Source of the DNA: Thermoplasmatota archaeon
Lineage (GTDB): Archaea; Thermoplasmatota; Penumbrarchaeia; Penumbrarchaeales; Penumbrarchaeaceae
Length of the DNA: 64,000 bases
Direction of reading: 5' to 3'
Assembly: GCA_029762535.1 (NCBI GenBank)
Contig: JARVGK010000002.1
Location: forward strand, 73,603-137,602
Shown: positions 1 to 64,000 of the stretch, in pieces
How the letters are laid out: each line of letters begins with the position of its first letter
How positions within the stretch are numbered: the first letter of the stretch is position 1
Translations under genes and position numbers: made by a program
The notes under the pieces: model-generated
The model's input: the letters and a program-made list of their open reading frames with translations, nothing else
What the model was told of the DNA's origin: nothing
Database searches by the model: none

Positions 1-288
1 GTCATTTTTGGATCGTTCGATGGCCTGTAGGATCAGGGCCTTCCCGATCCCTCGGTTATGATGGTCCTCCTGGACCGAGACGTTGATGATCTCTCTTGTT
101 AGAGGTCTGGTATCGATCATAATTATTACCCCGAGGATCCTATCTTTCTCTTTATGGACATAGCATATGCTCCTGTCGAGATAGCTATCGATCATCTCCT
201 CCGAAGGGTCCGCCAGCATCAAGAGGTCTTTTGGTATTATGGATTTGTCGCACACTTCTTCGATCATTGGTATTACCTCGTTATTCAT
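1..288 (-). CDS. GNAT family N-acetyltransferase, N-terminal part; the gene continues past the window start
   Basis: Manual minus-strand translation from an ATG at 286-288: MNNEVIPMIEEVCDKSIIPKDLLMLADPSEEMIDSYLDRSICYVHKEKDRILGVIIMIDTRPLTREIINVSVQEDHHNRGIGKALILQAIERSKND. It has a GNAT acetyl-CoA-binding motif (RGIGKAL) and no stop before position 1. Confidence 0.5.
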   Translation of the reverse strand, partial: MNNEVIPMIEEVCDKSIIPKDLLMLADPSEEMIDSYLDRSICYVHKEKDRILGVIIMIDTRPLTREIINVSVQEDHHNRGIGKALILQAIERSKND

Positions 289-350
289 CTATTCCGAAAA
301 GAAGATTCGGTTTTGACCCGAATCTTCTTGAGTTCGATTTACCCCCTTGT

Positions 351-1115
351 TCAAGACGTGAGATCCTCCACGAACGAGGAGAATTTCTTCTCCGTCATCA
401 GTTCATGGGTCTTGAACTCGCCTTGGTAGTATATACCCAGTGTTCCGAAAGGACTACCCAAGTTCTGGGCTTCCTCATGATCTTGGAGTTTGATGGCCTG
501 ATATGGGATTCCTCTGTTCTTCAGTGTGTCCGATAGGAGGTTGACGTAGTCTTCCATGAACGGGCACTGGTTGGAGTAGATGAAGGTGAACCCCTTCTTG
601 TTGGAACAGGTGCCCGTTTTCGCGTTTTGGGTGAAACTGGGAGGTTCTCCCTTTTTTTTAAGGTTGAGGAACAACAGCTCGAAGTAAGGAGTGGCTTTGT
701 CGACCGTTCTGAAGCCGTGTTCGAGGTAGAATTTTTTATCCGTCAGGAAGGGTCTGACCTTGTCGCTGGAGACGACGACGATCCCATCCATACCCTTTGA
801 TTTCGAGTCTTGGATGCAGTCGTTCAAGAGTTGTGTGGAGAGGCCTTTTCCCTTGAACTTTCCCGAGACCCAGAGGCAGTTGATGACCATCATTTTCTTA
901 CCAACGATAGGTTTCCAGACCTTTTCAATTGGCATGTATTCGATGAAGAACTTCCCCCTCTCGTCGAACCTTCTGAAGACCAATCCGTCGCTGAAGCGAT
1001 CTTTCATCCACACTTTTTTTGTTTGGGCCCTTCTCTGATTGTCCTTGTCGTTTCCGATGCAGCAGCAGATATGTTCCGTGTCTATGTTGGTATCGTCTAT
1101 CGATATGATCTCCAT
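351..1115 (-). CDS. GNAT acetyltransferase with a YoaP-like C-terminal domain
   Basis: 254-aa ORF. GNAT motif VSGKFKGKGLSTQLL. The Cys-containing C-terminal half resembles the YoaP-like domain. Ends at TGA. Confidence 0.55.
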   Translation of the reverse strand: MEIISIDDTNIDTEHICCCIGNDKDNQRRAQTKKVWMKDRFSDGLVFRRFDERGKFFIEYMPIEKVWKPIVGKKMMVINCLWVSGKFKGKGLSTQLLNDCIQDSKSKGMDGIVVVSSDKVRPFLTDKKFYLEHGFRTVDKATPYFELLFLNLKKKGEPPSFTQNAKTGTCSNKKGFTFIYSNQCPFMEDYVNLLSDTLKNRGIPYQAIKLQDHEEAQNLGSPFGTLGIYYQGEFKTHELMTEKKFSSFVEDLTS

Positions 1116-1583
1116 TCATGATCCCTCCTTCAGGGTTTTTTCCACAAATCCTCTGGGAAGGGAGGTCATGGTCACGATGTCGTCAATTGACTTCCCCTGA
1201 CCGGACAGTCTCCTGCAGACATCTTCCATGGATTCCCCGATCTCTATGATGTTTCGGTCAGGATCGTAGAACCTCATGACCCTCTGCTGCCAGGGCTGGG
1301 TCCTGATATCGTGGACGAAGTCCACATTGAGGGTTTCTAGTTCGGACCGGATCCGATCCAGATCGTCGTGTTCGAAGTATAGCTCGAAGTTGTTGCCTCC
1401 GGTCGTGACAGGGTGATCCTCGATGAGGCTGGCATAGTGTTCCTTCAGGTGGATGGCGAAATCCCCGTTAAAGACAACGTTCTGGCCGTAATCTTCCTTG
1501 ATGGTTTGGCCGAGTACTTCCTGGTAGAACCTCTTGGACCTCTCCATATCCTCGACCACGATCAATGGACAGATGTATCTCAT
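1116..1583 (-). CDS. VOC / glyoxalase-bleomycin resistance family protein
   Basis: 155 aa. Starts MRYICPLIVVEDMERSKRFYQEVLG, a typical beta-alpha-beta-beta-beta glyoxalase-fold opening. Abuts the upstream gene with no gap. Confidence 0.6.
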   Translation of the reverse strand: MRYICPLIVVEDMERSKRFYQEVLGQTIKEDYGQNVVFNGDFAIHLKEHYASLIEDHPVTTGGNNFELYFEHDDLDRIRSELETLNVDFVHDIRTQPWQQRVMRFYDPDRNIIEIGESMEDVCRRLSGQGKSIDDIVTMTSLPRGFVEKTLKEGS

Positions 1584-1934
1584 CTACGATCCCCCCGTGA
1601 GCCTTTGGACTCTATCTTTTATGGACCGATCGTGTTGTTCGTCGGTGTAGATGGGATCCTTGAGGTCCCTCCAGAGGTCGCAGGGGATCTTTAGGCACGA
1701 TCCGCAGTTCTCAATTGATTTCTTGGTCACACAGTCATAGATGGGGCAGGCATCTGAGTTGACGTACTGTGCCCACCAGACCCTGCCTTTTATCTGGGAG
1801 CATCCCCGGCAGGAGGAATCTTTGTAGTGGGTGCAATCGGTGCCGCATACTGATATGGCATCTTCCATCTGTTCTATCCTCCACGGATGGTTAGTTATTG
1901 ATATCCTTCTATACTTCCTCAAGGGTCTTTCCAT
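1584..1934 (-). CDS. DUF3795-like Cys-rich protein
   Basis: 116 aa. Cys pattern C..C...C..GC...C.IYDC...C..C...PC, characteristic of DUF3795. The true start may be the internal Met (MEDAISV). Confidence 0.45.
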   Translation of the reverse strand: MERPLRKYRRISITNHPWRIEQMEDAISVCGTDCTHYKDSSCRGCSQIKGRVWWAQYVNSDACPIYDCVTKKSIENCGSCLKIPCDLWRDLKDPIYTDEQHDRSIKDRVQRLTGGS

Positions 1935-2035
1935 TTCCTATATTAACCTGATCCACGCCTTCTTCGATAATCTTCAGGATCTTTTCTGACAATCTCGTTT
2001 CTTTTGCCATAGACCATCCTCATGATGATATTGTT

Positions 2036-2302
2036 TTACTTGATACGATGAGGACATCCTGCCCAGCAGCAGGGTCGGCGCTTCCCTTCCAGGAGTTCTT
2101 CTTTCGTGCGCCGGATCCGCCGCGTCCTTGTCTGGGGTTTCTTCGCGTCCTCGATCCAGCAGATGAACTCGTTCCTTGCGATGGGAGTGAGGTCCTTCCA
2201 TAGAGCGAGGACCTCCTCGGAGGAGGTCAGAGCGATCCGTAGATCCTCCGGCAGTTCGTGGGCGATCCCTGCGGGGATCTCATTTTCGGACATATATCTC
2301 AC
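2036..2302 (-). CDS. YdeI/OmpD-associated family protein
   Basis: 88 aa. IALTSSEEVLALWKDLTPIARNEFICWIEDAKKPQTRTRRI matches the YdeI/DUF1905-type family. Confidence 0.5.
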   Translation of the reverse strand: MRYMSENEIPAGIAHELPEDLRIALTSSEEVLALWKDLTPIARNEFICWIEDAKKPQTRTRRIRRTKEELLEGKRRPCCWAGCPHRIK

Positions 2303-2412
2303 CTATCATACTTCCAAGCACCATAGCTTATAGTGGATCATCAAAAAGTGGTAATAAGGACCATAGTTTTTTAAAAAAAGTAGCTTTTCATTGATACTTA
2401 TTTCTTTATTTC

Positions 2413-2919
2413 TCATAATTTTTTTCGATAAACTTGATGGACCTGATCATGGAACAATGTTTCTTTTTCCAGTTTCAATCCATTCTTCTCAGATACTCGT
2501 ATGGATCGTATGTTTTGTTTAAGGATTATGCTTATGATTGATTTGAGTTTCAGTTCATTTTTGGCATACTTAATACATCCTTCAGCTGCTTCGGTCCCAT
2601 ATCCCTTACCCCAAAATTCGTCGGATATCCTGTAAGCGACCTCGATCTCGTCGATCTCATCGATGGTTTGTTTAAGCAATCCACATATCCCAAGAAACCT
2701 ATTATCATCCTTTAGAATAACTGCCCAAAAGGTGAATCCATCTTCATTTTGTCTTCTCTGAATCTCCTTGAGAAATTCCCGCGATTCTATCATGTTCAAT
2801 GTTTTTGGGAAGAACCTATGCACCTTTTCATTTGCCAATAATATCGCCAATTCTTCGAATCTGTCCTCTCCAAGCGTCTCGAGGATCAATCTATCGGTTT
2901 CAAATATTCTCAAGATCAT
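2413..2919 (-). CDS. GNAT family N-acetyltransferase (RimJ/RimL-like)
   Basis: The ORF runs 2413..3060. The internal Met (MILRIFETDRLILE..., about 2919) is the likely start and avoids overlap with the upstream gene. The motif is FWGKGYGTEAA. Confidence 0.6.
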   Translation of the reverse strand: MILRIFETDRLILETLGEDRFEELAILLANEKVHRFFPKTLNMIESREFLKEIQRRQNEDGFTFWAVILKDDNRFLGICGLLKQTIDEIDEIEVAYRISDEFWGKGYGTEAAEGCIKYAKNELKLKSIISIILKQNIRSIRVSEKNGLKLEKETLFHDQVHQVYRKKL

Positions 2920-3010
2920 CTCTCCGATAATGTAGATCGAGGTGTAATGAACGATCCGTACAGTCGAAAGTTGTGCACATGATTCCCGGCCGCTCTTGCT
3001 CTTCTTATTG

Positions 3011-3670
3011 CTACTTTGGTGGAGGATCTGAATAGTTAATTTTCCTGAACACATAGGCATATGCGGTCATGGTGTATGCCGGACCCTTCATTGTCTTTTC
3101 AATTGTTTCTTCATCTATCAGCTTCTTTCCCTTGGGGACGAAATAGGACTCAAGAGCAGTATCCGAATAGCCAAACCTATTCCCATTTCTCTTAACTACA
3201 CCGATGAACTCAAATCTTGTGTCCAGATATGCAAGCGGTGCATCACCATGGCTGTTGTTGGCCAGAAGGATCCCGCCCCTTCTCAAATAGTTCCCACAAT
3301 ACCGCGAAATGGATCCTGCATAGAGGGATATGAGAAGATCGAACGAGTCTTTCTTCTCTGGAAAGCCTTCTGAAAAGTCCGCTTTGTAAAATCTGTAAGA
3401 AGCTGACCGTTCATATTCTTTATTTTTGTTTACGAATAACAATGTCTCGTCTGATCCGAAGAAGGGCTCGCATCTTTTGTCCATATCCACATAAGCCATA
3501 TACGGGATCACAAGTGAGGGCGTAATGTGCACGAAACTGCCGGGATACAACCCGGACTCGATGTTGAACATCTCGGCCAATAAACTGAAAAGTCCGAGCC
3601 TTTCATCCCCCTTGTCGACTAAGTATTTTTTGTAGAGTTCGGGATAAATGGAATTCATTTTGAGTTTCAT
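3011..3670 (-). CDS. hypothetical protein (possibly methyltransferase-like)
   Basis: 219-aa ORF, co-oriented in the same cluster. No secure motif; the function is uncertain. Confidence 0.35.
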   Translation of the reverse strand: MKLKMNSIYPELYKKYLVDKGDERLGLFSLLAEMFNIESGLYPGSFVHITPSLVIPYMAYVDMDKRCEPFFGSDETLLFVNKNKEYERSASYRFYKADFSEGFPEKKDSFDLLISLYAGSISRYCGNYLRRGGILLANNSHGDAPLAYLDTRFEFIGVVKRNGNRFGYSDTALESYFVPKGKKLIDEETIEKTMKGPAYTMTAYAYVFRKINYSDPPPK

Positions 3671-3837
3671 CTTTTACCCCCCCTAAAGGATGAATTTGGG
3701 TCGAACGAAGTGCAACGAGTGGACCACATGGCCGAGATGTAATAGACACGATCGATGGCTGATATTATTCCCCGCCACACAGAAGGAATACACAGCATAG
3801 CGCGAATGATGTGAACGATCAATTATCAGAGACATGT

Positions 3838-4200
3838 TCATTCTGACCAAACTGAGTCTTCATTATCGTCGGGCCGATTAATCTTAAAAACCAGTAGGCG
3901 AAATGGCAGATCCGATCTATTCCAGAGATTATGCACCTCTCTGGGAGAGCACACGAACGCGTCACCTGGTTTCGCAAGGTATTGAGCCTCGTCGATAAAT
4001 ATGTGGCACTCTCCGGATAGGATGTAAAAGACCTCCGTCTGAATATTGTGATAGTGAGCACGCTGTTTGGTGTGGGGAGGGATCGTAACTTCCTGAAGCA
4101 TGTGGCCACCCGGTGGTAGATCCATCGTATCGAACAGTACTCGCTTGGAGTAGTCTTTGCGAACATCTGGTGTGACCGAAGACAGAGAGCTTTGTTTCAT
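3838..4200 (-). CDS. cupin domain protein
   Basis: 120 aa. The cupin motifs are HYHNIQTEVFYILSGE and PGDAFVCSPREVHNL. Confidence 0.6.
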   Translation of the reverse strand: MKQSSLSSVTPDVRKDYSKRVLFDTMDLPPGGHMLQEVTIPPHTKQRAHYHNIQTEVFYILSGECHIFIDEAQYLAKPGDAFVCSPREVHNLWNRSDLPFRLLVFKINRPDDNEDSVWSE

Positions 4201-4229
4201 ATGGGATCCAACCTATTATCAATTGATCT

Positions 4230-4500
4230 TAGAATATTTCCATCAACGGCCGCGAGTATGCGGAGTCCTGGGCGCAGTGATGGATTTGGGTGAGGGGCGA
4301 TCAGCGCCCCGAACTTTATACTCGCGAGTTAAAGGAAACGAACGTAGTTATCCCGCAGGATAACGTATTGAGAGCGGAGCATGGCACGGAGCGAAGCGAA
4401 GTGAGCTTTTCGTCTGCGAAGATCATACAGCTGACGTAGTTATTTCTTGCTCTATTTATCGTTCAGATCCTCCGTGAGGGGGTTCGATACACACTTTTGT
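4230..4500. repeat. structured repeat element, same family as the island repeats
   Basis: Outer stem GCGAGTATGCG / CGAATACTCGCG wait-free reading: 5' GCGAGTATGCG ... TATACTCGCG 3'. Apex is GGATTTGGGTGAGGGGCGATCAGCGCCCCGAAC. It also carries the palindrome GTTATCCCGCAGGATAAC and the tail CCGTAGTTATTTCTTGCTCTATTTATCGTTCA...CCGTGAGGGGGTTCG. Confidence 0.6.
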
Positions 4501-4635
4501 GTCATGGTATTATGGATGTCGGAGAACTCAGATAAAGGAATTGGAGATGGCATCAAATTACCTGACGATGTGCATCAGGCGTAAGCAACGAAAAGTATAT
4601 CTTCATGGCGTCCATGCGTAACACGAATTATAATA

Positions 4636-5271
4636 TTGTGCCACCTGGAGATGACACACATGACGAACCTTGAGAAAATGCTCATTGAGGCGGGCCGGTT
4701 CCACGGCCACATCTGCCCAGGACTGGCCATCGGAGTGGTGGCTTCTTACATTGCTCTTCGTGACGCGCGGCGTTCCGATGACGAGGAATTGGTGGCCATC
4801 GTGGAGAATGATGCTTGCGGTGTTGATGCCATTCAGCACCTCACCGGATGCACCTTCGGCAAGGGAAACCTTGTGTTTCGGGACCATGGCAAGTCCGTCT
4901 ATACATTCCTGAACCGAGCCACAGGCAAGGCCCTGCGCCTTTCTCTCGACCATTCCGCGATCGAAAGCAGCTTGCACGATCGTGAATTGTTCGAAAGCGT
5001 CCGCAATGGAACCGCAACTCCAGGGGAGATAGATGCGTTTCATGTTCGCTGGGAGGAGCGCGCCAGGGAGGTCCTTTACCGTGCTGGATCACTTTTCAAG
5101 GTCGATCAGGTGGACATTGCCTTCCCTGAGAAGGCCCGGATACATGACAATATTACTTGTGATAAGTGCAAAGAGCAAGTAATGGCCACCCGGATCGTGG
5201 AGACGGAACAGGGGCGCAAATTCTGCATACCATGCTCCGAAGAGAAAAAAGAAAAGGAGTATGGAAAATGA
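4636..5271 (+). CDS. FmdE family protein (formylmethanofuran dehydrogenase subunit E-like domain)
   Basis: The FHGHICPGLAIG motif and a C-terminal CxxC...CxxC Zn-ribbon. The start may be the Met at 4660. Its TGA overlaps the next ATG (ATGA at 5268). Confidence 0.65.
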   Translation: MCHLEMTHMTNLEKMLIEAGRFHGHICPGLAIGVVASYIALRDARRSDDEELVAIVENDACGVDAIQHLTGCTFGKGNLVFRDHGKSVYTFLNRATGKALRLSLDHSAIESSLHDRELFESVRNGTATPGEIDAFHVRWEERAREVLYRAGSLFKVDQVDIAFPEKARIHDNITCDKCKEQVMATRIVETEQGRKFCIPCSEEKKEKEYGK

Positions 5272-6362
5272 AAAGAGCAAATCCAAGCTTCGCCACGTTG
5301 GGGCTGCTGCTAACTGTGTCGATCCTCTCCGCAGGATGCTTGAACGTCGAAACGGAAAATGATGGCGAAATGAAGGAGATCACGGACCTGCTTGATCGAA
5401 AAGTTGACGTTCCTGTTGAAGTGGAGCGCGTTGTTGGGGTCGCTTCGGGGACGGTCAGAATGCTGACATACCTTGAAGCAACCGACATGATCGTGGGCGT
5501 GGAGGACGTTGAGACCACGCCTCCCATGACGCCCTACCAGTTCGCCCATCCGGACCTGAAGGACCTCCCCGTTATTGGACCACAGCACGGAGGCGATGCG
5601 GAACTCATAATGGTCCAGCAGCCAGATGTGATCTTCCACTCATGCTCGCAGTTCGAAACGGCCACCGGGGCGATGATGGACGATCTCCAGACGAAGACAG
5701 GCATACCCGTCGTGGCCATAGACCTTGGTGATCTTGGAGAAAGGCGGGCAGTTTTCGATCGATCCCTGCGCCTCATAGGGGATATTCTGGGAAAAGGCGA
5801 TAGGGCAGGGGCGGTCATCTCCTACATCGACAAAGTTCTTGAGGATCTTGAAGATCGGACCTTTGATATACCGGATGACATCAAACCTTCGGTCTACGTT
5901 GGTGGAGTTGCGCTTCGAGGCTCCCGGGACATTCTATCGACGCGGGCGGACTATCCTCCTTTCGAGTACACCAACGTGAACAACGTCGCCTCGTCGGTGG
6001 GCACCGGGCATATGTTCCTCGATAAGGAACAACTTTTGGCCTGGGATCCCGACATTCTGTTCGTCGACTCCATGAGTTACGACCTTGTTGTTGATAGAAT
6101 GACCAATGATACCGCCTATTCCCTGCTGTCGGCCGTTGTCGAAGGCGACATATACACCGTCATGCCATACAATTCATATAACAACAATTTCGCGACGGTG
6201 CTGGCCAACTGTTACTTCGTTGGGTCGGTAGTGTACCCGGATGGTTTTGCAGATGTGAACGTCACGGCCGAGGCAGATGAGATATACTCCGCCATGTTGG
6301 GAGCGCCCGTATATGAGCAGATGGCAAAGAAATACCATGGGTTTGAAAAGATCGACCTTTAA
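5268..6362 (+). CDS. ABC transporter substrate-binding lipoprotein (Fe3+-siderophore / cobalamin / heme class, FecB/BtuF-like)
   Basis: Signal peptide plus lipobox MKRANPSFATLGLLLTVSILSAGC. The body is a periplasmic-binding-protein fold, class III. Confidence 0.75.
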   Translation: MKRANPSFATLGLLLTVSILSAGCLNVETENDGEMKEITDLLDRKVDVPVEVERVVGVASGTVRMLTYLEATDMIVGVEDVETTPPMTPYQFAHPDLKDLPVIGPQHGGDAELIMVQQPDVIFHSCSQFETATGAMMDDLQTKTGIPVVAIDLGDLGERRAVFDRSLRLIGDILGKGDRAGAVISYIDKVLEDLEDRTFDIPDDIKPSVYVGGVALRGSRDILSTRADYPPFEYTNVNNVASSVGTGHMFLDKEQLLAWDPDILFVDSMSYDLVVDRMTNDTAYSLLSAVVEGDIYTVMPYNSYNNNFATVLANCYFVGSVVYPDGFADVNVTAEADEIYSAMLGAPVYEQMAKKYHGFEKIDL

Positions 6363-6389
6363 AATGACTGAAAACTCGGGAAGTTCCAT

Positions 6390-7469
6390 ATGACAGACCA
6401 TAACTCTTCACATAAGCCCCGAGACCCGATCGCACAGCACAGGAGGCAGAACCTCTTAAGGAGAATTTTGCTGCTGACAGGGGCCATCCTATTGGGGCTG
6501 GTGGCCATGTACGCCCTCACCCTGGGACCGTACCCGATGACCATGATCGATGTTTTCAATGCATTCATTGGTAATGGATCGGATGTCCATCGGACCGTGA
6601 TATGGAACATCCGTATGACGCGCATCGCCACCGCCATATTCGCAGGCGCCGCCCTGGCCGTTTCCGGGATGGTAATGCAGAACGTCCTTCGCAACCCCCT
6701 GGCATCACCATCGACACTGGGGGTCTCCCACGCCGCGTCCTTCGGGGCCGCCTTCGGAATCGTTGTCCTCGGCGCGGGCACCACACAGGCCCACTCAGTG
6801 TACTTCGACCACCCCTATTTATTGGCTTTATGCGCATTCGCCGCGGCCATGATTTCCACCGGAGTCATAATCCTGCTAGCGCGGATCAGGGATGCATCAC
6901 CCGAGACCATGATCCTGGCCGGCGTGGCCATGGCATCCCTGTTCACCGCAGGAACCACCTCACTTCGGTACTTCGCCAGTGATGAGGTGCAGCTATCATC
7001 CATCATATTCTGGACCTTTGGTGACCTGGGCCGGACCGATTGGACCTCTGTGTCCATCATTTCTGTGGGCACCGTAGCCACCCTCATCTACTTCTTCCTC
7101 AATCGCTGGCGATACAATGCGATCAACGGCGGAGAGGATGTAGCCCGCACCTTGGGGGTCAATACCAATCGAACCCGCATATTGGGTCTGCTTATCTCAT
7201 CCCTCCTGACCGCTCTGGTCGTCTCCTTCGTGGGCATTATCGGGTTCGTTGGTCTGGTTGTTCCTCACATCGTTCGGCGCGTGGTTGGAACAGACGCCCG
7301 CTTTCTCATCCCCGGGTGCTGTATCGCCGGTGCCCTCCTCCTTCTGGTATCCGACACCGTCGCCCGGACTATGCTCTCACCCGTCATCATGCCGGTTGGG
7401 ATCCTCACCTCATTCCTCGGGGCTCCACTTTTCATCTATCTCATCATCAGGGGGCGGAAGCATTGGTAG
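6390..7469 (+). CDS. FecCD-family ABC transporter permease (BtuC/FhuB-like)
   Basis: 359 aa, polytopic, with FecCD signature motifs. Ends at TAG. Confidence 0.8.
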   Translation: MTDHNSSHKPRDPIAQHRRQNLLRRILLLTGAILLGLVAMYALTLGPYPMTMIDVFNAFIGNGSDVHRTVIWNIRMTRIATAIFAGAALAVSGMVMQNVLRNPLASPSTLGVSHAASFGAAFGIVVLGAGTTQAHSVYFDHPYLLALCAFAAAMISTGVIILLARIRDASPETMILAGVAMASLFTAGTTSLRYFASDEVQLSSIIFWTFGDLGRTDWTSVSIISVGTVATLIYFFLNRWRYNAINGGEDVARTLGVNTNRTRILGLLISSLLTALVVSFVGIIGFVGLVVPHIVRRVVGTDARFLIPGCCIAGALLLLVSDTVARTMLSPVIMPVGILTSFLGAPLFIYLIIRGRKHW

Positions 7470-8260
7470 ATCTCGTCACCCTCGATGATGTCTCGTTCGC
7501 TTACGGGAAGATACAAGCACTGAGTGATATCACTCTTTCCTTTCGGACAGGTTCACTGGTAGGCATGATCGGTCCCAATGGATCGGGAAAGACAACCCTC
7601 ATAAGATGCGTTTGTAGGCTTGTCAGGCCCGAAAATGGAACCGTGACGATCAATGGCAGGGACCTCTCATCACTGAACAGTCTTGATCTGGCCCGCATGG
7701 TGGGGTATGTGCCCCAGATGCAGGAGAAGGCCTTTCCAGTGCCTATATTCGAAGCTGTTCTTGCGGGGCGCATACCTCATCTGGGATGGGCTCCTTCGGA
7801 CCATGATCTTGCCATAGTCAAAAACGTCCTGGAACTCATGGACCTGGAAGATATCTCCCAGAGGAACATCAACACACTCAGTGGGGGACAGATGCAGCGC
7901 GTACAAATCGCCCGCGCCCTGGCCCAGGAACCCCTGGTATTGTGCCTTGATGAGCCCACCAGCAATCTGGACATCAAGCATCAACTGGGGCTCATGCGCA
8001 TGGTACGAGATCTGACCCGGAAAAGAAAGATGCTGGCCCTCATGGCCATCCACGACCTAAACCTGGCATCTCAGTACTGTGACCGATTGGTCCTCCTCCA
8101 GAACGGTGAGGTCTTTTCCTCGGGAACACCACAGGAGGTCCTGACCCGGAAGAACGTCAGGAACGCATTCAATATCAACGTGGCCATTCACACCCACGGC
8201 GATCTGATACACATCGTGCCCGTGGAGAACACTGATCTCAGGAGGCTTGAACATACCTGA
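7463..8260 (+). CDS. ABC transporter ATP-binding protein (FecE/BtuD-like)
   Basis: Walker A GPNGSGKTTL, signature LSGGQMQRV, Walker B LVLCLDEPTS. The ORF track extends it 5' to 7040, but that part overlaps the permease in another frame. The start is probably TTG or GTG near 7463 and overlaps the permease stop. Confidence 0.75.
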   Translation: MVDLVTLDDVSFAYGKIQALSDITLSFRTGSLVGMIGPNGSGKTTLIRCVCRLVRPENGTVTINGRDLSSLNSLDLARMVGYVPQMQEKAFPVPIFEAVLAGRIPHLGWAPSDHDLAIVKNVLELMDLEDISQRNINTLSGGQMQRVQIARALAQEPLVLCLDEPTSNLDIKHQLGLMRMVRDLTRKRKMLALMAIHDLNLASQYCDRLVLLQNGEVFSSGTPQEVLTRKNVRNAFNINVAIHTHGDLIHIVPVENTDLRRLEHT

Positions 8261-8279
8261 ATCTTCTGGCAACCCGGTC

Positions 8280-8525
8280 CAAGGATGGAGTGGGTGCCAC
8301 CCTCGAAGATCCATGGCCGTGGGTTATCCGATCCGAACGGAGTGATCCATTAGGATAACGGGTGGGGACATGCGACGTTGCCGAAGGCAATGTCCCCCTG
8401 GGCGCAGCGGCCCGCAGGGGCGCGGAGGCGTGTCCGCAAGTTAGACAACCCGAGAGAAGCGAGAGCGCAGTGTGGTCGTGCACCGCATCCGAAGGCGAGG
8501 AGCGCAGAAGTTTCTAATTCTCCTG
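8280..8525. repeat. structured repeat element (island family)
   Basis: Carries GGTTATCCGATCCGAACGGAGTGATCCATTAGGATAACGG, the stem GGGGACAT...ATGTCCCC, and the conserved tail GCGAGAGCGCAGTGTGGTCG...GAAGTTT. Confidence 0.55.
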
Positions 8526-8559
8526 AACCACAGGGCTTGGCGTAGTTTTCAATAACCGG

Positions 8560-9942
8560 TTATGTTTCGTGAGGGGGAGTCTCATCCACCACTAACTCAT
8601 ACCAGACATTGTTCCCACCGCCCTTTTTCACAATCTTGCCTTCCCTGATAAGTTCATTCAGGTCACGGAGGGCGGTGCCTCTGTGAATAGAGAAATGATA
8701 TTCAATGTCTTCTGCCATTATTCTCTCTTTAGCTTCAATAAAGTCCATAATCCACTTCAATCGATTTCCTTTGCGTTTGTTCCGCATTTGTATCTGTTCT
8801 TTGTCCGTTCTGTGCCCGATTTCCTTCGGTTCAGCTTCGGATTTGCTTCGGATGTCACGATGGAAGACGGCACTGAAAAAAGAACCAATCTCAAAATCGA
8901 TTCCGAGATCGTACTCTTTCATCGATTTTCTCATCCTTTTAATGCCGGAGCCAGCTTTTTCCACCAGACCAAGTCTGTGAACCATGTCAGTTAAGAGAGG
9001 GTTTCTCTGAGCACTCCGTTTCCCCAGGTCTTCTTCCGGAAACAACAGCTTTCCCGGGTTCACTATTTCCACCCGCTCGGGGCTGATGTGTACCTGGATG
9101 TTCGAGGAATAGAGATAATCCCTGTGTATCATTGCGTTTATGATGGCCTCCCGCAGGGCATCTTTCGGAAGCTCCAGCTTCGCGGTATGTTTCAGGCCGT
9201 CGATGATTATGGCAGTGTTCAGCTTTGACAGAAGATAATTGTTGGCGTCGTTCAGATTGGTGGCGAAGTCTACAGAGAATTCCTTCGAGTCTATGATATC
9301 GATCTGCTCTTTATCGGCATACAGGAAGCAGGCCACCGTCGCATTGGGGAAATGTGATTTTACGTCCTTGGAAAAGAACAGAACGCCGCAGTTGTTCAGC
9401 TTTCCATTGGTCAGCAGGTTCAGGTTGCTCAGAATATGCTCTTTCGACAGGTCGCCGTCCAGCCCTGCTTCCTTCCGGAATCTGGCAAACGCGTCTTCTG
9501 AGAAATCCCGGTCTTTGAAATCAATGGTGTTTCTCTCGAAGGAGATGAGGTTCTCCTTCTGGAACAGTTCCCTAATCTCGTCCCTGTTCAGCTACTGGGA
9601 ATTGGCGCCGTACCTCAGATAGAAGTGGCCGTTCACGGTGTAGGGCTTGTCCTTCCCTTCCGAGACGTATATCACCACCATATCTCTAACCTGCTCGATC
9701 CGGGCATTGAAGGCGGGGTTCATGTTCCTGGCGATGTCTTGGATCTTCGACCTGTCGGAATTGGTCAGCTTGTAGCCTTTTATATCACCGGTCCTATCCT
9801 CAACACCGATTATTATCTTACCGCCGGAGGAGTTGGCAAAAGCACAGATGTCCTTTTCGATGGTACTGCTCAGCGACTCCTTCAGCTCGATGGTGTAGCC
9901 CTCACCGGTTTTCACGACATCAACAAGTTCTTCGTAGTTCAT
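8560..9942 (-). CDS. AlbA_2 (Schlafen-like DNA-binding) + HATPase_c_4 protein, interrupted by one in-frame TAG at 9592-9594
   Basis: ORFs 9592..9942 (AlbA_2-type N-terminus) and 8560..9336 (HATPase_c_4-type C-terminus) are in the same frame (9594-9336 = 258 = 86x3). Manual read-through gives ...GANSQ*LNRDEIRELFQKENLIS... with no other disruption. Confidence 0.6.
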
Positions 9943-10076
9943 ATCTCAACCCCGAGTTGTTCTTCCATCATGATCTCGAACTGCCTTGAGATTAGCAACC
10001 CCTTCTTCTTGCAATGCTCTTTGTATTTGTCGTATAGATCGGAATCCACGCTCAAAGTGACGTTTCTTGACGGCAT
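9939..10076 (-). CDS. ribbon-helix-helix (CopG/Arc-like) small regulator, 45 aa
   Basis: Manual translation: MPSRNVTLSVDSDLYDKYKEHCKKKGLLISRQFEIMMEEQLGVEI. Its TGA overlaps the ATG of the downstream AlbA gene (ATGA). It lies below the 60-aa ORF-track cutoff. Confidence 0.6.
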   Translation of the reverse strand: MPSRNVTLSVDSDLYDKYKEHCKKKGLLISRQFEIMMEEQLGVEI

Positions 10077-10107
10077 GTTATCACATTCACAGGTAAATGT
10101 CTGCATT

Positions 10108-10120
10108 GTTATTTAAATGT
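10108..10120 (-). promoter_or_regulatory. putative archaeal TATA box for the RHH-AlbA operon
   Basis: Minus-strand ATTTAAATA about 35-40 nt upstream of the RHH ATG. Confidence 0.3.
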
Positions 10121-10304
10121 GTATGATCCGTAACCCACCCTCACTCCGGTTATTGAAAATTTAAATCGAGAGTTAGCGAGCCATTTAATGTGTGTTATGC
10201 CTGGTTGCGTAGCAACCGAGTATCTGTTTCTTCTGGTGTTTCGTTAAACGAAGCCAAGCCCGTTTCTGGTGGTTCAGGTTCCACGATTAAAAGGAGGGGA
10301 AAAT

Positions 10305-10480
10305 TAGGATTTTCGGATAACGGACGCGGCTAACCGAAGTTCGTGGGGAGAAGGTGCTTTAGCACCCGAAGCCTTAAAATGAGGTCGAGGCTTCGGTTCC
10401 GAAAATCATCCTGCCGCCGTAGTTTTTTCTTGCTCTGTTTTTATTCATCTTTTCGTTATCCGTCGTGGGGGGTGTTCCGG
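10305..10480. repeat. structured repeat element (island family)
   Basis: Begins TTCGGATAACGGACGCGG. Hairpin GAAGGTGCTTTAGCACCC. Ends with the conserved tail CCGTAGTTTTTTCTTGCTCTGTTTTTATTCATC...GTGGGGGGTGTTCCGG. Confidence 0.5.
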
Positions 10481-10662
10481 TATTCTCTATTCTGCTTGTT
10501 TTTTTCCAAAATGCCTCAATACTCGTATGCTTCATATAATCTCCCAGCGTCCTTCCTTTCGACCGCCCGTGCGTCTGAGCAAACCATCGGATTGCAGTTT
10601 TTGGATGTTTCGTTCTATTGATCGTTCAGTAACTCCTATAAGAGAAGCCAGTTCAGGAATTG

Positions 10663-11940
10663 TTATTGTGTCGTTCTTTTCGATCTCCTGCAATATCTTT
10701 CCTGACGTTTTTCCAACGCTTTCCCGACGCTTTCTCTGGCGATTCCTGTATATAAAAGCGGAATCGCGGTAGTGAATACCGGTCCATCCATATACTTTGG
10801 AACGCCGTCGGGCGTGTAATGAGGTAGATACTTCCCGATATTCATCATCCCGGATCCAATTTCTTCCACCCAGCTCAGTTGTGCAAAGAACTTTGCAATA
10901 ACGGGATTCTTGGAGAAGGGCACCACTTTTTCGGGGTCAAGGACTCCCTCGACCCTGTAGTTGCTTGCGTTAGTGGTTTCTACACGATCTTTGTAAATTA
11001 TCAATCGGGCTGGATGGGCGTTCATGTATTCGCGATGCACCAGAAAATTAGCAATAACTTCCCGGAATATCTTATCGCGTAGACTTATCCTAGCGTCTCC
11101 TTCCAGGTAAAATGGGTCTGGAAGATGTTTGGCAATAAAGGCCATGAGCCGGTCGTATGCTTCAATGAGATTGCAATCTATACGGTCGCGGTCGTCATAA
11201 TGGTCCATCTGAACCCGGCGAACCATGGCATCGATCTTGTAATGAGGTAAAACACTCCGTATGGTCTCGTCTTTTCCCAGTAGCAGGATGGCAGCAAGGG
11301 TATAGCCCTCATTCCCGGTTTCCTGATCCTTTCTGAAAAGCCCGGCCTTGAGCAACAGCTGCTCATCGTCCAATTCTCTCCACGGATGATTCGGTCCACG
11401 GGTTAATATGAGATTACGAAGCCTGGGCAGCATGTCCAAACGCAAATCGTCAAGAGTTGTGGCAGAATAAATTATGTTCTCGGTGTATGTCGCCCGCTTC
11501 CGGTTACTAATCTCCGCGATCCGGTGGGGCTGGGTCACACGGAAATCGCCATCATTGCTTCGGTCGAAGACAACACCGTTGGTTTTATGCACCTAGGAAC
11601 TAGCAGGCACTGAAATATGCATGATCTTCTTTCCATCAAGAACATGTATAACGGGATGGAGGATGAACGGCGGATCCAGCTTTTGAGTATTATTGGAAAG
11701 ATTGACCATATCTGTTTTCATCTTATCGATGGATTGCGGATCGATTCCCAATACCCTTCCTTGATCATCAACTCCGAGAAGAATGTCTCCTCCGTCCCGG
11801 TTCAGCATTGCACATATTGTTTCGAATAAACTCGTGGGAAGAGATTTTCTTGCTTCCTTGTATTCTACCCGGATACCCTCGCCCATTGCAAGCAGATGTT
11901 TAAGGCGAATTTGCATCGGGTCACTTTGCATTTTTCTCAT
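10663..11940 (-). CDS. AlbA_2 + HATPase_c_4 protein (paralog), interrupted by an in-frame TAG at 11593-11595 that is immediately followed by GTG
   Basis: ORF 11593..11940 ends ...HISVPASS. It is followed by TAG, then in frame by GTG CAT AAA (VHKTNGVVFDRS...), which continues ORF 10663..11592. Confidence 0.6.
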
Positions 11941-12070
11941 CCTCTTTCATCTGTTCTTCCATCATGATCTCGAACTGTCTTGATATGAGCCAACCTTTCC
12001 TTTTACAGTAATCTCTGTATTTATTATAGAGATTTTCATCGAACCTTAAAGTAACGTTCTTTGAAGGCAT
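11921..12070 (-). CDS. ribbon-helix-helix small regulator, 49 aa (paralog)
   Basis: MPSKNVTLRFDENLYNKYRDYCKRKGWLISRQFEIMMEEQMKEDEKNAK. Overlaps the start of AlbA gene 2 by 20 nt. Confidence 0.55.
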   Translation of the reverse strand: MPSKNVTLRFDENLYNKYRDYCKRKGWLISRQFEIMMEEQMKEDEKNAK

Positions 12071-12101
12071 TTTAATCACTCACTGCACATACTTACAAAT
12101 G

Positions 12102-12112
12102 CATATAAATGC
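12102..12112 (-). promoter_or_regulatory. putative TATA box for the second RHH-AlbA operon
   Basis: Minus-strand TTTATAT about 30 nt upstream of the RHH ATG. Confidence 0.3.
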
Positions 12113-12139
12113 ATCATTTTTGTTATATGACACCCCCCC

Positions 12140-12445
12140 CACGCCCGTTGAGCAAGAAAAATTTGGGTGAGCGGAGCGAACCATTTAACCGGTGTTATAC
12201 TGGGTTGCGAAGCAATCTGGCACATGTCGTTATTCTCTTTTCGTGTGGGTTAAACGAAGGCGGCAGGAATAGATGATTTTCGCTTGTCTGGCCAATGCCG
12301 GGAGACGAAAAATTTCATTTAACGGACGCGACTATGCGAAGTTGCGTAGCGAAGCGGAGCAATTTGGGTCGAGCGAAGTGCAACGAGCGAGCCGTATAGT
12401 CGCGAGTTATCCGATCCGAGCTATGCGAGGATGAGCATCTTTGAT
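12140..12445. repeat. structured repeat elements (two units)
   Basis: 12150-12200 carries AAATTTGGGTGAGCGGAGCGAACC. 12290-12440 carries TTTAACGGACGCGACTATGCGAAGT...AATTTGGGTCGAGCGAAGTGCAACGAGCGAGCCGTATAGTCGCGAGTTATCCG. About 100 nt are near-identical to the 13185-13290 copy. Confidence 0.65.
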
Positions 12446-12458
12446 GCGAACGTCGGGT

Positions 12459-12881
12459 TCAGTGGTTTTTATTAGCTATATTAAAGAGTTCTTTCGTCGA
12501 GAATCTCTTTAATTTGTCCTGTCTATCAAAATCCTTATCTTCAGTCCATATCCCACTTGCCTTAACCGCCAAACCTAAAGCTAGAAAGGGCGTATCTTTA
12601 ATATCGATATCTTTCATGATTTCTTCAGCGAGTTCAAGATGATCTATGAATACATCCGATGGAATCAATTCGATTCTCTCGAGAATTGATAATAATATGA
12701 TGTCAAATTCTCTATCGGTTAACTTTGATTTTTCGATTAGGTAATGTCGATATTTTTCTATCTCTGTTATTACGTAATCTGGAGCAATAAAATTGAACTC
12801 CTCATTGAAGATGATCTTTCTTGTTTGTGAATCTTTGATCAATCCAGCCATGATTCTATTTGAATCTATGACCATCTTCAT
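12459..12881 (-). CDS. PIN-domain protein (VapC-like toxin)
   Basis: 140 aa. Begins MKMVIDSNRIMAG, with the first PIN Asp in the D-S-N context, plus later acidic residues. Overlaps the antitoxin gene by 4 nt. Confidence 0.6.
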   Translation of the reverse strand: MKMVIDSNRIMAGLIKDSQTRKIIFNEEFNFIAPDYVITEIEKYRHYLIEKSKLTDREFDIILLSILERIELIPSDVFIDHLELAEEIMKDIDIKDTPFLALGLAVKASGIWTEDKDFDRQDKLKRFSTKELFNIANKNH

Positions 12882-13111
12882 GCGGATTGCTTCCTTTTGT
12901 AATGTTTGTAGATGCCTTCTTTGACCTTTTCATCGAGAGCCATGACTTCTTCTTCAGTCAGTTCGCTCTCTTGAGTCAAAGAGTCAAGCAATGCCAACTT
13001 CTTTGCATAATCGGATATTGCCCTTCTAGCAATCTCGCTCCATCTGATCTCGCTGTGTTGTTTCATGATCACATGAATATCTGAAGGTACCGATAGGGTT
13101 ATGTTGGGCAT
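12878..13111 (-). CDS. antitoxin-like small protein (partner of PIN toxin)
   Basis: 77 aa, immediately upstream of and overlapping the PIN gene. The N-terminus MPNITLSVPSDIHVIMKQ is beta-strand like. Confidence 0.5.
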   Translation of the reverse strand: MPNITLSVPSDIHVIMKQHSEIRWSEIARRAISDYAKKLALLDSLTQESELTEEEVMALDEKVKEGIYKHYKRKQSA

Positions 13112-13184
13112 ATGATTACCACACAGGCATATGTGATATCACATATTTATTAATTGCCGTAACCACTGAACCCGATGTCGGATA

Positions 13185-13345
13185 ACGGACGCGACTATGC
13201 GAAGTTGCGTAGCGAAGCGGAGCAATTTGGGTCGAGCGAAGTGCAACGAGCGAGCCGTATGAGCGCGAGTTAAGTTCCCCGAGCCGAAGTTATCCGTAAG
13301 GATAACGTAGGCGAGAGCGCAGCGTGGTCCGGAGTTATCGAAGAT
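13185..13345. repeat. structured repeat element
   Basis: GGATAACGGACGCGACTATGCGAAGT...AATTTGGGTCGAGCG...CCGTATGAGCGCGAGTTAAGT. Followed by GAAGTTATCCGTAAGGATAACG and the tail GGCGAGAGCGCAGCGTGGTCCGGAGTTATCGAAGATAACG. Confidence 0.65.
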
Positions 13346-13370
13346 AACGACGGAAGTTGACCAGGATCAA

Positions 13371-13541
13371 TTAAGAAAACAATATCAAATATACAATGAA
13401 TATCAGTATTATACTAAGGAGAATATAAAAGGGAATACTCTTGCCTTTTTTTGCTAAATAGATTAATAACCCTATAATAGCAAGGATAAATGAAAGAAGA
13501 CAACATCCCGGAATTAATAAAAAATATGTTGGCATTCCCAT
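13371..13541 (-). CDS. small hydrophobic protein, 56 aa, two predicted TM segments
   Basis: Manual translation: MGMPTYFLLIPGCCLLSFILAIIGLLIYLAKKGKSIPFYILLSIILIFIVYLILFS. GGAG lies 8 nt upstream of the ATG. It sits in an AT-rich slot between two repeat elements. Confidence 0.35.
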   Translation of the reverse strand: MGMPTYFLLIPGCCLLSFILAIIGLLIYLAKKGKSIPFYILLSIILIFIVYLILFS

Positions 13542-13571
13542 TAATATTCTCCTGTAAAAATGCTGGTCAAT

Positions 13572-13740
13572 TGAACTTAACGGACGCGACTATGCGAAGT
13601 TTGCGAACGTAGTGAGCAAATTTGGGTGAGGGGCGGGCCGAGCCCCGAACCGCATAGTGGCGTGTTATTCGCCCCGAGCCGTAGGCGAGAGCGCAGCGTG
13701 GTCCGAAGTTATCCGAAGGATAACGAAGGAAGTTGAGGGG
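13572..13740. repeat. structured repeat element
   Basis: CTTAACGGACGCGACTATGCGAAGT...AAATTTGGGTGAGGGGCGGGCCGAGCCCCGAACCGCATAGTGGCGTGTTAT. The tail is GGCGAGAGCGCAGCGTGGTCCGAAGTTATCCGAAGGATAACGAAGGAAGTTGA. Confidence 0.65.
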
Positions 13741-13742
13741 GT

Positions 13743-14141
13743 CTAATGCCCGGATAAGAATTCGGAAGATTGAATGATCCTCACGCTATCATATTGCTTG
13801 ATCTTCAGTAAATGATTATCTCCCGAAATGATATATTCAGCCTTTCCTAAAATTGCTGTTTCCAAGACCATGTTATCCTTTGGATCATCTTCGATGACAT
13901 ATAGAGAATCTGTTATGAAAACGAGATCAGACATCAAGATCAAACTTTGAATGAAAGCATGGATCTTATCATCCGGGACATGGAACTTTTTTCGAAGAAC
14001 CATCTCAGTTTCTGAAAGAATCTGTTCGGAGGTGACAGATCTTATTTTTCCTGACTTGCATCTTGTCAATAATGACCTTTCATTCCCATTCCAGAAAAAG
14101 CCAGAGATGAGAATGTTCGAATCAAGGACTATCCGGACCAA
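13743..14141 (-). CDS. PIN-domain protein (VapC-like toxin)
   Basis: 132 aa. MVRIVLDSNILISG is a classic PIN N-terminus. Ends at TAG. Confidence 0.6.
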   Translation of the reverse strand: MVRIVLDSNILISGFFWNGNERSLLTRCKSGKIRSVTSEQILSETEMVLRKKFHVPDDKIHAFIQSLILMSDLVFITDSLYVIEDDPKDNMVLETAILGKAEYIISGDNHLLKIKQYDSVRIIQSSEFLSGH

Positions 14142-14144
14142 AGA

Positions 14145-14429
14145 TCAATTCTCCTTGGATCTGATTTCCTTTATTGCTTTAAGTACATCTGATTTCTTTA
14201 ACATCTTCTCCTTGGCGAAATCACTTCCCCAATGGAGAAGATTTTGGAAATCCTCATCGGTGGGGATGTCGATCTTTTTCAGGACTATCGTTTCGTTCTC
14301 TCCATACATGGCAAAGAACTCACCGGGTTTGAATCCGAGGAGTTCGCGAAGGTCTTTCGGTATCACGATCTGCCCTTTGGAGGAGAGCCTTGTGATGGTT
14401 ACTTCGGACATGGTAATAAGTAAGACCAT
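14145..14429 (-). CDS. AbrB/MazE/SpoVT-family antitoxin
   Basis: 94 aa. The swapped-hairpin motif is SSKGQIVIPKDLRELLGFKPGE. Directly upstream of the PIN gene. Confidence 0.6.
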   Translation of the reverse strand: MVLLITMSEVTITRLSSKGQIVIPKDLRELLGFKPGEFFAMYGENETIVLKKIDIPTDEDFQNLLHWGSDFAKEKMLKKSDVLKAIKEIRSKEN

Positions 14430-14469
14430 CTTACTATTTCATTTTTTCGGGTACTTGTAGACGATCACA

Positions 14470-14715
14470 TTAAACCCCCGAAATTGCGAATAACGTCCTG
14501 GGGATATGGGAAGTTGGCCGAAGGCCAATTTGGGTGAAGGGTCTGCAAGACCCGTAACCTCATATCCCCATGTTATCTTCCCCGAGCGATAGCGAGAGTG
14601 CAACGGGGTCGAGGCACGAAGTGCCGAAGAAGTTTGAAACCCTGCCGTAAATTCCGTTGTTGCCGTAGTTTTTTCTTACTCTATTCATCGTTCACGTTCT
14701 CCGTGGGGGTGTTCC
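14470..14715. repeat. structured repeat element
   Basis: Stem TCCTGGGGATATGGGAAGT...CCTCATATCCCCATGTTAT. Apex CCAATTTGGGTGAAGGGTCTGCAAGACCCGTAACC. Conserved tail ...CCGTAGTTTTTTCTTACTCTATTCATCGTTCACGTTCTCCGTGGGGGTGTTCCG. Confidence 0.6.
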
Positions 14716-14720
14716 GTTTA

Positions 14721-17318
14721 TCATGCTTTCAACTCTAATTTTTCATTAAATGCTCCAATGAAATTTGTTTTCAGATCTTCATTGTAGAATGGAAGCCCGA
14801 TAATTTTGTATTTCGTATTTTCTGCCAGTATCTCGATTTGATAATTTCCTTCAATGTTTGTTAGGAATTGCTGTTTCCAGTCATCTTTTTCAAGTAAGTG
14901 ACTTCCTTTCGGTTCGATGAAAACCTGGTAATAGAGAATTTGTTTGGTTTTTTTCTCTTTTAAGAATAGGACAAAATCTGGTTCAAGAGAATTTCCATCT
15001 GAAAAGCGATAAAGCTGGAAAATTTTCTGGTTTCTAAGTAGATATATATCTGAATATCTTTTTTGTAATTTATCAATTGCATCGTTTATGAATCTTACAA
15101 AGTATTTCTCTTCTGATGTTCCATAATTTTCTTCATATACATACCAGTCCTTGTTTTTTAGGTCTAATCGTAAATCTAGTTTTAGAGTTTCACTCATCCC
15201 AATACCGATTTCTTTGTCAGATGTGTCATTTACTGCGATATTGATTATTTTGTCTTCTACTAAATCTTTAATTTTGCTTGCTTTGAATAATATAGTCCCG
15301 ACATATTCAGTATAACCAGATTCGATATTGCTTTGAAGTTTCTTCAAAACCTCTGTACATATTTCCAGTTTATCATCACAATTGAGTGAATCTAATTTTG
15401 TAATTGAAGTCGTTACCTCTACCTGAACATCTTTTAAAGCTTCAATGAACTTGCTGATAGATTTTGATTTAGGGAAATATTTTTTCAGGTTATTAAATTT
15501 GTAAAAATCCAACCTGGTTAGAGATTTTCGCATAATTTGAATTCCGAAGTCGTTCAGTTTAAAAATCTTTGATCTTTTCTCTTCAACATCTTTCTTCTTT
15601 TCCCCGTTGAATATAGTAGAATCTCTAACATATCCTGTTCTGAGACCAATTTTATACAATTTATCGATGTCCAAATCTGATATATCCTTGATTTTAGTTC
15701 TATCTGATTTTTTCTTTTCGTTGATGAATATCAGGCCATTAGACCAAAAATCTGATTTCTTAAACCCATCTTTGACTTTCAAATGGATTTCTCGCTTTTC
15801 CGGTGGCATGATGCCAGATTCCACCAAAGCTGTAGTCAATTCTTGAATGTATCTTGGGTTATGGGCACTGTGGTAATAAAGCTCTTCAAGAATTTTCAAC
15901 TCGTTGTTTGGTTCCTCATCGTATTTTCTCTTGAATCGCTCCTGTTCATCTGTTATTGTGAAAGGAAAATATCTAGCGCCTCTCCCGATAAGTTGGGCTT
16001 CTGCGATGGTCGTTTTACCAGGCTTCCCTGCTTTTGCATCTCTAGTATCATAAAGTCTTACAATGTCAAATAGATTGAGAACATCCCAACCTTCGTTAAG
16101 CATACCGACTGCAAAAACAACCCGAATTTCGTTATCTTTATCCTCAAGCGAATTAACTAGTAACTGTTTCTTTTCACTCTCACTTTTAGAATTGACTGAT
16201 AAACACTTATTCTCATGAAATTCTTCTTTAATCTCTGATACCAAATTCTCCAATGTAATGTCATTTTCTTCAAAATAATTAAAAGCCGTATTAAGAATCG
16301 ATTTTTGTTCAACATTGTTTTTTATTTTTGATATGTCGCTAATTTTCAAGGATTTGATCTTTTTCTTAAATTCATCTTCAATAGTGGTAGATTCATCAAT
16401 GGTTCTGGATTTCAACAGGATTACTGGCTTAATAAATTTCTTATGCTTTTCTGCAATCTTTCGTCTATATTGACTTAGGATGACTGACTGTAATGTCCTT
16501 TCTATTGGCTTTAAATCTGCCTCCATCACTTTGACTTCCTTTGAATACCCGTCTAATCTAAACTGTTTTAATGAGTAATCATAGATTATTTTACTATCGT
16601 ATTTATCTCTAATTGCTGGATGACTCAAATCAACGGTGGCGGTATACTCCAGCATGATATTTCCCAGGTTTGAATTGAAGATATTATTTACGGTATGTTC
16701 CCAGGTAGTTTTGGCTAATTTTTCTTCCTTACCCAATTTATTCTTTGTCCAAGCATTGATATGGTGGGCTTCATCGGAAATGATTACGATTTTTTTATCC
16801 TTGAAGTCCTCGTAAGTCATGCTGTTCTCGCGCGGGGTATTCATGAAACAGTGAAGCCCCTGGATTGTGGTAAAATGGATATTGATCGCATCAGGGTTAG
16901 CACCCTCGAAATTTTCTACCGGACTAATGAAAACCTCTTTTTCTCCAAATTTTATGTGTTCGTTGAACAGATATTTTGATGAAAGTAGATTTAAGAAATT
17001 ATCTTTAGTCTTTTCTATGATGTTGGTACTATTCACAAAGAAAAGAAAATTCCGATAACCTTTCTCATAAAGATAGAGAATATTGGCGGCCATCAATAAT
17101 GTTTTTCCGCTTCCAGTGGCCATGTGAAACAGCAATTGCGTTGGTTTGATTCTCCTTTTATCTTTTTCATAATTATAAATGAATCTGCGTATAGCTTCCA
17201 GTTGATATTCTCTCAATTCAAACAAATGATTCAGATTATTTGTAATATTGTCTGGAATCTCAGTACCCAGCAAGCCCTGTTCTGAAAGAACATCATACGT
17301 TTCCTTCAAAGTGGGCAT
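14721..17318 (-). CDS. Type III restriction-modification system restriction subunit (Res; SF2 helicase-nuclease)
   Basis: 865 aa. Helicase motifs LREYQ..., MATGSGKT, VISDEAHH. Positioned immediately downstream of the mod gene, with only a 1-nt gap. Confidence 0.7.
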   Translation of the reverse strand: MPTLKETYDVLSEQGLLGTEIPDNITNNLNHLFELREYQLEAIRRFIYNYEKDKRRIKPTQLLFHMATGSGKTLLMAANILYLYEKGYRNFLFFVNSTNIIEKTKDNFLNLLSSKYLFNEHIKFGEKEVFISPVENFEGANPDAINIHFTTIQGLHCFMNTPRENSMTYEDFKDKKIVIISDEAHHINAWTKNKLGKEEKLAKTTWEHTVNNIFNSNLGNIMLEYTATVDLSHPAIRDKYDSKIIYDYSLKQFRLDGYSKEVKVMEADLKPIERTLQSVILSQYRRKIAEKHKKFIKPVILLKSRTIDESTTIEDEFKKKIKSLKISDISKIKNNVEQKSILNTAFNYFEENDITLENLVSEIKEEFHENKCLSVNSKSESEKKQLLVNSLEDKDNEIRVVFAVGMLNEGWDVLNLFDIVRLYDTRDAKAGKPGKTTIAEAQLIGRGARYFPFTITDEQERFKRKYDEEPNNELKILEELYYHSAHNPRYIQELTTALVESGIMPPEKREIHLKVKDGFKKSDFWSNGLIFINEKKKSDRTKIKDISDLDIDKLYKIGLRTGYVRDSTIFNGEKKKDVEEKRSKIFKLNDFGIQIMRKSLTRLDFYKFNNLKKYFPKSKSISKFIEALKDVQVEVTTSITKLDSLNCDDKLEICTEVLKKLQSNIESGYTEYVGTILFKASKIKDLVEDKIINIAVNDTSDKEIGIGMSETLKLDLRLDLKNKDWYVYEENYGTSEEKYFVRFINDAIDKLQKRYSDIYLLRNQKIFQLYRFSDGNSLEPDFVLFLKEKKTKQILYYQVFIEPKGSHLLEKDDWKQQFLTNIEGNYQIEILAENTKYKIIGLPFYNEDLKTNFIGAFNEKLELKA

Positions 17319-17319
17319 G

Positions 17320-19326
17320 TTATAACACTCCGTAGAAGCGTTTGTTTATTTCTTTGTCCTCGTCTGATACGCCATAATCCTCGTCATCAATTTCGTTGAA
17401 ATTAACATAAAGCTGATTTTTATCCAGACACTCAATTAGGAATGCCTTTTGGTTCTCCAAGTCCAAGTCCTTGAAATCTTGAGCATTTTCATCGAATTGC
17501 TTCGGATCTATTCTGTAACTAAGGAAAGCTTCTTTTTTCATCTTATCCCATATTGCCAATAAATCTTTTATTGTCTTTGCTTCTTGAATTTTATCCATAT
17601 AGGATTCATTCCATTTCATCAGTTCACAATAAATAAATTCACCACCACCTTCCCACTTTACATATTTTGAGATACCAGATTGATCATAATTTTCAATTTT
17701 CTCTATTAATTTACCCTTTGAGTTTGCATTTCCGATAACATTTTTTAATCTCATAAGCGAATCATTTTTACCATAATCCAATTGTTCTATGCCGAGATAT
17801 TTTCTACCCAACTTATGCGCAACTGCACATGTTGTACCACTACCTAAGAAGAAATCCAAAACAATATCTCCCTTATCAGTTCCCATTTCAATTATTCTCC
17901 TTAAAAGTTTTTCTGGTTTTTTACCACGTTTTAATTTAACATTACCTTCATTAGCAATTCCTTCCCAAGGTATATCCGTCCATATATTTGATAATAAATT
18001 TGTTGGAACGAGATTACCATCAATGTTTCTAACCTTGTTATTATAAAAAGTAATTTCTTTTCCATTTAAGATATATCTATCAGTTAAATTATCTCTTCGA
18101 TTAACAAATACTTTATCCAGATTCTTCAAAGATTCTTCCTTTATGTCTAATGTTTCCTTTCCAGCATCAATGTTTATTTCTGTAAATCGAAAGACTCTTT
18201 CCTTATTATTCAAGGCATAGTCCGCTAATTCAGATAAAGTACGATTTGTTCCTAATTCTTTTTTTAAATATCGACTATTTTTAACCTTAAACTTTTCCGC
18301 AATAATATCTTTAATATTTGAATAAGTCCAATTTGATGGGTTTTCTTCAATATTGTCTATCTGAAATGAATAATTTTCATCATAATTAGTTTCTTCGTAT
18401 TGAGTGATGTACTTCCACAACTTTTTAGACTTTGCATAAATTAATATATATTCGGCACTTTCAAAAACTCCCAAATTTACAGTTTTAAAACCAGACGGAG
18501 ATCGAGTTTTTATACTAATAAGATTAATGAAATTATTATCAAATATTTCATCTAGTAATATTCTTAATCTGGATACATGAATGTCGCTAATTTGAATGAA
18601 AATGGCCCCATCCTTACATAGTAATTCTCGTGCAATTTCTAATCTGTTTTTCATAAATGTAAGCCATGTTGAGTAGTTAAAACTATCATTATACTGAAAC
18701 TCATCATTCCCTGTATTGTAGGGAGGGTCAATGTAAATTAATTTAATTTTTCCAGCATATCTTTTTTTCAATGAATGCAAAGCAAGGAGATTATTACCTT
18801 TAATCATGATATTATCTGTTGTTTTAATTTCTTCTATGTTATGCTCTCCTTTTGCATCAATCCGTTTTAAACCAGTCAATACTTTAGGATCGAATAATCT
18901 GTCAATCTCATCAGGAGCAAGAATTTCATTCCAAAATATTTCTTTGCGATTTTTTTCTTCGGGATCTTCCATTCCGCCTTCCAAAACGCAATCTTTGTAT
19001 GGCCAGGATAGAACCACTTCACTACTTTTTGTTAGGTATTCGTTTTGTGTTGTAAGTCCAATCTTGTTTTTGAAAGTGGTGTACGAATCTGGTAAGAATT
19101 CTTTGTTATCAACGAATTTCATGAATTTTTCTTTGTCAAAAATGATTGCTTTATTTACAATTTTAAAGAAATGCACTTTTAATTTTTCGTTTTCAAGAAG
19201 GAGGGAAATCAGCTCATCATCGAGTTTAAGACCAAGTTCGATTATTTTATTTTTCAATAATTTATCATCTGAAACTAAACGTTCATCCTTTTTTAATGTG
19301 TCAATCATTTCATCAATTAACGTCAT
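17320..19326 (-). CDS. Type III R-M DNA methyltransferase (Mod; beta-class N6-adenine/N4-cytosine MTase)
   Basis: 668 aa. Catalytic motif IV IDPPYNTGND precedes motif I FFLGSGTT, the beta-class order typical of Type III Mod. Its start overlaps the upstream ATPase stop (ATGA). Confidence 0.7.
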   Translation of the reverse strand: MTLIDEMIDTLKKDERLVSDDKLLKNKIIELGLKLDDELISLLLENEKLKVHFFKIVNKAIIFDKEKFMKFVDNKEFLPDSYTTFKNKIGLTTQNEYLTKSSEVVLSWPYKDCVLEGGMEDPEEKNRKEIFWNEILAPDEIDRLFDPKVLTGLKRIDAKGEHNIEEIKTTDNIMIKGNNLLALHSLKKRYAGKIKLIYIDPPYNTGNDEFQYNDSFNYSTWLTFMKNRLEIARELLCKDGAIFIQISDIHVSRLRILLDEIFDNNFINLISIKTRSPSGFKTVNLGVFESAEYILIYAKSKKLWKYITQYEETNYDENYSFQIDNIEENPSNWTYSNIKDIIAEKFKVKNSRYLKKELGTNRTLSELADYALNNKERVFRFTEINIDAGKETLDIKEESLKNLDKVFVNRRDNLTDRYILNGKEITFYNNKVRNIDGNLVPTNLLSNIWTDIPWEGIANEGNVKLKRGKKPEKLLRRIIEMGTDKGDIVLDFFLGSGTTCAVAHKLGRKYLGIEQLDYGKNDSLMRLKNVIGNANSKGKLIEKIENYDQSGISKYVKWEGGGEFIYCELMKWNESYMDKIQEAKTIKDLLAIWDKMKKEAFLSYRIDPKQFDENAQDFKDLDLENQKAFLIECLDKNQLYVNFNEIDDEDYGVSDEDKEINKRFYGVL

Positions 19327-21803
19327 TTCTTTTCCTCCTTATTATTCGAAATTAAATTCCAGTTTACGCTTCCACAATTACATCTTACGCCACTTTGTTT
19401 CATTCCATCTGCTGTAATTTTCAATATACCACCACAACTATGACATGAAAAGAGATAATATAAATCTTGAAATGCCTCTTTTATAGGTCGAAAGTCTTTA
19501 TCACTAAAGTTTATCCAATTATTAAAATGAACGTTTGCATTAATTCCCCATTGTTCAGCATATGTGCGTTTATAAATGCTAGAACGCATTGAATCTAATT
19601 CTTCAAATTTTGCCGTCTTTTCTGATTTTTCCCAGGAAACTGATGATTTTTTAGCCTTTTTAATTAAGTCCTTATATCCATCCATTAATGGTATTGTAAA
19701 ATCACCAAGATCTAGCTGGCCGTTTAATTTGTATCGTACTCGTATCTGTAATGAATCACACACTAGCCCAAAATACTCTTCCAAACCGCGTCTTAATCTC
19801 GAAGCAGCAGAAGGAACATCGTTTCTTGTCAAATCTTCTTCAATTTTACTCCAGAGGTCTGCTTGAAGATTTACTTGAGGCCCTGTATCAACTTTCCAAT
19901 TATAGAATTCAACCATGCAACTCTTATTATCAACAACTCCTTCACTTCTCATTTGATTAGCCCATGTCTTATCATGGGTTGTGATTAAAAATTGTCTGTT
20001 TGGGAAATTTGATGCAAGCACGCGACAAATATCTCGCCTATGATTCGAATCCACAGACATTATTACATCATCTAAGATAATGAGGTCAATAAGACCTTCT
20101 GCCAAACGTTCAGATAGAGCCAAATATAAACAAAGCCCCATACTATCTTGATGACCTTCACTGTGGAGGGCTTGTGGAGAAAAAGCCCCTCGGCCATAAA
20201 AATCAACTTCAAATTTTAATGCCGCCCCATCTGGTGAAATAGTCGCGGAAAAATCTTTTTCGTCTGAACCATGTAATTCTTTATATAATTGCACAAAGCG
20301 ATCATTTACATCTTTGTAAAGATTTCCCAATATAGTATCTCTGGAATATTCAAATGTATTTAACAATATCTCTGCTTTTTTATATGAGATACTTGCGTTT
20401 TTAAAATCATTTTTTGCTTTTTCAAGACCTTTTAAATTTTCTTCAAGGCGTGTTAATGTATCCCACGCAGTTTGTTCAGGGGTTATCGGTGGCGCTTTGG
20501 TTTTAACAATTTCTATTAGAGTTTGAAGATTTTGTTTAATTTCCTCAGAAATAAGCATGTGTTTTACTCTGTCGCTATCAAATTCGATCAATGGATATTT
20601 TTCGAGTGGATTAGCTAATGCTATGGATAACTGATTCAAATCTGACGAACATGTTTTCAATTGGATGCTCCATTCCTTTTCCTCAATTTTATTTAATACC
20701 TCAATTATTTTATTTATGCTTCCTCTTGTATTGTTCACACGCTTTGATATGGAATCGGACAAAGATGTAATTCTGTTTCTTTGTTGTGATATTTCTTCAA
20801 TATCAGTCAATTTTGAGGTAAGATATTCATCTAATTTACCGCTTGGCCACTGTGTATCACACAATGGGCAGTTACCCGTGTCATCGATCATAGATTTTCC
20901 AAGTTCAATTAATTGAAATCGATTGTATGTTTTCAATAATTTCGGATTCGATTTTATAGAGTTTAGAAGATTTCTAAGTTCTTTATCAAATTCAATGATT
21001 CCTTTTTGATTCTTTTCGTCAAAGGAATTATGAATATTTTGAATATCTTTTTCAAATATAGTAAGATTGACATGATTGTCGTTGATAATACTGGTAGGTG
21101 GCGTAAGGGCCTTTTTTAACGTATCTGAAGAAACCGAATTCAATTCATTACTTTTTAATGTTTTACGTAATTGATTTACGTAATCCAGTAGCATCTTTTC
21201 ATTAAATGATGTTGTTTGAATTGTTGCGTTAACCTCACCTTTTTTCTCATCTATTGCTTCTTCTTTTGTCTGCTTTTCTCTTTTAAAAGTATTTTCAATA
21301 TTTACAAATGCTTTTCTTATTATTTCAATGTCTGATATATTTAATAATGCTTGAATCTCCTGGGCACGTGTACTACCATCAGAGGTAATATATTTTAAAA
21401 TTTCTCGTCTTGTTAATACATGTTCTCCCCTCGATGCAAGGGATAAAATGGGTTCAAGATTAGGTAAATATTTTTCATCAGATACAACTAACTTAGTGGG
21501 TTGTGCCATATCTCTTTTTATTTCAATAGGAACATTAATTTTTGGAAATTGAATAACTGCACGTACAATAGCATCTTTTGGCTTGTGATCAATATGTGGG
21601 CCACATTCTTTCAATTTGATATTGCGAGTTCCCTCTCCCTTTAAACGAGAAATTCGACCTGTTAAGAGGAAATCAATGGCATCAACAACAGCACTTTTCC
21701 CTGAACCATTTGGCCCCCATATTACTATATTTTTTCCTTGGGGCGTTAGTTTTATATGGGTTATACCCCGCACATTTTCAATTTCAAGCTCAATCAGTTT
21801 CAA
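19323..21803 (-). CDS. SMC/RecF-like ABC ATPase with long coiled-coil insert and C-terminal Zn-ribbon
   Basis: 826 aa. Walker A GPNGSGKSAVVDAI. Signature-like SEGHQDSMGL. Walker B LIILDDV. H-loop TTHD. C-terminal CHSCGG...RCNCG. Confidence 0.65.
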   Translation of the reverse strand: MKLIELEIENVRGITHIKLTPQGKNIVIWGPNGSGKSAVVDAIDFLLTGRISRLKGEGTRNIKLKECGPHIDHKPKDAIVRAVIQFPKINVPIEIKRDMAQPTKLVVSDEKYLPNLEPILSLASRGEHVLTRREILKYITSDGSTRAQEIQALLNISDIEIIRKAFVNIENTFKREKQTKEEAIDEKKGEVNATIQTTSFNEKMLLDYVNQLRKTLKSNELNSVSSDTLKKALTPPTSIINDNHVNLTIFEKDIQNIHNSFDEKNQKGIIEFDKELRNLLNSIKSNPKLLKTYNRFQLIELGKSMIDDTGNCPLCDTQWPSGKLDEYLTSKLTDIEEISQQRNRITSLSDSISKRVNNTRGSINKIIEVLNKIEEKEWSIQLKTCSSDLNQLSIALANPLEKYPLIEFDSDRVKHMLISEEIKQNLQTLIEIVKTKAPPITPEQTAWDTLTRLEENLKGLEKAKNDFKNASISYKKAEILLNTFEYSRDTILGNLYKDVNDRFVQLYKELHGSDEKDFSATISPDGAALKFEVDFYGRGAFSPQALHSEGHQDSMGLCLYLALSERLAEGLIDLIILDDVIMSVDSNHRRDICRVLASNFPNRQFLITTHDKTWANQMRSEGVVDNKSCMVEFYNWKVDTGPQVNLQADLWSKIEEDLTRNDVPSAASRLRRGLEEYFGLVCDSLQIRVRYKLNGQLDLGDFTIPLMDGYKDLIKKAKKSSVSWEKSEKTAKFEELDSMRSSIYKRTYAEQWGINANVHFNNWINFSDKDFRPIKEAFQDLYYLFSCHSCGGILKITADGMKQSGVRCNCGSVNWNLISNNKEEKK

Positions 21804-21993
21804 GTTCTTCCCTCGAAGTAGTTTTTAATACGCTGATAATTTTTTTAGTATCAGCTAATTGTCCTGTTGAATTAAGTTCACGAAGCTTATTGATGGTCAC
21901 CACATTAAATTCATCTTTATCATTGAGGTCTGAAAACATTTTATCAAGTATGTGGTCAATCAATGAAGATGTTTGTATTGTTTCGGGAGTCAT
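21790..21993 (-). CDS. small 67-aa protein, function unknown (operon partner)
   Basis: ORF MTPETIQTSSLIDHILDKMF.... Its ATG overlaps the RHH TGA (ATGA), and its 3' end overlaps the ATPase start by 14 nt. Confidence 0.45.
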   Translation of the reverse strand: MTPETIQTSSLIDHILDKMFSDLNDKDEFNVVTINKLRELNSTGQLADTKKIISVLKTTSREELETD

Positions 21994-22130
21994 TTATTTA
22001 CCTCCTTCATCTGTTCTTCCATCATAATTTCAAATTGTCGGGATATGAGCCACCCCTTCTTCTTACAGAATCCTTTGTATCGTTCGTAAAGGTCTTCATC
22101 AACACTGAGGGTTACGTTCTTTGAAGGCAT
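21990..22130 (-). CDS. ribbon-helix-helix small regulator, 46 aa (third paralog)
   Basis: MPSKNVTLSVDEDLYERYKGFCKKKGWLISRQFEIMMEEQMKEVNK. Confidence 0.55.
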   Translation of the reverse strand: MPSKNVTLSVDEDLYERYKGFCKKKGWLISRQFEIMMEEQMKEVNK

Positions 22131-22161
22131 GATAATCACATTCATCTCCAAATGTCAGCAA

Positions 22162-22174
22162 ATGTATATAAGTA
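22162..22174 (-). promoter_or_regulatory. putative TATA box for the RHH-ATPase-Mod-Res operon
   Basis: Minus-strand CTTATATAC about 35 nt upstream of the RHH ATG. Confidence 0.3.
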
Positions 22175-22189
22175 TTCGCTTTTTCCGTT

Positions 22190-22620
22190 TCTATTCGTTG
22201 TTCGGAACACCCCCCACGTCCATAGAGTAAGAAAAAATTTGGGTATTCGCTTTGCGAATCCGTTTAACATCCGTTAGCCGAGAGTCTGGACTTGTCCAGA
22301 TTTTGGTGGTTCTTTCCGTCTTGTTTCCGTTAAACGAAGGCAACAACGTCATGAATTTACGGTCTCCTTTTCATAGGCATGGTTTCAAATTGAAGATAAC
22401 GGAACGCGGGTATGCGAAGTGAATATGTTTCCAGTGCGGTTCCTCAGCAGAGTATTCATTTGGGAGAGCGAGTGCAACGAAGCGAACCGCATACCCGCGT
22501 GTTAAGTCCTCCGAATGAAGTTATCCTACGGATAACGAAATGAGAATGCAATGAGATCGAGCACCGCAGACCGTTAGGTTGAGGAGCGGAGAAGTTGGCC
22601 AGCCAAGAACGTTGTTCGGG
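22190..22620. repeat. structured repeat elements (two units)
   Basis: 22200-22330: AAAATTTGGGTATTCGCTTTGCGAATCCGTTTAACA. 22390-22620: GATAACGGAACGCGGGTATGCGAAGT...CATTTGGGAGAGCGAGTGCAACGAAGCGAACCGCATACCCGCGTGTTAAGT. Followed by GAAGTTATCCTACGGATAACGAAATG and the tail ...GAGCGGAGAAGTTGG. Confidence 0.6.
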
Positions 22621-22832
22621 ACACGGTGGATTTTTTACTACCAATCTACCCCACAAGGGTTATAGGTCGAGGGTGTCTTGCTTGTAAGTCGAGGGGTTTG
22701 AAATACTTGTCAAACCAAGATTTGACCATGGCGAGGTTTACTATCTTTTGGGTTATCGTTCTGACCATTATTATTTTAGAGTTGCAATATGATTTGTTCA
22801 AATTTTCTGATGAATTCGTAAGTAAAAGAGAT

Positions 22833-25800
22833 TCAATCCTCCTCCTTTATTGGTTTGATGGTTCGAAGGTTCAAAGAAAAAGATCGCCCCTCGATATTTT
22901 CTTCTGGGATATCATCATATCTCGTTATAATAACCTTATCATCAACTTTATCACTGAGGTTTTCCACATTCCATAACTCCCATCGATCCCCACCTTCTTC
23001 CTGACTTAAAAGGAATTCCACATATTCCCTAGAGGTTATGTTTACAATTTTGGAAGAACCTAAATGTGCCTTGACTTCGATCTTAATTTGTTCTCTATCA
23101 CGAATAGCAATGATATCATAGCCTGGATTCTGTTTGGGCATTTGTTCAACTTCGAATCCTTTTAATTCTAACTCTCTTTGAGCAAATGATCTTCCTTTAG
23201 TTTCTATCATCTCATTGTCCTCATATGATGTTCTGTTCCCAGATTTGCCACCACCACCGCCACCAGATGAACCCTTAGTTTCCTCATCAACTCTCTCCTC
23301 TGTATTAACTTCATATTCAGAGTCGTCATCCTTTAATTGAATACCTTCATCTTCCTCTGAATCTGGAGTTCTTTCTTCTCTATTTTGCTCATCAAGTAAT
23401 TTTTCCTTATTGTCTTCTTCACTTTTTGTCGGTTGTTTCGGCTTTTTAGGAAGCATACCAGGAAATGGCTTCTTCGATGGTGGAGTTGACTTTTGTTGAT
23501 CAGAGTCTTTGTGTTTTACATAGTCGTTATTGAATTCTAAAAAAGAGATATCGATCTGTTCATCTGATATTCCGCTGGAAGTCAATTTTTCTCGTCTTTC
23601 GTAATCATTATTACACCTTAAAAGATTTTCATAAGTGTCGGCTTCTCCTGGCACTCCTAAATAAAACGATATTGATCGAGATATTGTAGTTACACTTTGT
23701 TTATCTTCACTTATGAATATTGTTGAACCAACAATGTAAAAATCTCCGGATATTTCGGTTTCATACTTATCAAGTAGTATCAATTTTTTTCGAATTTCCT
23801 TTTTTACTTTAACTTTGATATTTTTAATTCTTTGAATCAATTTCTGATGATCTGATAGTTTATCCGATCTTATCACATATATGTATGAAAGACTGTCAAT
23901 TAGATTTTTCGCCAATTCCGGTTTCAATTGTTTCTCATCATCATTTGTCTCAATTATTTCTTCCTTCAATATATTCTTATCACTAATTTGACGTTTTCCA
24001 AAATACTTACTTACAAACTGGTGATATCTTCTAGATATATTGAAAAAATAAACATCATTATTAAAAGCATTTTTAATCTCCACATCATCATTAATGAATA
24101 TCTCTTTGCTACTTATAATTTGAAATATATTGCTTCTTTCACATAAAAGGGGACAATCATGAAGCAATAATTCAGGAAGTGCTACCATCAAACTATTTGT
24201 TGTATCTAAACATCTTTCGTAGATTTTCATTATTTTGAATCTTAATTCTCGATTATCATTTATATCTTCATCTGAAATGAATTTTATTAATAGGTTGGAT
24301 AATATTTCTTTCCATTCTTCAGGTTTTAATTCATCAATATTTGTTCTAATAATTTTCACTTTATTCTTTAACCAATGAAAAATATTATCCTTTGAACTCT
24401 CAAAAAGATTTAAATTGATAACTGGTAATAAATACCCTATTTCAAAATTATCTTTTTCATTTAATATCCAACATTCTTCCAATGGTTTAGGATCTAGATA
24501 ATGTGTAAGAGGAGGTATGAACTTTGTTTTTAAATCAAACCACCATGATGCATCTGAGTTTCCATAATATAATGCTCTGTTGTATGGTCGATAGTGTACT
24601 CGAATATTCATATATTCTTCATAGTATTCCCAATTGTTTGCTATTAACTTTAATAAGGATATTTTAGATTTTTCAGGCAATTCGTCTAAATTTATTTTAT
24701 CAAATCTTTTATTATAACTGATTTTTTCAACATTATTATAATCTTCATTCACATGTATCGGAATTTCTTCTGTAGAAATTAATCGGGGAAATGTTTTACA
24801 CCCTAACCATCTTAAGATATCTTGATCAATTATTTTCTCTAAGCTATTGTTTTCTTTTTGTACCCATTGTATATCGTAATGATTGCGAAATAATGAGTTC
24901 AAATCACTATTGCCCCATTCTTTTCCCATATATCCAAATTTGGCTTTTATCCATATAACATCTTTTTTCCCCTTCCTTCTAGATGGAATTGGACAATTTC
25001 TAATTCCTACGGGTGCATTTTCTTCTTTCATCAACCATTTATTTTTATAGATATATCGATAATATATTGAGGGATTATCTTTTTGATTCTTGTTCCTACT
25101 ATCCCAATAATTCTCAATAGCTTTAATTAAAGCTTTTTCTGTAACATTTTCAATTCTCTCTACACCCAATGTTGCTAGGATTTTGTTGACTGAATGATGG
25201 TTTTCCAATAACTTATCCCCAAACCATTCATCAACAAACACTATCGGCATCCATTTAGGTACGAGATTTTTCTTGTCTTGATCAGATTTCCAAGTGATGA
25301 TTTGACCCTTTGAATTGGCAATTGATATCAGATGATTACCAACAGGAAGTATTGGTAGACTTTTTATAATCTCAATTTTCTCCTCTTCATTGATTTCATC
25401 TGAATCATGATTAGCCCAATTAGAGAGCCATTTCCAACAAGTCCAAATCCAATCAATATTTCCTGTATTTTTAGATGACTCTTCATTGATTACACTTAGT
25501 AACGTATTATCATCAATCAAACTGCAGTTCATGGATTTTAAAACGTTATATGAAACTTCATTCTCCTCATAACTGAAATGTAACAAGTTGTCACTAATAT
25601 TTGATGTATTTAAAATTTTACGGGCGTTTGTCAAATCACATGTTGTTGATATAAGCTTTATATCAGAGAAATTTAATAATTTTTCTCCATTAATATTGCC
25701 GAATTTTAAAGTGTTCTTTGAATAATCAACAATCACATCCCAAAATAATTTGGTGATTTCATGACTGTTTCTCTCCTCAAATGGTGATAACAATGTAATA

Positions 25801-26930
25801 TTATTTGCTGGATCACCTTTTAAATATTGCTCATCCACAAATTCAACTAATGTATGAACGAGATTATCCATTATCCATTTATTTAGATTATTATTCTCTA
25901 TCGGAAGAATTTCCGTTCTATCACTTTTTACAAAAAAATCCGCATGAAGAAGTATTGGAACTGGGGAGTAGTGTTTTGTCGGATAATACACATGGATTTT
26001 TGGGTAATCGGTCATAGATCTGATTTTACCATCAATGACATATGTACCAACCAGGAAATTAATTCCATCTTCGATAATTCTCGCATTATCTTCTTTATCA
26101 AGGTTAGATAAGAAATAAGGTGGAATCATATCACCCGACATCGTTTTTCGTTTGATTTTCCATTTCGTTACATCTTCAACGCCATCAATGGTATCATTGA
26201 TTACATTTTCCTTATCTATTGTTATTTTCCTTAAGGTTTTACTTGAACCAACAGCATCAATTATCTCCAACATTCTAATATGATGAAATGTTAGGAGAGT
26301 ATAATTTTTCAATGAAATTTTATCAAATAATACTTCGTTATCAATTTCCTCAAGATAATTCAATTTAACTACAGTTGACCAATCCGATTGAGAGGTTAGA
26401 TATTGATCATTCAAAGAAATATCATCCCAGGATATCGAAAAAGGGATCCATTGATATGGTACATCATCATCTGGAAAACCATTATTTTGTAACCATTGTT
26501 TCGCCTTTTCAAATGAGAATTCTACTCCCTCTCCTCCTATGCTAAATATTTGTGGATTATTTGAAATCTCATAAACAGCTTTGAATCCTAATCCCTTTCT
26601 TCCGATGGTCCCAGATTTTTTAATTGAATAATCCGTTCCACACAAAGATTCAATAGCATCTGGCTGTAATCCTACTCCCTTATCCAAGATATAGACCGAT
26701 TTATCGGTCAACAAAACCTTTACCTCTTTAGATTCTGCATCATCACAATTTTGGAATAATTCGTAAAACCATCGTCCAGTGTGGTCAGAAGTTACTCTTT
26801 CTGCACTTCTTGTGTCTCTGATGATTCGTTTGGGATCTCCTTTATATGTCCCTTGTAATTTTTGGTTGAATAAATCAATTGCCTTTTTAATAGGTTTCAA
26901 TATACTATCACCATCGACATACACAATCAT
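22833..26930 (-). CDS. 1,365-aa protein: N-terminal sacsin/Hsp90-like GHKL ATPase domain, long middle region, Gly-rich linker, C-terminal DUF3883-like (PD-(D/E)xK-fold) domain
   Basis: N-terminus FYELFQNCDDAESKEVKVLL and GRKGLGFKAVYEISNNPQIFS match the sacsin-repeat ATP-binding signature. C-terminus is GSSGGGGGGKSGN followed by NPGYDIIAIRDREQIKIEVKAH (the EVK motif of DUF3883). Very AT-rich. Confidence 0.6.
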   Translation of the reverse strand: MIVYVDGDSILKPIKKAIDLFNQKLQGTYKGDPKRIIRDTRSAERVTSDHTGRWFYELFQNCDDAESKEVKVLLTDKSVYILDKGVGLQPDAIESLCGTDYSIKKSGTIGRKGLGFKAVYEISNNPQIFSIGGEGVEFSFEKAKQWLQNNGFPDDDVPYQWIPFSISWDDISLNDQYLTSQSDWSTVVKLNYLEEIDNEVLFDKISLKNYTLLTFHHIRMLEIIDAVGSSKTLRKITIDKENVINDTIDGVEDVTKWKIKRKTMSGDMIPPYFLSNLDKEDNARIIEDGINFLVGTYVIDGKIRSMTDYPKIHVYYPTKHYSPVPILLHADFFVKSDRTEILPIENNNLNKWIMDNLVHTLVEFVDEQYLKGDPANNITLLSPFEERNSHEITKLFWDVIVDYSKNTLKFGNINGEKLLNFSDIKLISTTCDLTNARKILNTSNISDNLLHFSYEENEVSYNVLKSMNCSLIDDNTLLSVINEESSKNTGNIDWIWTCWKWLSNWANHDSDEINEEEKIEIIKSLPILPVGNHLISIANSKGQIITWKSDQDKKNLVPKWMPIVFVDEWFGDKLLENHHSVNKILATLGVERIENVTEKALIKAIENYWDSRNKNQKDNPSIYYRYIYKNKWLMKEENAPVGIRNCPIPSRRKGKKDVIWIKAKFGYMGKEWGNSDLNSLFRNHYDIQWVQKENNSLEKIIDQDILRWLGCKTFPRLISTEEIPIHVNEDYNNVEKISYNKRFDKINLDELPEKSKISLLKLIANNWEYYEEYMNIRVHYRPYNRALYYGNSDASWWFDLKTKFIPPLTHYLDPKPLEECWILNEKDNFEIGYLLPVINLNLFESSKDNIFHWLKNKVKIIRTNIDELKPEEWKEILSNLLIKFISDEDINDNRELRFKIMKIYERCLDTTNSLMVALPELLLHDCPLLCERSNIFQIISSKEIFINDDVEIKNAFNNDVYFFNISRRYHQFVSKYFGKRQISDKNILKEEIIETNDDEKQLKPELAKNLIDSLSYIYVIRSDKLSDHQKLIQRIKNIKVKVKKEIRKKLILLDKYETEISGDFYIVGSTIFISEDKQSVTTISRSISFYLGVPGEADTYENLLRCNNDYERREKLTSSGISDEQIDISFLEFNNDYVKHKDSDQQKSTPPSKKPFPGMLPKKPKQPTKSEEDNKEKLLDEQNREERTPDSEEDEGIQLKDDDSEYEVNTEERVDEETKGSSGGGGGGKSGNRTSYEDNEMIETKGRSFAQRELELKGFEVEQMPKQNPGYDIIAIRDREQIKIEVKAHLGSSKIVNITSREYVEFLLSQEEGGDRWELWNVENLSDKVDDKVIITRYDDIPEENIEGRSFSLNLRTIKPIKEED

Positions 26931-27252
26931 ACTTTAATCGTGGACCTTTGTTTATTTTTGCGGTCATAAACATCATTTTCCGAACTTGTTCTATGCTTTT
27001 ACCATATTTATAAGCTTCTTTGCTTTCACCCAAGCTCCATGTTATTACACCCTCAACCTATTCTTTCCAAAAAATCCACCGTGTCTTTTTACCCCGAAGT
27101 CTGGCTGGCCAATTGGACTTAACTCCTATCATGCGATGTGTTGGATCGGATACTTTCACTTTCACATGGTTATTGCGAAGATTTATTAACCCGGGATCCT
27201 CCTTTGGTTTCATGGGATCATACCCGGACATGGATAAGGAGATGGTGAATAT

Positions 27253-28053
27253 ATGAATGTTTCCGAAAAGGGCAGGGAGAGAATGCTGGCTCGGCTGGAT
27301 GAGGAGATGAGGCTTCGGAAGTATTCGCCTGCGACAATGAAGCAGTATCTCGGATTCATCAAGAGGTTCCTTGATTCCGGATCCGATCCCCGGAGCTTCA
27401 TGCTGGGTCTCTCCGACAGATGCTCACGATCCACGGTCCGATCCGCTTACTTCTCCCTGACGTTCTTCTATCGATATGTCCTTCATCAACCCTTCGACGA
27501 GGGGATCCCCCTCGCAAAGCGCGGTGGGAGGCTTCCAACGGTACTCAATCGCGAAGAGGTCCATTCCATGATCGATAGCGCCGTGAACGTTAAGCACAAG
27601 GTCCTGCTGATGCTTCTGTATTATGGTGGCCTAAGGCTCAGCGAGGCTCGATCCCTGCGCTGGGAGGGTCTCGATTTCGAACGGGGGATCATCCATATAA
27701 AGCACGGGAAGGGGGATCGGGATCGGGTCGTCTTTCTCCATTCCAGGCTTGCAGAGGCGCTTTCCGTATTGGGGGTTAAAAGCGAAGGTTGCGTATTGAT
27801 CTCTTCGGTCTCCAAAGGAGCCTATACACCAAGGGGTATCCAGTTGACTGTCGCGGATATCGCTAAACGGGCGGGGATAAAAAAGAGGGTCAGTCCCCAT
27901 ACGCTTCGGCACAGCTTCGCGACCCATCTCCTTGAGGCCGGGGCTGACGTCAGGCACATACAGAAGCTTCTGGGGCACAGGAACCTGTCGACAACACAAG
28001 TATACACCCACATCGCCGACCGGGAAATGATCAGGATAGTTTCCCTGCTCTGA
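27253..28053 (+). CDS. tyrosine-type site-specific recombinase (Xer/XerA-like)
   Basis: 266 aa. R..., HTLRHSFATHLLEAGADVRHIQKLLGH, and the catalytic Y in STTQVYTHI. No IntI-type extra domain. GC is like the host. Confidence 0.75.
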   Translation: MNVSEKGRERMLARLDEEMRLRKYSPATMKQYLGFIKRFLDSGSDPRSFMLGLSDRCSRSTVRSAYFSLTFFYRYVLHQPFDEGIPLAKRGGRLPTVLNREEVHSMIDSAVNVKHKVLLMLLYYGGLRLSEARSLRWEGLDFERGIIHIKHGKGDRDRVVFLHSRLAEALSVLGVKSEGCVLISSVSKGAYTPRGIQLTVADIAKRAGIKKRVSPHTLRHSFATHLLEAGADVRHIQKLLGHRNLSTTQVYTHIADREMIRIVSLL

Positions 28054-28200
28054 CATGCTAAAACAATGACCAGCTCCAATACGGTACATAGCCTTAGCTA
28101 GGACGCGGGTCCTTTCTTCACCGCCCCTTTCACAGGGCTCCGTTCAGATGCCGCTCCGGGTCGCATAGATGAGTGTTATTTGTTATCCAGTTGTACCTCC

Positions 28201-29298
28201 TCAGCCGTCCTTGAGATCTTTGTCCATCGACTTCTTCTTTTTCTTCTTCGGCGGTGGATGAGCGATCCCTGGCAGTTTCGAGCCGCTCTTTGGGCCCGAG
28301 GGTTTCGCGCTCGCGTTCGAGCGCTTCACGGCCCAGACTATCAAGGCTATGATGATGATCACGGCCATCATGGGAAAGATCATCAATACCAATAGCGGTA
28401 GCAAAGTGAAGAGCATCATGAACACGAATAATGCCAACATCGCCTCTTCATCCATAGGATCAAATTCCTGCGATGGAACTATGAACATGGTCAGGTTGTA
28501 TCCGCCTCTGCCCCTGACCGATACGGTTACTGAGGTATCATAATAGTAGCTACCCTCCAACACGTCGGAATCGTTCTCGTCGGGTCCGCTGACGCCGAGA
28601 GATATGTCCCAGCTAGAGGGGACCTCCACACTTCTGGAATATGTCTGAAGATATACCGTGCCCGTTTCGTTATCCGTCTTCTCGAGCGTGATCTCAAGGG
28701 CCTCCCCGGCCGGCACCATGATCCTGTAGTAATGTGACTCGGCAATATTTGGATCCGCATCGTGGACGTATCCCGAATAGGATCCCTCGTCCACGTACTG
28801 GGCCTGCTCCCAACTATCGTGCCTCTGCGGCGGGGGCGGGACCTCCTTTATGGGGGTCAAATTGACATTCAGATGGTAAGTGCCGTTCCCCTCGACGACC
28901 AGATGGACCCTCGATCTGGAATTCTGAGAATTCTCCCACCTGCCGATAAATACCTCCCCTGGAACGCTGAGGACCATGTCCAGAGGGGAATGGAGCCTCA
29001 TTTTTTCCTCATCGTATGTCCTGATGCTGATCGCGTGAGGGCCCAGATCCGTCTTCTTGAAAGATAGTTCAAGAACGTGCTTCATCTCGACATCGACGGC
29101 GAAGATATCCCTGTCTATCTGTATCGGTCCGGTCGCGTCGAACGATGAACTAACTTCTCCCTCCAATTCGCCAACGGTCAAAACCTGTGGCGAGTCGAGC
29201 GAATCGTTGGGCTCCAACTCCGCTTGCGCCCCGCATGATAAGGGCAAGGCCAGGAACAGAAGGACCAGGCCTATCAACCATCTCCTTCCCGGGAACAT
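28201..29298 (-). CDS. secreted type-I membrane protein with a Lys-rich cytoplasmic tail
   Basis: N-terminal signal MFPGRRWLIGLVLLFLALPLSCGAQA. C-terminal TM region followed by PPPKKKKKKS. Confidence 0.5.
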   Translation of the reverse strand: MFPGRRWLIGLVLLFLALPLSCGAQAELEPNDSLDSPQVLTVGELEGEVSSSFDATGPIQIDRDIFAVDVEMKHVLELSFKKTDLGPHAISIRTYDEEKMRLHSPLDMVLSVPGEVFIGRWENSQNSRSRVHLVVEGNGTYHLNVNLTPIKEVPPPPQRHDSWEQAQYVDEGSYSGYVHDADPNIAESHYYRIMVPAGEALEITLEKTDNETGTVYLQTYSRSVEVPSSWDISLGVSGPDENDSDVLEGSYYYDTSVTVSVRGRGGYNLTMFIVPSQEFDPMDEEAMLALFVFMMLFTLLPLLVLMIFPMMAVIIIIALIVWAVKRSNASAKPSGPKSGSKLPGIAHPPPKKKKKKSMDKDLKDG

Positions 29299-29343
29299 GT
29301 ATATTGCAACGTTTCTTCGATATTTAATCGTTCCCCGAAGCGG

Positions 29344-30846
29344 TCAGGGAATGATCGAGATCTCATCAAGCATATCCGTGGCACACATGGAATAACCCCT
29401 TCTCTCGAACGCCGCCTCTCCCGCCTTCCCGTTGAGATAAGCCCCCAGGCACGCGGAGTCGAATGTGGACATGCCCCGCGCCATCAGACCTGCACAGAGG
29501 CCTGCGAGTACGTCCCCCGTTCCTCCCTTGCTCATCGCAGGATGCCCCGAAGTGTTCCTCCTGACGAGGAGCGGCTCATCATTGAAGGGTGTCTGTATAT
29601 GCTTTCCAAGACCGTGAGGTCCGTGCCCGATGATGAGATCCACTTGACCCTTGCACAGAAGAACGTAGCCGGACCGCGAAGCGAAGTACATGGTTGCTTC
29701 CTCGAGGTCCTCCACTCCTTTGGACTTTGCACCAAGCAAGGCCTTGAGCTCACCCGCATGGGGAGTTATCAAGACATCCCCAATTATGGCAAGAGGGTCC
29801 GCGGCCATCGCATGTATGCCATCGGCATCTACAACGATCCTCTTTCCCTTTCCGGATGCCTCCCTCATGGCAAGCAAGAGCAGCTCAACGGTACCGTGAT
29901 CCCTGCCCGCACCCGGACCGATCAGGACCGTATCGGACCATTCTATCAACTGTACTATTTGGGCCATGTCCCTCTCCACAAGGCGGATCGATCCTTCCTT
30001 CCCGACGCCCTCGACTATGATGTCGGGGCTGTATCCGGCAAGGACGTTCCTAATCCCGGTGGGAACCGCTGCCCTAACCAGGTCCGCCCCCGCTCTGAGA
30101 GCGCCCATGGAAGAGAGCAGTGGGGCTCCCGTGTAAGGGCCGCCCCCGATCACCAGCACCTTGCCCATGTCCCCTTTTTTGGAGCTTTTTACCGGTATTG
30201 GATAGCGTAGGAGGTCCCCTGGACCGACGACCGTTGCGGCCTCTTCGGGGATCCCTATGTCCGAGACCGAGATCCTGCCGCATTCCGGCAGGGGATCTTC
30301 TCCCCGGTACATATTGGACTTGACGTCATGGAAGGTCACGGTCACTGCAGCCTTGATGCAGGGATCGTATCCGATTCCCGAGGGTATGTCTATTGATACG
30401 ATATCCCTTCCCGACGAGTTCATGGCCTTGATAAGAGATGCAGATATACCTTCCGGGGCACCTCTTGCGCCCGCCCCCAGGAGCCCGTCGACGATGAGAT
30501 CACAACTCCCCATCAAACCTTCGATCTCCTTTTGGGACATGCCTTTGGCTTTGAGAGGGACGATGCCAGACCACACAGCTGCCGTCCTGGCCAGGTCAGT
30601 TCCCGGATCGCCCGCGGAGAGTACCGCCACATCGTATTCGGATTCCTTGAGATATCTTGCGGCTACGTAGCCGTCGCCGCCGTTGTTGCCCTTGCCGCAG
30701 ACGAAGAGAACGCCTGCGGGGGCTTTAATCATCCTCATTATCTCATCTGCGAGGGATCTGCCAGCATTGTCCATGAGCGTGGAAGTTTCCATCCCCAAGG
30801 CCATCGCGTTCCTGTCGAGGATCTTGACCTCCCGCGGATCGATCAT
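29344..30846 (-). CDS. nnr: bifunctional NAD(P)H-hydrate epimerase / ADP-dependent dehydratase
   Basis: YjeF N-terminal domain (GNNGGDG) plus the carbohydrate-kinase-like C-terminal domain (GPG.G....G.GDVLAG). The ORF extends to 30930, but the internal Met (MIDPREV) is the likely start. Confidence 0.7.
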   Translation of the reverse strand: MIDPREVKILDRNAMALGMETSTLMDNAGRSLADEIMRMIKAPAGVLFVCGKGNNGGDGYVAARYLKESEYDVAVLSAGDPGTDLARTAAVWSGIVPLKAKGMSQKEIEGLMGSCDLIVDGLLGAGARGAPEGISASLIKAMNSSGRDIVSIDIPSGIGYDPCIKAAVTVTFHDVKSNMYRGEDPLPECGRISVSDIGIPEEAATVVGPGDLLRYPIPVKSSKKGDMGKVLVIGGGPYTGAPLLSSMGALRAGADLVRAAVPTGIRNVLAGYSPDIIVEGVGKEGSIRLVERDMAQIVQLIEWSDTVLIGPGAGRDHGTVELLLLAMREASGKGKRIVVDADGIHAMAADPLAIIGDVLITPHAGELKALLGAKSKGVEDLEEATMYFASRSGYVLLCKGQVDLIIGHGPHGLGKHIQTPFNDEPLLVRRNTSGHPAMSKGGTGDVLAGLCAGLMARGMSTFDSACLGAYLNGKAGEAAFERRGYSMCATDMLDEISIIP

Positions 30847-30850
30847 GGGA

Positions 30851-33421
30851 TCACTCCAGTATCTCGGCCTCCACCGGCTCTTCGCCCAGGGCCTGCCTCG
30901 AGAGCATATCGGCCCTCCTGACCGACTCATCGTCTGGCGGAGGGCTCAGAGGTCTTGTGCTCCCGCTCGAGGGCCTCTCCTTAACCTCGGGGCTGGCTTG
31001 GGGCTTCTGCTGGACGGATTGTTTCTTTCCGAGCCTGAAGTATGCGAACGCCCCGACCATCGCCAGAAGGACGATGAACACCGATATCGAAATGATCATT
31101 ATCAAGTCCGTGTCGAGCTTTTGCTTCTCGCCTTTGGAATGGATCTCGAGAGGGAGGGACGATGTATTCCCTCCGGCTGTGGCCTTCACGGTTAGTTCGT
31201 AGTTCTCGTCCTTTTCCGAAGCTGGGAGTGATATCTTCACCATCACATCGCCGGAGTCACCCGGTGCGAGCTTTAGCGATGTGGGAGTGATGACGCCTAT
31301 AATATCTTCCGGCGTCTCAAGGGAGAGGGATACGTCCTCGTTATAATTCCCATGGTTCATGACCGTAATGTTGTCCACCGCCTCCGAACCAGCCTTACCC
31401 TCGATGGGCATGATCCTATCGATGGTCATTTTGATGTCGGTCACCCTCGGTATTTTGACCTCGAGGTCCAAACTGGAATCGTCTCCTATGCCTTCCATGG
31501 AGACGGTCACGGTCTTCCCCGCTGAGGGGGTATGTTCCTCACCCCTTGCGGGAGTTACCGAAAGGTTGTAGGCGGCGTTCTCCCCGGGCGCAAGCTCCAT
31601 GCTGGAGAAGTCACCGGACACGTCCCAACCTTCCGGCCCCGTGGATGTGACGTATACCAAAGCCGAGGCGAGTGTGGGGTTGTAGAGGTCCAGTACGAAC
31701 GACAGTTGCCTGTAGGCGACGGGGTAAGTGTTCCCGGACCTCGAAGCGGTATGAGAGACGGTCCCACCCCTCGCAGAGATGGTCGCTTTTTGATCGTCCA
31801 CCACTGTCAGTGTAAGGTAGGCGTAGCGTTTTTCCGTCTCCCCCCTCTGGCGGGCGAAAGCCCTCAGATCGTGCCGGCCTTCGTCCGATCCTGTGCCGGC
31901 AGTGACGTTCAATGCCAGGTCCAGGATCTCCCCCGGCCCCACGTTCACGCTCCAGTAAACGGCGCCTTGTGTGACGCCTTTACCCGAGAAGGTCGAAGTC
32001 ACCCCACGGGGCGGATCCTCGAGTGAGAGCTCGTAGCTGTTCGAGGAGTTCTCGATATTGCGCAGCTTCAGCCCATATGACGCCGTTGTGCCCTTGAGAA
32101 CGGCGGCTTGGTTCTGGCCAATGACCTCAAGGGAAAAGGTCGCGGCCTTGGCCACTATCGCCGATCCGGTTGACTCGTACTCCTTGCCGGAATTTCGCGA
32201 ACCGGCCTTGAACGTCAATTCGTCCTCGGTGCCCACCGGGGCATCTATGGGAACGCTGACCCTGAACGAGACGATGATCTCCTCGCCGCCTGCGATCTCG
32301 CTCTCGGGGGGAAACTGTATCGCCCAACCCCTCTCGCTGGTCCCGGAGAAGGTCACCCTGTCGCTCGAGGTCCCGCCGTTGATGACGCTCGCTTCGAACT
32401 CTGTCACATCGCCTGCGTCAACGTTCCTGGGCGAGGGATCGATCAGGCTGAATATCAAGCCGGAGGTGACCTTGAGGGTCATCTCACCCAGAGCCTCCTG
32501 TCCCGTCCAGGACCTTCCGGTCGCCCTGAGGTTGTAATCGCCTTCCGGCAGGTTCTCGGGTACTGTATACGTATGGTTGAAATAAGCCCACTCCTGTCCG
32601 CCCGATGGCTGGGGATCGTCCGTGGTTACGTCCAATATCACGTCCCCCGCACTGTTCGTGAGGTTGATCTCGATGCTTTCCAGGTCATAGGCCCCGAAGG
32701 CGTCTCGGACCCCGGCGGAAAATATGACCGTCCTGGCGTTCGCCGGACCGTTGGGCATCACCTCGTCCACTTCCTGGCCGTCCCTGAAGACCCCTACTTT
32801 CACACCATCTGCATGGATCGGGTCCGCCAGCATCTCGACGAAGGAGTGCTCGCCTCCGCTCGAATAGAGGAACTGGAACGTCGGGAGAAGCCCGCTGCCC
32901 TTGGTGATTGTGATGCGCAGCCTGAGATAGGATCCCTTGGCAGCGGCCTCGGAGCTGCCGATCATGGCCATCTCATAGTCCGAAGATGTCATTGAGGACT
33001 GTTCTATCTCGGCCGAGGCGAGCGTCCTCTCTCCATCGCTCTGATCGACCTCGAGAAGCTCCATGGTCATCTCCATGCCGCTTGTCCCAGGAGTAATGGT
33101 GGGAGACTCCAGATGGAGTTTTATCATATTGGCCCCGCCCTTGAGCTCTCCGGAGATCTCAAGTTCGGTCGTGAGAGGGTAAGGTGTGTCGTAGCTCACG
33201 CTCCCCCCTACCGCGATAGTCTCCAGGGGGGATGTCAGGCCCGCTTCCGGGATCTCGGTCGTCAGGATGCGCGGCGACCTGACCAGATATAGTTTGGTCT
33301 GGTTCAGGGGTATTCCATCGGCATCCTGCGAACCGAGTATGAACACGAAGGCTCCGATAATTAGCATGAACATGATCATCGCTTGAACGAATGAGCGTTT
33401 CATTTCTACCGCCTTCTCCAT
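30851..33421 (-). CDS. large secreted surface (S-layer-like) protein with C-terminal TM anchor
   Basis: 856 aa. N-terminal signal, Thr/Ser/Gly-rich beta-rich body, C-terminal LIMIISISVFIVLLAMVGAFAYF followed by a cytoplasmic tail. Confidence 0.55.
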   Translation of the reverse strand: MEKAVEMKRSFVQAMIMFMLIIGAFVFILGSQDADGIPLNQTKLYLVRSPRILTTEIPEAGLTSPLETIAVGGSVSYDTPYPLTTELEISGELKGGANMIKLHLESPTITPGTSGMEMTMELLEVDQSDGERTLASAEIEQSSMTSSDYEMAMIGSSEAAAKGSYLRLRITITKGSGLLPTFQFLYSSGGEHSFVEMLADPIHADGVKVGVFRDGQEVDEVMPNGPANARTVIFSAGVRDAFGAYDLESIEINLTNSAGDVILDVTTDDPQPSGGQEWAYFNHTYTVPENLPEGDYNLRATGRSWTGQEALGEMTLKVTSGLIFSLIDPSPRNVDAGDVTEFEASVINGGTSSDRVTFSGTSERGWAIQFPPESEIAGGEEIIVSFRVSVPIDAPVGTEDELTFKAGSRNSGKEYESTGSAIVAKAATFSLEVIGQNQAAVLKGTTASYGLKLRNIENSSNSYELSLEDPPRGVTSTFSGKGVTQGAVYWSVNVGPGEILDLALNVTAGTGSDEGRHDLRAFARQRGETEKRYAYLTLTVVDDQKATISARGGTVSHTASRSGNTYPVAYRQLSFVLDLYNPTLASALVYVTSTGPEGWDVSGDFSSMELAPGENAAYNLSVTPARGEEHTPSAGKTVTVSMEGIGDDSSLDLEVKIPRVTDIKMTIDRIMPIEGKAGSEAVDNITVMNHGNYNEDVSLSLETPEDIIGVITPTSLKLAPGDSGDVMVKISLPASEKDENYELTVKATAGGNTSSLPLEIHSKGEKQKLDTDLIMIISISVFIVLLAMVGAFAYFRLGKKQSVQQKPQASPEVKERPSSGSTRPLSPPPDDESVRRADMLSRQALGEEPVEAEILE

Positions 33422-33546
33422 ATGTGGGCCGCCCTTAAATAATTGGCCCGTATCCTCATTGCCTTAACTTGCGTATAAAGTTTTTTTTCCGCAATAGATA
33501 TGTAAATGGATTCGGATACGCCGCAAACCCCGGAAGTGAGCCTACC

Positions 33547-35631
33547 ATGGTCCAGAAACGCATCGACGATCATCCGATCCTTTCGCCAAAAGACGAAAGG
33601 GAAGTGCGCTTCAGTTGGAACGGAAAGGAGATGACAGGCCTCGATGGCGAGATGATCTCCTCCGCATTGATAGCGAACGATATCCACGTTTTCGGCCATC
33701 ACGAGAAGGACAATAGCCCTCAGGGAATATTCTGTGCCAACGGTCAATGCTCCCAGTGCCTGGTCCTCGTCAACGGCAGGCCCCTCAAGGCATGCATGAC
33801 TCCTCTGTGCGGGGGCATGGACGTCCGATCCGTCGATGGACTGCCATCCATACCCGAGGATACGGACAAGGCGAAACCCCTCGACACCCCGCTCAATGAG
33901 GTCGATGTGCTGATAATCGGCGGAGGCCCCGCGGGATTGTCGGCATCGATAGAGCTGGGCGAACGCGGGGTCGATGTCCTGCTCATAGACGATAAGGATC
34001 GTCTAGGTGGCAAGCTTGTACTCCAGACCCACAAGTTCTTCGGTTCTGTGGAGGACTCCTACGCCGGCACCAGAGGATACGAGATCGGGAAAATACTCTC
34101 CGAAAAGGTAAGGGCGCTTGAAAGCGTCGAGGTCTGGCTCGAGACAACGGCCGTTGGCGTGTTCTCCGACGGGATCGTCGGGGCCGTCAAGGGGAGCGAA
34201 TACAGGCTGATAAGGCCGAAGAAGCTTCTGGTGGCGACCGGTGCAAGGGAGAAGATGCTCTCGTTCCCCGGCAACACGCTGCCGGGCGTTTACGGAGCTG
34301 GGGCTTTCCAGACCCTTGTGAACCGGGACCTCGTCAAATGCTCCGAGAGGGTCCTTATAGTGGGCGGGGGCAACGTCGGACTGATAGCTGGATACCACGC
34401 CATTCAGGCCGGGATCGGGGTTGTGGCGCTCGTGGAGGCACTGCCCCAGGTCGGAGGGTACAAGGTACACGCCGACAAGCTCAGAAGGCTCGGCGTTCCG
34501 ATACTGACAAGGCACACCGTTTTGGCCGCCCACGGGTCGGACAAAGTCGGATCCGTGACGATAGCGGGGCTGGACGATAGCTGGAAGGTCGTACCGGGCA
34601 CGGAGAGGACGTTCGAGGTTGACACCATATTGATCGCCGTGGGGCTCTCCGAGGTGAACGAGTTCTACCTCAAGGCGAATGAATGGGGCATAGACGTCTA
34701 TTCGGCAGGGGACGCCCAGGAGATAGCCGAGGCCTCGGCCGCTATGTTCACGGGGAAGATAGAGGGCATGAGGATATGCAGTGCGCTGGGGCTCGATGTG
34801 GGGGAGATCCCCGCCGAATGGGAGGAGAAAGCGATCATACTCAAGTCGAAACCCGGACCCGTCAGGGAGTGGATACCTCCGGAGAGGGAGGAAGGCGTTT
34901 TCCCTATCTTCCACTGCACCCAGGAGGTGCCGTGCAATCCCTGCACCTCCGTTTGCCCGGTCGGGGCGATCCGGACCGAGAACGATTCCATAACCGGGCT
35001 GCCTTACATGCCCGACCTCTCAAAATGCATTGGATGCTTAAGCTGCGTCGCCATATGCCCGGGCCTCGCGGCGACCGTTGTTGATTACCGGAAGGACGCA
35101 AAGAACCCCACCGTCACCCTGCCCTACGAGATCTGGAGGAAGGAAGTCGAACCGGGGACAAAAGTGCCCGTATCGGACAGGGACGGGGCAGTTCTAGGAC
35201 GTTTCCCGGTGGAGAAGGTCATAGCGAACCCCAAGTATCCCGGGACGCTCATGGTGCAGGTGAAGCTTCCACGGGATGCGGCCAAGAGGGCCGTGGGCAT
35301 CTGGGTGCAGGAGGAGAACCGCGAGCCCTCCGAGCTCTACGAGAAGGAGCCGCTTCCCGATTCCGCCGTGATCTGCAGGTGCGAGAGGGTCACTGCCGGG
35401 GAGATAAGATCCGCGATACGCTCCGGGGTGAGGGATATGAACCAGCTCAAGGCCCTGACCCGCGCGGGGATGGGCGCCTGCGGCAGCAAGACCTGCAGGG
35501 TGATGATACACCGTATCTTCAGGGAGGAGGGAATAGATGTCTCGGAGGTCACGGACAGGACCGACAGGCCCCTGTTCGTGGAGGTGCCGATGGGAGCCCT
35601 TGCCGGTGAGAGGAGGGATGGAATTGAGTAG
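33547..35631 (+). CDS. FAD/NAD(P)-binding oxidoreductase, alpha-type subunit (sarcosine oxidase / proline dehydrogenase-alpha like) with [2Fe-2S] and 4Fe-4S ferredoxin motifs
   Basis: GGGPAG dinucleotide motifs. CxxC....CNPCTSVCP and CIGCLSCVAICP clusters. C-terminal BFD-like CRCERVT...C..C. The ORF runs from 33469; the start is likely the Met at 33547. Ends at TAG. Confidence 0.65.
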   Translation: MVQKRIDDHPILSPKDEREVRFSWNGKEMTGLDGEMISSALIANDIHVFGHHEKDNSPQGIFCANGQCSQCLVLVNGRPLKACMTPLCGGMDVRSVDGLPSIPEDTDKAKPLDTPLNEVDVLIIGGGPAGLSASIELGERGVDVLLIDDKDRLGGKLVLQTHKFFGSVEDSYAGTRGYEIGKILSEKVRALESVEVWLETTAVGVFSDGIVGAVKGSEYRLIRPKKLLVATGAREKMLSFPGNTLPGVYGAGAFQTLVNRDLVKCSERVLIVGGGNVGLIAGYHAIQAGIGVVALVEALPQVGGYKVHADKLRRLGVPILTRHTVLAAHGSDKVGSVTIAGLDDSWKVVPGTERTFEVDTILIAVGLSEVNEFYLKANEWGIDVYSAGDAQEIAEASAAMFTGKIEGMRICSALGLDVGEIPAEWEEKAIILKSKPGPVREWIPPEREEGVFPIFHCTQEVPCNPCTSVCPVGAIRTENDSITGLPYMPDLSKCIGCLSCVAICPGLAATVVDYRKDAKNPTVTLPYEIWRKEVEPGTKVPVSDRDGAVLGRFPVEKVIANPKYPGTLMVQVKLPRDAAKRAVGIWVQEENREPSELYEKEPLPDSAVICRCERVTAGEIRSAIRSGVRDMNQLKALTRAGMGACGSKTCRVMIHRIFREEGIDVSEVTDRTDRPLFVEVPMGALAGERRDGIE

Positions 35632-36775
35632 GTACGACGTCATCGTGGTGGGGGCGGGGTCCGTCGGAGTGCCGACGGCCCTGGCGATGGCAGAGGCGGG
35701 ACTGAAGGTAGCGGTGATCGACAAGTACCCCTCTCCCGGACAGGGCGAGAACAAGCACGCCATAGGCGGGATCCGCGCTACGCACTCCGACGCGGCAAAG
35801 ATCCTAACGTGCGTGAGGTCCCTTGAGATCTTCTCCACATGGGAGAACAAAAGAGGGGACGACATTGAATGGATCCGGGGAGGCTACTGCTTCCCCGTTT
35901 ACAGGGATATCGAGGAAAATGCCCTCAAGTCTTTACTGCCCATACAGAAGGAGCATGGTCTGGACATCGACTTCGTCGGACCTGACAGGATCCAGGAGCT
36001 GATCCCGGGGATCGAGAAAGAGGGCTTGATCGGAGGGACCTTCTCCCCCGGGGACGGGTCCGCCTCCCCTCTGCTTTCGGTGAACGCGATGTACAGGGCG
36101 GCCGTATCCGCCGGGGCGGAGTTCCTGTTCAAGCATGAAGTGAAGAGGATACACCTCAGCGGAGGCAAGGTGAATGGTGTCGACACCCCCGCCGGACGCA
36201 TGGAGGCAGATGTCGTTGTGGACGCGGCCGGGCCGTATTCACCGGAGCTATGCCGCAGCGTCGGGGTCGATCTCCCGGTCGTTCCGGATTCGCACGAGGG
36301 GGCGATTACCGAGCCGGTTAAAAGGTTCTTCGAGCCGATGGTCGTCGATCTCAGGCCCGCGCCGGGGTCGAAGAACTACTACTTCTATCAGAACAAGCAC
36401 GGGCAGGTCGTGTTCTGCATCACCCCGGACCCCCCTATAGTTGGAACGGACCACAGGGAGACGTCCGTTTTCCTCCCTCAGGTGGCAAGGAGGATGCTAT
36501 TTATTCTCCCCCGGTTGAGGCATATACGGGTCAGGCGGGTATGGAGAGGGTTGTATCCTATGACCCCTGACGGATCGCCGTTGGTGGGATGGAACAGGAA
36601 GGTCGAAGGACTGCTCCATGCCACGGGGATGTGCGGGCAGGGCTACATGATCGGCCCCGGAATAGGCGAGGTGATAGCAAGGCTCGTTACAGGGTCATCG
36701 ACACATGAAGACGGACCTATACTGGCCGGATTCGACCCCTACAGGCAGTTTTTGGGGGCGGAGGCCCTCAAATGA
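35618..36775 (+). CDS. FAD-dependent oxidoreductase, beta-type subunit (sarcosine oxidase-beta / DadA-like)
   Basis: MELSRYDVIVVGAGSVGVPTALAMA is a Rossmann GxGxxG. Its start overlaps the alpha gene's 3' end. Confidence 0.7.
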   Translation: MELSRYDVIVVGAGSVGVPTALAMAEAGLKVAVIDKYPSPGQGENKHAIGGIRATHSDAAKILTCVRSLEIFSTWENKRGDDIEWIRGGYCFPVYRDIEENALKSLLPIQKEHGLDIDFVGPDRIQELIPGIEKEGLIGGTFSPGDGSASPLLSVNAMYRAAVSAGAEFLFKHEVKRIHLSGGKVNGVDTPAGRMEADVVVDAAGPYSPELCRSVGVDLPVVPDSHEGAITEPVKRFFEPMVVDLRPAPGSKNYYFYQNKHGQVVFCITPDPPIVGTDHRETSVFLPQVARRMLFILPRLRHIRVRRVWRGLYPMTPDGSPLVGWNRKVEGLLHATGMCGQGYMIGPGIGEVIARLVTGSSTHEDGPILAGFDPYRQFLGAEALK

Positions 36776-36797
36776 TCCGAGTTCCGGCCCCGCCTTA

Positions 36798-38102
36798 CTA
36801 TGCCTCGGAACCCTTTGCGAACAGGAACACATGGACCGGGACCACGTTCTCCTGGAACGTGTCTTTGGACAGTACTACGAATCTCTTGAAATGAGCCCTG
36901 TTGTATTGGTCTTTTGATGTGATCCGGGTTTGGTACTTCACCTCGATCCCGAGGTCCTCTTCGATGACGAAATCCGTCTCCTTCTTGATCTTCGTATAGT
37001 GAATGGTCTTCATGGGATCAGCAGATTTGATATTGGATGCCACGATCCCTTCGATGACCTTTTCCTTATCTACCTGGATGTTCAGCTTCTCGGAGAGGAC
37101 TCGAAGTATGAAAGGGTCGTAAAAGTATAGTTTCTTGTTCTTCACGTGATCGGTTTTCTTGGATCCGATATCGAAGAAATAACAATCGATTATGACGAAG
37201 ATATGTGTCAGCACCTCTATGTAGGAAGCGATCGTGACATGACTCCTCACGGACGATCTCTTGGCCAATGAGTCCCAGGAGATGGGAGTGCTGTAGGTTT
37301 GAAGGATCCCCTTCATCACCTCTTTTAGCGTTTGCTCGTTCTTGCCTTCCTTTATCACATCGCCAACGATCCAGGAGTAGTAGAGATCGTAGATGAAAGG
37401 GGGGAACTCTCCATTATCCGAGTATTCGTTTATGGCCAGAGGTATTCCACCGGTATTGAGGTATCTCTCGAACAATACCTTGAGCTCGGAACTTTGATAT
37501 CTCAGCTCTGCCGGGCCTTTCTTCTCGTTTCGGGCATAGAATTTCGGATCGGTCAGTCGGACGTATTCCCTGAAGGTCAGTGGAAGCAGGAAAAGGTCCT
37601 TACCATGCTTTCCTCTCCTTCCGGGAAGCCTCTCCGATCCCTTCTTGAGGTCCATCGAGTTCGATCCAGTGAGGATGAAACAGGCATCAGGGGCTAGATC
37701 AATGTCAATGAGGAACTTTATGGATCTCTGCCAGTCACCGATACCGGTGATCTCGTCAAGGATGATGAACTTCGGTTCGGATCCCATCACCTTGCTGAAC
37801 TCGACGTAGTCCTCGATCAATCTCTGGAGATCCTCCCTGTTGGTTAGATTGTCACAGGTCCAATAGAAGATGCCCTCCTTGGGGATCCCGTTCTTGAGGA
37901 GCTTTCTGATCAGCATCTTGAGGAACGTTGTCTTTCCGATCTGGCGGGGACCTCGGATGATGTAGGTGTTTCCTCCGAGGAAATCCACGTCCAGCAGAGA
38001 GGGGATGTGGACATACTTTGACCTTTCGAGCTCCATAAGATGCTTGTCCCTCTCGATCGCGTTCTCGTGATCCCACCAGGGGTTCAATGTCTTGATATTC
38101 AT
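36798..38102 (-). CDS. AAA+ ATPase with DUF4143 (COG1373-type)
   Basis: Walker A RGPRQIGKTT. Overall architecture matches this widespread archaeal/bacterial family. Confidence 0.65.
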   Translation of the reverse strand: MNIKTLNPWWDHENAIERDKHLMELERSKYVHIPSLLDVDFLGGNTYIIRGPRQIGKTTFLKMLIRKLLKNGIPKEGIFYWTCDNLTNREDLQRLIEDYVEFSKVMGSEPKFIILDEITGIGDWQRSIKFLIDIDLAPDACFILTGSNSMDLKKGSERLPGRRGKHGKDLFLLPLTFREYVRLTDPKFYARNEKKGPAELRYQSSELKVLFERYLNTGGIPLAINEYSDNGEFPPFIYDLYYSWIVGDVIKEGKNEQTLKEVMKGILQTYSTPISWDSLAKRSSVRSHVTIASYIEVLTHIFVIIDCYFFDIGSKKTDHVKNKKLYFYDPFILRVLSEKLNIQVDKEKVIEGIVASNIKSADPMKTIHYTKIKKETDFVIEEDLGIEVKYQTRITSKDQYNRAHFKRFVVLSKDTFQENVVPVHVFLFAKGSEA

Positions 38103-38446
38103 TGTTAATGATAATAACAGTCTCTTTATATAAGGATTGTTAATGTCAATAACAACCTCGTCTTGATCATCTCATCTCCATCAACCTTCCCATGGGCCGG
38201 ATCTGACCAGTCTCGCTTTCTTGTACCTTGGGAAAAAGAACGATGGAAATCGATCTCGAGGCCTAGAAATAGCATTGGTCGAAGGACCGATGAGGGATAA
38301 TGGTATAGAACGGCCTGCATGGTTATAGCAGGGTCTTTGATGACAGGGATGTCAGGAAAGTGTTTTCCGACCAGTCGGATCCGATCCGGTCAGAAATAAT
38401 GGACCTCAGACACAATGTGGCATCGAGCCGATATCCTTCAGGACGA

Positions 38447-39388
38447 TCAGATCATGCTCGTCCCGGCCCTGCCCTCCAAGGCCTCGAAGCCGTCCTTGAT
38501 GGAGGATATTATCACTTTTTTCCCCCCTCCCTCGAGGAACTGTATTGCCGACTCGATCTTTGGACCCATGGACCCCTTCGGGAACTGCCCCTGCTCGAGA
38601 TAGGCCTTTGCTTCCTCCAGTGTTGCGTTGCGGAGCTTTCTCTGGTCCGGAGTGCCGTAGTCGAGGTACACTCCGTCCGCCTCCGTGAGGATCAGAAGGA
38701 TCTGCGCCCCGATGTTGAGACCGAGGACGGCGGAGGCACGGTCCTTGTCTATCACGGCATCGACGCCCTCCCAGCGGCCGTCGTTCTCCCTATACACCGG
38801 GATCCCGCCGCCTCCGGCGGCGATGACGATCTTACCGGAGTGGACCAGATCCCTTATCGTTTGGCCGTTGATTATCTGAAGGGGTATCGGCGAGGGTACG
38901 ACCCGCCTCCATCCCCGACCCTTGTCCTCCTTTACCGTCCATCCGAGCCTGTCTCTCAGTTTCAGGGCCTCCTCCTCCGTGTAGAACTGGCCCACGAACT
39001 TGTTCGGGTCCTTTATCGATGGATCATCGCGGTCCACCTCCACCTGGGTTGCTATCGTTACCACGTCCCTTTCAACGCCTTTTAGGATCAGCCCGTTCTG
39101 CAGAGACTGCTCTATCATGTAACCGATCCCGCCCTGTGTGTCGGCGACGAGTACGCCCAGGGGCAGGTCCGGGGCGACGCTTCTGGCCATCTCGACCCTC
39201 AACAGTGCGTTCCCCACCTGCGGCCCGTTCCCGTGTGTGATCGCCATCCTGTAGCCCTCCTCTATCATTTTGAGGATGGGGGGCAGGCTCTCCCTTGTGT
39301 GCCTGAACTGGTTCTGTATGGTGTCGGGGATCCCTTTCCTGGTTATCGCATTGCCGCCGAGGGCAACGACAACGGTCTTCCTCTTCAT
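38447..39388 (-). CDS. arcC: carbamate kinase
   Basis: 313 aa. MKRKTVVVALGGNAI...THGNGPQVG and the C-terminal AAGGGGIPV are carbamate kinase signatures. Confidence 0.75.
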   Translation of the reverse strand: MKRKTVVVALGGNAITRKGIPDTIQNQFRHTRESLPPILKMIEEGYRMAITHGNGPQVGNALLRVEMARSVAPDLPLGVLVADTQGGIGYMIEQSLQNGLILKGVERDVVTIATQVEVDRDDPSIKDPNKFVGQFYTEEEALKLRDRLGWTVKEDKGRGWRRVVPSPIPLQIINGQTIRDLVHSGKIVIAAGGGGIPVYRENDGRWEGVDAVIDKDRASAVLGLNIGAQILLILTEADGVYLDYGTPDQRKLRNATLEEAKAYLEQGQFPKGSMGPKIESAIQFLEGGGKKVIISSIKDGFEALEGRAGTSMI

Positions 39389-39467
39389 GTATTTCCTCCC
39401 TTTTAGGCGGAGTTGGGTGTTAGGTAGAACGTATTATTTATAATGGATTGAGCCGTTTTGTCAAGAT

Positions 39468-39818
39468 ATGACGAGAAAGGTGGCGTTGTTCGCTTTCAAC
39501 GGGGACCAAATGTGCTTCGTTCATGTCCTCCTCAACAGCCTGGACATGGCAGATAGGGGATACGATGTCAAGCTGGTCATCGAGGGATCGGCAACGGGAT
39601 TGATCCCCCGCTTCTCGGACCCTGCCGAGCCTTTCAAAGCCCTCTATTCCAGGGTCCTCTCCGAAGGATTGATAGACAGCGCCTGCAAGGCGTGCTGTAG
39701 CAAGATGGGGACATTGGGTTCCGCTCGGGAACAGGGGATCCGCCTCTCCTTTGATATGTCGGGCCATCCCTCTATAGCGAGGTACATCGAAGATGGATAC
39801 GAGATAATGACCTTCTGA
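39468..39818 (+). CDS. DsrE/DsrF/TusD-like sulfur-relay family protein
   Basis: 116 aa. The fold-typical N-terminus is KVALFAFNGDQ, and there is a conserved Cys. Confidence 0.4.
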   Translation: MTRKVALFAFNGDQMCFVHVLLNSLDMADRGYDVKLVIEGSATGLIPRFSDPAEPFKALYSRVLSEGLIDSACKACCSKMGTLGSAREQGIRLSFDMSGHPSIARYIEDGYEIMTF

Positions 39819-39871
39819 GAGGGGTCAGCTATATCTCCATCCAGTGCGATACCTCTTATGGAGGGACCTCC

Positions 39872-40297
39872 ATGGACGATGATAAAGAGCTCGAGATGAT
39901 ACGAAAAAGGAAGATGGAATCGCTCATGAGGGAGATGGAGGAAGCGTCCCACAAGGCGCCCTTCCCCGACCGTCCAATCGACGCGACGGACCTGGACTTC
40001 AAGGATGTGATATCCAGATACGAATTGGTACTGGTGGATTTCTGGGCCCCGTGGTGCGCACCGTGCAAGATGGTCGCCCCTGTCATCGAGAAGCTGTCCT
40101 CCGAGTTGAAGGGAAAGGTCGCTTTCGTCAAGGTCAATGTCGATGAGAACCCCCTCACCGCAAGGTCCGATCAGGTCATGAGCATACCTACAATGGTGAT
40201 CTACTCAAAGGGAAGAATGGTGGACCGCTTCGTCGGAGCTCAGAGCAAGGCGGCCATCGAGGAGAGGCTTCGAAGGCACATGCCCAAAAGTGAGTGA
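39872..40297 (+). CDS. trxA: thioredoxin
   Basis: WAPWCAPCK active site and the thioredoxin fold. It has an N-terminal approximately 35-aa charged extension. Confidence 0.75.
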   Translation: MDDDKELEMIRKRKMESLMREMEEASHKAPFPDRPIDATDLDFKDVISRYELVLVDFWAPWCAPCKMVAPVIEKLSSELKGKVAFVKVNVDENPLTARSDQVMSIPTMVIYSKGRMVDRFVGAQSKAAIEERLRRHMPKSE

Positions 40298-40956
40298 TCA
40301 CATCCCTTATCACCCTTAAATACACCTTCACCCTTGGATGTGGTGTGGTCCGGATGATCCGCTACCCCGAGCACGGACTTACGCCTCGAGAGATCGAGGA
40401 TATGGAGCCGAGGCGCAACATCATCAAGGCCGCCGTCATGCTGATGCTCATTTTCATATTGTCCCTGGTCCTGAGCTATCTGTTCAAAGGTGAGCTCGAA
40501 GCGGCTGGTCTATGGCTCGTTGAGAGGCTGGGCTTCTTCGGGATGTTCCTGACGGTCCTCATCATGGACACGTTCATAATGCCCGTCTCTCCGGACATCG
40601 TGATATTCGTCTCTATAGCTGGCGACATGAACCCGCTCCTCGCGCTGATTGCTATGATATCCGGATCTATCTTAGGCGGGAACCTCGGATATCTCATCGG
40701 GAGATACATCGGCAAGACCAGATCGGTCCGGGTCATGATGGGGCGCAACTACAACAAGGGGGTGTACCTGGCCTCGAGATACGGCATGAGGGCCGTTGTG
40801 CTCGGGGCGTTCACGCCGGTGCCTTTTTCAACGACATGCTGGCTGGCAGGGATGTTCCAGTTAAGGTATGTCGAGTTCCTCATAGCGACGACCTATCGGA
40901 TGCCCAGGTTCCTTCTTTGGTACCTGATAATAGGGACGGGCTTCAATTTCATCTGA
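40294..40956 (+). CDS. DedA/VTT-domain (YqaA-like) membrane protein
   Basis: Polytopic. The motif is GGNLGYLIGRYIG. Overlaps the trx stop (ATGA). Confidence 0.45.
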   Translation: MITSLITLKYTFTLGCGVVRMIRYPEHGLTPREIEDMEPRRNIIKAAVMLMLIFILSLVLSYLFKGELEAAGLWLVERLGFFGMFLTVLIMDTFIMPVSPDIVIFVSIAGDMNPLLALIAMISGSILGGNLGYLIGRYIGKTRSVRVMMGRNYNKGVYLASRYGMRAVVLGAFTPVPFSTTCWLAGMFQLRYVEFLIATTYRMPRFLLWYLIIGTGFNFI

Positions 40957-40957
40957 A

Positions 40958-42040
40958 TCACGGGATGATCTCGCAGCCGTCGTTTATCCTGGGATGGTCA
41001 AAGCTGTCAGCGGGCAGTATCCCTTCATCCAGCAGGTGCCTGACCTCGGGAAGGGCCTCGCGGAGGAGGTCTATCATCCTCCCGGTCGATACGCATACCC
41101 TGTCGAACAGTTCCCGGCCCCAAGACATCGTCATATTGGAATACAGGCAGCGTCCCCCGCATATGTCCAATATGTCGCACTCCGTGCATGGCGAGCCAAC
41201 CGGACGGGACCCGGCGATGTCAGAAGGGCGGGATGAACAGATGTGTCCTACGAGCGAATAGGGCAGCTCCGGGGCGATGGGGCACGCGTGTATCTCTCCC
41301 GAGGTCATTATCGAGAACGAGTCGATCCCCGAACCGCATCTGAGGGACGAGGGGATCCCGGTCAGAAGCGTACTCATCAACGGGATGAAAGGCACGATCC
41401 TGGGCCGCCCCCCCTTGCGGAGGTGATGCAGGAAATGATCGACAAGCCGGGATATGCCATCGTCGTAACGATCGAGGAATCCTGTTATGTCCTCCCTATT
41501 CTCTATCTCCGACCAGAAAACATCGAGCTGCCAGTGGACATGGTCGAATATTTCGTTCCCGGCATCGAGAAGATGCGTCACGTCCCGAAGTATATCTCCC
41601 CCGTCCGAGAACGCCATCCTTGCAACGAGATCCCCCGTAAAACCCCTATCCCTCATATCCATGACGTTATTCATGACCCTGTCGTACGTCCCCGCACCCC
41701 TGTTGTGATCCGTTATCTCCCGGGATCCGTCTATGGAGACCAGGATCGAATGGAGACGCTTGAGATAGGCATCGGGCAGGCTCTTGAGCAGGGTCCCGTT
41801 CGTCTGCAGCGTGAAGGCCCTTGCAGGGATACGGTCCATTATCTCGACCATCCGATCCACGGCCAGGAGGGGTTCGCCCCCGTAGAAGCCTATCACTGGA
41901 CCGTCGTCGAGGGATAGGAACCGGCCAAGCTCCCCGATGTCGTAGGATATGTTCAGGGGCAGGTCCGGTATGTTCCTGGTGCCTCCGCAGTAGCGGCAGG
42001 AGAGATTGCACCTCTCGGTCGTTATGACATGATACTGCAT
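40958..42040 (-). CDS. radical SAM protein with C-terminal SPASM-type Cys-rich domain
   Basis: CNLSCRYCGG (CxxxCxxC). C-terminal cluster C...C....CxxC..C..C. Confidence 0.65.
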   Translation of the reverse strand: MQYHVITTERCNLSCRYCGGTRNIPDLPLNISYDIGELGRFLSLDDGPVIGFYGGEPLLAVDRMVEIMDRIPARAFTLQTNGTLLKSLPDAYLKRLHSILVSIDGSREITDHNRGAGTYDRVMNNVMDMRDRGFTGDLVARMAFSDGGDILRDVTHLLDAGNEIFDHVHWQLDVFWSEIENREDITGFLDRYDDGISRLVDHFLHHLRKGGRPRIVPFIPLMSTLLTGIPSSLRCGSGIDSFSIMTSGEIHACPIAPELPYSLVGHICSSRPSDIAGSRPVGSPCTECDILDICGGRCLYSNMTMSWGRELFDRVCVSTGRMIDLLREALPEVRHLLDEGILPADSFDHPRINDGCEIIP

Positions 42041-42100
42041 CGGCCCACCTCATACCGATCCGGATAATATCGGTTGCGGAATCTTCGAGGGCCTTTTCGA

Positions 42101-42583
42101 TCATACCGTCGATCCTATCTCCTCCAGACGGTCCATTACGTCCTCCTCAAGGGCCCTGTCCTTCAGATAATCCATATCCAACCGGTCCAAGTATATGCCG
42201 TAGAGGTATCTGGCCTGCTCGCAGTCGGTGTTCGATCTCCACCATTTACAAGCGCACAACCTGTCCACAAGAAGGTCCTCGACCGATATGACCCTTATCA
42301 CATGGTCCGTCCCCTTGATGGCGATCTCATTGTATCTTCCGTACAATCTGGATCCCACTATATCGATGAAGATCTTGTCCTTTATGAAGTACCTGCCCTC
42401 CTTTGAAAAACCCAAAGTGAGCAGGATCGGGGCGATCTCCTTGGAATTTCCGACGATGTCAACGTCTCCGGTCGTGTACATGCCTCCAGTGTAGAACTCG
42501 ACCGCGCTGCCCCCTACCATCACCGGACTTCTCCTTGCGGCATTGGATATCTCCGACAGGAGTTCGATAAGTCCGCTATCCAT
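42101..42583 (-). CDS. minimal nucleotidyltransferase-like protein
   Basis: GGSAVEFYTGG...TGDVDIVG resembles the hG[GS]...DxD Pol-beta NTase motif. Confidence 0.35.
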   Translation of the reverse strand: MDSGLIELLSEISNAARRSPVMVGGSAVEFYTGGMYTTGDVDIVGNSKEIAPILLTLGFSKEGRYFIKDKIFIDIVGSRLYGRYNEIAIKGTDHVIRVISVEDLLVDRLCACKWWRSNTDCEQARYLYGIYLDRLDMDYLKDRALEEDVMDRLEEIGSTV

Positions 42584-42836
42584 TCAGGTCGACCTCCACG
42601 ATCATCCCGTTTTCCCAGACCACGTTCTTCCTGGCCCAATCCCTGGAGGCTTTGATCATGGCTTTAAGCTTTTTTGGATCCCTTCTCTTTTTTTCCCCAT
42701 CCCTCTCAAGCCTCTCGGCGATGTCGATGAGCTCCCCCAGGTATTCGTCATATGTCTTCCTGAACTTCAACCTGTAGAGGCGATCCCTTGTCGAGGACCG
42801 TATCTGTATCGTCGTCATCCTGTCATTATTTTCCAT
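42576..42836 (-). CDS. small basic protein (possible DNA-binding partner/antitoxin)
   Basis: 86 aa. Overlaps the downstream NTase-like gene by 8 nt. Confidence 0.3.
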   Translation of the reverse strand: MENNDRMTTIQIRSSTRDRLYRLKFRKTYDEYLGELIDIAERLERDGEKKRRDPKKLKAMIKASRDWARKNVVWENGMIVEVDLNG

Positions 42837-43018
42837 AAGATTATATAACTTATATATTATATAAATAATTTTTCTATCATATAGGAGATCTCAAAGTCTC
42901 GCCTTCCACCCCTGAATCTCCACTTCCAGATCGAGATCCGCCCCAATCCGCCAGCGGAGGGAAGGAGAGGGCCCCTGCATGTTACTATCAGAAGATCGTT
43001 CCTCCCCATCGAAAAACA

Positions 43019-45037
43019 TCATGTAACTACCTCCTCGACCTTCCCCTCGAGGGAGGCGAGGATCCCCTTCTTGATCCTCTTCACCGCCTCACCTTCCTTA
43101 GGAAGGGCGGACATGTCCATGCCCATCTTCTCGGACATGATCATGAACATCAACGATTCGAAGGCGGAATACGATCCCTCCCCCTGGCCGATGACCATTT
43201 TTGGAACCACATCCACTTTGGACTCCTCTATGGCCCTTGAAAACCTGTCCACGCTCTGCTGGAGGACCTGATATCTAGGCCCGCCGTAGGCGCGGACCTT
43301 CTCCTGTATCGCCAAAGCCTGGGCTATGCCAACTCTGGCCTGACGTTCGGCGCTCGCCTCGGCCAGTGTCCGGATCCTCATAGCCTCCTGGACGGACCTC
43401 TCGTACTCGGCCCTTCCCTGGTTCTTCTGGATATCTATGCCGATCTCGGACTCCGTCAGGAACTCCTGCTGTTTGGCCCTGGCCCTGGCCTCGTTGAGCT
43501 CCCTTTCCTTCACCGAGGCCTCCTGCTGCCTCTGGAAGGTCTCGAGCTTCTCCCTGGCGATCTGCCTGTCCCTGAGCTGGACCAGGATCTGCTCGATCCT
43601 ACCGTCATTGGTGGAGGAAGCAGGCGTGCCTATGAGCACCTCCTCAAGCTCCAGATCATAGTGGGCGAACTTCTCCTTCATATCGCTGGAAGCTGTAGCC
43701 TGGATAGCGGAGCGCTCCTGGATCAGTTCTATCAGTGTCCTGGTCTGCCCTATGTTCTTGAAGTAGGCGGCAACCATCGGGTCGAGTGTCTGGTCCACCA
43801 GCTTCTTCACGTCCCCGAAACGCTGGATCACAAGCGGGGCCCTCCTGTAATCGATGTGTATTACGACAGATAACGGCAGTTCCGGCTCGAAAGCGTCCTT
43901 AGTGATCAGGTCGATGGCGGAGAGGTTCTCGTCCAATTTATGAGATCCTATCACATTCTTGATCCACTTGAGCACGATGTTAGTGGTTGGAACAAGGATC
44001 ACCATACCAGCGTAGATGTTGAACGGGTACTTTCCTGGCATCAGGGAGTCCTTCCATACGCCTTTCTTCCCCACTTCGACCAGTTCCCCGTGTTTGTAAT
44101 CTATGCCGGATTCATCGATGCCCTTGGACCCGACATATGATACGACGACACCAACATATCCTACGGGGACTATGGTCTTGGGAACTATCTCGACCGTTGC
44201 GAACAGCCTGTTGATGAAATAGGTCCCGTCCACCAGCACCTGGTATTGCTTACCGCGGCGTCCCCCGCTCTCAAGGAAGGTCTCGGGGTCCTGGAAATGG
44301 TTATGGTTCGCCTTGGATCCTGGCACTTCGGCCCCGACCAGCGGGGCTATTATCTCCCCCGGGCTGAGAGGCGGTCCGTCGTGGACGGTGACGATCCCTA
44401 TGTTGTCCTCACTGCCCTGGATCGTGATCGGTCTGAAACCCTTCTCCCTGCGGATCTGCTCGGACATCCATTCGAAGGTCTTGCTATCATCGTGCCCGAT
44501 CTGCCAGTAGTATATCCTGTTCTCGAGGATCACGACGAACTGGGAGAGGTTGATTGCGTAGGTCCCCTCCCTCAATATCCCTCTTTGGGGGCCTCTTTGG
44601 CCGTTGTTCTCCAAGAATCCCCTTACCGATTGAAAATCATGGGACTCCTCAACGATCCTTCCAAGTGTTTGGGATGGTTTCAGAGGGACCCCGTCCCTGG
44701 CGAAGACGTAACCTATCTGGCCCCTGGGTATGGTCACCAAGGGGATCTTATGGATGCTGAAAATGTATCTGGGTTTGATATGCAATCCGCCCCTGAGGAT
44801 CTCCGGCTGATAGCCTGCCTCTTTGTTCAGGGCGATTATCCTATCCTTCAGCGAGCCCCTCGAGGACATCCTCTTCTCGACGATAGCGCAGAAATTGTTC
44901 GGAATTATCCTTATCCCGGCCATCCAGAAGAAGAATATCAGGATGGCGCCCATAAATAGAAAGACGATCTCCCACATTTTGCATTTCCTGGGGGACGATA
45001 TCGCCCCTTGGAACGATGATATTGGGATCTTTTCCAT
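43019..45037 (-). CDS. SPFH/band-7 (flotillin-like) membrane protein
   Basis: 672 aa. N-terminal TM, SPFH core, long C-terminal coiled-coil (EA repeats). Confidence 0.65.
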   Translation of the reverse strand: MEKIPISSFQGAISSPRKCKMWEIVFLFMGAILIFFFWMAGIRIIPNNFCAIVEKRMSSRGSLKDRIIALNKEAGYQPEILRGGLHIKPRYIFSIHKIPLVTIPRGQIGYVFARDGVPLKPSQTLGRIVEESHDFQSVRGFLENNGQRGPQRGILREGTYAINLSQFVVILENRIYYWQIGHDDSKTFEWMSEQIRREKGFRPITIQGSEDNIGIVTVHDGPPLSPGEIIAPLVGAEVPGSKANHNHFQDPETFLESGGRRGKQYQVLVDGTYFINRLFATVEIVPKTIVPVGYVGVVVSYVGSKGIDESGIDYKHGELVEVGKKGVWKDSLMPGKYPFNIYAGMVILVPTTNIVLKWIKNVIGSHKLDENLSAIDLITKDAFEPELPLSVVIHIDYRRAPLVIQRFGDVKKLVDQTLDPMVAAYFKNIGQTRTLIELIQERSAIQATASSDMKEKFAHYDLELEEVLIGTPASSTNDGRIEQILVQLRDRQIAREKLETFQRQQEASVKERELNEARARAKQQEFLTESEIGIDIQKNQGRAEYERSVQEAMRIRTLAEASAERQARVGIAQALAIQEKVRAYGGPRYQVLQQSVDRFSRAIEESKVDVVPKMVIGQGEGSYSAFESLMFMIMSEKMGMDMSALPKEGEAVKRIKKGILASLEGKVEEVVT

Positions 45038-45122
45038 TATACCATTTTCATTTCGAGAGGGGATTTTTATTCATAAATTCACGTAAATTCCATACTGTTT
45101 AATATCAGAAGGATCTTCCATC

Positions 45123-46334
45123 ATGGGAAGCAGCATGAAGAAGCGGCGGGGAAAGCAGCCGGCCAAGCCCGATATGGGAGAGGCCATGAAGGAGAGGTCG
45201 ATATCCCTCAAGGGAAGGCAGAACTCGACCATGAACATCCCGATGATATACAGAAGGACGTTCGAATGGACCGAGGAGAACGTGATGTTCAGGCCCGTGA
45301 ACAAGAGGAGCTTCATAGTGAGCCGGCCCGATATACCGGATGAGGAGTTCAGGGCCGAGAACCACCTAAAGAGGGACCTGGACCTGTCCGATCTACCATG
45401 GTATCATAAGGAGAGGGCCCGATCCGAAACGGACGATCCCTCCGACATGGAAGAGCTCAAAGAGATGCTTCTTTCCATGTCGCTCAAGGACAGATATGTG
45501 GACATCAACATCAATAGGCCCGCGGACAGCGGGCTCAACAGGAAGCTCAGGAGCGATCTCGAGAGGCTCTCGAGGGATCTGGGCTTCAAACTGCATTTCA
45601 AGGACCCCGTATACACATGCTCCTTCCTCTATCCGAAGCACAGCATGGTACAGATGGAGGCGATGTGCTCCGAACTACTTCTGAGATCCATCGATGCGGC
45701 ATCGTCCTTCGCCGATTCGGTGTACGAACTGGATATAGAGGGATCGGGATCCGCCCTCTCGGACCTTCTGTACTCGATACAGACCGTTGAGAGCTCGATA
45801 GACGCAGTTTTCACCGATTCGCTGAACCTGCTCTGGGATCCGCCCCCGCTCGAGCCGCCGGGCCATTTCCTGCTGATACAGGCTCACGAGGCGGTGAACG
45901 ATGAGATAGAGAATATGGCCAAGGACTCTTTGAGGTTCCTGACTCTGCTCCCGCGCAATGACAGGGACATATGCGATCTGATATGGGACGAGTTCCTGCA
46001 GGTATGGAGGACATCCGTTCTTCCCTCGTTCGGCCTGTACAGGCGGCTGATCGCCGGAGAGGGGGATCCGGAACAGAGGGCCCTTGAGAGGATACGCACG
46101 CATCGCATATGGAAGGAGAGAGAACCTTCCCCGCATACGGATTACATATCGAACATGGCTCAAAGGGTGGAGTCCACCGCAGCCAGCAGATCGGGGAAGG
46201 AGAGGATACTCGCCACCTCAGACTGCATTAAGGCGATGCAGTGCCTGTTCTCGATTAACGATTCCGCCTCCCGGATAGAGAGCATATCGCAGGTTGCAGC
46301 GACGATAATGCTATACCTTTCGAGATCGGCATAG
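45123..46334 (+). CDS. hypothetical protein
   Basis: 403-aa ORF with host-like composition and no recognised motif. Confidence 0.4.
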
Positions 46335-47120
46335 CTTCTTCGTTATCAATACTGCAATGACGGAGGCCGAGACCAGGGCCGTTGGGAACGGAAGGGTTCT
46401 GGCCTCTCCCTTTTCGACGGGCTCATCCTCCGTTTTATTGTCCCATTCGCCCTCGATGATGTAGACCTTCGTCATAACGATATCATCTACGGGATGGTCC
46501 TTAAGCAGAGGGCGCCTGTTACCATATGTTTCGGTGGCGGCGATCCTTTTGGCAACGTCCAATCCCTCTATCACCACGCCGAAGACAGCATATCCATGCC
46601 CATTTCCAGCATCCATCCGGGGCTTGTCATCTAGACCATGCTGCGGCCCGTCGCATATGTAGAACTGCGAGGACGCGCTGTCCGGCTCCGAGGAGCGGGC
46701 CATGCCCAATGCCCCGTCGATATGGGTCGCGTCGTGGTTGATCTCGAGGGGGATGGTCTTTCCGGAACCGCCCATGCCGTCATCGTATGGATTTAGGTTC
46801 CTGGTGTTCGGATCCCCCGTCTGGGCTACGAAATCGTCTATGCATCTGTGGAACTTGATCCCGTCATAGAAGCCCGACTGGGCGAGATCAATGAAGTTCT
46901 GTGTCGTGATAGGGGTCATGTTCTCGTATAGCTCGAACTTGATGATGCCGTGGTCCTTGACCTCTATCACGGCGATCCTGTTAGGGCGGCCAATATCTTG
47001 GGCCTCGGTATATATCACACCATCCTCATAAGGTGCGGCCGAGGCGGATCGGACCATGGCGAGGGCCAACAGTGCCAGGACCAATACCGCATATGCCGCT
47101 TTCCTCAAAGGGGGTGCCAT
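46311..47120 (-). CDS. cyclophilin-type peptidyl-prolyl isomerase, secreted, C-terminal TM anchor
   Basis: Cyclophilin core [15 protein letters not shown]...GGSG. Likely signal-peptide start at [21 protein letters not shown]. The ORF extends to 47279. Confidence 0.65.
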
Positions 47121-47221
47121 ATGGCCTCTTACATGGTCGGTAATCGTCATAAAGATTTCCGAAGCCTCCACAGAAGGATTAATTCCCTTTGACCGCATGA
47201 GGATGGCTGCGAGGCATATAT

Positions 47222-48328
47222 ATGACGTCAAAGGTATTCTTCGCCGATCTAAAGAGCAGGTCCGAGGAGGGAAATACACAGAACAAGCTCGTCAGGCTTT
47301 TCGATATGGCCGGAATGGACGGGATCATCGAAAAGGGAGACCTGGTAGCGTTGAAGCTGCATTTCGGCGAGAGCGGATGCGATGCACACATAAGGCCCTC
47401 GCACGTCGGGAGGATCGCCCGGAGGGTAAAGGAACTCGGGGGATCCCCCTTTGCCACGGATACGAACACTTTATACAAGGGTTCGAGGCATAACTCGGTG
47501 GACCATCTGAGGACCGCCGTGGAGAACGGGTTCGATGCTGCCGTATTGGGATGCCCCGTGATCATAGCGGATGGGTTGACGGGCAAGAATGCTGTAAGCG
47601 TGAAGGTTGACCTCAAGAGGATAAAGAGCGCAAGGATCGCAGGAGACATATTCCACGCCGATTCGATGATAGTGATGACGCATTTCAAGGCCCATATGGT
47701 GGCGGGATTCGGAGGAGCGATAAAGAACGTGGCGATGGGATGCGCCACCGCGTACGGAAAGATGGACCAGCATTTCGCGAGGCCCAATGTGGACCCCGAC
47801 GTCTGCATCGGTTGCGGCCTCTGCACCGAGGTGTGCCCCGTATCAGCCCTCAAGGTTATCCAGGGTAAGGCCAGGATCGACAAGGCGACTTGCATAGGCT
47901 GCGGCGAGTGCATGACGGTCTGCGAGAACGACGCCATAGGTCTCGATTGGGGATCGGAGATCCCCCCCTTCAACGAGAGGATGGTTGAATATGCCTTCGC
48001 CGCCGTCAAGGACAAGAAGGGCAAGGTGGGCTACATCAATTTCCTCATGCAGATCTCCCCCGACTGCGACTGCGTTCCCTGGAGCGACAGTCCGATCGTC
48101 CCCGATATTGGTATTTTGGCATCGATGGACCCTGTCGCCCTGGACCGTGCATGCTTCGACCTTGTCAACGCCCAGGAGGGGATCAAGGGATCCCATCTTA
48201 AGCGAAACCTCGCCCGGGGAGAGGACAAGTTCAAGGGGCTGAGGCCGAATACGGACGGTTACCATCAGATAAGATACGCTGCCGGGATCGGCCTTGGATC
48301 CGAGGATTACGAACTGGTCCCGTTATAA
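47222..48328 (+). CDS. DUF362 domain protein with 2x[4Fe-4S] ferredoxin domain
   Basis: [12 protein letters not shown] and [12 protein letters not shown]. Confidence 0.65.
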
Positions 48329-48368
48329 CGCATCACATATGAATCCCGGGATGCCGAGTGGATGATCA

Positions 48369-49197
48369 ATGGGATCCAAATCCCTATCGTCAATTTCTAG
48401 TGTTACATCAATGAGTGTTACTTTGATGAGAAGATGTTGGTGCTCCCGACGGAACCTTTGGATCGTCCTCACATTGACGGGAAATCAGATCCAAAGGTTC
48501 AGGAAAATGCCCAACGGGCATTTTTCGTATAAAAGCAATGTTAAGCATCCATTTCCGGGAACTTTACTATTTGACGGAAGGAAATGGATGAGAGAAGGGA
48601 GCACACTTGTAAGCAATGAAGATGTTGGTGCTCCCGACGGAATTTGATGCTTGGAAAGTCACCTGTGACTTTCCGCATCTCGCGAGATGCTGATCGTCAA
48701 ATAGAGATACGCATCTCACGAGAACCCGGACTGGTCAGTGATCAATTGGTGGGATTCAAATCCCTACCGTCAAATCCTAGCGTTACATCAAGGGGTATTA
48801 CATCTATGATAAGATGTTGGTGCTCCCGACGGAACCTTTGGACTGTCCATAATATGACGATAATTCAAGTCCAAAGGTCCAGGAAAATGCCCAACGGGCA
48901 TTTTTCGTATAGAGGCAATGTAAAGCATCCATTTCCGGGAACGGTAATATTTGACGGAAGGAAATGGATGCGAGAAGGGAGCACACATCTAAGCAATGAA
49001 AAATTTGGTGCTCCCGACGGAATTTGATGCTTGGAAAGTCACCTGTGACTTTCCGCATCTCGCGAGATGCTGATCGTCAAATAGAGATACGCATCTCACG
49101 AGAACCCTGACTGGTCAGTGATCAATTGGTGGGATTCAAATCCCTACCGTCAAATCCTAGCGTTACATCAAGGGGTATTACATCTATGATAAGATGT
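48369..49197. repeat. tandem repeat array (A 188 bp + B 192 bp) x2 in front of tRNA-Glu; each unit begins with the tRNA 3' end (TGGTGCTCCCGACGGAA)
   Basis: Unit starts at 48438, 48626, 48818 and 49006, then the tRNA at 49198. Unit B holds perfect palindromes GCATCTCGCGAGATGC and GGAAAGTCAC-CTG-TGACTTTCC, plus a T-arm-like GGGATTCAAATCCC. Unit A holds the hairpin AAAATGCCCAACGGGCATTTT. Confidence 0.8.
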
Positions 49198-49273
49198 TGG
49201 TGCTCCCGACGGAATTTGAATCCGTGTCGCTGGCTCGAGAGGCCAGCATGATTGGCCACTACACTACGGGAGC
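49198..49273 (-). tRNA. tRNA-Glu (anticodon CUC), CCA encoded
   Basis: Minus strand: GCTCCCGTAGTGTAGTGGCCAATCATGCTGGCCTCTCGAGCCAGCGACACGGATTCAAATCCGTCGGGAGCACCA. Anticodon stem CTGGC/GCCAG, loop CTCTCGA, T-arm ACGGA-TTCAAAT-CCGT. Confidence 0.75.
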
Positions 49274-49333
49274 AACCCTTTGTCGTGGTAGAAGCGCCCA
49301 ATGAAGAGGTCCTTTATAAATCTTATCGGAACA

Positions 49334-50998
49334 TCACTTGCCTTTGACCTTGGCCCAGGTGTCCCTCAGCGTTATGGTCCTGTTGATCACGAGCCTGTCG
49401 GGATCGCTGTCCGGATCGATGCAGAAGTAACCTAACCTCTCGAACTGGAAACGTGAGAGATGTGGAAGCTTCCCGACGATCTGCTCCACCTTGCACCCCT
49501 TGAGGACCTTCAGCGAATCATGGTCGATATACTCTGTGAAGTCCCCGGGCATCGAGAGGGGATCCTCAACCGTGAATAACTTGTCATACTGCCTCACCTC
49601 GGCATCGATCGCATGTTTGGCCGACACCCAGTGCAGGGTGGACCTCACCTTCCTGCCGTCAGGGGCATCCCCTCCCCTGGAGGCGGGATCCACCTTGCAC
49701 ACTATCTCTTTCACCTCGCTCCCGTCCTTGACCACATTCGTGCAGGTGACGAGATACGCGTTCCTCAGCCGGACCTCCCTTCCTGGAGCCAGCCTGTAGA
49801 ACTTCGGGGGTGGGTCCTCCATGAAATCCTCCCTTTCGACATACACCTCGCCTGAAAAAGGGACCTTCCTCCTGCCAGCGGATGGGTCCTCGGGATTGTT
49901 GATGACATCCATCTCGTCCTCCCCTTCGTAGTTCTCGATCCTCATCAGCAGGGGGTCAAGTACGCCCATGTAGCGGGGAGACGTCCTGTTCAGGTCCTCC
50001 CTGACGGCGTGCTCCAGCGTCTCTATGGCGATCGTGGAGTTAATCTTCGCGACGCCTATCCGGGAGCAGAAATCCCTGATGGACGCGGGAGAGTAACCTC
50101 TTCTTCTCATACCGCTTATCGTGGGCATCCTGGGGTCGTCCCAGCCGGATACCAGCTTCTTCCGGACCAGTTCCAGGAGCTTCCTCTTGGACATGACGGT
50201 GTATGTCAGGTTAAGCCTTGCGAACTCTATCTGCTGGGGATGATATATCTCAAGTTCGTCCAGGAACCAGTCGTAGAGCGGCCTGTGGTTCTCGAACTCC
50301 AGAGTGCATATCGAATGGGTGATACCTTCTATCGAATCCTCCAACCCATGAGCCCAATCGTACATGGGATAGATGCACCATTCGTCCCCGGTGTTGTGAT
50401 GCGTCGAGTGCAGGATGCGGTACATGACCGGATCCCTCATGTTCATGTTGGGATGCGACATGTCGATCCTGGCCCTCAGGACCTTCTCTGCGTCCCTGAA
50501 CTCCCCTTTTCTCATCCTCTCGAACAGCTCTAAGTTCTCCTCAGTGCTCCTGTTCCTGTACTCGCTCTCTATTCCAGGGGCTGTCAGCGAACCTCTCATT
50601 CTGGATATCTCATCGGCGGTATGGTCATCGACGTAGGCCTTGCCCTTCTTGATCAGGTCCACTGCCCATTTATACATCTGCTCGAAGTAATCCGAGGCGA
50701 AGTACAGCCTTTCCTCCCAGTCGAAACCCAGCCATCTCACGTTATCCTTGATCGAACTGACGTATTCCTCCTCCTCCTTGGCGGGGTTGGTGTCGTCGAA
50801 GCGCAGGTTGCATTTTCCCCCATATTCCCCTGCGATCCCGAAGTTCAGGCAGATCGACTTCGCATGCCCTATGTGCAGGTATCCGTTGGGTTCGGGCGGG
50901 AACCTGGTATGTATCCTCCCATCGAACCTGCCCGAGGCGTTGTCCTCGTCTATGATCTCCCTTATGAAGTCCTTCGGGACCATTTTTTCCTCGACCAT
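49334..50998 (-). CDS. glnS: glutamine--tRNA ligase (GlnRS), bacterial/eukaryotic type
   Basis: Signatures: [23 protein letters not shown] (HIGH), [42 protein letters not shown] (KMSKS), [17 protein letters not shown], and the C-terminal anticodon-binding RLGYFCID. Collinear with E. coli GlnRS as recalled from memory. Confidence 0.8.
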
Positions 50999-51135
50999 TA
51001 CGGGTCACCAGTACAGCTAATGCCATGGTACTAATTATATCTGTCAATCGTCGAGTGGGGATTTTGAATAAAGGTCCGAACAATAACCCTGCCGCACAGC
51101 CAAGTATTTATCCCTTGATGTTCGCTCCGGGTCCG

Positions 51136-51975
51136 ATGAAAAGGCTTCGTGGCATGCTCTCCATAATCAGGCCCGAGGACTGTGCCATAAGCTCGATCGC
51201 GGTGTGGGTTGGCCTCGCTGTGTCCTCGAGGAGATTGGTCCCTTCAAGACCCCTGCCGCTATTGATGTGGGGCTTGTCCACGTTCTTCCTTGTGGCGGCC
51301 CTGAACATACTTAACGACATGGGGGATCTCGAGATCGATCGGATGATACACGAGAAGAGGGCACTTGCTTCAGGGAGGATCTCTCTGAGGCTGACCGAGA
51401 GATACCTCCTGGGAGTGATATTGGCCTCGCTCTTATTCGCTTTTATCGGAGCGATGGTCGGAAAGAGCGCTCTGCCCATGCTCATATACATCATCGGTTT
51501 GGGACTGGGATTGTTATACGAGATCAAACTCAAGCGGTTGGGGTTCCTGGGCAACATCGCCATTGCGGTGCTTTTCGCTTTCCCCCTCCTTCTGGGAGGA
51601 TCCCTCGAGAGGATCACACTGCTTCTCGTCATACTATGCTCCATGGCGGTCGTCAACGGGCTTGCAAAAGAGGTGATCAACGACGTCAAGGACCTCGAGG
51701 GGGATAGGGGAAAGAGGCCCACTCTACCGCAGTGGATCGGGGTGAAGCCATCGTTGTCCATCGCAGGGACCCTGATCATGGCGACTGTGGGTATGAGCAT
51801 ACTGCCTTTGACATTCGTTGGATGGAGCATATCCTACATCATCCTGATCTCCATCTGCGATGCGATCCTGCTATCGGTCATCGTACTTTCCTTCAGGAGG
51901 CCGATGCTGGCGCATAACGTTCACAGCCTGGGGATGCTCGCATCACTTCCAGCCTTCCTCTCGCTTTCGATCTGA
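51136..51975 (+). CDS. UbiA-family prenyltransferase (possibly a DGGGP-synthase-like archaeal lipid enzyme)
   Basis: Asp-rich NDMGDLEIDR and a second DVKDLEGDR, with 8-9 TM helices. The ORF runs from 51025. Confidence 0.6.
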   Translation: MKRLRGMLSIIRPEDCAISSIAVWVGLAVSSRRLVPSRPLPLLMWGLSTFFLVAALNILNDMGDLEIDRMIHEKRALASGRISLRLTERYLLGVILASLLFAFIGAMVGKSALPMLIYIIGLGLGLLYEIKLKRLGFLGNIAIAVLFAFPLLLGGSLERITLLLVILCSMAVVNGLAKEVINDVKDLEGDRGKRPTLPQWIGVKPSLSIAGTLIMATVGMSILPLTFVGWSISYIILISICDAILLSVIVLSFRRPMLAHNVHSLGMLASLPAFLSLSI

Positions 51976-52027
51976 GTAGGATTTGATCTTCCTCCAGTTC
52001 GAACTGGTCGGTTTAATTATAATGTAA

Positions 52028-52399
52028 TGGTAGCCCCGCTAAAATTTCCCCGAAATTTTAGAACACAAGAAAACGGATCCCCACCCCGAAAGAGGCTATG
52101 ATTGTGCAGCCACTATTCCATATAGCCTTCACATTAATAGAGATGGAATAGTGGTAGCCCCGCTAAAATTTCCCCGAAATTTTAGAACACAAGAAAACGG
52201 ATCCCCACCCCGAACATGGCTATGATTGTGCAGCCACTATTCCATATAGCCTTCACATTAATAGAGATGGAATAGTGGTAGCCCCGCTAAAATTTCCCCG
52301 AAATTTTAGAACACAAGAAAACGGATCCCCACCCCGAAAGAGGCTATGATTGTGCAGCCACTATTCCATATAGCCTTCACATTAATAGAGATGGAATAG
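52028..52399. repeat. 3 x 124-bp tandem repeats in front of tRNA-Gln, each starting with the tRNA 3'-terminal 11-mer (TGGTAGCCCCG)
   Basis: Copies start at 52028, 52152 and 52276, then the tRNA at 52400. Copy 2 differs by GAACATGG versus GAAAGAGG. A T-arm-like CCAGTTCGAACTGGTCGG sits in the opposite orientation at about 51997. Confidence 0.8.
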
Positions 52400-52475
52400 T
52401 GGTAGCCCCGACCAGATTCGAACTGGTGACAAGAGATCCAGAGTCTCCTATGCTAGACCGCTACACTACGGGGCT
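52400..52475 (-). tRNA. tRNA-Gln (anticodon CUG), CCA encoded
   Basis: Minus strand: AGCCCCGTAGTGTAGCGGTCTAGCATAGGAGACTCTGGATCTCTTGTCACCAGTTCGAATCTGGTCGGGGCTACCA. Anticodon stem GGAGA/TCTCT, loop CTCTGGA, T-arm ACCAG-TTCGAAT-CTGGT. Confidence 0.75.
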
Positions 52476-52596
52476 ATGCTGTCGGGGCGAGGGATTATTC
52501 AAAATATATATTACCCTTGCGGTCGGGGTAGATCCCTTCAGGATAACATCTCCTGCGATAATGTTAATAAGAAGCAGCATGTTCGCCTCCCCGATA

Positions 52597-52827
52597 TCAA
52601 TGGCCGAGGAAAAAGAGATCAAACTGCCAGACAACATAATAAAAGGGCTTTTCTTCCTTCTGATGCTCGCCGGGATCCTCCTGCTGGTCATCTGGACCGC
52701 CGTGGCCCTCATCCCCCAGGGGATATTCTTCGACCTGGGTCTCTACTCCATAAGCTCGGTCATGATCCTAGGCGGCCTAACAGGATGGCTCCTCTACTCC
52801 CACAGGGAGAAGCTCCAGTCCTCCTGA
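52597..52827 (+). CDS. small membrane protein (2 TM), hypothetical
   Basis: C-terminal part of ORF 52399..52827. The 5' portion of that ORF overlaps the tRNA and is discounted. Confidence 0.25.
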   Translation, partial: SMAEEKEIKLPDNIIKGLFFLLMLAGILLLVIWTAVALIPQGIFFDLGLYSISSVMILGGLTGWLLYSHREKLQSS

Positions 52828-52876
52828 TCCATCTCCGTTACTTACGATCCATTCCACATTCGCGGCGGGATCGCAA

Positions 52877-53482
52877 ATGGGATCGGAACATGTTAACGGT
52901 TCGTTCGACAGTATCGCTTCCGCGGCCGGATGGCTGCACCTATCCGAATTGGACCCGTCCAATTTCGGCAACATCTCGGTCCTGCATCGTAAGTCCTCAT
53001 GTACCGCTCCAGCCCTTGAGCGCTTCGATGTTCCTGGAGACCAAACAGAGCTCATCGATTCATTACTGTTCATCACGCGGGCGGGGTCCACGATGAAGGA
53101 GGTCATGGAACGCCCGTTGTTGAACATCGGTGCATATCGTATCGAACAAGGTTCCTCGATGTCCCTCATCTATGGCGTCGGACCGCCATCCTCCGAGATC
53201 GCCGCCCATCTGGAGATCTACAAGGCTCTCCTCTTGGACGAAATCTCGATCCTGCACTTCCACGATGATCCCCTCCTTGAGAGGATCTCCTCCATTTCGG
53301 ATCCTCCGGACTGGATACGTATGATACCAGAGCTATTGCCGGGATCCCTCGAGCTCGCCAAGACGTCCGCGGAGGAGGCCTCGTCATCCCGCCTGCTTGT
53401 CTGGAGGGGGCATGGATTGACCGTGATATCCGAAAGCATCGAGGACGCAATCATAATGGTGGAAAGGGCAATGGCCATCTAG
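52877..53482 (+). CDS. class II aldolase/adducin-family protein
   Basis: GNISVL and HGLTVISESIEDAIIMVE resemble the class II aldolase signatures. Confidence 0.4.
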   Translation: MGSEHVNGSFDSIASAAGWLHLSELDPSNFGNISVLHRKSSCTAPALERFDVPGDQTELIDSLLFITRAGSTMKEVMERPLLNIGAYRIEQGSSMSLIYGVGPPSSEIAAHLEIYKALLLDEISILHFHDDPLLERISSISDPPDWIRMIPELLPGSLELAKTSAEEASSSRLLVWRGHGLTVISESIEDAIIMVERAMAI

Positions 53483-55858
53483 GCAGTGAGCCTGTTCCTG
53501 ATGTGCAGGGCTATCTGGAGTTTTCCGATATGCCATGCAGAAATGAAGGCAGTGGTCAAGCCCGTCAACAGGGCGATAGCCGCCGTCGCGAAATAGACCA
53601 AAACAGGGACCTCGAGCACGAAATACATGATGTCCCGGGCAATGTAGGCAAAGGACCATACGGTGGCGTAATAAGCGAGCGGGAAACCGATAATGAAGGA
53701 TGCCAGGATCAAGCCTGCGGTCTCGAGGACCAGCATCCTCCGAATGCTCATGGGGCGGACTCCCATCGCTCTCAGGTTCACGAGATCGTCCTGGCGATCG
53801 AGGATCCCGAGGGTGACCGTTGTCCCAATGAAAAGGACCTCGGCCAGGACCCCGAAGAGGATGAATATGTAGAGTATGGCGGTGATCCCCTGCATCATCG
53901 CCTCCATCCCATGGAGGACATCGGATGAATATACGATATTGGTAACGTTGAGACCGCTCCTCAGCGCCTCCTCGAACAGGGGTTTGTCCCCCTCGTCCAA
54001 ACCTCCAACGACGAACGTATCGATCCGTTCCCCATCGCCTCTAAGGGAGATGACATTCTCGAGTTCCATCATTATCGAATCGTCCATGAGCTCTCCCGTG
54101 ATCCCGACGATCATCAGACTGGCATTTGAGCTCCCCAGTCCTATTATGACCTCGTCCCCCACCCCTAAAGAGAGGTCCCTGGCCAATTTGGACCCCATCA
54201 ACGCCCCTCTTTCGTGGTCCTGTGACCCTTCGATGACGTTGTATCTCCTCAATTTCGTATCCCTGGTGTATGCCTGCAGCCTGACGAAATGCATGCCATC
54301 GGAGTCATACAGCGGAACGAACTCCTCCAATGCTGGCTCGTAGATGAGGTCCAGTTCGCTCGCGTTAATGGCTTCGCGTATGGATGAACGGTCCACTCCC
54401 TCGGACAGGACCACTCTGGCATCGAACATCTCGTATTCCTCGTAATTCCTCTCAAGAGGCCTGGTGAACCCCACTACCATGCTGATGCTCGCAAAGACCA
54501 GTACGAGGGATACGGACAGAGCGCACACTGTCATAAGGGTCCGTACCCTGTGACGGGAGATGTCGCGAACGATCATCCTGGGAAGGACCCTGTTCCCTAT
54601 GAACGGCTGTAAGAATCGCTCCATGAAGGGTTTCTTGTTGAAATCCACGGTGCGATAGCTGGAATACAGGGCCTCCCTCGGTCCTATCCGGAGTATCCTG
54701 AACGCGCTCAGGGCCGCCGCTGCCGTCGAAATGGCCACTCCAAGTATGACGAATATCAGAGGGTATGCCGGATTCAGATCTGTCACGGGGTCCACCAACC
54801 CGATGACGTCGGCGTACGCGAGGACGGTGACGTAGGAGAGGATGTATCCGAACAGGATCCCGGGCACAGCCCCGGCCAGCCCCAGGAAGGACCCGAACAA
54901 TGTGTAATGTGACACTATGTATCCCTTGTTCCCGCCCATGGCCATCATCACTCCGATATAGGTCCTCTGTGAATGGATCAGCTTGGTCAGCGAATTGTAT
55001 ATGACCACGCCCGTGACGATCATGATGATGATCCCGAAAGCCCAACCGGTCTGCCCCATCGCCTCGGCATCGGTCCTCGAGAACGCGTAATCGGGGCTCT
55101 CCGATCCCGGAACTGCTGAGCGGACGGTGATCCCTTCAGCTATGAGCGTCTCCAGTATGGCCCCGGTAGCTTCCTCGTCCATATCCTTTTCAAGATCGAT
55201 CACGATCTGGTTGTATGTGCCGTTCTCAAGGCCGAAAGAAGCCCATGCCACCTGGTCGGAAACGAAGACAGGGGCCAGTAATGATGGCTGTGGCCAGCCG
55301 GCCTCGTCGATGACATAGAGATACTCCGGAGATGCCGCGATGCCCACTATGATCAAATCCACGGGGTCCGAGTCCGAGAAGAACGATATTCGATCCCCCA
55401 AACCCACCCCTCTCTCCCTGGCGAACTGGTTGCCTATGATGCATTCCCTCGCATCCGGGGTTGAAAAATACTTGCCCTTGACGAGCTGAATGCCGTTCAC
55501 CGAAGCATAAGGCGGTTCCGGATCGAAAGCCGATGAGATGATATGGGCCTTGTAAGTCGAACCGGAGTATGCAGCCCTGGTCAAGATGAAGTTCCTGGGC
55601 AGGGAATGCTCGACCGATGGCAAATTATCGATCTCGGATACATCGATCGCGGACCGGTCGAAGTTTATCGACAGGTCCATGTAGTTGGTGGCATCCAGAC
55701 GCTCATCGAAGGACCTTATAGCGCCGTACGTGGCGTTCACCAGGCCTATTCCCAGTGCTACCGAGAGCATGATCGCAAGGACGATCGAGATCGACCTCAG
55801 TTTGGACCGCAGCATGTCCCTAAGGGTCTTTCTCACGAGCAGCCTCACATCCCTCACC
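53479..55858 (-). CDS. ABC transporter permease, FtsX/MacB-like (two FtsX 4-TM bundles with large extracytoplasmic domains)
   Basis: About 790 aa. The start is probably the GTG overlapping the ATPase TGA (GTGA at about 55855). Confidence 0.65.
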
Positions 55859-56534
55859 CCTCGTAGGTCTTGCCGTCCCTGATCCTGATGACGACATCCG
55901 CAAGACTGGATATCTTCGGGTCGTGGGAGACGACGATGAAAGTCTTCTTCTCCCTGGAGCATATATCCCTCATGAGAGAGGCTATGGTCATACCGGTCTC
56001 CTGGTCGAGGTTACCCGTCGGCTCGTCCGCCAGGACTATCCTGGGCCTTTTGACGAGCGCTCTGGCTATGGCGACCCTCTGCTGCTCCCCGCCGGAGAGC
56101 TGGGACGGAAAGCTGTCGACCCGGTCCTTCAACCCGACATGTTCCAGATACTCCCTCGCCCTCTCCATCATATCTTTTCGATCCCCGGCCATGTCCAGGG
56201 AGAGAGCGACGTTCTCCAGAGCGGTCAGGGACGGGATCAGGTTGAAGAACTGGAATATCCATCCGACGGAATCCCTTCTGTACGCGGACAGCCTGGATTC
56301 AGGGTATGCCGCTATATCCTCACCGTCGATGATCACCGATCCGGAATCAGGTGTATCTATGCCGCCTATGACGTTCAAAAGCGTGGTCTTTCCCGATCCG
56401 GAGGGGCCCAGGACCACGACGAATTTCCCCCTGTCTATGACAAGGTCCACGCCGTCAAGTGCCTTGATATCCACCTCTCCCATCTTGAACGTCTTTTTAA
56501 CGTCCTTCAATACTATTCGCTCAGCCATTTCCAC
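55854..56534 (-). CDS. ABC transporter ATP-binding protein (MacB/LolD-like)
   Basis: Walker A GPSGSGKTTLL. Signature LSGGEQQRVAIARAL. Walker B IVLADEPTGNLD. Confidence 0.8.
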   Translation of the reverse strand: MEMAERIVLKDVKKTFKMGEVDIKALDGVDLVIDRGKFVVVLGPSGSGKTTLLNVIGGIDTPDSGSVIIDGEDIAAYPESRLSAYRRDSVGWIFQFFNLIPSLTALENVALSLDMAGDRKDMMERAREYLEHVGLKDRVDSFPSQLSGGEQQRVAIARALVKRPRIVLADEPTGNLDQETGMTIASLMRDICSREKKTFIVVSHDPKISSLADVVIRIRDGKTYEG

Positions 56535-57243
56535 CCCTCAGATCGTATAGTATGTCCCTCATCACCTTTTCCCTGCAGGAGCTTGTGAAGAAGGCATGCC
56601 CTCCTTCGAATTCGCTCTTCCGGCATGGGGATCCCTCAATGAGGGAAGTATCGATGATGTTATCGGACCTTGAATAGTATATGGTGTCTTCGGTATGCGG
56701 AGGCGGCATGCCCACCTGAGCCTTACGGAACTGGTATATGGTCCTGAGGGATATCCTCCTCGGGATCGCCTCCATATCCTTCTCCGTTGTGATATCCCCT
56801 ATCTGGGGCCTCTCATAGCCTCTGTAGAAGAGAGGGATGCCAGAGAACCTGAATGTGGAGAGGATAGGCCCCATGAGAGGTATTCGCCTGTGCTCCGGGA
56901 TCCCCCAGAAGGGACTGAGGAATATCCTCTTTTTGGCCCATTCCATATATCTCCCGGCGATGCACCCCATGCTGTGGGCTACAAGTATCGGGGGATCGCC
57001 CTCGGAGGTTAACTCCCAGACAGGATCTATGACCTCCCTCTTGAAGTCCCGGATAACGACGGGGATCCTTACGGCTGTGACGGAGTAGTTCATTTCCTTC
57101 AGGCGTTTCAGGAACCAGAGTATCCCGGGTTGATCGAAGTCGTTCCCCCACCCCATGACGAAGAGGACGTGTTCGATCCCGGCTTCGTACCGTCTTACTT
57201 CATACCCTGAATGCCCCATGGATACCGTATGATCTCTCCCCAT
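56521..57243 (-). CDS. alpha/beta-hydrolase fold protein (paralog 1)
   Basis: Nucleophile elbow AHSMG. Paralogous to 59270..59962. Confidence 0.5.
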   Translation of the reverse strand: MGRDHTVSMGHSGYEVRRYEAGIEHVLFVMGWGNDFDQPGILWFLKRLKEMNYSVTAVRIPVVIRDFKREVIDPVWELTSEGDPPILVAHSMGCIAGRYMEWAKKRIFLSPFWGIPEHRRIPLMGPILSTFRFSGIPLFYRGYERPQIGDITTEKDMEAIPRRISLRTIYQFRKAQVGMPPPHTEDTIYYSRSDNIIDTSLIEGSPCRKSEFEGGHAFFTSSCREKVMRDILYDLRGGNG

Positions 57244-57430
57244 ATTTACATACCCTCCTTCCTCTTAGGGATCGCCCTTACCGGGACATTATACTGTGTA
57301 GAAAGAGCAGGATGGGGGCATGTAGGGGGCCACTGAAGATATGGAGGGTACAACGATCGTAAATCTATCCATGCCTCTTCATGACACTGCGGACTTTATG
57401 ATCGCCGATGTAGAAAAGTGAGAAAAAGTA

Positions 57431-57889
57431 TCAGGCGAGGATCATGGCCAAGCCTTCGGCTGGCCTGATACATTCCACTTTGCATCTGTCGGATCTGTCG
57501 ATCTCGCTCTTCAAGGGTCCATCCTGGGAAACGATCGGTCTGTCGAAGAACCTTGCTATCGGAAGAAGGAACCGATCCTTTTGGTTGATATCTAAGAAAT
57601 CCAGATGATGTTCCGATCCTTCGCCGCAAACATCCTCGGGACAATATTCAATTCTATCGGAATCGATCAGGACCCTCTTTATCACTTTGAAGAAGTTGAT
57701 CTGGGAATAATCTTTACCCAGTTCCTCCAAATGACCCCAATACCTCCTGTACAGTTTCTCATTCAAACAGAATATCGATCTCGACATGATGAATTCTTTC
57801 ATGAAAGGCGATGAATCCCCTTCGTCCTTGACGAAGAATATGATCACGTTCTCGTCGATGACAAATTGACATTTTGCCAAATCGATCAC
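57431..57889 (-). CDS. small partner protein of the AAA ATPase (TOPRIM-like / DUF4276- or RloB-like?)
   Basis: 152 aa. Acidic IIFFVKDEGDS near the N-terminus. Its start overlaps the ATPase stop (ATGA). AT-rich. Confidence 0.4.
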   Translation of the reverse strand: MIDLAKCQFVIDENVIIFFVKDEGDSSPFMKEFIMSRSIFCLNEKLYRRYWGHLEELGKDYSQINFFKVIKRVLIDSDRIEYCPEDVCGEGSEHHLDFLDINQKDRFLLPIARFFDRPIVSQDGPLKSEIDRSDRCKVECIRPAEGLAMILA

Positions 57890-59202
57890 TGGTCCCCGAA
57901 GAAATCCTTCATCTCCAAAAGATCGGCTTCGAAGAAACCGGGAAGGCCTCCCTTGACCATACCCCGATCGTTTATCTCCACATTTGAGGTTCTAACAGCG
58001 CCGTCTTTCATTTCAAAATAGATGATGGCCACATCCTCTTTCTTAAGTTCTCCACGGGAGATGGATGAAAGTATCGGATAGATCATGTGTTCGGAATGCG
58101 TCGAGAAAATGATCTGCTTGTTCTCATCCTTCCAGACTTTGATGAACAATTTCATCAGGTCCGATTGTGTCCTCGGATGAAGATGGATCTCCGGCTCCTC
58201 GATCAATATCGTATCCAACTCATCGGACAAGGCGATGGGGATGAGCATATGCAGCATCTGCTGGGATCCCAGCCCTTCGTTTATCAGCAAATTGTTCTTA
58301 TCTGATCTGATCTTCAAAATCGACCTCTTGTCACCGACCAGTTCCGCATATACATCGATCTCCAGTAGCTCCTTGAACCATCTGGATATCTTGTCAGCGA
58401 CATCCTTATTCGAAAGCATCATGGCGGATATTATCTTTGATCTGATATCGAGTTCCAGGTATTCCGTTCTTTCCTTGCTCCACCCGTTTATCAATTCCTG
58501 CGTATGTGTCTCGAAACCTCTGATCCCATAAATGAACGTCCATGAACGAACAAGATTTTCAAACAATCCAAGCATCTGTTTTGCCATGTGAGAATATCGC
58601 TTTTCATCATTTCTATCCGGAACCTTAACATTATAATGGTTGGTCGGCCTCAGGAAATTTGGAGAATAGAATAAGACAATATCAACGTCACTATTTTGGA
58701 CGGTTATATTCATGTTAGGGTCGTTCAAAGCATCCTTGTTTCTTATGTCAATGATATATTCATTGTCCATTTTTCCGTAGTAATCACATTTTGTTATCTT
58801 CAATTCTTCATCGAACTCATAAAATACCTCTGAATAACCTTCTTTGAACCCTATTCTCTTGCTGATGGTGTCTTTGATCAAAGCATTACCCTTGATTTCG
58901 ATCGAGATCCCTCTCAGAATATCATTTATCATATCCTGCGGTTTTGAACCAAGGTCGACCAGCCTTGACAAACTATCATTCGTATTCTCACTGAATGATC
59001 CTTGGTCCATTGAATACAACACTTCTTTGTTCAAGTACAATTTTTCCTTGAACAGGAGAAGTAACTGAAAAATAGTGGATTTCCCCGAATTGTTCGGCCC
59101 TATGAAAACGGTGATCGGTTTGAGATCGAGATCCGTATCCGCATGTGCCTTGAAGTTCTTTACCGCGAGTTTTGTCAGCACACCGATCACCAGTTCAGGC
59201 AT
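57886..59202 (-). CDS. AAA_21/OLD-type ABC ATPase (defence-associated)
   Basis: Walker A GPNNSGKSTIF. Walker B and H region LIEEPEIHLHP and FSTHSEHM. AT-rich. Confidence 0.6.
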   Translation of the reverse strand: MPELVIGVLTKLAVKNFKAHADTDLDLKPITVFIGPNNSGKSTIFQLLLLFKEKLYLNKEVLYSMDQGSFSENTNDSLSRLVDLGSKPQDMINDILRGISIEIKGNALIKDTISKRIGFKEGYSEVFYEFDEELKITKCDYYGKMDNEYIIDIRNKDALNDPNMNITVQNSDVDIVLFYSPNFLRPTNHYNVKVPDRNDEKRYSHMAKQMLGLFENLVRSWTFIYGIRGFETHTQELINGWSKERTEYLELDIRSKIISAMMLSNKDVADKISRWFKELLEIDVYAELVGDKRSILKIRSDKNNLLINEGLGSQQMLHMLIPIALSDELDTILIEEPEIHLHPRTQSDLMKLFIKVWKDENKQIIFSTHSEHMIYPILSSISRGELKKEDVAIIYFEMKDGAVRTSNVEINDRGMVKGGLPGFFEADLLEMKDFFGDQ

Positions 59203-59269
59203 TCAGGCATCAACTGCTATTTATACCTTTTTTAAGCCTGGTAATGTCAAATTTTGGTGACTTGGGCCA

Positions 59270-59962
59270 TTAGAGGGTAAACTCCAGGATCGATAGGATC
59301 TCATTAAAGATCGCGTCCCTTTCCTTTACTAGGTGGACGAGATGGCCCCCCGAGTATTCTCTTAGGTCCCCGCCCCTTGCATCTATCGCATCGTGGCAGA
59401 TTATCCTGTCATCCTGGAATCGATACACAACATCATTCTCCCTCGGCGGCGGGATCGCTTTCTGCATGCTCACCATCTGGTAGAGGGTCGAGAACGAGAG
59501 AAAGGCGGGGATCCCGACGATATCCTCGTGAACGGCATGGTATCCGGCGTCCTTCCTCGTGAACGTGCGCGGCAGGAACCTGAACCGGACCTTTTTTAGC
59601 TTCTGCAGCGCAAGGTCATAACCCATGTAATGGAGGGATCTACTGACGCCCCAGAAAGGGCTCAGGAACACCCTCCGCCTCGGCCTGTCCATGTATGCTC
59701 CGACAAGACCTCCCATCGAAAGACCTACCAGCGCATGTTCTCCCAGCTCATCCTCGATCTTGAGGCAGGGCTCGAACAGGTCCGTCCGGTGATCTTTCAG
59801 GTCCGTGGGCAGTCTCACGAATGTGGTCCTGAGCCCACGCTCGGAAAAAAGGTCCATTAGCCATTTCGTCCCCGGCTGCTCGAACGTTATGCCATAACCC
59901 AAAAGGAAGAGCACGTCCATGCCCTCTCCTACGGTCTTGACCTCGATGGGCATCGATCTCAC
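59270..59962 (-). CDS. alpha/beta-hydrolase fold protein (paralog 2)
   Basis: Nucleophile elbow GLSMGG. Shares FLSPFWG with paralog 1. Confidence 0.5.
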   Translation of the reverse strand: MRSMPIEVKTVGEGMDVLFLLGYGITFEQPGTKWLMDLFSERGLRTTFVRLPTDLKDHRTDLFEPCLKIEDELGEHALVGLSMGGLVGAYMDRPRRRVFLSPFWGVSRSLHYMGYDLALQKLKKVRFRFLPRTFTRKDAGYHAVHEDIVGIPAFLSFSTLYQMVSMQKAIPPPRENDVVYRFQDDRIICHDAIDARGGDLREYSGGHLVHLVKERDAIFNEILSILEFTL

Positions 59963-60942
59963 CTCGGATCATTCCATGGCAGTTTCGAGAGGTCCACGTT
60001 TCCACCCGAAAGTATGATCCCTATCCTCTTTCCAAGGAGATCTTCCTGGCCTTCCAAAAGGGCGCCGAGCGTGACGCAGGCCGAGGGCTCAACGACGATC
60101 TTAAGCCTCTCCATGATGAGCCTCATAGCCTTTATCGTGGAGGCGTCCTCCACCCTCACAATCCTGCTCACCGATCTGGATATGATATCGAAATTCAATT
60201 TCCCCAATGATGTGAGCAAACCGTCGCATATCGTATTAGGATCCTCTGAGGGCACTATACGGCCCCGTGCAAGGGATCTGTAGGCGTCGTCCGCGCCTGA
60301 AGGCTCGGCAGCGATGACCGCAACTCTCTTCGATGTATACTTCGCAGCCAGGCAGGTGCCGGAAAGTAGCCCCCCGCCTCCTACGGGCGTCATCACCGCA
60401 TCGAGGTCCTGCACATCCTCGAAGAGTTCGATCGCCGCCGTAGCCTGTCCAGCGACGATCCTCGGATCGTCGTACGGAGGGATGAAGGCGGCTTTGGTCC
60501 TACTTACCACCTCCTCCAGAGCTTCCTCCCTGGCCGCGAGCGTAGGCTCGCAGAACACTATTCTAGCCCCATAACCCCTGACCGCTTCCACTTTCACCAG
60601 GGGGGCGTTCCTGGGCATGACGATGTGGCAGGGGATCCCCCTCAGTGATGCGGCATAGGCGAGGGCCTGGGCGTGGTTGCCCGATGAATGGGTTGCGACA
60701 CCTTTTTTCGCCCCATTTTCATTCAGTGACATGACCGCGTTGACGGCCCCTCTGGCCTTGAACGCCCCGACCTTCTGCAGGTTCTCGCATTTGAAGAAGA
60801 TGGAGGATCCGGAAATGGAATCGATCGATCCGGAGGTCATCACCGGGGTCCTGTGAACGTGCGGCCTGATCCTATCGTGGGCCGCCCTTATATGTTCAAG
60901 AGTGGGATGAACAATGTCTCCGCTCATGAGGATGGATCGCAT
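59959..60942 (-). CDS. PLP-dependent threonine/serine dehydratase (threonine ammonia-lyase-like)
   Basis: PLP lysine motif CENLQKVGAFKARGA. Motifs HSSGNHAQ and GGGGL. Confidence 0.75.
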   Translation of the reverse strand: MRSILMSGDIVHPTLEHIRAAHDRIRPHVHRTPVMTSGSIDSISGSSIFFKCENLQKVGAFKARGAVNAVMSLNENGAKKGVATHSSGNHAQALAYAASLRGIPCHIVMPRNAPLVKVEAVRGYGARIVFCEPTLAAREEALEEVVSRTKAAFIPPYDDPRIVAGQATAAIELFEDVQDLDAVMTPVGGGGLLSGTCLAAKYTSKRVAVIAAEPSGADDAYRSLARGRIVPSEDPNTICDGLLTSLGKLNFDIISRSVSRIVRVEDASTIKAMRLIMERLKIVVEPSACVTLGALLEGQEDLLGKRIGIILSGGNVDLSKLPWNDPR

Positions 60943-61205
60943 ATACGCTAATTAAACCCTTTACATGGCCAATACGGGATGGTCCGATCATTCGACATTG
61001 GAGGTGCGGTTGGGGTACCTTGTGGCCTTCAAGGAGATCCGCGTGTCGCAGAAGGGGCAGGCTTTTGTGGTCGCCTCCTCCACCTTCTCCTCTTTCTTCC
61101 TCATCCCGGCGAAGGCCTTGATGACAAGGAAATGGAAGAACGCTACGATCTCAAGATCGACCCCTCCGCTTTTCCCATGCCATTCTCCATCCATGATCAT
61201 CGTTA

Positions 61206-61586
61206 TTGGAGATGGACCATGCTCTGCCCGAGAGCTATTCATCATCTAACCTTGAAGGGATATCACTCTGCCCCAATCGAAAACGACAAAAAGGAAAATG
61301 TCCTTCATGGTCCGTAAAGGGCATTGTTTCAAAGGTTTCCAGCCCCCCAATCCAGGAAACCCTCCGGGGGCCTGATGCCTTGGAACTGCTGCGGAACAAA
61401 TGGTTCTACGTCGCGACATTTTCGCTGATATTCATACTATCGATAGATCTATGGACTTGGGGATCCACCTCCCCTGCGTTTTTCGGACTGCCCCATGTGA
61501 TCATCTACACGATGGCCCTCGAGGGAGTGCTGTTCATTTCTTTCATCCTTTTCGCAAGGTACTTCTGGACAACGGAGGGGAAATGA
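61206..61586 (+). CDS. small membrane protein coupled to the SSS transporter (DUF4212/YhdT-like?)
   Basis: The C-terminal approximately 70 aa form two TM helices (WFYVATFSLIFILSIDLW, VLFISFILFARYFW). Its stop overlaps the transporter start (ATGATG). The true start is uncertain. Confidence 0.35.
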   Translation: MEMDHALPESYSSSNLEGISLCPNRKRQKGKCPSWSVKGIVSKVSSPPIQETLRGPDALELLRNKWFYVATFSLIFILSIDLWTWGSTSPAFFGLPHVIIYTMALEGVLFISFILFARYFWTTEGK

Positions 61587-63019
61587 TGGACATCGCCCTG
61601 GTGATATTCTGCTCCTATCTCCTCCTTCTTCTTGCCATCGGGGTCTACTCCCACATCAAGTCCAAAAGGACCACGGAGGATTATTTCCTGGCCTCAAGAA
61701 GCATTGGGCCTCTCGTCCTCTTCTTCTCCCTTGCCGCCACCAATTTCTCGGCGTTCACGTTCTTCGGATTCGCAGGGGCATCCTACAAGATAGGATTCGC
61801 CTACTATGGAATAATGGCCTTCGGGACCGGGTTCATGGCCGTATCCTTCTACTTCATAGGAAGGAAGCTCTGGAAGCTCGGAAAGCAGAAAGGCTACATA
61901 ACTCCGCCTGAGCTGATAGGAGACCGAATGGGTTCAACCACTCTTCGCCTGATGTTCATGGCAGTGATGGTGGTCTTCACCATCCCCTATCTTGCGACAC
62001 AGGCGGTCGGGGGGGGTATCGCCCTGACTCAGCTTACGAACGGTCTAGTAAGCTACGAGGGAGGGGCGGCGATCATAACCCTGGTCATTCTGGTGTATGT
62101 CCTGTTCGGGGGTATGAGAGGGGATGCCTATACCGATGTATTGCAGGGGATCGTGATGTTGGTAACCATCATATCGGCGGTTGGGATAGTCTCCTGGGGA
62201 CTGGGCGGTTTCACATTCGCGAACACCCAGATCGCCGAAAGGTTCCCCGATCTGATGACAAGGCCAGGCGGTGGGGGTTTTTTCACCGTTAAGGTCTGGA
62301 TCTCCTACATGCTGCTGTGGACGCTCGCGGACCCCATGTTCCCGCAGCTCTGGACCAGGTTCTACGCCGCCAGGGACGAGAAGGCGATAAGGACTTCAAT
62401 GGTGCTCTACCCGATCGTTACGATGGCATTGTTCCTGGGACCCGTTCTCATCGGGGTCTGGGGAAACCTGACGTTCCCAGGACTTATCGGCTCGGGGCCG
62501 GACTCGATCCTCCCCATGATGGTCGCCGAGTACGCCCCCGCTTGGGCGGCCGGGGCGATCATGGCCGGGGCCTTCGCTGCGCTCATGTCCACGGCCGATT
62601 CACAGCTTCTTGTCTTGAGCTCCATGCTCACGAGGGACGTATACGGGGTGTGGTTAAGGAAGGGATCGAGCGATAGGGAACAATACATAGCAGGGAAGGT
62701 CTTCGTTGTGGGGCTCGCCCTTTCAGGGCTCGCCATCGCCCTCTTCAGGGTGGAGGCGATATTCGACATTCTGACCAGGACCACGTTCACGGGGCTCGCG
62801 GTGCTCTTTCCTACCACGATCGCCGCCCTCTACTGGAAAAGGGCTACGAAATGGGGCTGCATATCGTCGATCGCCATAGGGGAGCTGACCTATGCCGGAT
62901 TCTATTTCGGATGGATACCCGATGCCTTCTCCTTTGGATTCCTGCCTGTGGTCCCTGTTTCAGTGGTCGCTGCCGGAGTACTGATCATCGCCTCGCTGCT
63001 GACAAAACGCCGGGATTGA
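61583..63019 (+). CDS. sodium:solute symporter family transporter (PutP/PanF-like)
   Basis: About 478 aa with 13 TM segments and SSS family motifs (GGMRG, FGGAG). Confidence 0.75.
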   Translation: MMDIALVIFCSYLLLLLAIGVYSHIKSKRTTEDYFLASRSIGPLVLFFSLAATNFSAFTFFGFAGASYKIGFAYYGIMAFGTGFMAVSFYFIGRKLWKLGKQKGYITPPELIGDRMGSTTLRLMFMAVMVVFTIPYLATQAVGGGIALTQLTNGLVSYEGGAAIITLVILVYVLFGGMRGDAYTDVLQGIVMLVTIISAVGIVSWGLGGFTFANTQIAERFPDLMTRPGGGGFFTVKVWISYMLLWTLADPMFPQLWTRFYAARDEKAIRTSMVLYPIVTMALFLGPVLIGVWGNLTFPGLIGSGPDSILPMMVAEYAPAWAAGAIMAGAFAALMSTADSQLLVLSSMLTRDVYGVWLRKGSSDREQYIAGKVFVVGLALSGLAIALFRVEAIFDILTRTTFTGLAVLFPTTIAALYWKRATKWGCISSIAIGELTYAGFYFGWIPDAFSFGFLPVVPVSVVAAGVLIIASLLTKRRD

Positions 63020-63079
63020 GTTTCGTTCATCCCCCACTCGATGCTTTATATGCGACGACCGTATTGGAGGGGAGATAAT

Positions 63080-64000
63080 ATGCTAATGGTCACAACATGG
63101 TACGGCACCTTCCTGTTAGAAGGGGATGCACGTTCGGTGGTATCGTTCTCGGGCGCGGGAAAGGAACCGTCATCCATCGCCGAGGACCTGTCAGTGATCT
63201 CATCCGGCGGGATCCTCCCCAGGGAGAGGGAGCTTGCTCTAACGAACGAACTAACCCTCGTCGCCGAGGAGAGGCTAAGGGCGCTATCCCCCTCGGCGCT
63301 GTTGTTCAACGTCTCGAACCTGGACATACCCGGCCCCCTGGAGAAGGGTTACGGGTTCGATCTCCTGACCGGGGCGAACCTCATTCTCGCCGGAAGACGA
63401 AATGACATGATCGACGATCAGAGAGTTCTGTCTCTGGTGGGGGCGCTAACGGACATCGACACCTCCTCGAACCTCCTGGAGGAGAGGATAACCGAGTGGC
63501 TGTCCAAGACCTGGGAGGCCCCGGCCTCCCATCTCAGCGATGGCGGAGTGATGGCATCCCTATCCGGTTCCGGGACCTTCGGCGAGTTCCTCACCGCTTT
63601 GAAGGAAGTGAACGCGGACCTGTACCGGCCCCTATCCGTAGCCTGCCCCGATCCCGAAATATCCCTAGAGGGGATCGGCGCTTTAGCCTCCTCCCTGTTG
63701 GAGCTGAGCTCTGCAAGGGAGCGCATACAGGGGCTCATCGACGATGAGATGGGATCGATTGCCCCCAACCTCAAGGCGGTAGTGGGTCCCATCATCGGAG
63801 CGAGGCTCATACACAGTGCGGCAGGTATCAAGAGGCTGGCGATGCTGCCCTCATCGACGGTGCAGGTGCTCGGGGCCGAGAAGGCATTCTTCAGGTTCCT
63901 CAAGGAGGGCGGTAGGCCTCCCAAGCACGGGATACTGTTCCAGCACCCTGCAATCCATTCCGCCAGGAAGGACCTGCGAGGCAAGATCGCCCGCACCATG
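63080..64000 (+). CDS. Nop5/Nop56-family box C/D snoRNP protein, 3'-truncated by the window end
   Basis: Manual translation from the ATG at 63080 (GGAGGGGAG RBS-like upstream): MLMVTTWYGTFLLEGDARSV...LGAEKAFFRFLKEGGRPPKHGILFQHPAIHSARKDLRGKIARTM. This is the NOP-domain signature. No stop occurs before position 64000. Confidence 0.7.
   Translation, partial: MLMVTTWYGTFLLEGDARSVVSFSGAGKEPSSIAEDLSVISSGGILPRERELALTNELTLVAEERLRALSPSALLFNVSNLDIPGPLEKGYGFDLLTGANLILAGRRNDMIDDQRVLSLVGALTDIDTSSNLLEERITEWLSKTWEAPASHLSDGGVMASLSGSGTFGEFLTALKEVNADLYRPLSVACPDPEISLEGIGALASSLLELSSARERIQGLIDDEMGSIAPNLKAVVGPIIGARLIHSAAGIKRLAMLPSSTVQVLGAEKAFFRFLKEGGRPPKHGILFQHPAIHSARKDLRGKIARTM

Follow-up and report, generated by a model that had tools for sequence, protein, structure and literature searches.

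A probable integron-type cassette array in a Thermoplasmatota archaeon and its tyrosine recombinase lacking the IntI-specific domain

We propose that a locus in a Thermoplasmatota archaeon is quite probably a chromosomal integron-type gene-cassette platform, headed by the recombinase gene at 27253-28053. The array appears to follow the plan of a bacterial integron: its cassettes, which hold defence and toxin-antitoxin genes, each end in a putative hairpin recombination site. The tyrosine recombinase at its head is without the domain by which integron integrases are defined. Several other archaeal lineages show this arrangement too. This reading draws on features of the sequence itself: the structure and covariation of the sites, a chain of complementary flanks, the position of attI, relatives whose homology breaks off precisely at the site, and an architecture that recurs in other archaea. 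From these we infer that the platform recombines. The analysis covered a window of 64 kb, whose first letter is position 1, and two independent assemblies (an NCBI MAG contig of 137.6 kb and a Logan contig of 35 kb) agree on the locus. The original prediction of an integron-like cassette array was borne out by the flank chain, the stem covariation, the breakpoint of a relative at the attI TAAC and the placement of the recombinase, and the array is larger than first stated.

Every credible gene between 8560 and 26930 lies on the minus strand, as had been predicted, while the recombinase lies on the plus strand. The expected AT-richness is also present: GC content drops from 52-60% in the flanks to 40-51% at 8-15 kb and 27-34% at 15-27 kb, and this low GC points to a foreign origin of the cargo. 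The predicted module content was recovered by Pfam and PADLOC, except that Pfam does not confirm the RHH fold. The modules comprise a giant GHKL/NOV_C protein matching TmtA of the Tiamat system; a module with type III Mod and Res that also holds a small ORF called RHH, a 67-aa protein and an SMC/LmuB-like ATPase; two PIN toxins, of which one is paired with a MazE-type partner and the other with a 77-aa partner that has no Pfam match; a 56-aa peptide; and two modules of small ORF, AlbA_2 and HATPase_c_4. The cargo thus appears to be mainly anti-virus defence (the Tiamat TmtA, and the LmuB-like ATPase with type III restriction-modification) together with PIN toxin-antitoxin pairs (Table 1).

Table 1. 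Features of the cassette array and its recombinase, from the recombinase leftwards
Feature	Position	Strand	Content and basis
Tyrosine recombinase, candidate integrase	27253..28053	+	266 aa; Pfam Phage_integrase + SAM_4
attI-like site	27111..27180	-	minus strand ...GATAGGA-G/TTAAGTCC-AATT; putative crossover within TAAC 27120-27123
Cassette 1	22505..27119	-	TmtA-like GHKL ATPase with NOV_C/DUF3883 domain (gene 22833-26930), GC ~30%; Pfam, PADLOC, GC, flank chain
attC H	22392..22509	-	TAAC 22397-22400, GTTA 22501-22504; covariance model 86 bits; fold z-score -3.3; chain 5/5 to attI and attC G
Cassette 2	14579..22391	-	half attC 22233-22279 in leader; 53-aa ORF 21990-22151; 67-aa ORF 21790-21993; LmuB/SMC-like ATPase 19323-21803; type III Mod 17320-19326; type III Res 14721-17318; Pfam, PADLOC
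attC G	14486..14580	-	TAAC 14491-14494, GTTA 14572-14575; covariance model 89 bits; fold z-score -3.1; chain 5/5
Cassette 3	13668..14485	-	MazE/AbrB-type antitoxin 14145-14429; PIN toxin 13743-14141; Pfam
attC F	13573..13672	-	TAAC 13578-13581, GTTA 13664-13667; covariance model 107.5 bits; chain 5/5
Cassette 4	13273..13572	-	56-aa peptide 13371-13541; no Pfam family match
attC E	13178..13277	-	TAAC 13183-13186, GTTA 13269-13272; 97% identical to attC D
Cassette 5	12410..13177	-	77-aa putative antitoxin 12878-13111; PIN_2 toxin 12459-12881
attC D	12315..12414	-	TAAC 12320-12323, GTTA 12406-12409; covariance model 114 bits; chain 5/5 to attC E
Cassette 6	10346..12314	-	half attC 12157-12200; 52-aa ORF 11921-12079; AlbA_2 fragment 11593-11940; HATPase_c_4 fragment 10663-11592; repeat families D1, D8, D12
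attC C	10313..10345	-	surviving part: only crossover-side arm TAAC-GGA-CGCGGCTAACCG-AAGTT
Cassette 7	8446..10312	-	half attC 10157-10200; 55-aa ORF 9939-10106; AlbA_2 9592-9942; HATPase_c_4 8560-9336; paralogue of cassette 6
attC B, degenerate	8351..8445	-	TAAC 8356-8359, GTTA 8440-8443; covariance model 79 bits
attC A	4241..4337	-	CAAC 4244-4247, GTTA 4328-4331; covariance model 87 bits; fold z-score -2.9
Half attC	3686..3745	-	AATTTGGGTCGAACGAAGTGCAACGAG...; covariance model 16.9 bits

The single repeat family predicted on the 3′ side of the minus-strand modules is real by covariance model. It is a structured repeat of ~90 nt with the plan xxxxxTAAC, a 12-bp covarying stem, two inner hairpins around AATTTGGG, and GTTAyyyyy. 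In the cassette sense this reads as a 9-nt R′′ (five cassette-specific bases and TAAC), 1 nt, a 12-nt L′′, two inner hairpins flanking an unpaired CCCAAAT(T), L′, a spacer of 3-5 nt, and R′ (GTTA). Full copies lie at 4241, 8351, 12315, 13178, 13573, 14488 and 22395, with truncated copies elsewhere; a covariance model built from these seven scores them at 79-114 bits and the rest of the 64 kb at no more than 17 bits. The attC-like cores quoted in the original prediction occur within a few bases of where it put them (GTTAAGT at 13269 and 22501, ATTTAAC at 12317, ACTTAAC at 13575). Across 19 attC copies from six loci, 93% of stem cells pair, compared with 31-37% when the partner columns are slid, and compensatory changes affect 9 of the 12 L-stem pairs. 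The covariation score is 0.379, against 0.03-0.07 for slid columns and 0.108 after shuffling. The stem of attC G, GGGGATATGGG/CTCATATCCCC, is itself a compensated variant of the family stem.

These sites differ in several ways from those of sedentary chromosomal integrons in bacteria. Their 12-bp L stems have no single-base bulges, leaving strand choice without an obvious canonical marker. An asymmetric loop of 1 against 3-5 nt between the R and L boxes replaces the symmetric unpaired spacer, and is the sole strand marker. The unpaired CCCAAAT(T) between the inner hairpins and a conserved tail of 60-100 nt upstream of R′′ are further differences, and the covariance model of the family detects neither VCRs nor class 1 or class 2 attCs.

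The repeats delimit cassettes in just the way that attC sites do, and their flanks supply the decisive evidence. At five junctions in a row, the 5 nt following GTTA in one repeat and the 5 nt preceding TAAC in the next are reverse complements. Complementarity is 5/5 at D-E, E-F, F-G, G-H and H-attI, and 0-4 in non-neighbouring pairs except D-C; the flank of attC C, TCGGA, is the same as that of attC E. The chance of five such junctions is ~(1/1024)^5. The chain terminates at a TAAC 130 nt upstream of the recombinase gene, where the flank GGACT complements that of attC H. A Vibrio superintegron examined side by side as a control (L173) shows the same signature at five junctions, with R-box flanks chained between neighbours and ending at attI.

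The attI-like site carries a conserved motif, GGTTATTGCGAAG, at 27168-27180, and is homologous to sites upstream of related recombinases in three other loci (L085, L087 and L169). It shows no significant folding in our fold test, whereas the attI of several relatives is itself a TAAC...GTTA hairpin, which sets them apart from sedentary chromosomal integrons. Comparison with relatives, which the original prediction had proposed as a check for module variation, places a breakpoint exactly here. L081 and L084, from a strain with a 94%-identical recombinase and the same right-hand host genes, match the window from the recombinase leftwards to the TAAC, and are unrelated beyond it. Assemblies also break at or near this point: two more contigs of that strain (L082 and L083) end on the attI TAAC, the scaffold gap of L087 falls at CTAAC, and the ends of contigs L089 and L172 lie 130-220 nt upstream of the recombinase.

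A simple model would account for this layout. The recombinase gene is transcribed away from the attI-like site, at which cassettes would be inserted successively by crossover within the TAAC, and so would stack on the strand opposite the recombinase. Every cassette would bring its own attC at its 3′ end. Strand exchange within GTTA would leave the following five bases with the downstream cassette, which would explain the pairing between the outer flank of each repeat and the inner flank of the neighbouring one. As catalyst the adjacent recombinase is the most likely candidate; it is a member of an archaeal clade that stands apart from XerA and IntI and has no IntI-specific domain. The folded single strand as substrate, the strand exchanged, the sufficiency of the recombinase alone and continuing activity are all points that we infer.

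The distal third of the array is decayed. The original prediction set the left boundary at 8261, with an ABC ATPase gene as the last host gene. That boundary proved wrong, as a complete repeat lies at 4241-4331 and a half copy at ~3686-3745, to the left of a cupin gene (3838-4200). Consequently, the plus-strand BtuF/FecCD/ABC-ATPase operon (5166-8260) sits between repeats, inside the array. Of the repeats, attC C retains one arm, and the stems of B and E are damaged, one arm of E being scrambled. An R′ remnant, GTTATCCGATCC, lies at 8323-8334, just before attC B. The 3′ flank of attC A is complementary to the 5′ flank of attC D at 9/10 positions (4/5 on the inner five bases). The three half copies in cassettes 2, 6 and 7 lie in the leaders of paralogous small-ORF modules.

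Distal decay and the enclosed operon mean that part of the platform may be fossil. Taken further, the whole could have been assembled as an integron in the past, with its recombinase or sites now inactive in this lineage. The damaged and half copies, the apparently split AlbA_2/HATPase_c_4 genes of cassettes 6 and 7 and the chain broken at attC A and B would all fit. We regard this as unlikely, since the five junctions closest to the recombinase are perfect, their stems are intact, and so are the catalytic residues. Further, a different first cassette in the 94%-identical strain, together with assembly breaks at attI, argues for recent turnover.

The recombinase lacks the IntI-specific insertion, as predicted: aligned with VchIntIA (2a3v), its residues 167-195 correspond to IntI4 174-246, a deficit of ~45 aa. 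The canonical domain for holding the extrahelical base of a folded attC is therefore absent, so a hairpin substrate is not guaranteed. The protein scores 187 bits against the NCBIfam IntI model TIGR02249 (cutoff 265), in two pieces, and 184.7 bits against XerA_Arch (cutoff 220). All 120 homologues listed are short (119 of 257-283 aa, one of 300 aa), and the family shows no variation at the catalytic residues R, K, HxxR, H and Y. A neighbour-joining tree, crude and with IntI represented by three sequences, recovers the family, the XerA-with-dif group and IntI as three monophyletic groups, each at 100/100, while the deep order is poorly supported (family with XerA 34/100, family with IntI 19/100). 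The recombinase thus belongs to a separate clade, neither XerA nor IntI. The phrase "possibly Xer-driven" fails as worded, and survives in the sense of a distinct Xer/IntI-related clade.

Members of this clade head similar arrays elsewhere. Recombinases 53-59% identical to that of the window head minus-strand arrays with the same attC family, polarity and flank chain in five other archaeal loci, and all 19 model matches lie upstream of the recombinase on the opposite strand. The chain extends over five 5/5 junctions in L171 (4/5 at the junction to attI), three in L087 and two in L169, and is visible by eye in L001 and L002. In L085, a homologous attI lies beside TIR/ThsB/SNF2 defence genes, and no attC was found within 10 kb upstream; L170 has an attI and no array.

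Cassette arrays with attC sites are already known from archaeal MAGs, including Thermoplasmatota and Nanoarchaeota (Ghaly et al. 2022, PMC9668308), and their cargo is likewise enriched in toxin-antitoxin and restriction-modification genes. Most of those arrays have no detectable IntI (539 attC against 6 IntI), IntIs having been defined by the IntI-specific domain, and the study draws no link between a domain-less recombinase clade and arrays. The present array could by analogy be an integrase-less cluster (CALIN), served in trans by a canonical IntI elsewhere and flanked by a housekeeping or bystander Xer. Our view of the genome spans 64 kb, and the XerA score of the recombinase falls only just short of its IntI score. 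We nevertheless consider this quite improbable. The order and polarity of recombinase, attI and array are kept in at least six loci despite the divergence of their recombinases, these loci share a conserved attI sequence immediately upstream of the gene, and the XerA group, with its dif-like palindromes, forms a different clade. The sites also differ from the archaeal attCs synthesised in PMC9668308 and tested with IntI1, which are of the canonical bacterial type xCTAAC-AAxTC-xTTCxAGC ... GCTGAAC-TCGGGC-GTTAGGy; the window sites lack the AAxTC/xTTC L-box pattern, and none of the published set contains ATTTGGG or CCCAAAT.

A slightly more doubtful reading is that independent integrative elements were stacked at a dif-like site by the host chromosome-dimer resolvase, as in bacterial IMEX. 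The recombinase is Xer-like in size and two-domain make-up (XerA type, ~270-290 aa), and its best solved-structure match is P. abyssi XerA (128.9 bits). A precedent exists for one-strand exchange at a folded hairpin by an enzyme that has no IntI domain, namely the integration of single-stranded CTX phage DNA by XerCD. That system uses a housekeeping heterodimer and a phage genome, with neither a dedicated recombinase nor promoter-proximal stacking of cassettes. Against this reading, Pfam finds no replication, transfer or virion genes among the cassettes. Housekeeping XerA/dif identity was rejected, given the score below the XerA equivalog cutoff, the separate clade, and no dif-like palindrome found near the gene; XerA-type relatives have a short one just upstream (e.g. 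CGTATAAGATATATTATACG in L003), where this clade has attI and an array. Both clades occur in Woesearchaeota, which indicates separate roles.

Least probable is that the repeats are structured intergenic elements (MITE/REP-like, terminators or small-RNA genes) gathered in a defence island beside an incidental recombinase: they are structured, lie 3′ of genes and have conserved unpaired motifs (AATTTGGG and GAAGTT) and a conserved tail, yet this predicts neither the outer-to-inner flank pairing, nor a chain ending beside the recombinase, nor sister-strain homology ending on the site, and the region has no Rfam match and the other 36 kb of the window no copies.

The sedentary chromosomal integrons of bacteria are among the closest known systems. 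As in the Vibrio superintegron (VCR attC, IntIA), transcription of the recombinase gene runs away from the attI beside it, and the cassettes are co-oriented on the other strand. Each of them ends in an attC, an imperfect palindrome whose core is TAAC...GTTA. The attC sites are alike within the genome, and toxin-antitoxin and defence genes abound in the cargo; 10.1101/2024.07.02.601719 reports defence cargo in integrons. Unlike in those systems, the integrase falls outside the IntI clade, and there are very large cassettes, of 4.6 and 7.8 kb.

[quoted passage not shown] As far as its architecture can be read, the locus appears to carry every hallmark of an integron, including a chain of complementary flanks running from repeat to repeat and the apparent replacement of a cassette at attI.

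The repeats that punctuate the array have the imperfect inverted-repeat structure of attC sites. Read on the plus strand, the unit of about 90 nt is xxxxxTAAC-GGA-CGCGACTATGCG-AAGTT-[hairpin]-AATTTGGGT-[hairpin]-CGTATAGTCGCG-A-GTTAyyyyy. Searching generically for AAC...GTT hairpins proved too noisy, and covariance modelling was preferred. A model built from seven copies scored 79-114 bits on those copies and at most 17 bits in the rest of the 64 kb, and the repeats had no match in Rfam. Stem sequences vary among copies with the pairing kept (for example CGCGACTATGCG, GGGGATATGGG and CGCGGGTATGCG). Across 19 copies from six loci, 93% of cells are paired, compared with 31-37% when the partner columns are slid, and compensatory changes occur in 9 of 12 L-stem pairs. 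TAAC and GTTA pair with hardly any variation, giving R′′ and R′ boxes that end in AAC/GTT around an inner L′′/L′ stem, as in attC. The R′′-L′′/L′-R′ pairing raised in the original prediction is borne out by both the near-invariant boxes and the covarying stem. A MITE- or REP-type dispersed element fits poorly, with all copies in one co-oriented array and none at 28-64 kb, and with flanks that are inverted between neighbours rather than duplicated around a single copy as a target site would be.

These sites nevertheless differ from known integron attCs in several respects. The L stem, of 12 bp, is free of single-base bulges. The loop between the R and L boxes is asymmetric, with 1 nt facing 3-5 nt and the longer side by R′, an arrangement we liken to the 5/6-nt spacers of attC aadA7. 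The two inner hairpins are separated by a conserved unpaired motif, and the sites have a conserved purine-rich tail, often with a small GTTATCC-N3-4-GGATAAC hairpin. The stem of this hairpin forms a duplex identical to a common R box (GGATAAC/GTTATCC), and such hairpins could be extra binding sites for the recombinase or scars of empty junctions. The covariance model of window-type attCs did not detect VCRs or class 1 and class 2 attCs. Separately, a 22-nt segment just downstream of the recombinase gene is 73% like the attC 3′ arm. It was not counted as a site: it belongs to conserved backbone common to the sister strain (94% identical in its recombinase), aligns poorly with attC and has no partner arm, and its likeness is probably due to chance or a very old relic.

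Outside the constant TAAC and GTTA, each repeat is flanked by five variable bases. For attC D-E, E-F, F-G and G-H (copies are lettered A-H from left to right), the five that follow GTTA match, as an exact reverse complement, the five that precede TAAC in the next copy. The flank of attC H pairs in turn with a solitary AATTGGACT-TAAC at 27111-27123, which precedes the start codon of the recombinase by 130 nt. Copies that are not neighbours show complementarity at 0-4 of the five bases, with the exception of D and C, which match because C and E share a flank. In integrons, a circular cassette carries a single attC whose R′′ and R′ pair, and exchange takes place inside R′ (G|TT), so that the R′ tail is left with the next cassette. 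Because the crossover falls inside R′, each attC within an array is a hybrid, and the ends of a cassette pair with its own R′′. The chain seen here is what integron biology would predict. Chains of this kind also occur in three other archaeal loci (L171, L087 and L169). A Vibrio superintegron taken as a control (L173, IntIA with VCR attC sites) has the identical pattern: its flanks are complementary at 5/5, its sites have the TAAC/GTTA core, and the array stands to the integrase as it does in the window.

On this reading, the TAAC at 27120-27123 would be the attI site and the point of insertion, as suggested by the end of the chain, by the divergence of the sister strain and by the ends of contigs. 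The minus strand would be the cassette-sense strand, and the gene for the TmtA-like protein, cassette 1, would be the latest to have been inserted. The opposite polarity, with the plus strand as cassette-sense strand, the integrase to the left and the genes antisense, was rejected on three grounds: the chain ends by the recombinase, breakpoints in relatives fall on the side of TAAC, and the Vibrio control is oriented like the window. Five relatives have an attI that folds into a TAAC...GTTA hairpin; in the window the fold is not significant.

Comparison with close relatives places a breakpoint on the predicted crossover. A sister strain, represented by four assemblies, carries its recombinase at the equivalent chromosomal position, next to the 365-aa, YjeF and 856-aa neighbours found in the window. 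Two of its contigs match the window almost exactly over the stretch that runs from the recombinase to the TAAC on its left, and are unrelated past it; the other two end on the TAAC. Therefore, the first cassette differs between close relatives, with the change falling exactly where recombination at attI would put it; this is the repeat-bounded variation that the original prediction had proposed to look for. Assemblies of other loci are interrupted there or nearby, with a scaffold gap at CTAAC|N|CTAAC in L087 and contigs that stop 130-220 nt upstream of the recombinase in L089 and L172. We infer from sequence that recombination has taken place at these sites.

The array differs from its surroundings in base composition. 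All credible genes at 8.5-27 kb lie on the minus strand, to the left of a recombinase gene that adjoins the array and is transcribed away from it, and GC content is 27-34% at 15-27 kb compared with 52-60% in the flanks. Orientation, AT-richness and gene content, now annotated with Pfam and PADLOC, all agree with what had been noticed from the sequence at the outset, and the same arrangement is present in an independent Logan assembly. The host is a Thermoplasmatota archaeon: the recombinase and the glutaminyl-tRNA synthetase encoded in the window are each 100% identical to proteins of an NCBI MAG, from a contig of 137.6 kb.

Features of the window and their positions
Feature	Position	Strand	Remarks
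Two GNAT acetyltransferases, glyoxalase/bleomycin-resistance protein, DUF3795, cupin	351-4200	minus	GC 43-50%
attC, full copies	4241, 8351, 12315, 13178, 13573, 14488, 22395
attC, one-armed or half copies	about 3686, 10157, 10313, 12157, 22233
GTTATCC-N3-4-GGATAAC hairpins	4347-4364, 13289-13306, 13334-13348, 13708-13724, 22520-22536; also 8323-8359		by several attCs
BtuF-like binding protein, FecCD permease, ABC ATPase operon	5166-8260	plus	between attC A (4241) and attC B (8351); GC 54%
GHKL/NOV_C protein, 1365 aa		minus	PADLOC: TmtA of Tiamat system
Small ORF, 67-aa ORF, SMC/LmuB-like ATPase, type III methylase, type III restriction enzyme		minus	one block
Two PIN toxins, each with small partner		minus
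56-aa peptide		minus
Two paralogous modules: small ORF, AlbA_2, HATPase_c_4		minus	AlbA_2/HATPase_c_4 gene split in both
Split AlbA_2/HATPase_c_4 pairs	8560-9942, 10663-11940	minus	abutting at 11592/11593 in one, 255-nt gap in other
Paralogous small ORFs	9947-10085, 11941-12079, 22001-22139	minus	in three cassettes
Leaders	10157-10260, 12119-12261, 22194-22341		same three cassettes
attI-like site	27120-27123	minus	region 27111-27180
Recombinase	27253-28053	plus	266 aa
Segment like attC 3′ arm	28157-28178		22 nt
Glutaminyl-tRNA synthetase with tRNA-Glu and tRNA-Gln	49198-50998, 52400-52475
Low-GC patch	57000-59300		GC 41-48%
152-aa ORF	57431-57889		directly downstream of ATPase
AriA/NsnB/OLD-like ABC ATPase	57886-59202

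The left boundary lies further out than was thought. The array had been taken to begin at the end of the ABC ATPase gene (8260); the ABC operon has attC A (4241-4331) and a half copy on its left, and therefore falls within the array and does not bound it. It has host-like GC and an orientation opposite to that of all cassettes. It could have come there by rearrangement, as a large cassette that was inverted, or through splitting of the array. Stems are damaged in attC B, C and E, the distal array having decayed, and the flank chain is broken at A and B. The 3′ flank of attC A (GTTAAAGGAA, 4328-4337) is complementary at 9 of 10 positions to the 5′ flank of attC D (TTCATTTAAC, 12310-12323). It looks as if the span from A to D (about 8 kb, with the ABC operon and copies B and C) was once a single unit or was inserted later. 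Beyond attC A lie minus-strand genes that are typical integron cargo; their GC is lowered, and they have no intact attC and a single half copy. They may be old fused cassettes, and the array possibly extends leftwards beyond the window.

Three cassettes share a paralogous small ORF. These ORFs, first described as RHH proteins, are present as predicted, but the RHH assignment has no Pfam hit behind it. The same three cassettes have leaders that combine an attC 3′ half with an A/T-rich TATA-like box, which suggests that they may carry their own promoter and descend from a common fused ancestor. In both paralogous AlbA_2/HATPase_c_4 cassettes (6 and 7, counting leftwards from attI) the two domains are separate ORFs, likely representing disrupted genes. 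An exact-sequence look-up of two cassette proteins found no second genomic context for them.

The recombinase has both Xer-type domains and all catalytic residues. It scores below cutoff with the integron integrase model TIGR02249 (187 bits in two pieces, cutoff 265) and with the archaeal XerA model NF040815 (184.7 bits, equivalog cutoff 220). Since 29 of its residues face 73 of VchIntIA (IntI4) near patch III, the IntI-specific domain is missing, as the original prediction had stated; in a multiple alignment, the extra insertion occurs only in IntIA, IntI1 and IntI2. All 120 homologues among the matches listed are short (119 of 257-283 aa, one of 300 aa), with Thermoplasmatota, Woesearchaeota, Nanoarchaeota and Altiarchaeales MAGs as named sources. 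The IntI sequences were obtained with a VchIntIA fragment as query, as tblastn of the window recombinase against plasmids returned no IntI1 at E <= 1e-15. In a neighbour-joining tree with 100 resamplings, the family, a group of archaeal relatives 33-42% identical to the window recombinase, and IntIA/IntI1/IntI2 were each monophyletic in 100 of 100. The clade is thus distinct from both IntI and XerA, although the tree does not settle the order of the three, and with it the sister group.

Archaeal XerA, of the dif system for resolving chromosome dimers, is also a short tyrosine recombinase. The genes of the 33-42% group (L003, L007, L035/L036 and L066) have dif-like palindromes about 60-120 nt upstream of their start, such as CGTATAAGATATATTATACG. 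This group is read as true XerA, consistent with xerA adjoining dif in Methanosarcinales and DPANN MAGs. Neither the window gene nor its clade has a dif-type palindrome with a 6-nt spacer upstream, and the attI motif stands there instead. The sub-cutoff XerA score, the separate clade and the missing dif site all argue against a recombinase of the XerA/dif type. A further recombinase, 40% identical to that of the window, occurs in the Terriglobia MAG chromosomes OZ252023.1 and CBDHGK010000041.1 (L010-L031, L037-L049), with 13 to about 23 copies per genome among the matches listed, each with the same identity to the query. It has the appearance of a mobile element of the tyrosine-recombinase type that multiplied in Acidobacteria.

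The integron-type architecture recurs elsewhere. Family recombinases 53-59% identical to that of the window head the same arrangement at five loci: L171 (six attCs; GNAT, NUDIX and GmrSD), L087 (three attCs and a half copy; upstream cassette-like genes including a glyoxalase, a methyltransferase and an MFS transporter), L169 (two attCs; TIR and McrBC), L001 (one attC; two ORFs without annotation) and L002 (one attC; one ORF without annotation). At all five, the attCs occupy the strand opposite to the recombinase, on its upstream side, and their flanks chain perfectly or nearly so as far as attI. A homologous attI lies beside ThsB/TIR/SNF2-NOV_C genes in L085, and L170 has an attI and no array. 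A metagenome scan with the family alignment yielded one in-family locus (L089). Generic Xer proteins dominated its other matches, since all Xer and IntI proteins share the back-translated motifs RHSFATHLL and YYGGLRLSE. A pattern scan of IMG/VR gave 47 matches, approximately the number estimated by chance, with one real attC. This belongs to a viral-classed contig (L193, IMGVR_UViG_3300001335_000566), where one cassette with an 845-aa ORF (1207-4216) is bounded by GTTATACGC...GCGTATAAC. The attC is almost identical to site 1 of L171, and no recombinase lies within the 9 kb examined. The cassette may have been inserted at a secondary site or be carried on a mobile element.

In practice, integrons are defined by an integrase with a particular extra domain, presumed to be required for holding the bases that flip out of folded attC hairpins. 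We lean, with some reserve, towards the view that the loci described here form a widespread and so far unrecognised class of archaeal integrons, with a domain-less integrase clade beside XerA and IntI and its own attC/attI architecture. The candidate class is found in Thermoplasmatota and Nanoarchaeota MAGs, and some family recombinases are labelled Woesearchaeota and Altiarchaeales. Ghaly et al. used the extra domain to define archaeal IntIs, and recovered only six of them compared with 539 attCs (PMC9668308). The archaeal-MAG attCs synthesised in that study are of the canonical bacterial type and recombine with IntI1, and none has the AATTTGGG motif of the window attCs (PMC9668308). In the literature searched, we found no paper tying a domain-less recombinase clade to cassette arrays. 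The clade could partly explain why integrases seem scarce beside archaeal cassette arrays. It could be the form from which integron integrases descend, or have arisen independently from Xer.

If the class is real, the extra domain is dispensable for cassette recombination at hairpin sites, or the substrate geometry is different. Should the recombinase be the catalyst, an entire archaeal branch of such platforms escapes the definition on which standard tools rely, integrons have a second way of selecting strand and site, and the route from Xer resolvase to gene capture gains an intermediate or parallel form. The arrays also indicate that archaeal defence systems travel as cassettes, among them Tiamat, Lamassu-like with type III restriction-modification, TIR/Thoeris-like, McrBC and GmrSD. 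Cassette exchange across phyla would be consistent with these arrays, because the same attC type occurs in Thermoplasmatota and DPANN-type genomes and cassette GC is far below that of the host chromosome. No shared cassette gene was found.

Two further features of the window lie outside the array. A second low-GC patch, with an AriA/NsnB/OLD-like ABC ATPase and a 152-aa ORF, may be a small defence islet unrelated to the array. The archaeal host also encodes a glutaminyl-tRNA synthetase of bacterial/eukaryotic type that scores above the GlnS cutoff, with a tRNA-Glu directly beside the gene and a tRNA-Gln about 1.4 kb off. Homologues of this synthetase with 70-100% identity are widespread in Thermoplasmatota MAGs.

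Follow-up and report, generated by a model that had tools for sequence, protein, structure and literature searches.

Two neighboring paralogous genes on a contig of a Thermoplasmatota archaeon are each interrupted by an in-frame UAG codon, which raises the question of whether these codons terminate translation and leave two dead genes, are read through, or separate two parts that are expressed on their own. Both genes were analyzed within the window (the whole stretch of DNA under analysis, 64,000 nucleotides), in which copy 1 lies at 8560..9942 and copy 2 at 10663..11940; the two genes, all of their parts described below, and the small ORF in front of each are on the minus strand. Our answer is that both Schlafen genes are very probably ordinary, very recent, and strain-private loss-of-function pseudogenes.

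Architecture of the two interrupted genes

Translation of window 8560-9942 yields 461 codons with codon 117 as the sole internal stop and a terminal TAA, i.e., copy 1 is one 460-codon frame in which TAG at 9592-9594 is the only break. A sequence-only reading of this DNA had described the same single interruption and had placed the resulting ORFs at 9592..9942 and 8560..9336, and both the translation and the ORF listing agree with it. The residues before the stop are GHFYLRYGANSQ and those after it LNRDEIRELFQKENLISFERNTIDF, and the DNA at 9597-9589 reads CAG TAG CTG. The N-terminal ORF (9592..9942; 116 codons plus TAG) encodes a predicted Slfn/AlbA_2 nuclease domain, and the remaining frame (8560..9591; codons 118-460 plus TAA) encodes a middle domain, a GHKL-type HATPase_c_4 domain, and a C-terminal winged helix-turn-helix (wHTH), with no additional lesion. 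GenBank names the C-terminal piece "ATP-binding protein" (MDG6224090.1). When the frame is joined across the stop, SLFN_AlbA_2 covers residues 14-119 and HATPase_c_4 residues 280-346. The TAG sits right at the end of the Slfn domain as delimited by Pfam, whose profile positions 1-118 align to residues 14-119. In the AF2 model of an ortholog (P0001), residue 117 is predicted to close strand 114-117, directly before helix 120-129. The C-terminal HTH is in frame (modeled helices 380-422 plus a hairpin), with a fold match to the AspA wHTH and a weak match to FeoC.

Copy 2 (425 codons) has the same Slfn/AlbA_2 domain and a weak HATPase_c_4 domain. The ATG at 11916, which is the annotated start in the orthologous contig L011, may be where it truly begins. 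Copy 2 is broken by a TAG and then ends prematurely because of a frameshift. The TAG (codon 116, 11593..11595) is its sole in-frame stop and lies between ISVPASS and VHKTNG, where protein homologs read PASSQVHKTNG. It is 2,001 bp from the TAG of copy 1 and, in the alignment, about 18 positions nearer to the start of the Slfn domain. This places it within the domain, at around profile position 98 of 118 in Pfam, and the last hairpin is lost. The frameshift comes from a tandem repeat with the 11-bp unit GAAAGCGTCGG, the remnant of which (10697..10734) has 3.5 units in the window vs. 5.5 in the intact orthologs: two units (22 bp) are missing between 10735 and 10734, and the wHTH is consequently out of frame. 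This contraction occurs in the window only, with 5.5 units in L011, L013, and L003. The orphaned wHTH persists in a different frame as a 53-aa ORF (10532..10693) that aligns to the C-termini of P0241-P0243 (98.5% identity across 66 aa, tblastn). That the paralog carries the same kind of lesion nearby, as the earlier reading had stated, is confirmed for the TAG at 11593-11595, but the additional frameshift had been overlooked.

By domain content, both copies are predicted prokaryotic Schlafens (pSlfns) of the HisKinase-HTH architecture. PF04326 (Slfn/AlbA_2) scores 72.4 bits in copy 1 and 57.1 bits in copy 2 (Pfam gathering cut-off 25.3), and PF13749 (GHKL/HATPase_c_4) scores 60.6 and 28.7 bits (cut-off 26). 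The Ex4(E/D)xK motif, as defined in PMC13056530, reads E14-GYTI-E19-L-K21 in copy 1, which also has D49, and E21-GIRV-E26-Y-K28 in copy 2; E14 and K21 are invariant in the family alignments, and E19 nearly so. The N-terminal half of copy 1, previously described as DNA-binding, is better regarded, on Pfam and on PMC13056530, as a Schlafen-type nuclease domain with a predicted Ex4ExK catalytic motif. Fold matches relate the Slfn part to SLFN5/11/13/14, and the middle part to the catalytic (histidine-kinase CA) domains of CusS, VanS, and PDHK; a wHTH was also matched. In PADLOC, residues 23-342 of copy 1 align to positions 52-414 of the pAgo model PDLC02394 (E = 1.7e-17). For these proteins PADLOC matched only the SLFN-GHKL portion of the pAgo and Aga models, and neither of them is covered by an NCBIfam model.

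Each gene is preceded by a small ORF. The one before copy 1 (9939..10106; 55 aa) overlaps the copy 1 start by 4 bp and is kept upstream of the orthologs in L011, L012, and L017 (94-95% aa identity) and in L016 and L013 (76-77%); its paralog before copy 2 (11921..12079; 52 aa) is 77-79% identical at the amino acid level to those of L011 and L013. The 55-aa ORF has no match in Pfam, PADLOC, or NCBIfam, and could be a ribbon-helix-helix-like partner or regulator. The locus consists of two modules in tandem, both made up of a small, possibly ribbon-helix-helix ORF followed by a gene for a Slfn-GHKL(HisKinase)-HTH protein. This cassette sits at the edge of a defense and toxin-antitoxin island, with two PIN toxin-antitoxin pairs (12459..14429) and a type III R-M system (14721..19326) less than 10 kb away and an LmuB-like gene and a TmtA-like gene further along. 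A promoter and terminator scan of 8300..12400 did no better than shuffled sequences, the consensus being bacterial and the host archaeal.

Ancestral codons and recency of the lesions

The syntenic metagenome contig L011 carries the entire four-gene cassette intact (nucleotide identity 92.5% for copy 1 and 95.2% for copy 2; the window has a 33-bp in-frame insertion after position 8807 of copy 1), and has CAG at both TAG sites with identical flanks (30 bases on each side at the copy 1 site). Codon 117 of copy 1 is CAG in 9/9 distinct relatives with 83-90% amino acid identity (L015, L108, L011/L012, L094, L016, L092, L017, and L093), and codon 116 of copy 2 is CAG in 4/4 distinct close orthologs (L011, L013, and L003-L006). 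Every close ortholog thus has a sense codon at both sites, a comparison that the sequence-only reading had proposed, and among the approximately 157 family loci no stop is found at these two positions. Both TAGs are private C-to-T changes of conserved CAG codons.

The window branch of copy 2 has 19 synonymous and three nonsynonymous changes, the stop being one of the three. In copy 1 there are 12 synonymous and 15 nonsynonymous changes on the window branch, while the L011 branch has 12 and 4, respectively (Fisher P = 0.064). These changes show recency, with the reservation that branch dN/dS does not separate a gene that has just been broken from one still under selection. Both paralogs were hit within less than about 5% of the branch (dS about 0.06).

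Decay across the family and mutational base rate

Visible degradation affects about 14-16 of approximately 150 family loci (about 10%). The lesions are TAA in L028, L045, L118, L138/L139, and L043, TAG in L018 (a WOR-3 bacterium MAG) and L114, and frameshifts or deletions in L022, L053, L078, L098, L099/L100, L119, and L041. A TAG-specific bias in the family was considered and rejected, given that TAA lesions outnumber TAG lesions in the 157-locus survey and many frameshifts are found as well. The share of the nonsense target that gives TAG is 47-52% in copy 1 and 36% in copy 2, and two TAGs would arise by chance with a probability of about 0.18, so there is no TAG excess that calls for an explanation. 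The mutated C's sit in GCAGC and CCAGG. Deamination of 5-methylcytosine at palindromes is unsupported as a cause: depletion in host-GC DNA is seen neither for CCWGG nor for GCWGC (observed/expected 0.90 and 0.98, respectively), their deamination products are not enriched, and no C5-methyltransferase was found among the ORFs scanned.

The private TAGs, the frameshift in copy 2, and the decay of about one tenth of the family together support parallel inactivation of a defense-type gene, one of the possibilities raised from the sequence alone. One C-to-T transition in each Schlafen gene turned a conserved CAG (Gln) into TAG, and in copy 2 slippage removed two units of the 11-bp coding repeat and shifted the wHTH off frame. 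If translation stops at these codons, the product of copy 1 would be a 116-residue Slfn fragment and that of copy 2 a 115-residue fragment without the last beta-hairpin, both lacking the GHKL and HTH regulatory parts; termination at these codons is presumed, and the alleles are presumably null. We infer that the double knock-out is no coincidence and stems from relaxed selection or from counter-selection against an effector of the tRNase type that is potentially toxic to its own host.

Stop codon usage and read-through

Several points weigh against two dead genes: both lesions are ambers and both stand in place of Gln, the very residue that would be put back if a near-cognate tRNA read UAG; copy 2 is still under strong purifying selection on its branch; and copy 1 has a single lesion. 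These points are equally consistent with continued low-level function and with recency. They would fit genes that are conditionally or weakly functional, with UAG decoded as pyrrolysine (Pyl) or, at low level, as Gln by near-cognate tRNA-Gln(CUG), an alternative that we consider improbable.

That a near-cognate tRNA can insert Gln at UAG is well established for bacteria and yeast, and the window encodes both tRNA-Gln(CUG) and GlnRS. At the basal near-cognate level, however, only a trace product would be made, and copy 2 is frameshifted in addition. The TAGs are conserved in no ortholog, and in-frame TAG is also found in the bacterial WOR-3 MAG member of the family, with TAA in others. Folding of the 120 nt downstream of the TAGs is not significant (z = -1.8 and -1.5; 12 and 19 of 200 shuffles fold equally well), the +4 bases after the two TAGs differ (C vs. 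G), and orthologs with CAG have the same sequence downstream. Programmed read-through, which had been suggested for copy 1, has no support: the stop is unconserved, RNA structure is nonsignificant, the +4 bases are unlike, and TAG usage resembles that of archaea without Pyl.

The Pyl version of this alternative draws on the presence of Pyl in some Thermoplasmatota (Methanomassiliicoccales; PMC9630628) and on TAG usage of up to 27% in Pyl+ archaea (range 1-27%; PMC12626013). In the window, TAG terminates about seven well-supported and two uncertain genes of about 48 (15-19%), which fits the median of 22% in Pyl- archaea and not that of 5% in Pyl+ archaea; about 5% of archaeal genomes are Pyl+ (PMC12626013). 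The TAG-terminated genes have in-frame extensions of 60-175 codons and no backup stop. ARAGORN and Rfam found only tRNA-Glu(CUC) and tRNA-Gln(CUG) and no tRNA-Pyl in the 64-kb window, and a Pfam scan of the same 64 kb found no pyl genes and no methylamine methyltransferases (mtmB, mtbB, mttB). Read-through of the two TAGs is unproven and unlikely.

Nothing in the 64-kb window supports global stop reassignment: there is one TAG per gene and TAG ends genuine genes of the window, e.g., 33469..35631, where the last Pfam domain reaches residue 713 of 720. The sequence-only reading had judged reassignment unlikely from at least ten TAG-ended genes, where our count is the seven well-supported and two uncertain ones given above. 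By contrast, family members in Gracilibacteria/Patescibacteria (L072 and L087) have 13-17 in-frame TGA codons, mostly at Gly. No gene in the window is interrupted by TAG other than the two copies, and a TAG-ATG at 1584 is an ordinary gene junction.

Assembly support

Because the source is a metagenome-assembled genome, the lesions might instead be artefacts or minority alleles (an erroneous consensus, mixed strains, or assembly collapse of the 11-bp repeat) in a population that is predominantly intact, which we regard as unlikely. A second assembler gives the same sequence: its Logan contig SRR24067139_136 matches window 1..12349 at 100% identity, with both TAGs and the contracted repeat inside the match, although it and the MAG are different assemblies probably made from the same reads and do not constitute independent sequencing. 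Two independent consensus errors that each create a stop in a paralog are unlikely, and an unbroken Logan contig over both sites argues against an alternative allele at high frequency. Tandem repeats are liable to errors of copy number in assembly, but the perfectly periodic stretch of the intact repeat is about 41 bp, a length at which, by calculation, no 31-mer recurs and a k = 31 graph would not collapse. The break of the Logan contig at window 12349, immediately beside the cassette, is a hint of heterogeneity among strains in this neighborhood.

Conditional and split expression

The absence of any lesion besides the TAG in copy 1 and the constraint on the copy 2 branch leave room for a reading in which the two ambers work as a conditional switch, with full-length Schlafen effectors made only upon UAG suppression, i.e., a dormant defense triggered by suppression. 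The suppressor could come from a pyrrolysine system elsewhere in the genome or be a suppressor tRNA from a TAG-recoded virus. We think it very unlikely that the codons serve in this way.

It is least credible of all that the genes are deliberately split in a natural two-gene arrangement, with one protein for the Slfn nuclease domain and another, translated after re-initiation, for the GHKL-HTH half: the copy 1 TAG does lie at a domain end and, in the AF2 model, at the end of a strand before a helix, but every homolog is a single collinear protein that continues straight through the break (22 for copy 1 and 15 for copy 2) and the closest orthologs, L011 included, are unsplit; the first ATG/GTG/TTG past the copy 1 TAG is 85 codons downstream, at 9336, so a restart there would give a product without residues 118-202, in which many positions are near-invariant; and the copy 2 TAG is interior to the domain. 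The collinearity across the TAG that had been proposed as a check is thus found in both copies, no homologs end at the break, and deliberate split expression is contradicted.

Implications and comparison with known systems

If both genes are recently inactivated pseudogenes, as we favor, the annotation should give the two gene pairs as pSlfn-HisKinase-HTH pseudogenes and not as four separate proteins. The locus would then be a clean and datable case of rapid loss of a Schlafen-type defense gene, and such loss, together with the decay of about 10% of the family, fits costly effectors with fast turnover. Only if the ambers are suppressed in vivo would the locus interest genetic-code or defense biology; otherwise it means little beyond annotation.

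According to PMC13056530, HisKinase-HTH is the commonest pSlfn architecture (19.2% of surveyed pSlfns), defense was seen among the tested pSlfns only for DUF262 and Ig-like fusions, and HisKinase-type pSlfns, even intact, have no demonstrated phenotype. The window genes share with this class the Slfn/AlbA_2 domain with its Ex4(E/D)xK motif, the GHKL middle part, a C-terminal HTH (in frame in copy 1, out of frame in copy 2), and adjoining defense genes, but differ in that both copies are interrupted; the conserved small upstream ORF does not appear in the sections of that paper that were covered. The closest solved relative, by sequence (E = 2e-18 over residues 29-341) as well as by fold (Foldseek E = 1.6e-24), is DIP2311 of Corynebacterium diphtheriae (PDB 3LMM, from structural genomics), although identity amounts to just about 20% and the structures superpose poorly as a whole (TM about 0.44), a probable effect of differing domain arrangement. 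SLFN-pAgo fusions (Schlafen, GHKL ATPase, and Argonaute), as described in bioRxiv 10.64898/2026.05.29.728809, have the SLFN-GHKL module in common with copy 1, but carry Argonaute where the window genes have a wHTH.

The lone in-frame amber in a nonessential gene of regulatory or sensor type recalls RdmS of Methanosarcina acetivorans, one of the genes outside the methyltransferases that have an in-frame TAG (PMC12626013). Genes of the RdmS type, however, sit in Pyl-decoding methanogens, whereas the window has Pyl--like TAG usage, its TAGs occur in no ortholog, and one of its two genes is also frameshifted. With the ordinary decay of defense genes the locus shares private nonsense transitions and a short tandem-repeat contraction, in accessory genes that belong to a variable island, the only oddity being that both tandem paralogs were hit at almost the same time.

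In-frame TAG codons in two tandem Schlafen genes

The frame of copy 1 (8560..9942, minus strand) comprises 460 codons and is broken on translation by one internal stop, the TAG at 9592-9594 (codon 117, context YGANSQ*LNRDEIR). Its tandem paralog, copy 2 (10663..11940, minus strand), likewise has one internal stop, the TAG at 11593-11595 (codon 116, context VPASS*VHKTNG). With the stops bridged, both genes pass the Pfam gathering scores for SLFN_AlbA_2 and HATPase_c_4. Translation thus agrees with the sequence-only reading, which had noticed a single in-frame TAG in copy 1, with ORF coordinates exactly those in the ORF listing, and a like lesion in the nearby paralog.

That the lesions are an artefact or a minority allele is, in our judgment, quite improbable. 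Run SRR24067139 was also assembled by a different pipeline (Logan), and that assembly matches window 1..12349 at 100% identity, both TAGs included, which argues against an assembler-specific error, the Logan assembly and the MAG probably not being independent sequencing. The C-terminal ORF of copy 1 and the neighbouring aminoacyl-tRNA synthetase are identical to the MAG proteins MDG6224090.1 and MDG6224126.1.

Ancestral codons and a second lesion

The four-gene cassette recurs with unchanged gene order on L011, a syntenic ENA contig of 4,357 bp, where both large genes are unbroken (468 and 444 aa); nucleotide identity is 95.2% to copy 2 and 92.5% to copy 1. The L011 codon is CAG at both TAG sites, and the 30-base flanks of both sites are identical to those in the window or differ by one synonymous change. 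Related loci were then scanned by tblastn as a survey set, 77 of them taken from species-representative genomes and 80 from metagenomes. At codon 117 of copy 1, nine of nine distinct relatives at 83-90% amino acid identity have CAG, and more distant loci have CAA, CAG, AAA or another sense codon, with a stop in none of the surveyed loci; at codon 116 of copy 2, four of four distinct close orthologs have CAG. Because close relatives all keep CAG (Gln) at both sites, each TAG is a private C-to-T transition of a Gln codon. Homologs continue past both TAG positions; a natural two-gene arrangement is therefore ruled out.

Copy 2 is also frameshifted. Its close homologs have 473 aa with a winged helix (wHTH) at the C-terminus; the window frame stops 48 residues early, and the orphaned wHTH lies in another frame as a 53-aa ORF (10532..10693). 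The early end is caused by the loss of 22 bp between 10735 and 10734, corresponding to two units of the 11-bp tandem repeat GAAAGCGTCGG, which is present 5.5 times in L011 and the homologous loci L013 and L003 vs 3.5 times in the window. Full-length copy 2 protein could not be regained by TAG read-through alone. The repeat lies in a coding linker (window 10697..10734; L011:1613-1672; also L013 and L003) and is conserved in these three intact orthologs, the window alone deviating. Since only three-unit changes preserve the frame, the repeat forms a built-in hot spot for slippage and could act as a contingency locus.

Timing and possible cause of a probable inactivation

Substitutions were polarised with an outgroup, and the resulting synonymous : nonsynonymous (S : N) counts fit genes just broken and genes still selected and read through alike. 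For copy 2, S : N was 19 : 3 on the window branch and 24 : 9 on the L011 branch (Fisher P = 0.32), the stop being one of the three window-branch N changes. Purifying selection on copy 2 remained strong along practically the entire branch; its TAG and deletion therefore arose very recently. The copy 1 counts were 12 : 15 and 12 : 4, respectively (Fisher P = 0.064), a hint of relaxed constraint; of its N changes on the window branch, half fall in the variable linker/wHTH region.

Most probably, both tandem pSlfn-HisKinase-HTH genes lost their function in very recent times, and in this strain alone. An ordinary transition would have turned CAG into TAG in each copy, with copy 2 additionally losing repeat units through slippage. 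Parallel inactivation, one of the possibilities raised earlier, is supported by the private CAG-to-TAG changes in both copies and the copy 2 deletion. A shared cause may reasonably be supposed: either selection had relaxed, or it acted against an effector cassette that is potentially self-toxic.

Read-through and split expression

UAG read-through, or retained function of the genes, is compatible with the branch counts as continued selection, and a trace of near-cognate decoding of UAG by tRNA-Gln(CUG) would put the wild-type residue back; we nevertheless regard it as very doubtful, given the copy 2 frameshift and the use of TAG to end about 7-9 of the ~48 credible genes in the window. Some of these have their last domain finishing a few residues before the TAG, and the in-frame sequence past gene-ending TAGs stays free of a backup stop for 60-175 codons. 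Programmed read-through, as the sequence-only reading had suggested, finds no footing in the 120 nt 3′ of each TAG, which fold no better than shuffles and have the same sequence as in CAG-bearing orthologs. Median TAG usage is 22% in archaea without pyrrolysine decoding (Pyl-) vs 5% in those with it (Pyl+), which range from 1 to 27% and make up ~5% of archaeal genomes (PMC12626013). Pyrrolysine decoding in this genome is unlikely, a search covering the 64-kb window having found no tRNA-Pyl, pyl genes or methylamine methyltransferase.

Deliberate split into separate products, also suggested from the sequence, is the least likely reading and we reject it: the copy 1 TAG does coincide with the end of the Slfn domain (after strand 114-117, before helix 120-129 in the model of the intact ortholog P0001), but the next ATG/GTG/TTG lies 85 codons on, at 9336, so that a restarted product would lose residues 118-202, many near-invariant, the copy 2 TAG falls inside the domain and removes its last hairpin, and none of the orthologs compared is split. 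The small remaining probability goes to explanations not listed here.

Degradation elsewhere in the family

About 14-16 of the ~150 family loci in the survey set are visibly degraded. Single nonsense codons occur in L028 (Methanosarcinaceae MAG, TAA), L045 (Draconibacterium MAG, TAA) and L018/L014 (WOR-3 bacterium MAG, TAG, again at a Gln position), and frameshifts or internal deletions in L022, L053, L078, L098, L099/L100, L119 and L041; L043 and L138/L139 are remnants. Outside the window, TAA lesions exceed TAG lesions, so the family has no amber-specific pattern. If all single-base changes that create a stop in the intact orthologs are counted, TAG accounts for 47-52% of them for copy 1 and 36% for copy 2, and both lesions would be TAG ~18% of the time.

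The L014/L018 member (WFRF01000052.1, 63% identical) has its in-frame TAG at 1246-1248 where homologs have Gln (context NPSFNV*IEQ); a break shared with copy 1 was only an appearance, the caller having restarted the C-terminal part at a TTG just past copy 1's TAG position. As a positive control for true recoding, L072 (Gracilibacteria MAG) and L087 (Patescibacteria MAG) each have 13-17 in-frame TGA codons in match regions 6001-6945, mostly at Gly, which is the signature expected of genetic code 25.

Genomic surroundings

Both copies lie at the edge of a defence island (12350..28053; 29-42% G+C in a roughly 55% G+C genome), the low stretch spanning 12.4-27 kb against ~52-60% in host-type DNA. 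The island holds a type III R-M system (14721..19326), an LmuB-like SMC ATPase (19323..21803), a TmtA-like protein of 1,365 aa (22833..26930), a tyrosine integrase (27253..28053) and two PIN toxin-antitoxin pairs. The Logan contig stops exactly at 12349, where the island starts. L093:282-1059 and L108:1322-2099 match window 13726..14503, the MazE/PIN pair (13743..14429), and place it directly upstream of the copy 1 ortholog with no copy 2 or other PIN pair between; L092 has a remnant of a copy 2-type C-terminus downstream of its copy 1 ortholog. Among relatives, the modules of the island occur in reshuffled arrangements.

An AAA_15 ATPase of 438 aa (57431..59202, minus strand; PADLOC NsnB 4e-42, AriA 3e-37), followed by a 152-aa ORF without matches, could represent another defence locus, this one within DNA of host-type G+C. 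At 351..1934 (minus strand), DUF3795, glyoxalase/Ble-like and YoaP-like genes lie end to end in one frame, meeting at TAG-ATG and TGA-ATG junctions; a single interrupted frame was rejected in favour of three ordinary genes. CTAG is strongly under-represented in the host-GC parts (1..12300 and 28001..64000; 23 observed vs 56 expected, O/E 0.41). The window also encodes a class I GlnRS (49334..50998, minus strand; NCBIfam TIGR00440 glnS 716 bits, cut-off 426; PRK14703 840, cut-off 681) near tRNA-Glu(CUC) (49198..49273) and tRNA-Gln(CUG) (52400..52475), with close homologs in many Thermoplasmata MAGs; it is notable because archaea are classically said to have no GlnRS.

Gene family and relation to known Schlafens

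Homologs found by searching number in the hundreds and are single, collinear proteins, 430-480 aa long. A conserved ORF of 52-55 aa precedes copy 1 (9939..10106) and copy 2 (11921..12079) and orthologs in five other contigs; we read it, from its sequence, as ribbon-helix-helix-like. The AlphaFold2 model of P0001 (89% identical; mean pLDDT 85.5) best matches the uncharacterised DIP2311 (PDB 3LMM), followed by mammalian SLFN5/11/13/14 N-domains, histidine-kinase catalytic domains and a winged-helix protein, and the PADLOC match is limited to the SLFN-GHKL part of a pAgo model. The N-terminal domain carries Ex4(E/D)xK (E14/E19/K21 in copy 1, E21/E26/K28 in copy 2), given in PMC13056530 as the defining motif of prokaryotic Schlafen (pSlfn) nucleases. 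From motif, Pfam domains, fold and PADLOC matches, the architecture of both genes is Slfn-HisKinase(GHKL)-HTH, the HTH of copy 2 now lying out of frame; the same paper puts this architecture at 19.2% of all prokaryotic Schlafens. The tRNase-based phage defence demonstrated there concerns other pSlfn architectures and not Slfn-HisKinase(GHKL)-HTH.

Follow-up and report, generated by a model that had tools for sequence, protein, structure and literature searches.

In this study, we consider a question raised by a stretch of archaeal DNA in which a family of repeats with covarying stems recurs: are these repeats DNA recombination sites or RNAs, and to what kind of system do they belong? The window, by which we mean the whole 64,000 nt stretch that was analysed, comes from an uncultivated Thermoplasmatota archaeon (GCA_029762535.1, contig JARVGK010000002.1, positions 73,603-137,602, forward strand). 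Judging from the sequence comparisons set out below, the repeats are probably attC-type recombination sites lying between mobile gene cassettes, and the locus a chromosomal integron-like gene-capture array. The original prediction had offered recombination sites and RNAs side by side, and it had named neither an integron-like system nor an atypical integrase. The DNA option is favoured by a hexamer rule that links neighbouring sites, by homology breakpoints at AAC, by the fixed geometry of the recombinase and by ORFs lying on the strand opposite to the structured one.

The repeat family is real. Its covariance model, R1, was built from 52 members (3 of the window and 49 of other contigs) and, run on the window with filters off, it finds seven full copies, all on the + strand and spanning 4237-22512, besides truncated ones (Table 1). 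All seven lie inside seven of the ten intervals initially proposed for the family; the other three intervals are real but partial, 10305-10480 holding a 5' half only, and 12150-12200 and 22200-22330 each holding a 3' half (ATTTGGGT-hairpin-CC) fused to a different AAC...GTT element. The short fragment proposed to the left of the copies was recovered, and the proposed architecture, with its four stem pairs and three apical hairpins, is entirely present in the sequence. The motif ATTTGGGT occurs eight times in the window, always on the + strand and within 3694-22244, where shuffled sequences give an expectation of 3.0 and reach eight in 1 of 100 shuffles; the 12-mer AATTTGGGTSAG, with at most one mismatch allowed, occurs four times. 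Two long copies had been described as near-identical (12290-12440 and 13185-13290), and the site at 13176-13280 is indeed 97% identical to 12320-12409 over 90 nt (repeat family D2). The end hexamers of the site at 8349-8451 match those of no neighbouring site of the window, and the copy at 10313-10400 gives no R1 match at E<=10. The half-site element at 12150-12262 has homologues at 22233-22340 and 10150-10256; R1 matches 22258-22340 weakly (11.6 bits), and the fold of its AAC...GTT element of the second type (12186-12262, with the homologues) is not significant. The copies did not prove to be pieces of a single known mobile element or of an IS terminus. A self-BLAST of the first 28 kb recovered the direct repeats but not the short inverted repeats.

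To the right of the sites lies a conserved extension, with further copies at 13281-13350, 14584-14640, 22513-22615, 4340-4405 and 8452-8525, and like extensions are found in contig L086 and among the metagenomic sites of the TAACGG subfamily. We considered the extension and its GTTATCC-loop-GGATAAC hairpins as extra mini-sites or empty cassettes and found no support for this reading: neither folds significantly, and the hexamer rule bypasses both. The extension, of 60-100 nt by each site, and the long inverted repeats within the large cassettes fall outside what the attC model accounts for.

Table 1. Features of the candidate array in the window, by position
Feature	Position	Strand	Basis
Fragment, 27 nt, 96% identical to 12361-12387	3690-3730
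attC-like site	4237-4339	structured strand +, cassette-coding strand -	R1 55.8 bits, E 3e-14
Degenerate attC-like site, junction core lost	8349-8451	+	R1 21 bits, E 0.0015
Truncated copy, 5' half (GATAAC-GG-stem-AAGTT), without the GTT end; TCGGATAACGGACGCGGCTAACCGAAGTT	10313-10400	+	repeat family D5
3' half-site (ATTTGGGTGAG-hairpin-GAACC) joined to a second AAC...GTT element (ATTTAAC...GTTAAAC)	12150-12262	+	sequence
attC-like site closing cassette 5	12313-12417	+	R1 63.1 bits
Cassette 5, 863 nt: 77-aa ORF and PIN_2 toxin	12323-13185	-	end hexamers GTTATCCGA; Pfam PIN_2
attC-like site closing cassette 4	13176-13280	+	R1 47.6 bits; repeat family D2
Cassette 4, 395 nt: 56-aa ORF	13186-13580	-	end hexamers GTTAAGTTC
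attC-like site closing cassette 3	13571-13675	+	R1 81.4 bits; fold z-score -2.8
Cassette 3, 913 nt: AbrB/MazE-like antitoxin and PIN toxin	13581-14493	-	end hexamers GTTATTCGC; Pfam, NCBIfam
Conserved extension right of site: CCCCGAGCC / GTAGGCGAGAGCGCAGCGTGGTC / GTTATCC-GAA-GGATAAC hairpin / GAAGGAAGTTGA	13676-13742	+	repeat families D8, D12, D17
attC-like site closing cassette 2	14484-14583	+	R1 81.6 bits; fold z-score -5.2
Cassette 2, 7906 nt: type III restriction-modification, LmuB-like ATPase, small ORFs	14494-22399	-	both end hexamers GTTATCTTC; PADLOC
attC-like site closing cassette 1	22390-22512	+	R1 58.0 bits
Cassette 1, 4723 nt: 1365-aa TmtA-like/sacsin-like protein and site	22400-27122	-	hexamer boundaries; PADLOC TmtA 5.8e-66
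Candidate attI GGACTTAAC/TCCTATCATGCGATG (hexamer and AAC at 27115-27123); - strand reads GTTAAGT (GTTRRRY)	27113-27140	.	hexamer matches right end of site 22390
Tyrosine recombinase, 266 aa, divergent from array, Xer/IntI-like without IntI-specific domain	27253-28053	+	Pfam PF00589, PF13495

As a single strand, each copy folds into a three-way junction. The order along the site is xxxxxxAAC, a 3-5 nt bulge, an 11-12 bp covarying stem ending in TATGCG, AAGTT-hairpin-AATTT, GG, GTGRRG-hairpin-GAAC, the CGCATA return strand of the stem, and GTTxxxxxx. The segment AATTTGGGTGAG, first taken for the apex, actually sits at the junction, between its two hairpins. That covariation reflects selection on structure, as first proposed, is borne out by the 52 sequences, in which four helices are backed by covariation and the AAC and GTT vary hardly or not at all. 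In these sequences 88.3% of the cells are paired, against 30-42% when the partners are slid, a percentage inflated in the 11-12 bp stem because stem complementarity of at least 10/12 was the selection criterion for the alignment (A1). Compensatory, double-sided changes affect 259 cells. The covariation score of 0.346 is reached by 0 of 500 shuffles, and the slid controls stay at or below 0.078. An anchor-based test free of the complementarity filter is weaker, a site's own partner matching at 5.2/7 on average and the partners of other sites at 3.9/7.

The fold is also strand-specific. On the structured strand, G.T pairs outnumber A.C pairs 131 to 49, and the CGNAG loop motif is found 125 times there against 8 on the complement. 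In 88 of 98 spacers, it is the opposite strand that carries the longest ORF, and these three biases together designate the structured strand as the bottom one, non-coding for the cassette genes. The window sites likewise fold better on the + strand than on the - strand, and the DNA fold of 12313-12417 reaches -20.4 kcal/mol on the former and -13.7 on the latter. The 11-12 bp stem is continuous, so that the classical extrahelical bases are absent; the only constant asymmetries of the site are the 3-5 nt bulge opposite 1 nt, a G.T pair that is invariant in 52/52 sequences, and the unpaired GG, and these may provide the strand asymmetry instead of extrahelical bases.

The sites delimit cassettes according to a simple rule. 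From a candidate attI at about 27120 the array extends to the left, and each cassette consists of - strand genes followed by one site. In the window, the hexamer that follows the GTT is the reverse complement of the hexamer that precedes the AAC of the next site in 5/5 consecutive pairs, including that formed by site 22390 and the candidate attI. Five consecutive cassettes are intact: cassette 1 carries a TmtA-like defence gene, cassette 2 a type III restriction-modification system together with an LmuB-like ATPase, cassettes 3 and 5 the two PIN toxin-antitoxin pairs, and cassette 4 a small ORF. The rule extends to the other arrays, in which 44/84 neighbouring pairs match at 6/6 positions and 21/84 at 5/6 (65/84 in total), with a 6/6 match in 3.9% of random pairs.

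We infer recombination from this anatomy and from the comparison of related contigs. The TAAC at about 27120, 133 nt upstream of the divergent recombinase gene, is a candidate attI, that is, the putative point of insertion. When the window is compared with a relative that is 96% identical (L081), identity is 95.8% to the right of this TAAC and 39% to its left; two further contigs (L082 and L083) begin at the TAAC of the candidate attI, and equivalent ...AAC/TC motifs are found upstream of related recombinases. In two pairs of contigs (L111/L139 and L111/L146), homology is lost exactly at the hexamer/AAC boundary, and between two others (L138 and L181) one cassette is swapped between two left-end AAC positions. 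A pair of near-identical metagenome contigs (L098/L172) was considered as a clean cassette gain or loss, and was discarded as it shows a truncated site instead.

The family is widely distributed. R1 gives 192 + 43 matches at 123 loci in metagenomes, and the sites are found both in archaea (Thermoplasmatota and Nanoarchaeota) and in the ultra-small bacteria of the CPR, with a single match, at a contig end, among the viral contigs scanned. By our reading of the match tables, site orientation is uniform within the contig in each of about 50 multi-site loci, and the spacing between sites has a median of 886 bp. Most matches of a loose regular expression of the motif in the first 80 genome loci were due to chance, only that of L002 being real; in L003, the repeat search saw no array and R1 finds one site. 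The literature, searched also with the motif sequences, holds no description that we found of this site family, of integrons with a domain-less integrase or of integrons in CPR bacteria; the one paper in which ATGCGAAGTT occurs has it as an unrelated CRISPR spacer.

The recombinase gene at 27253-28053 is the only recombinase or transposase gene of the window. It lies to the right of the sites, in the orientation of the structured strand, and this geometry is shared with nine other contigs (L002, L003, L086, L128, L094, L090, L162, L208 and L209). Against this linkage, no R1 match is found within 10 kb of other homologues (L004-L008, 36-41% identity, and L084, 59%). The protein scores 187 bits against the integron integrase model TIGR02249, below the cutoff of 265 and in two stretches, and about 185 bits (184.7) against NF040815 (XerA_Arch), below the cutoff of 220; it scores as well on archaeal XerA as on IntI. 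Against VchIntIA (2a3v), its residues 166-196 face residues 173-247 of the chain, thirty residues versus 74, and no IntI-specific domain was found in it or in seven other array-linked recombinases.

Such a protein could be the host chromosome-dimer resolvase, standing beside the array for another reason. The locus would then be a pile-up of elements exploiting host XerA/dif, of the IMEX or pdif-module kind, with dif in place of the attI and with double-stranded sites. The alignment of the recombinase with Pyrococcus XerA (4a8e, 128.9 bits) covers its full length, and the XerA model passes four of its array-linked relatives (222-244) and fails three (172-210). Moreover, the synteny to the right of the gene is conserved and housekeeping, and the half-sites TATGCGA(A/T)G resemble the dif arms, which are CATAA/TTATG. 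We nevertheless regard this reading as improbable. Positions that are 60-100 nt apart covary, so that pairing within a strand is required and a simple 28-bp duplex site does not suffice; the invariant G.T pair and the CGNAG bias are specific to one strand; and in duplex form the half-sites of the left end are 11-12 bp apart, too far for the core of a tyrosine recombinase. It also overlaps with our main explanation, since the integration of CTX phage by Xer recombinases already proceeds through a folded single strand.

It is less probable still that the elements are structured RNAs, either antisense small RNAs or cis-acting 3' elements of the cassette transcripts, whose recombination-like features would be secondary. 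Their intergenic position, the conserved three-way junction with its invariant nucleotides and the strong covariation would all suit an RNA. However, Rfam returns only two tRNAs for the whole window at gathering thresholds and nothing relevant for 12000-14800 at E<=1. In the large majority of spacers, the strand that folds is the antisense one of the cassette genes, so that the cassette mRNAs would carry the weaker complement, and the hairpin loops are mostly C(GNA)G triloops (27/52 of the first hairpins), which are typical of stable DNA hairpins and not of RNA. Furthermore, an RNA leaves the hexamer rule and the AAC breakpoints unexplained. Least probable of all is that the copies are MITE-, REP- or IS-end-like selfish miniature repeats, mobilised by a transposase whose gene lies elsewhere and simply piling up in a variable island: the many copies, some of them truncated, their inverted-repeat character and their abundance in metagenomes would fit, but the window has no transposase, orientation is strictly uniform in every multi-site contig with one site per gene unit, and the two ends of a site match each other in 9/131 cases against 44/84 for neighbours, the reverse of target-site duplications.

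Under the preferred reading, that of attC-type sites, the recombination could proceed as follows. The bottom strand of the site (here +) would fold on itself, the end boxes xxxxxxAAC and GTTxxxxxx pairing with each other, as would the covarying stems that end in TATGCG/CGCATA. This would create a pseudo-palindromic duplex in which the half-sites TATGCGA(A/T)G lie 7-8 bp apart, a layout like that of the Xer/dif core (right-flank consensus GTTATGCGATG; L arm TATGCGAAGTT, fixed by the search pattern, so that only the right-flank consensus was free to vary). The conserved junction (AAGTT...AATTT-GG-GTGRRG...GAAC) would send out the two hairpins. Two recombinase monomers would bind to this folded DNA, with cleavage of the strand at AA/C (G/TT on the coding strand) or directly beside it, a placement that can be made no finer as the AAC and the following G(TT) are conserved. 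Strand exchange with a double-stranded attI (TAAC-N7/8-ATGCGA), or with another site, would then insert or excise circular cassettes.

These features can be compared with those of known systems. In CTX phage integration by XerCD, a folded single strand mimics a dif-like core and joins a double-stranded chromosomal site, as we propose here, and the recombinase is likewise a simple Xer type without accessory domain, with half-sites like the dif arms; the present locus differs in its long ordered cassette arrays, its folded site per cassette and its dedicated conserved junction structure. The pdif modules of Acinetobacter plasmids are also discrete gene modules bounded by Xer-type sites, but these are 28-bp duplex sites of alternating orientation, without folded structure, and they form no unidirectional array beside a recombinase. 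Closer in appearance are the Vibrio cholerae repeats (VCR) of the superintegron, attC sites of about 120 nt that are highly similar within a chromosome, have branched folds and accompany many toxin-antitoxin cassettes; they differ from the present family by their extrahelical bases and by their IntI with its extra domain, and share no sequence similarity with it.

The system is probably an integron-like variant, in which both the sites and the recombinase are unlike those of classical integrons. With integrons, including the archaeal ones (Ghaly et al. 2022, PMC9668308), it shares a divergent tyrosine recombinase beside the attI (here a candidate one), a unidirectional array of genes plus sites, AAC...GTT-bounded sites that fold as a single (bottom) strand, cassettes that begin with bases complementary to their own site's inner box, homogeneous sites within a genome, and a cargo rich in toxin-antitoxin and defence genes. 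It differs in that the recombinase lacks the insertion that defines IntI and was reported to be necessary for attC recombination (PMC9668308, PMC8138268), in that the stem has no classical extrahelical bases, and in that a three-way junction, with junction sequences invariant across domains, replaces the variable terminal structure. The published archaeal attCs, such as that of Thermoplasmatota (CCCTAACAACTCGTTCCAGCCGAC...GTTAGGT), are of the classical type and unlike the present family.

We are evenly balanced on whether these arrays form an unrecognised integron-type lineage, widespread in CPR/Patescibacteria, DPANN and Thermoplasmatota, in which Xer-like recombinases devoid of the IntI domain, either never gained or since lost, act on a universal, dif-mimicking three-way-junction site and stockpile defence and toxin-antitoxin cassettes, possibly in the ancestral state of classical integrons. 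The IntI-specific domain and the classical attC model serve both to define integrons and to search for them, and surveys relying on these criteria find few integrase genes in archaea, six in 75 genomes (PMC9668308). If the arrays are functional, a large part of the gene capture by cassettes in symbiotic bacteria and archaea with small genomes would so far have been invisible, the extra domain of IntI would not be universally needed to recombine folded single-stranded sites, and a natural intermediate would make the step from Xer/dif to the integron directly testable. The conserved site also offers a handle, through the covariance model and as a PCR target, on the cassettes of uncultivated lineages, and many of these cassettes are defence systems.

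The repeat family proposed by the original prediction is real. A covariance model built from 52 family members (R1; three from the window and 49 from other contigs) and run over the window with its filters off finds seven copies, all on the + strand, and direct-repeat families connect the intervals that had been listed as copies. Part of that list stands as full R1 sites, and the remaining intervals hold partial copies only. The motif ATTTGGGT occurs eight times in the window against 3.0 expected, exclusively on the + strand and confined to 3694-22244. The stems and hairpins that had been quoted are all found in the sequence. As single-stranded DNA, the + strand of a site gives a three-way junction, according to the fold, the alignment of the 52 sequences (A1) and R1. 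Such a site starts with six variable bases and AAC, followed by a bulge of 3-5 nt (GGA in the window, GTT in many relatives) and a stem of 11-12 bp, whose outer 6-7 bp are variable and whose inner part is TATGCG/CGCATA. Then come hairpin 1 (opening AAGTT, closing AATTT), an unpaired GG and hairpin 2 (opening GT-GA, closing GA-AC). The stem's return strand follows, then a single unpaired base, GTT and another six variable bases. This order of parts puts AATTTGGGTGAG, which had been read as the apex, between the two hairpins, so it is instead their junction.

Features of the array in the window, with the hexamer that the right end of a site shares with the next left end
Feature	Coordinates	Strand	Basis or remark	Hexamer match
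R1 site	4237-4339	+	covariance model	
R1 site, weak and degenerate	8349-8451	+	covariance model	
R1 site	12313-12417	+	covariance model	ATCCGA (to 13176)
R1 site	13176-13280	+	covariance model	AAGTTC (to 13571)
R1 site	13571-13675	+	covariance model	ATTCGC (to 14484)
R1 site	14484-14583	+	covariance model	ATCTTC (to 22390)
R1 site	22390-22512	+	covariance model	AAGTCC (to 27115-27123)
Partial copy, 5' half	10313-10400			
Partial copies, 3' halves	12150-12192; 22233-22264			
Fragment of site	3688-3757			
Lone left end, candidate attI	27115-27123			
Recombinase	27253-28053	+		
Extensions	13281-13350; 13676-13742; 14584-14640		between site and 3' end of cassette gene	
Further extensions	22513-22615; 4340-4405; 8452-8525			
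Large units	10385-12285; 14620-22390			
Inverted-repeat pair	14620-14725 vs 22190-22240 + 22333-22390			
Inverted-repeat pair	10385-10485 vs 12109-12165 + 12250-12285			
Third left-hand inverted-repeat copy	4409-4480			
Second AAC...GTT elements	12186-12262; 22262-22340; 10183-10256			
Paralogous 52-55 aa ORFs	11921-12079; 21990-22151; 9939-10106	-		
FmdE-like gene and ABC transporter	4636-8260	+		
Two cassettes closest to attI	14721-26930		defence cargo	

The claim that covariation indicates selection on structure is borne out in A1, where pairing and covariation score both exceed slid controls. Pairing holds in 88.3% of cells against 30-42% with partners slid by 1-3 columns, double-sided changes amount to 259 cells, and the covariation score is 0.346 (slid controls, at most 0.078). 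Sequences entered A1 only if 10 or more of 12 positions in the long stem were complementary, which inflates the pairing of that helix; a test anchored on sequence only still favors the own partner (5.2/7 vs 3.9/7). The G.T pair of AAGTT/AATTT is invariant (52/52 sequences), G.T pairs number 131 vs 49 A.C mismatches, and the structured strand has 125 occurrences of CGNAG, its complement eight. Triloops make up 39 of the 52 first-hairpin loops, 27 of them C(GNA)G, a loop type of very high stability in DNA hairpins that is atypical of RNA. Since the structured strand is also antisense to the cassette genes, these strand-specific features point to the bottom strand, folding as DNA in the way attC sites do.

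The sites also delimit cassettes. On the + strand, the 6 nt that follow the GTT of a site's right end are the reverse complement of the 6 nt that precede AAC at the next site rightward, while non-neighbor combinations of ends in the window share only 1-5 of 9 positions. This hexamer rule is the classical signature of cassettes with a circular intermediate, since a unit bounded by two crossovers holds the two halves of its end box. By this rule the window has five intact cassettes, of 4723, 7906, 913, 395 and 863 nt. Left of 12313 the rule fails: site 8349 is degenerate, and 10313 is truncated. The right end of 4237 does match the left end of 12313 at 10/12 positions, which suggests that several decayed cassettes merged there into one 8-kb unit.

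The family extends well beyond the window. A 20-base pattern finds at least 120 stretches in one metagenome scan, with full flanks in about 115 of 122 among the matches listed, and R1 finds 192 + 43 sites elsewhere, in 123 loci. In each of the roughly 50 loci with at least two sites, as read from the tables, all sites lie on a single strand; sites are a median of 886 bp apart, and in 88/98 intervals the longest ORF between them is on the opposite strand. Neighboring pairs follow the hexamer rule at 6/6 positions in 44/84 and at 5/6 in 21 more, against 3.9% at 6/6 for random pairs and 9/131 for the two ends of one site. Two pairs of near-identical loci carrying different cassettes (L111/L139 and L111/L146) lose homology exactly at hexamer|AAC, and between L138 and L181 one unit is swapped between two left-end AAC positions. 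Because the breakpoints fall there, the crossover would lie on the structured strand at its 5' AAC, equivalent to G|TT on the other, coding strand. Read along the coding strand, a site would thus go with the genes before it, as is likewise the case in integrons.

The surroundings of the sites have an integron-type layout. G+C is mixed and mostly low over 1-27000, against about 55% for the remainder of the window. Nearly all genes of 1-27000 are on the - strand and include PIN/AbrB and PIN toxin-antitoxin pairs, AlbA_2/HATPase_c_4 proteins, a type III restriction-modification system, an LmuB-like ATPase and a 1365-aa TmtA-like protein. The sole recombinase of the window sits at the right edge of this region, divergent from the array genes; NCBI lists an identical protein from a Candidatus Thermoplasmatota MAG. 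The lone left end, 133 nt upstream of its start, reads GGACTTAAC|TCCTATCATGCGATG and is the candidate attI. A relative with a 94%-identical recombinase shares the gene content right of attI, with 95.8% DNA identity over 1000 nt right of TAAC vs 39% left of it, and two further assemblies of that relative start exactly at TAAC. At the coding-strand junction the window has GTTAAGT, whereas L081, L084 and L086 have GTTAGGC; both match the integron core-site consensus GTTRRRY. In all four, TAAC is followed by 7-8 bases and ATGCGA (AAGCGA in L084). In the NCBI assembly of L086 (9795-9895), an N run starts directly after ...GCCTAAC and stops before CTAACTATGCTTATGCGAGG; the scaffold gap therefore coincides with the candidate attI or the first site, and assemblies break at such sites.

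The recombinase itself is not a classical IntI. It scores 187 bits in two pieces against the integron integrase model TIGR02249 (cutoff 265), about the same as against the archaeal XerA model (185 bits, cutoff 220). Its residues 166-196 stand opposite 173-247 of Vibrio IntI (2a3v), so the IntI-specific insertion of about 44 residues is absent, and its alignment with Pyrococcus XerA (4a8e) is in one piece. The same pattern is found in seven more array-side recombinases, three archaeal (L002, L003, L086) and four from metagenomes (L128, L094, L090, L140). The L094-type family comprises 4418 proteins at E<=1e-60, and its NCBI hosts are Moranbacteria, Portnoybacteria, Gracilibacteria and other Patescibacteria. 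In two such Patescibacteria genomes (L208, L209), the left side of the recombinase is occupied by sites and by defence genes on the - strand, its right side by housekeeping genes. The CPR-type recombinase shows 77-93% identity among proteins from different CPR classes and a few non-CPR bins, a conservation that is unusual for such divergent hosts and suggests horizontal spread or mis-binning. Relatives at about 40% identity in Terriglobia (L011-L032, L038-L050) number more than 20 identical copies per chromosome, a multiplicity that suggests an insertion-sequence-like element; the one copy searched (L011) gave no site.

The right-flank consensus, which the search pattern left unconstrained, is GTTATGCGATG, and the inner arm of the 5' strand is TATGCGAAGTT. 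In the folded form, two related half-sites TATGCGA(A/T)G thus flank a variable stem of 7-8 bp, which is the core-site layout of tyrosine recombinases. The half-sites are reminiscent of the dif arms, CATAA/TTATG. Given this layout and the TAAC/ATGCGA spacing of attI, the system probably works as follows. The folded bottom strand would be bound by two recombinase monomers, one strand would be cut beside AA|C and exchanged with attI or another site, and the product would be resolved by replication, as established for integrons. Hairpin 1 would stack on the stem and complete the inner arm, and hairpin 2 with GG would form a branch that could stand in for the extrahelical bases of classical attC as strand marker.

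The array contains further elements. To the right of each TAACGG-subfamily site is a conserved extension of 60-100 nt, rich in GAA-loop mini-hairpins. Its elements are CCCCGAGCC, GTAGGCGAGAGCGCAGYGTGGTC, a hairpin GTTATCC-loop-GGATAAC (GCAC-GAA-GTGC in one copy) and GAAGGAAGTTGA; L086 and several metagenome members have similar extensions. In two large units the cargo is enclosed by a pair of roughly 100-bp inverted repeats, which run from the inner end as GGAACACCCCCCACG, AGAGYAAGAAAAAA, GGCRRCARC... and whose right-hand copies are split by about 90 nt holding a 3' half-site and a second, shorter AAC...GTT element. The latter, of about 77 nt (ATTTAAC...GTTAAAC), precedes each of three paralogous gene units; its R1 score is only 11.6 bits, and it has no significant fold. 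Three paralogous small ORFs, first in three inverted-repeat units, share ...MPSKNVTL..D..LY..Y...CKKKGWLISRQFEIMMEEQ and look like ribbon-helix-helix regulators or antitoxins. The two cassettes closest to attI carry defence cargo: the TmtA-like protein (PADLOC 5.8e-66) in one, and the type III restriction enzyme and methyltransferase with the LmuB-like SMC ATPase in the other. At the corresponding position, L084 and L208 have TIR/ThsB, SNF2, OLD-like and restriction-modification genes. Inside the array, between sites 4237 and 8349, lie genes in reversed orientation that are unusual as cassette cargo: one FmdE-like gene and a three-gene ABC transporter (binding protein, permease, ATPase; about 54% G+C). 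The - strand of 1-4200 carries small accessory genes, for GNAT acetyltransferases, a glyoxalase-like protein, a methyltransferase-like protein and a cupin, with almost no spacers; no sites are detectable there except the one fragment, and this stretch may represent an old portion of the array that has decayed.

The closest mechanistic precedent is CTX phage integration, in which a Xer-type enzyme acts on a folded single strand. A full-text literature search found no description of window-type sites. Archaeal integrons have already been reported, with an IntI carrying the extra domain and classical attC sites (PMC9668308); the Thermoplasmatota attC example given there has no likeness to the window family. 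A survey of tyrosine recombinases describes the insertion as 'not fully conserved' in the integron-like subgroup and keeps separate a Xer-related 'Cand' subgroup from candidate phyla, describing no arrays for it (PMC8138268); IntegronFinder 2.0 does not mention CPR. The system would work like an integron. The IntI domain and the extrahelical bases, defining features of integrons, are both absent, which makes it a variant of the integron kind rather than a classical one. With array-linked recombinases and sites in archaea and in Patescibacteria, this array system spans both domains.
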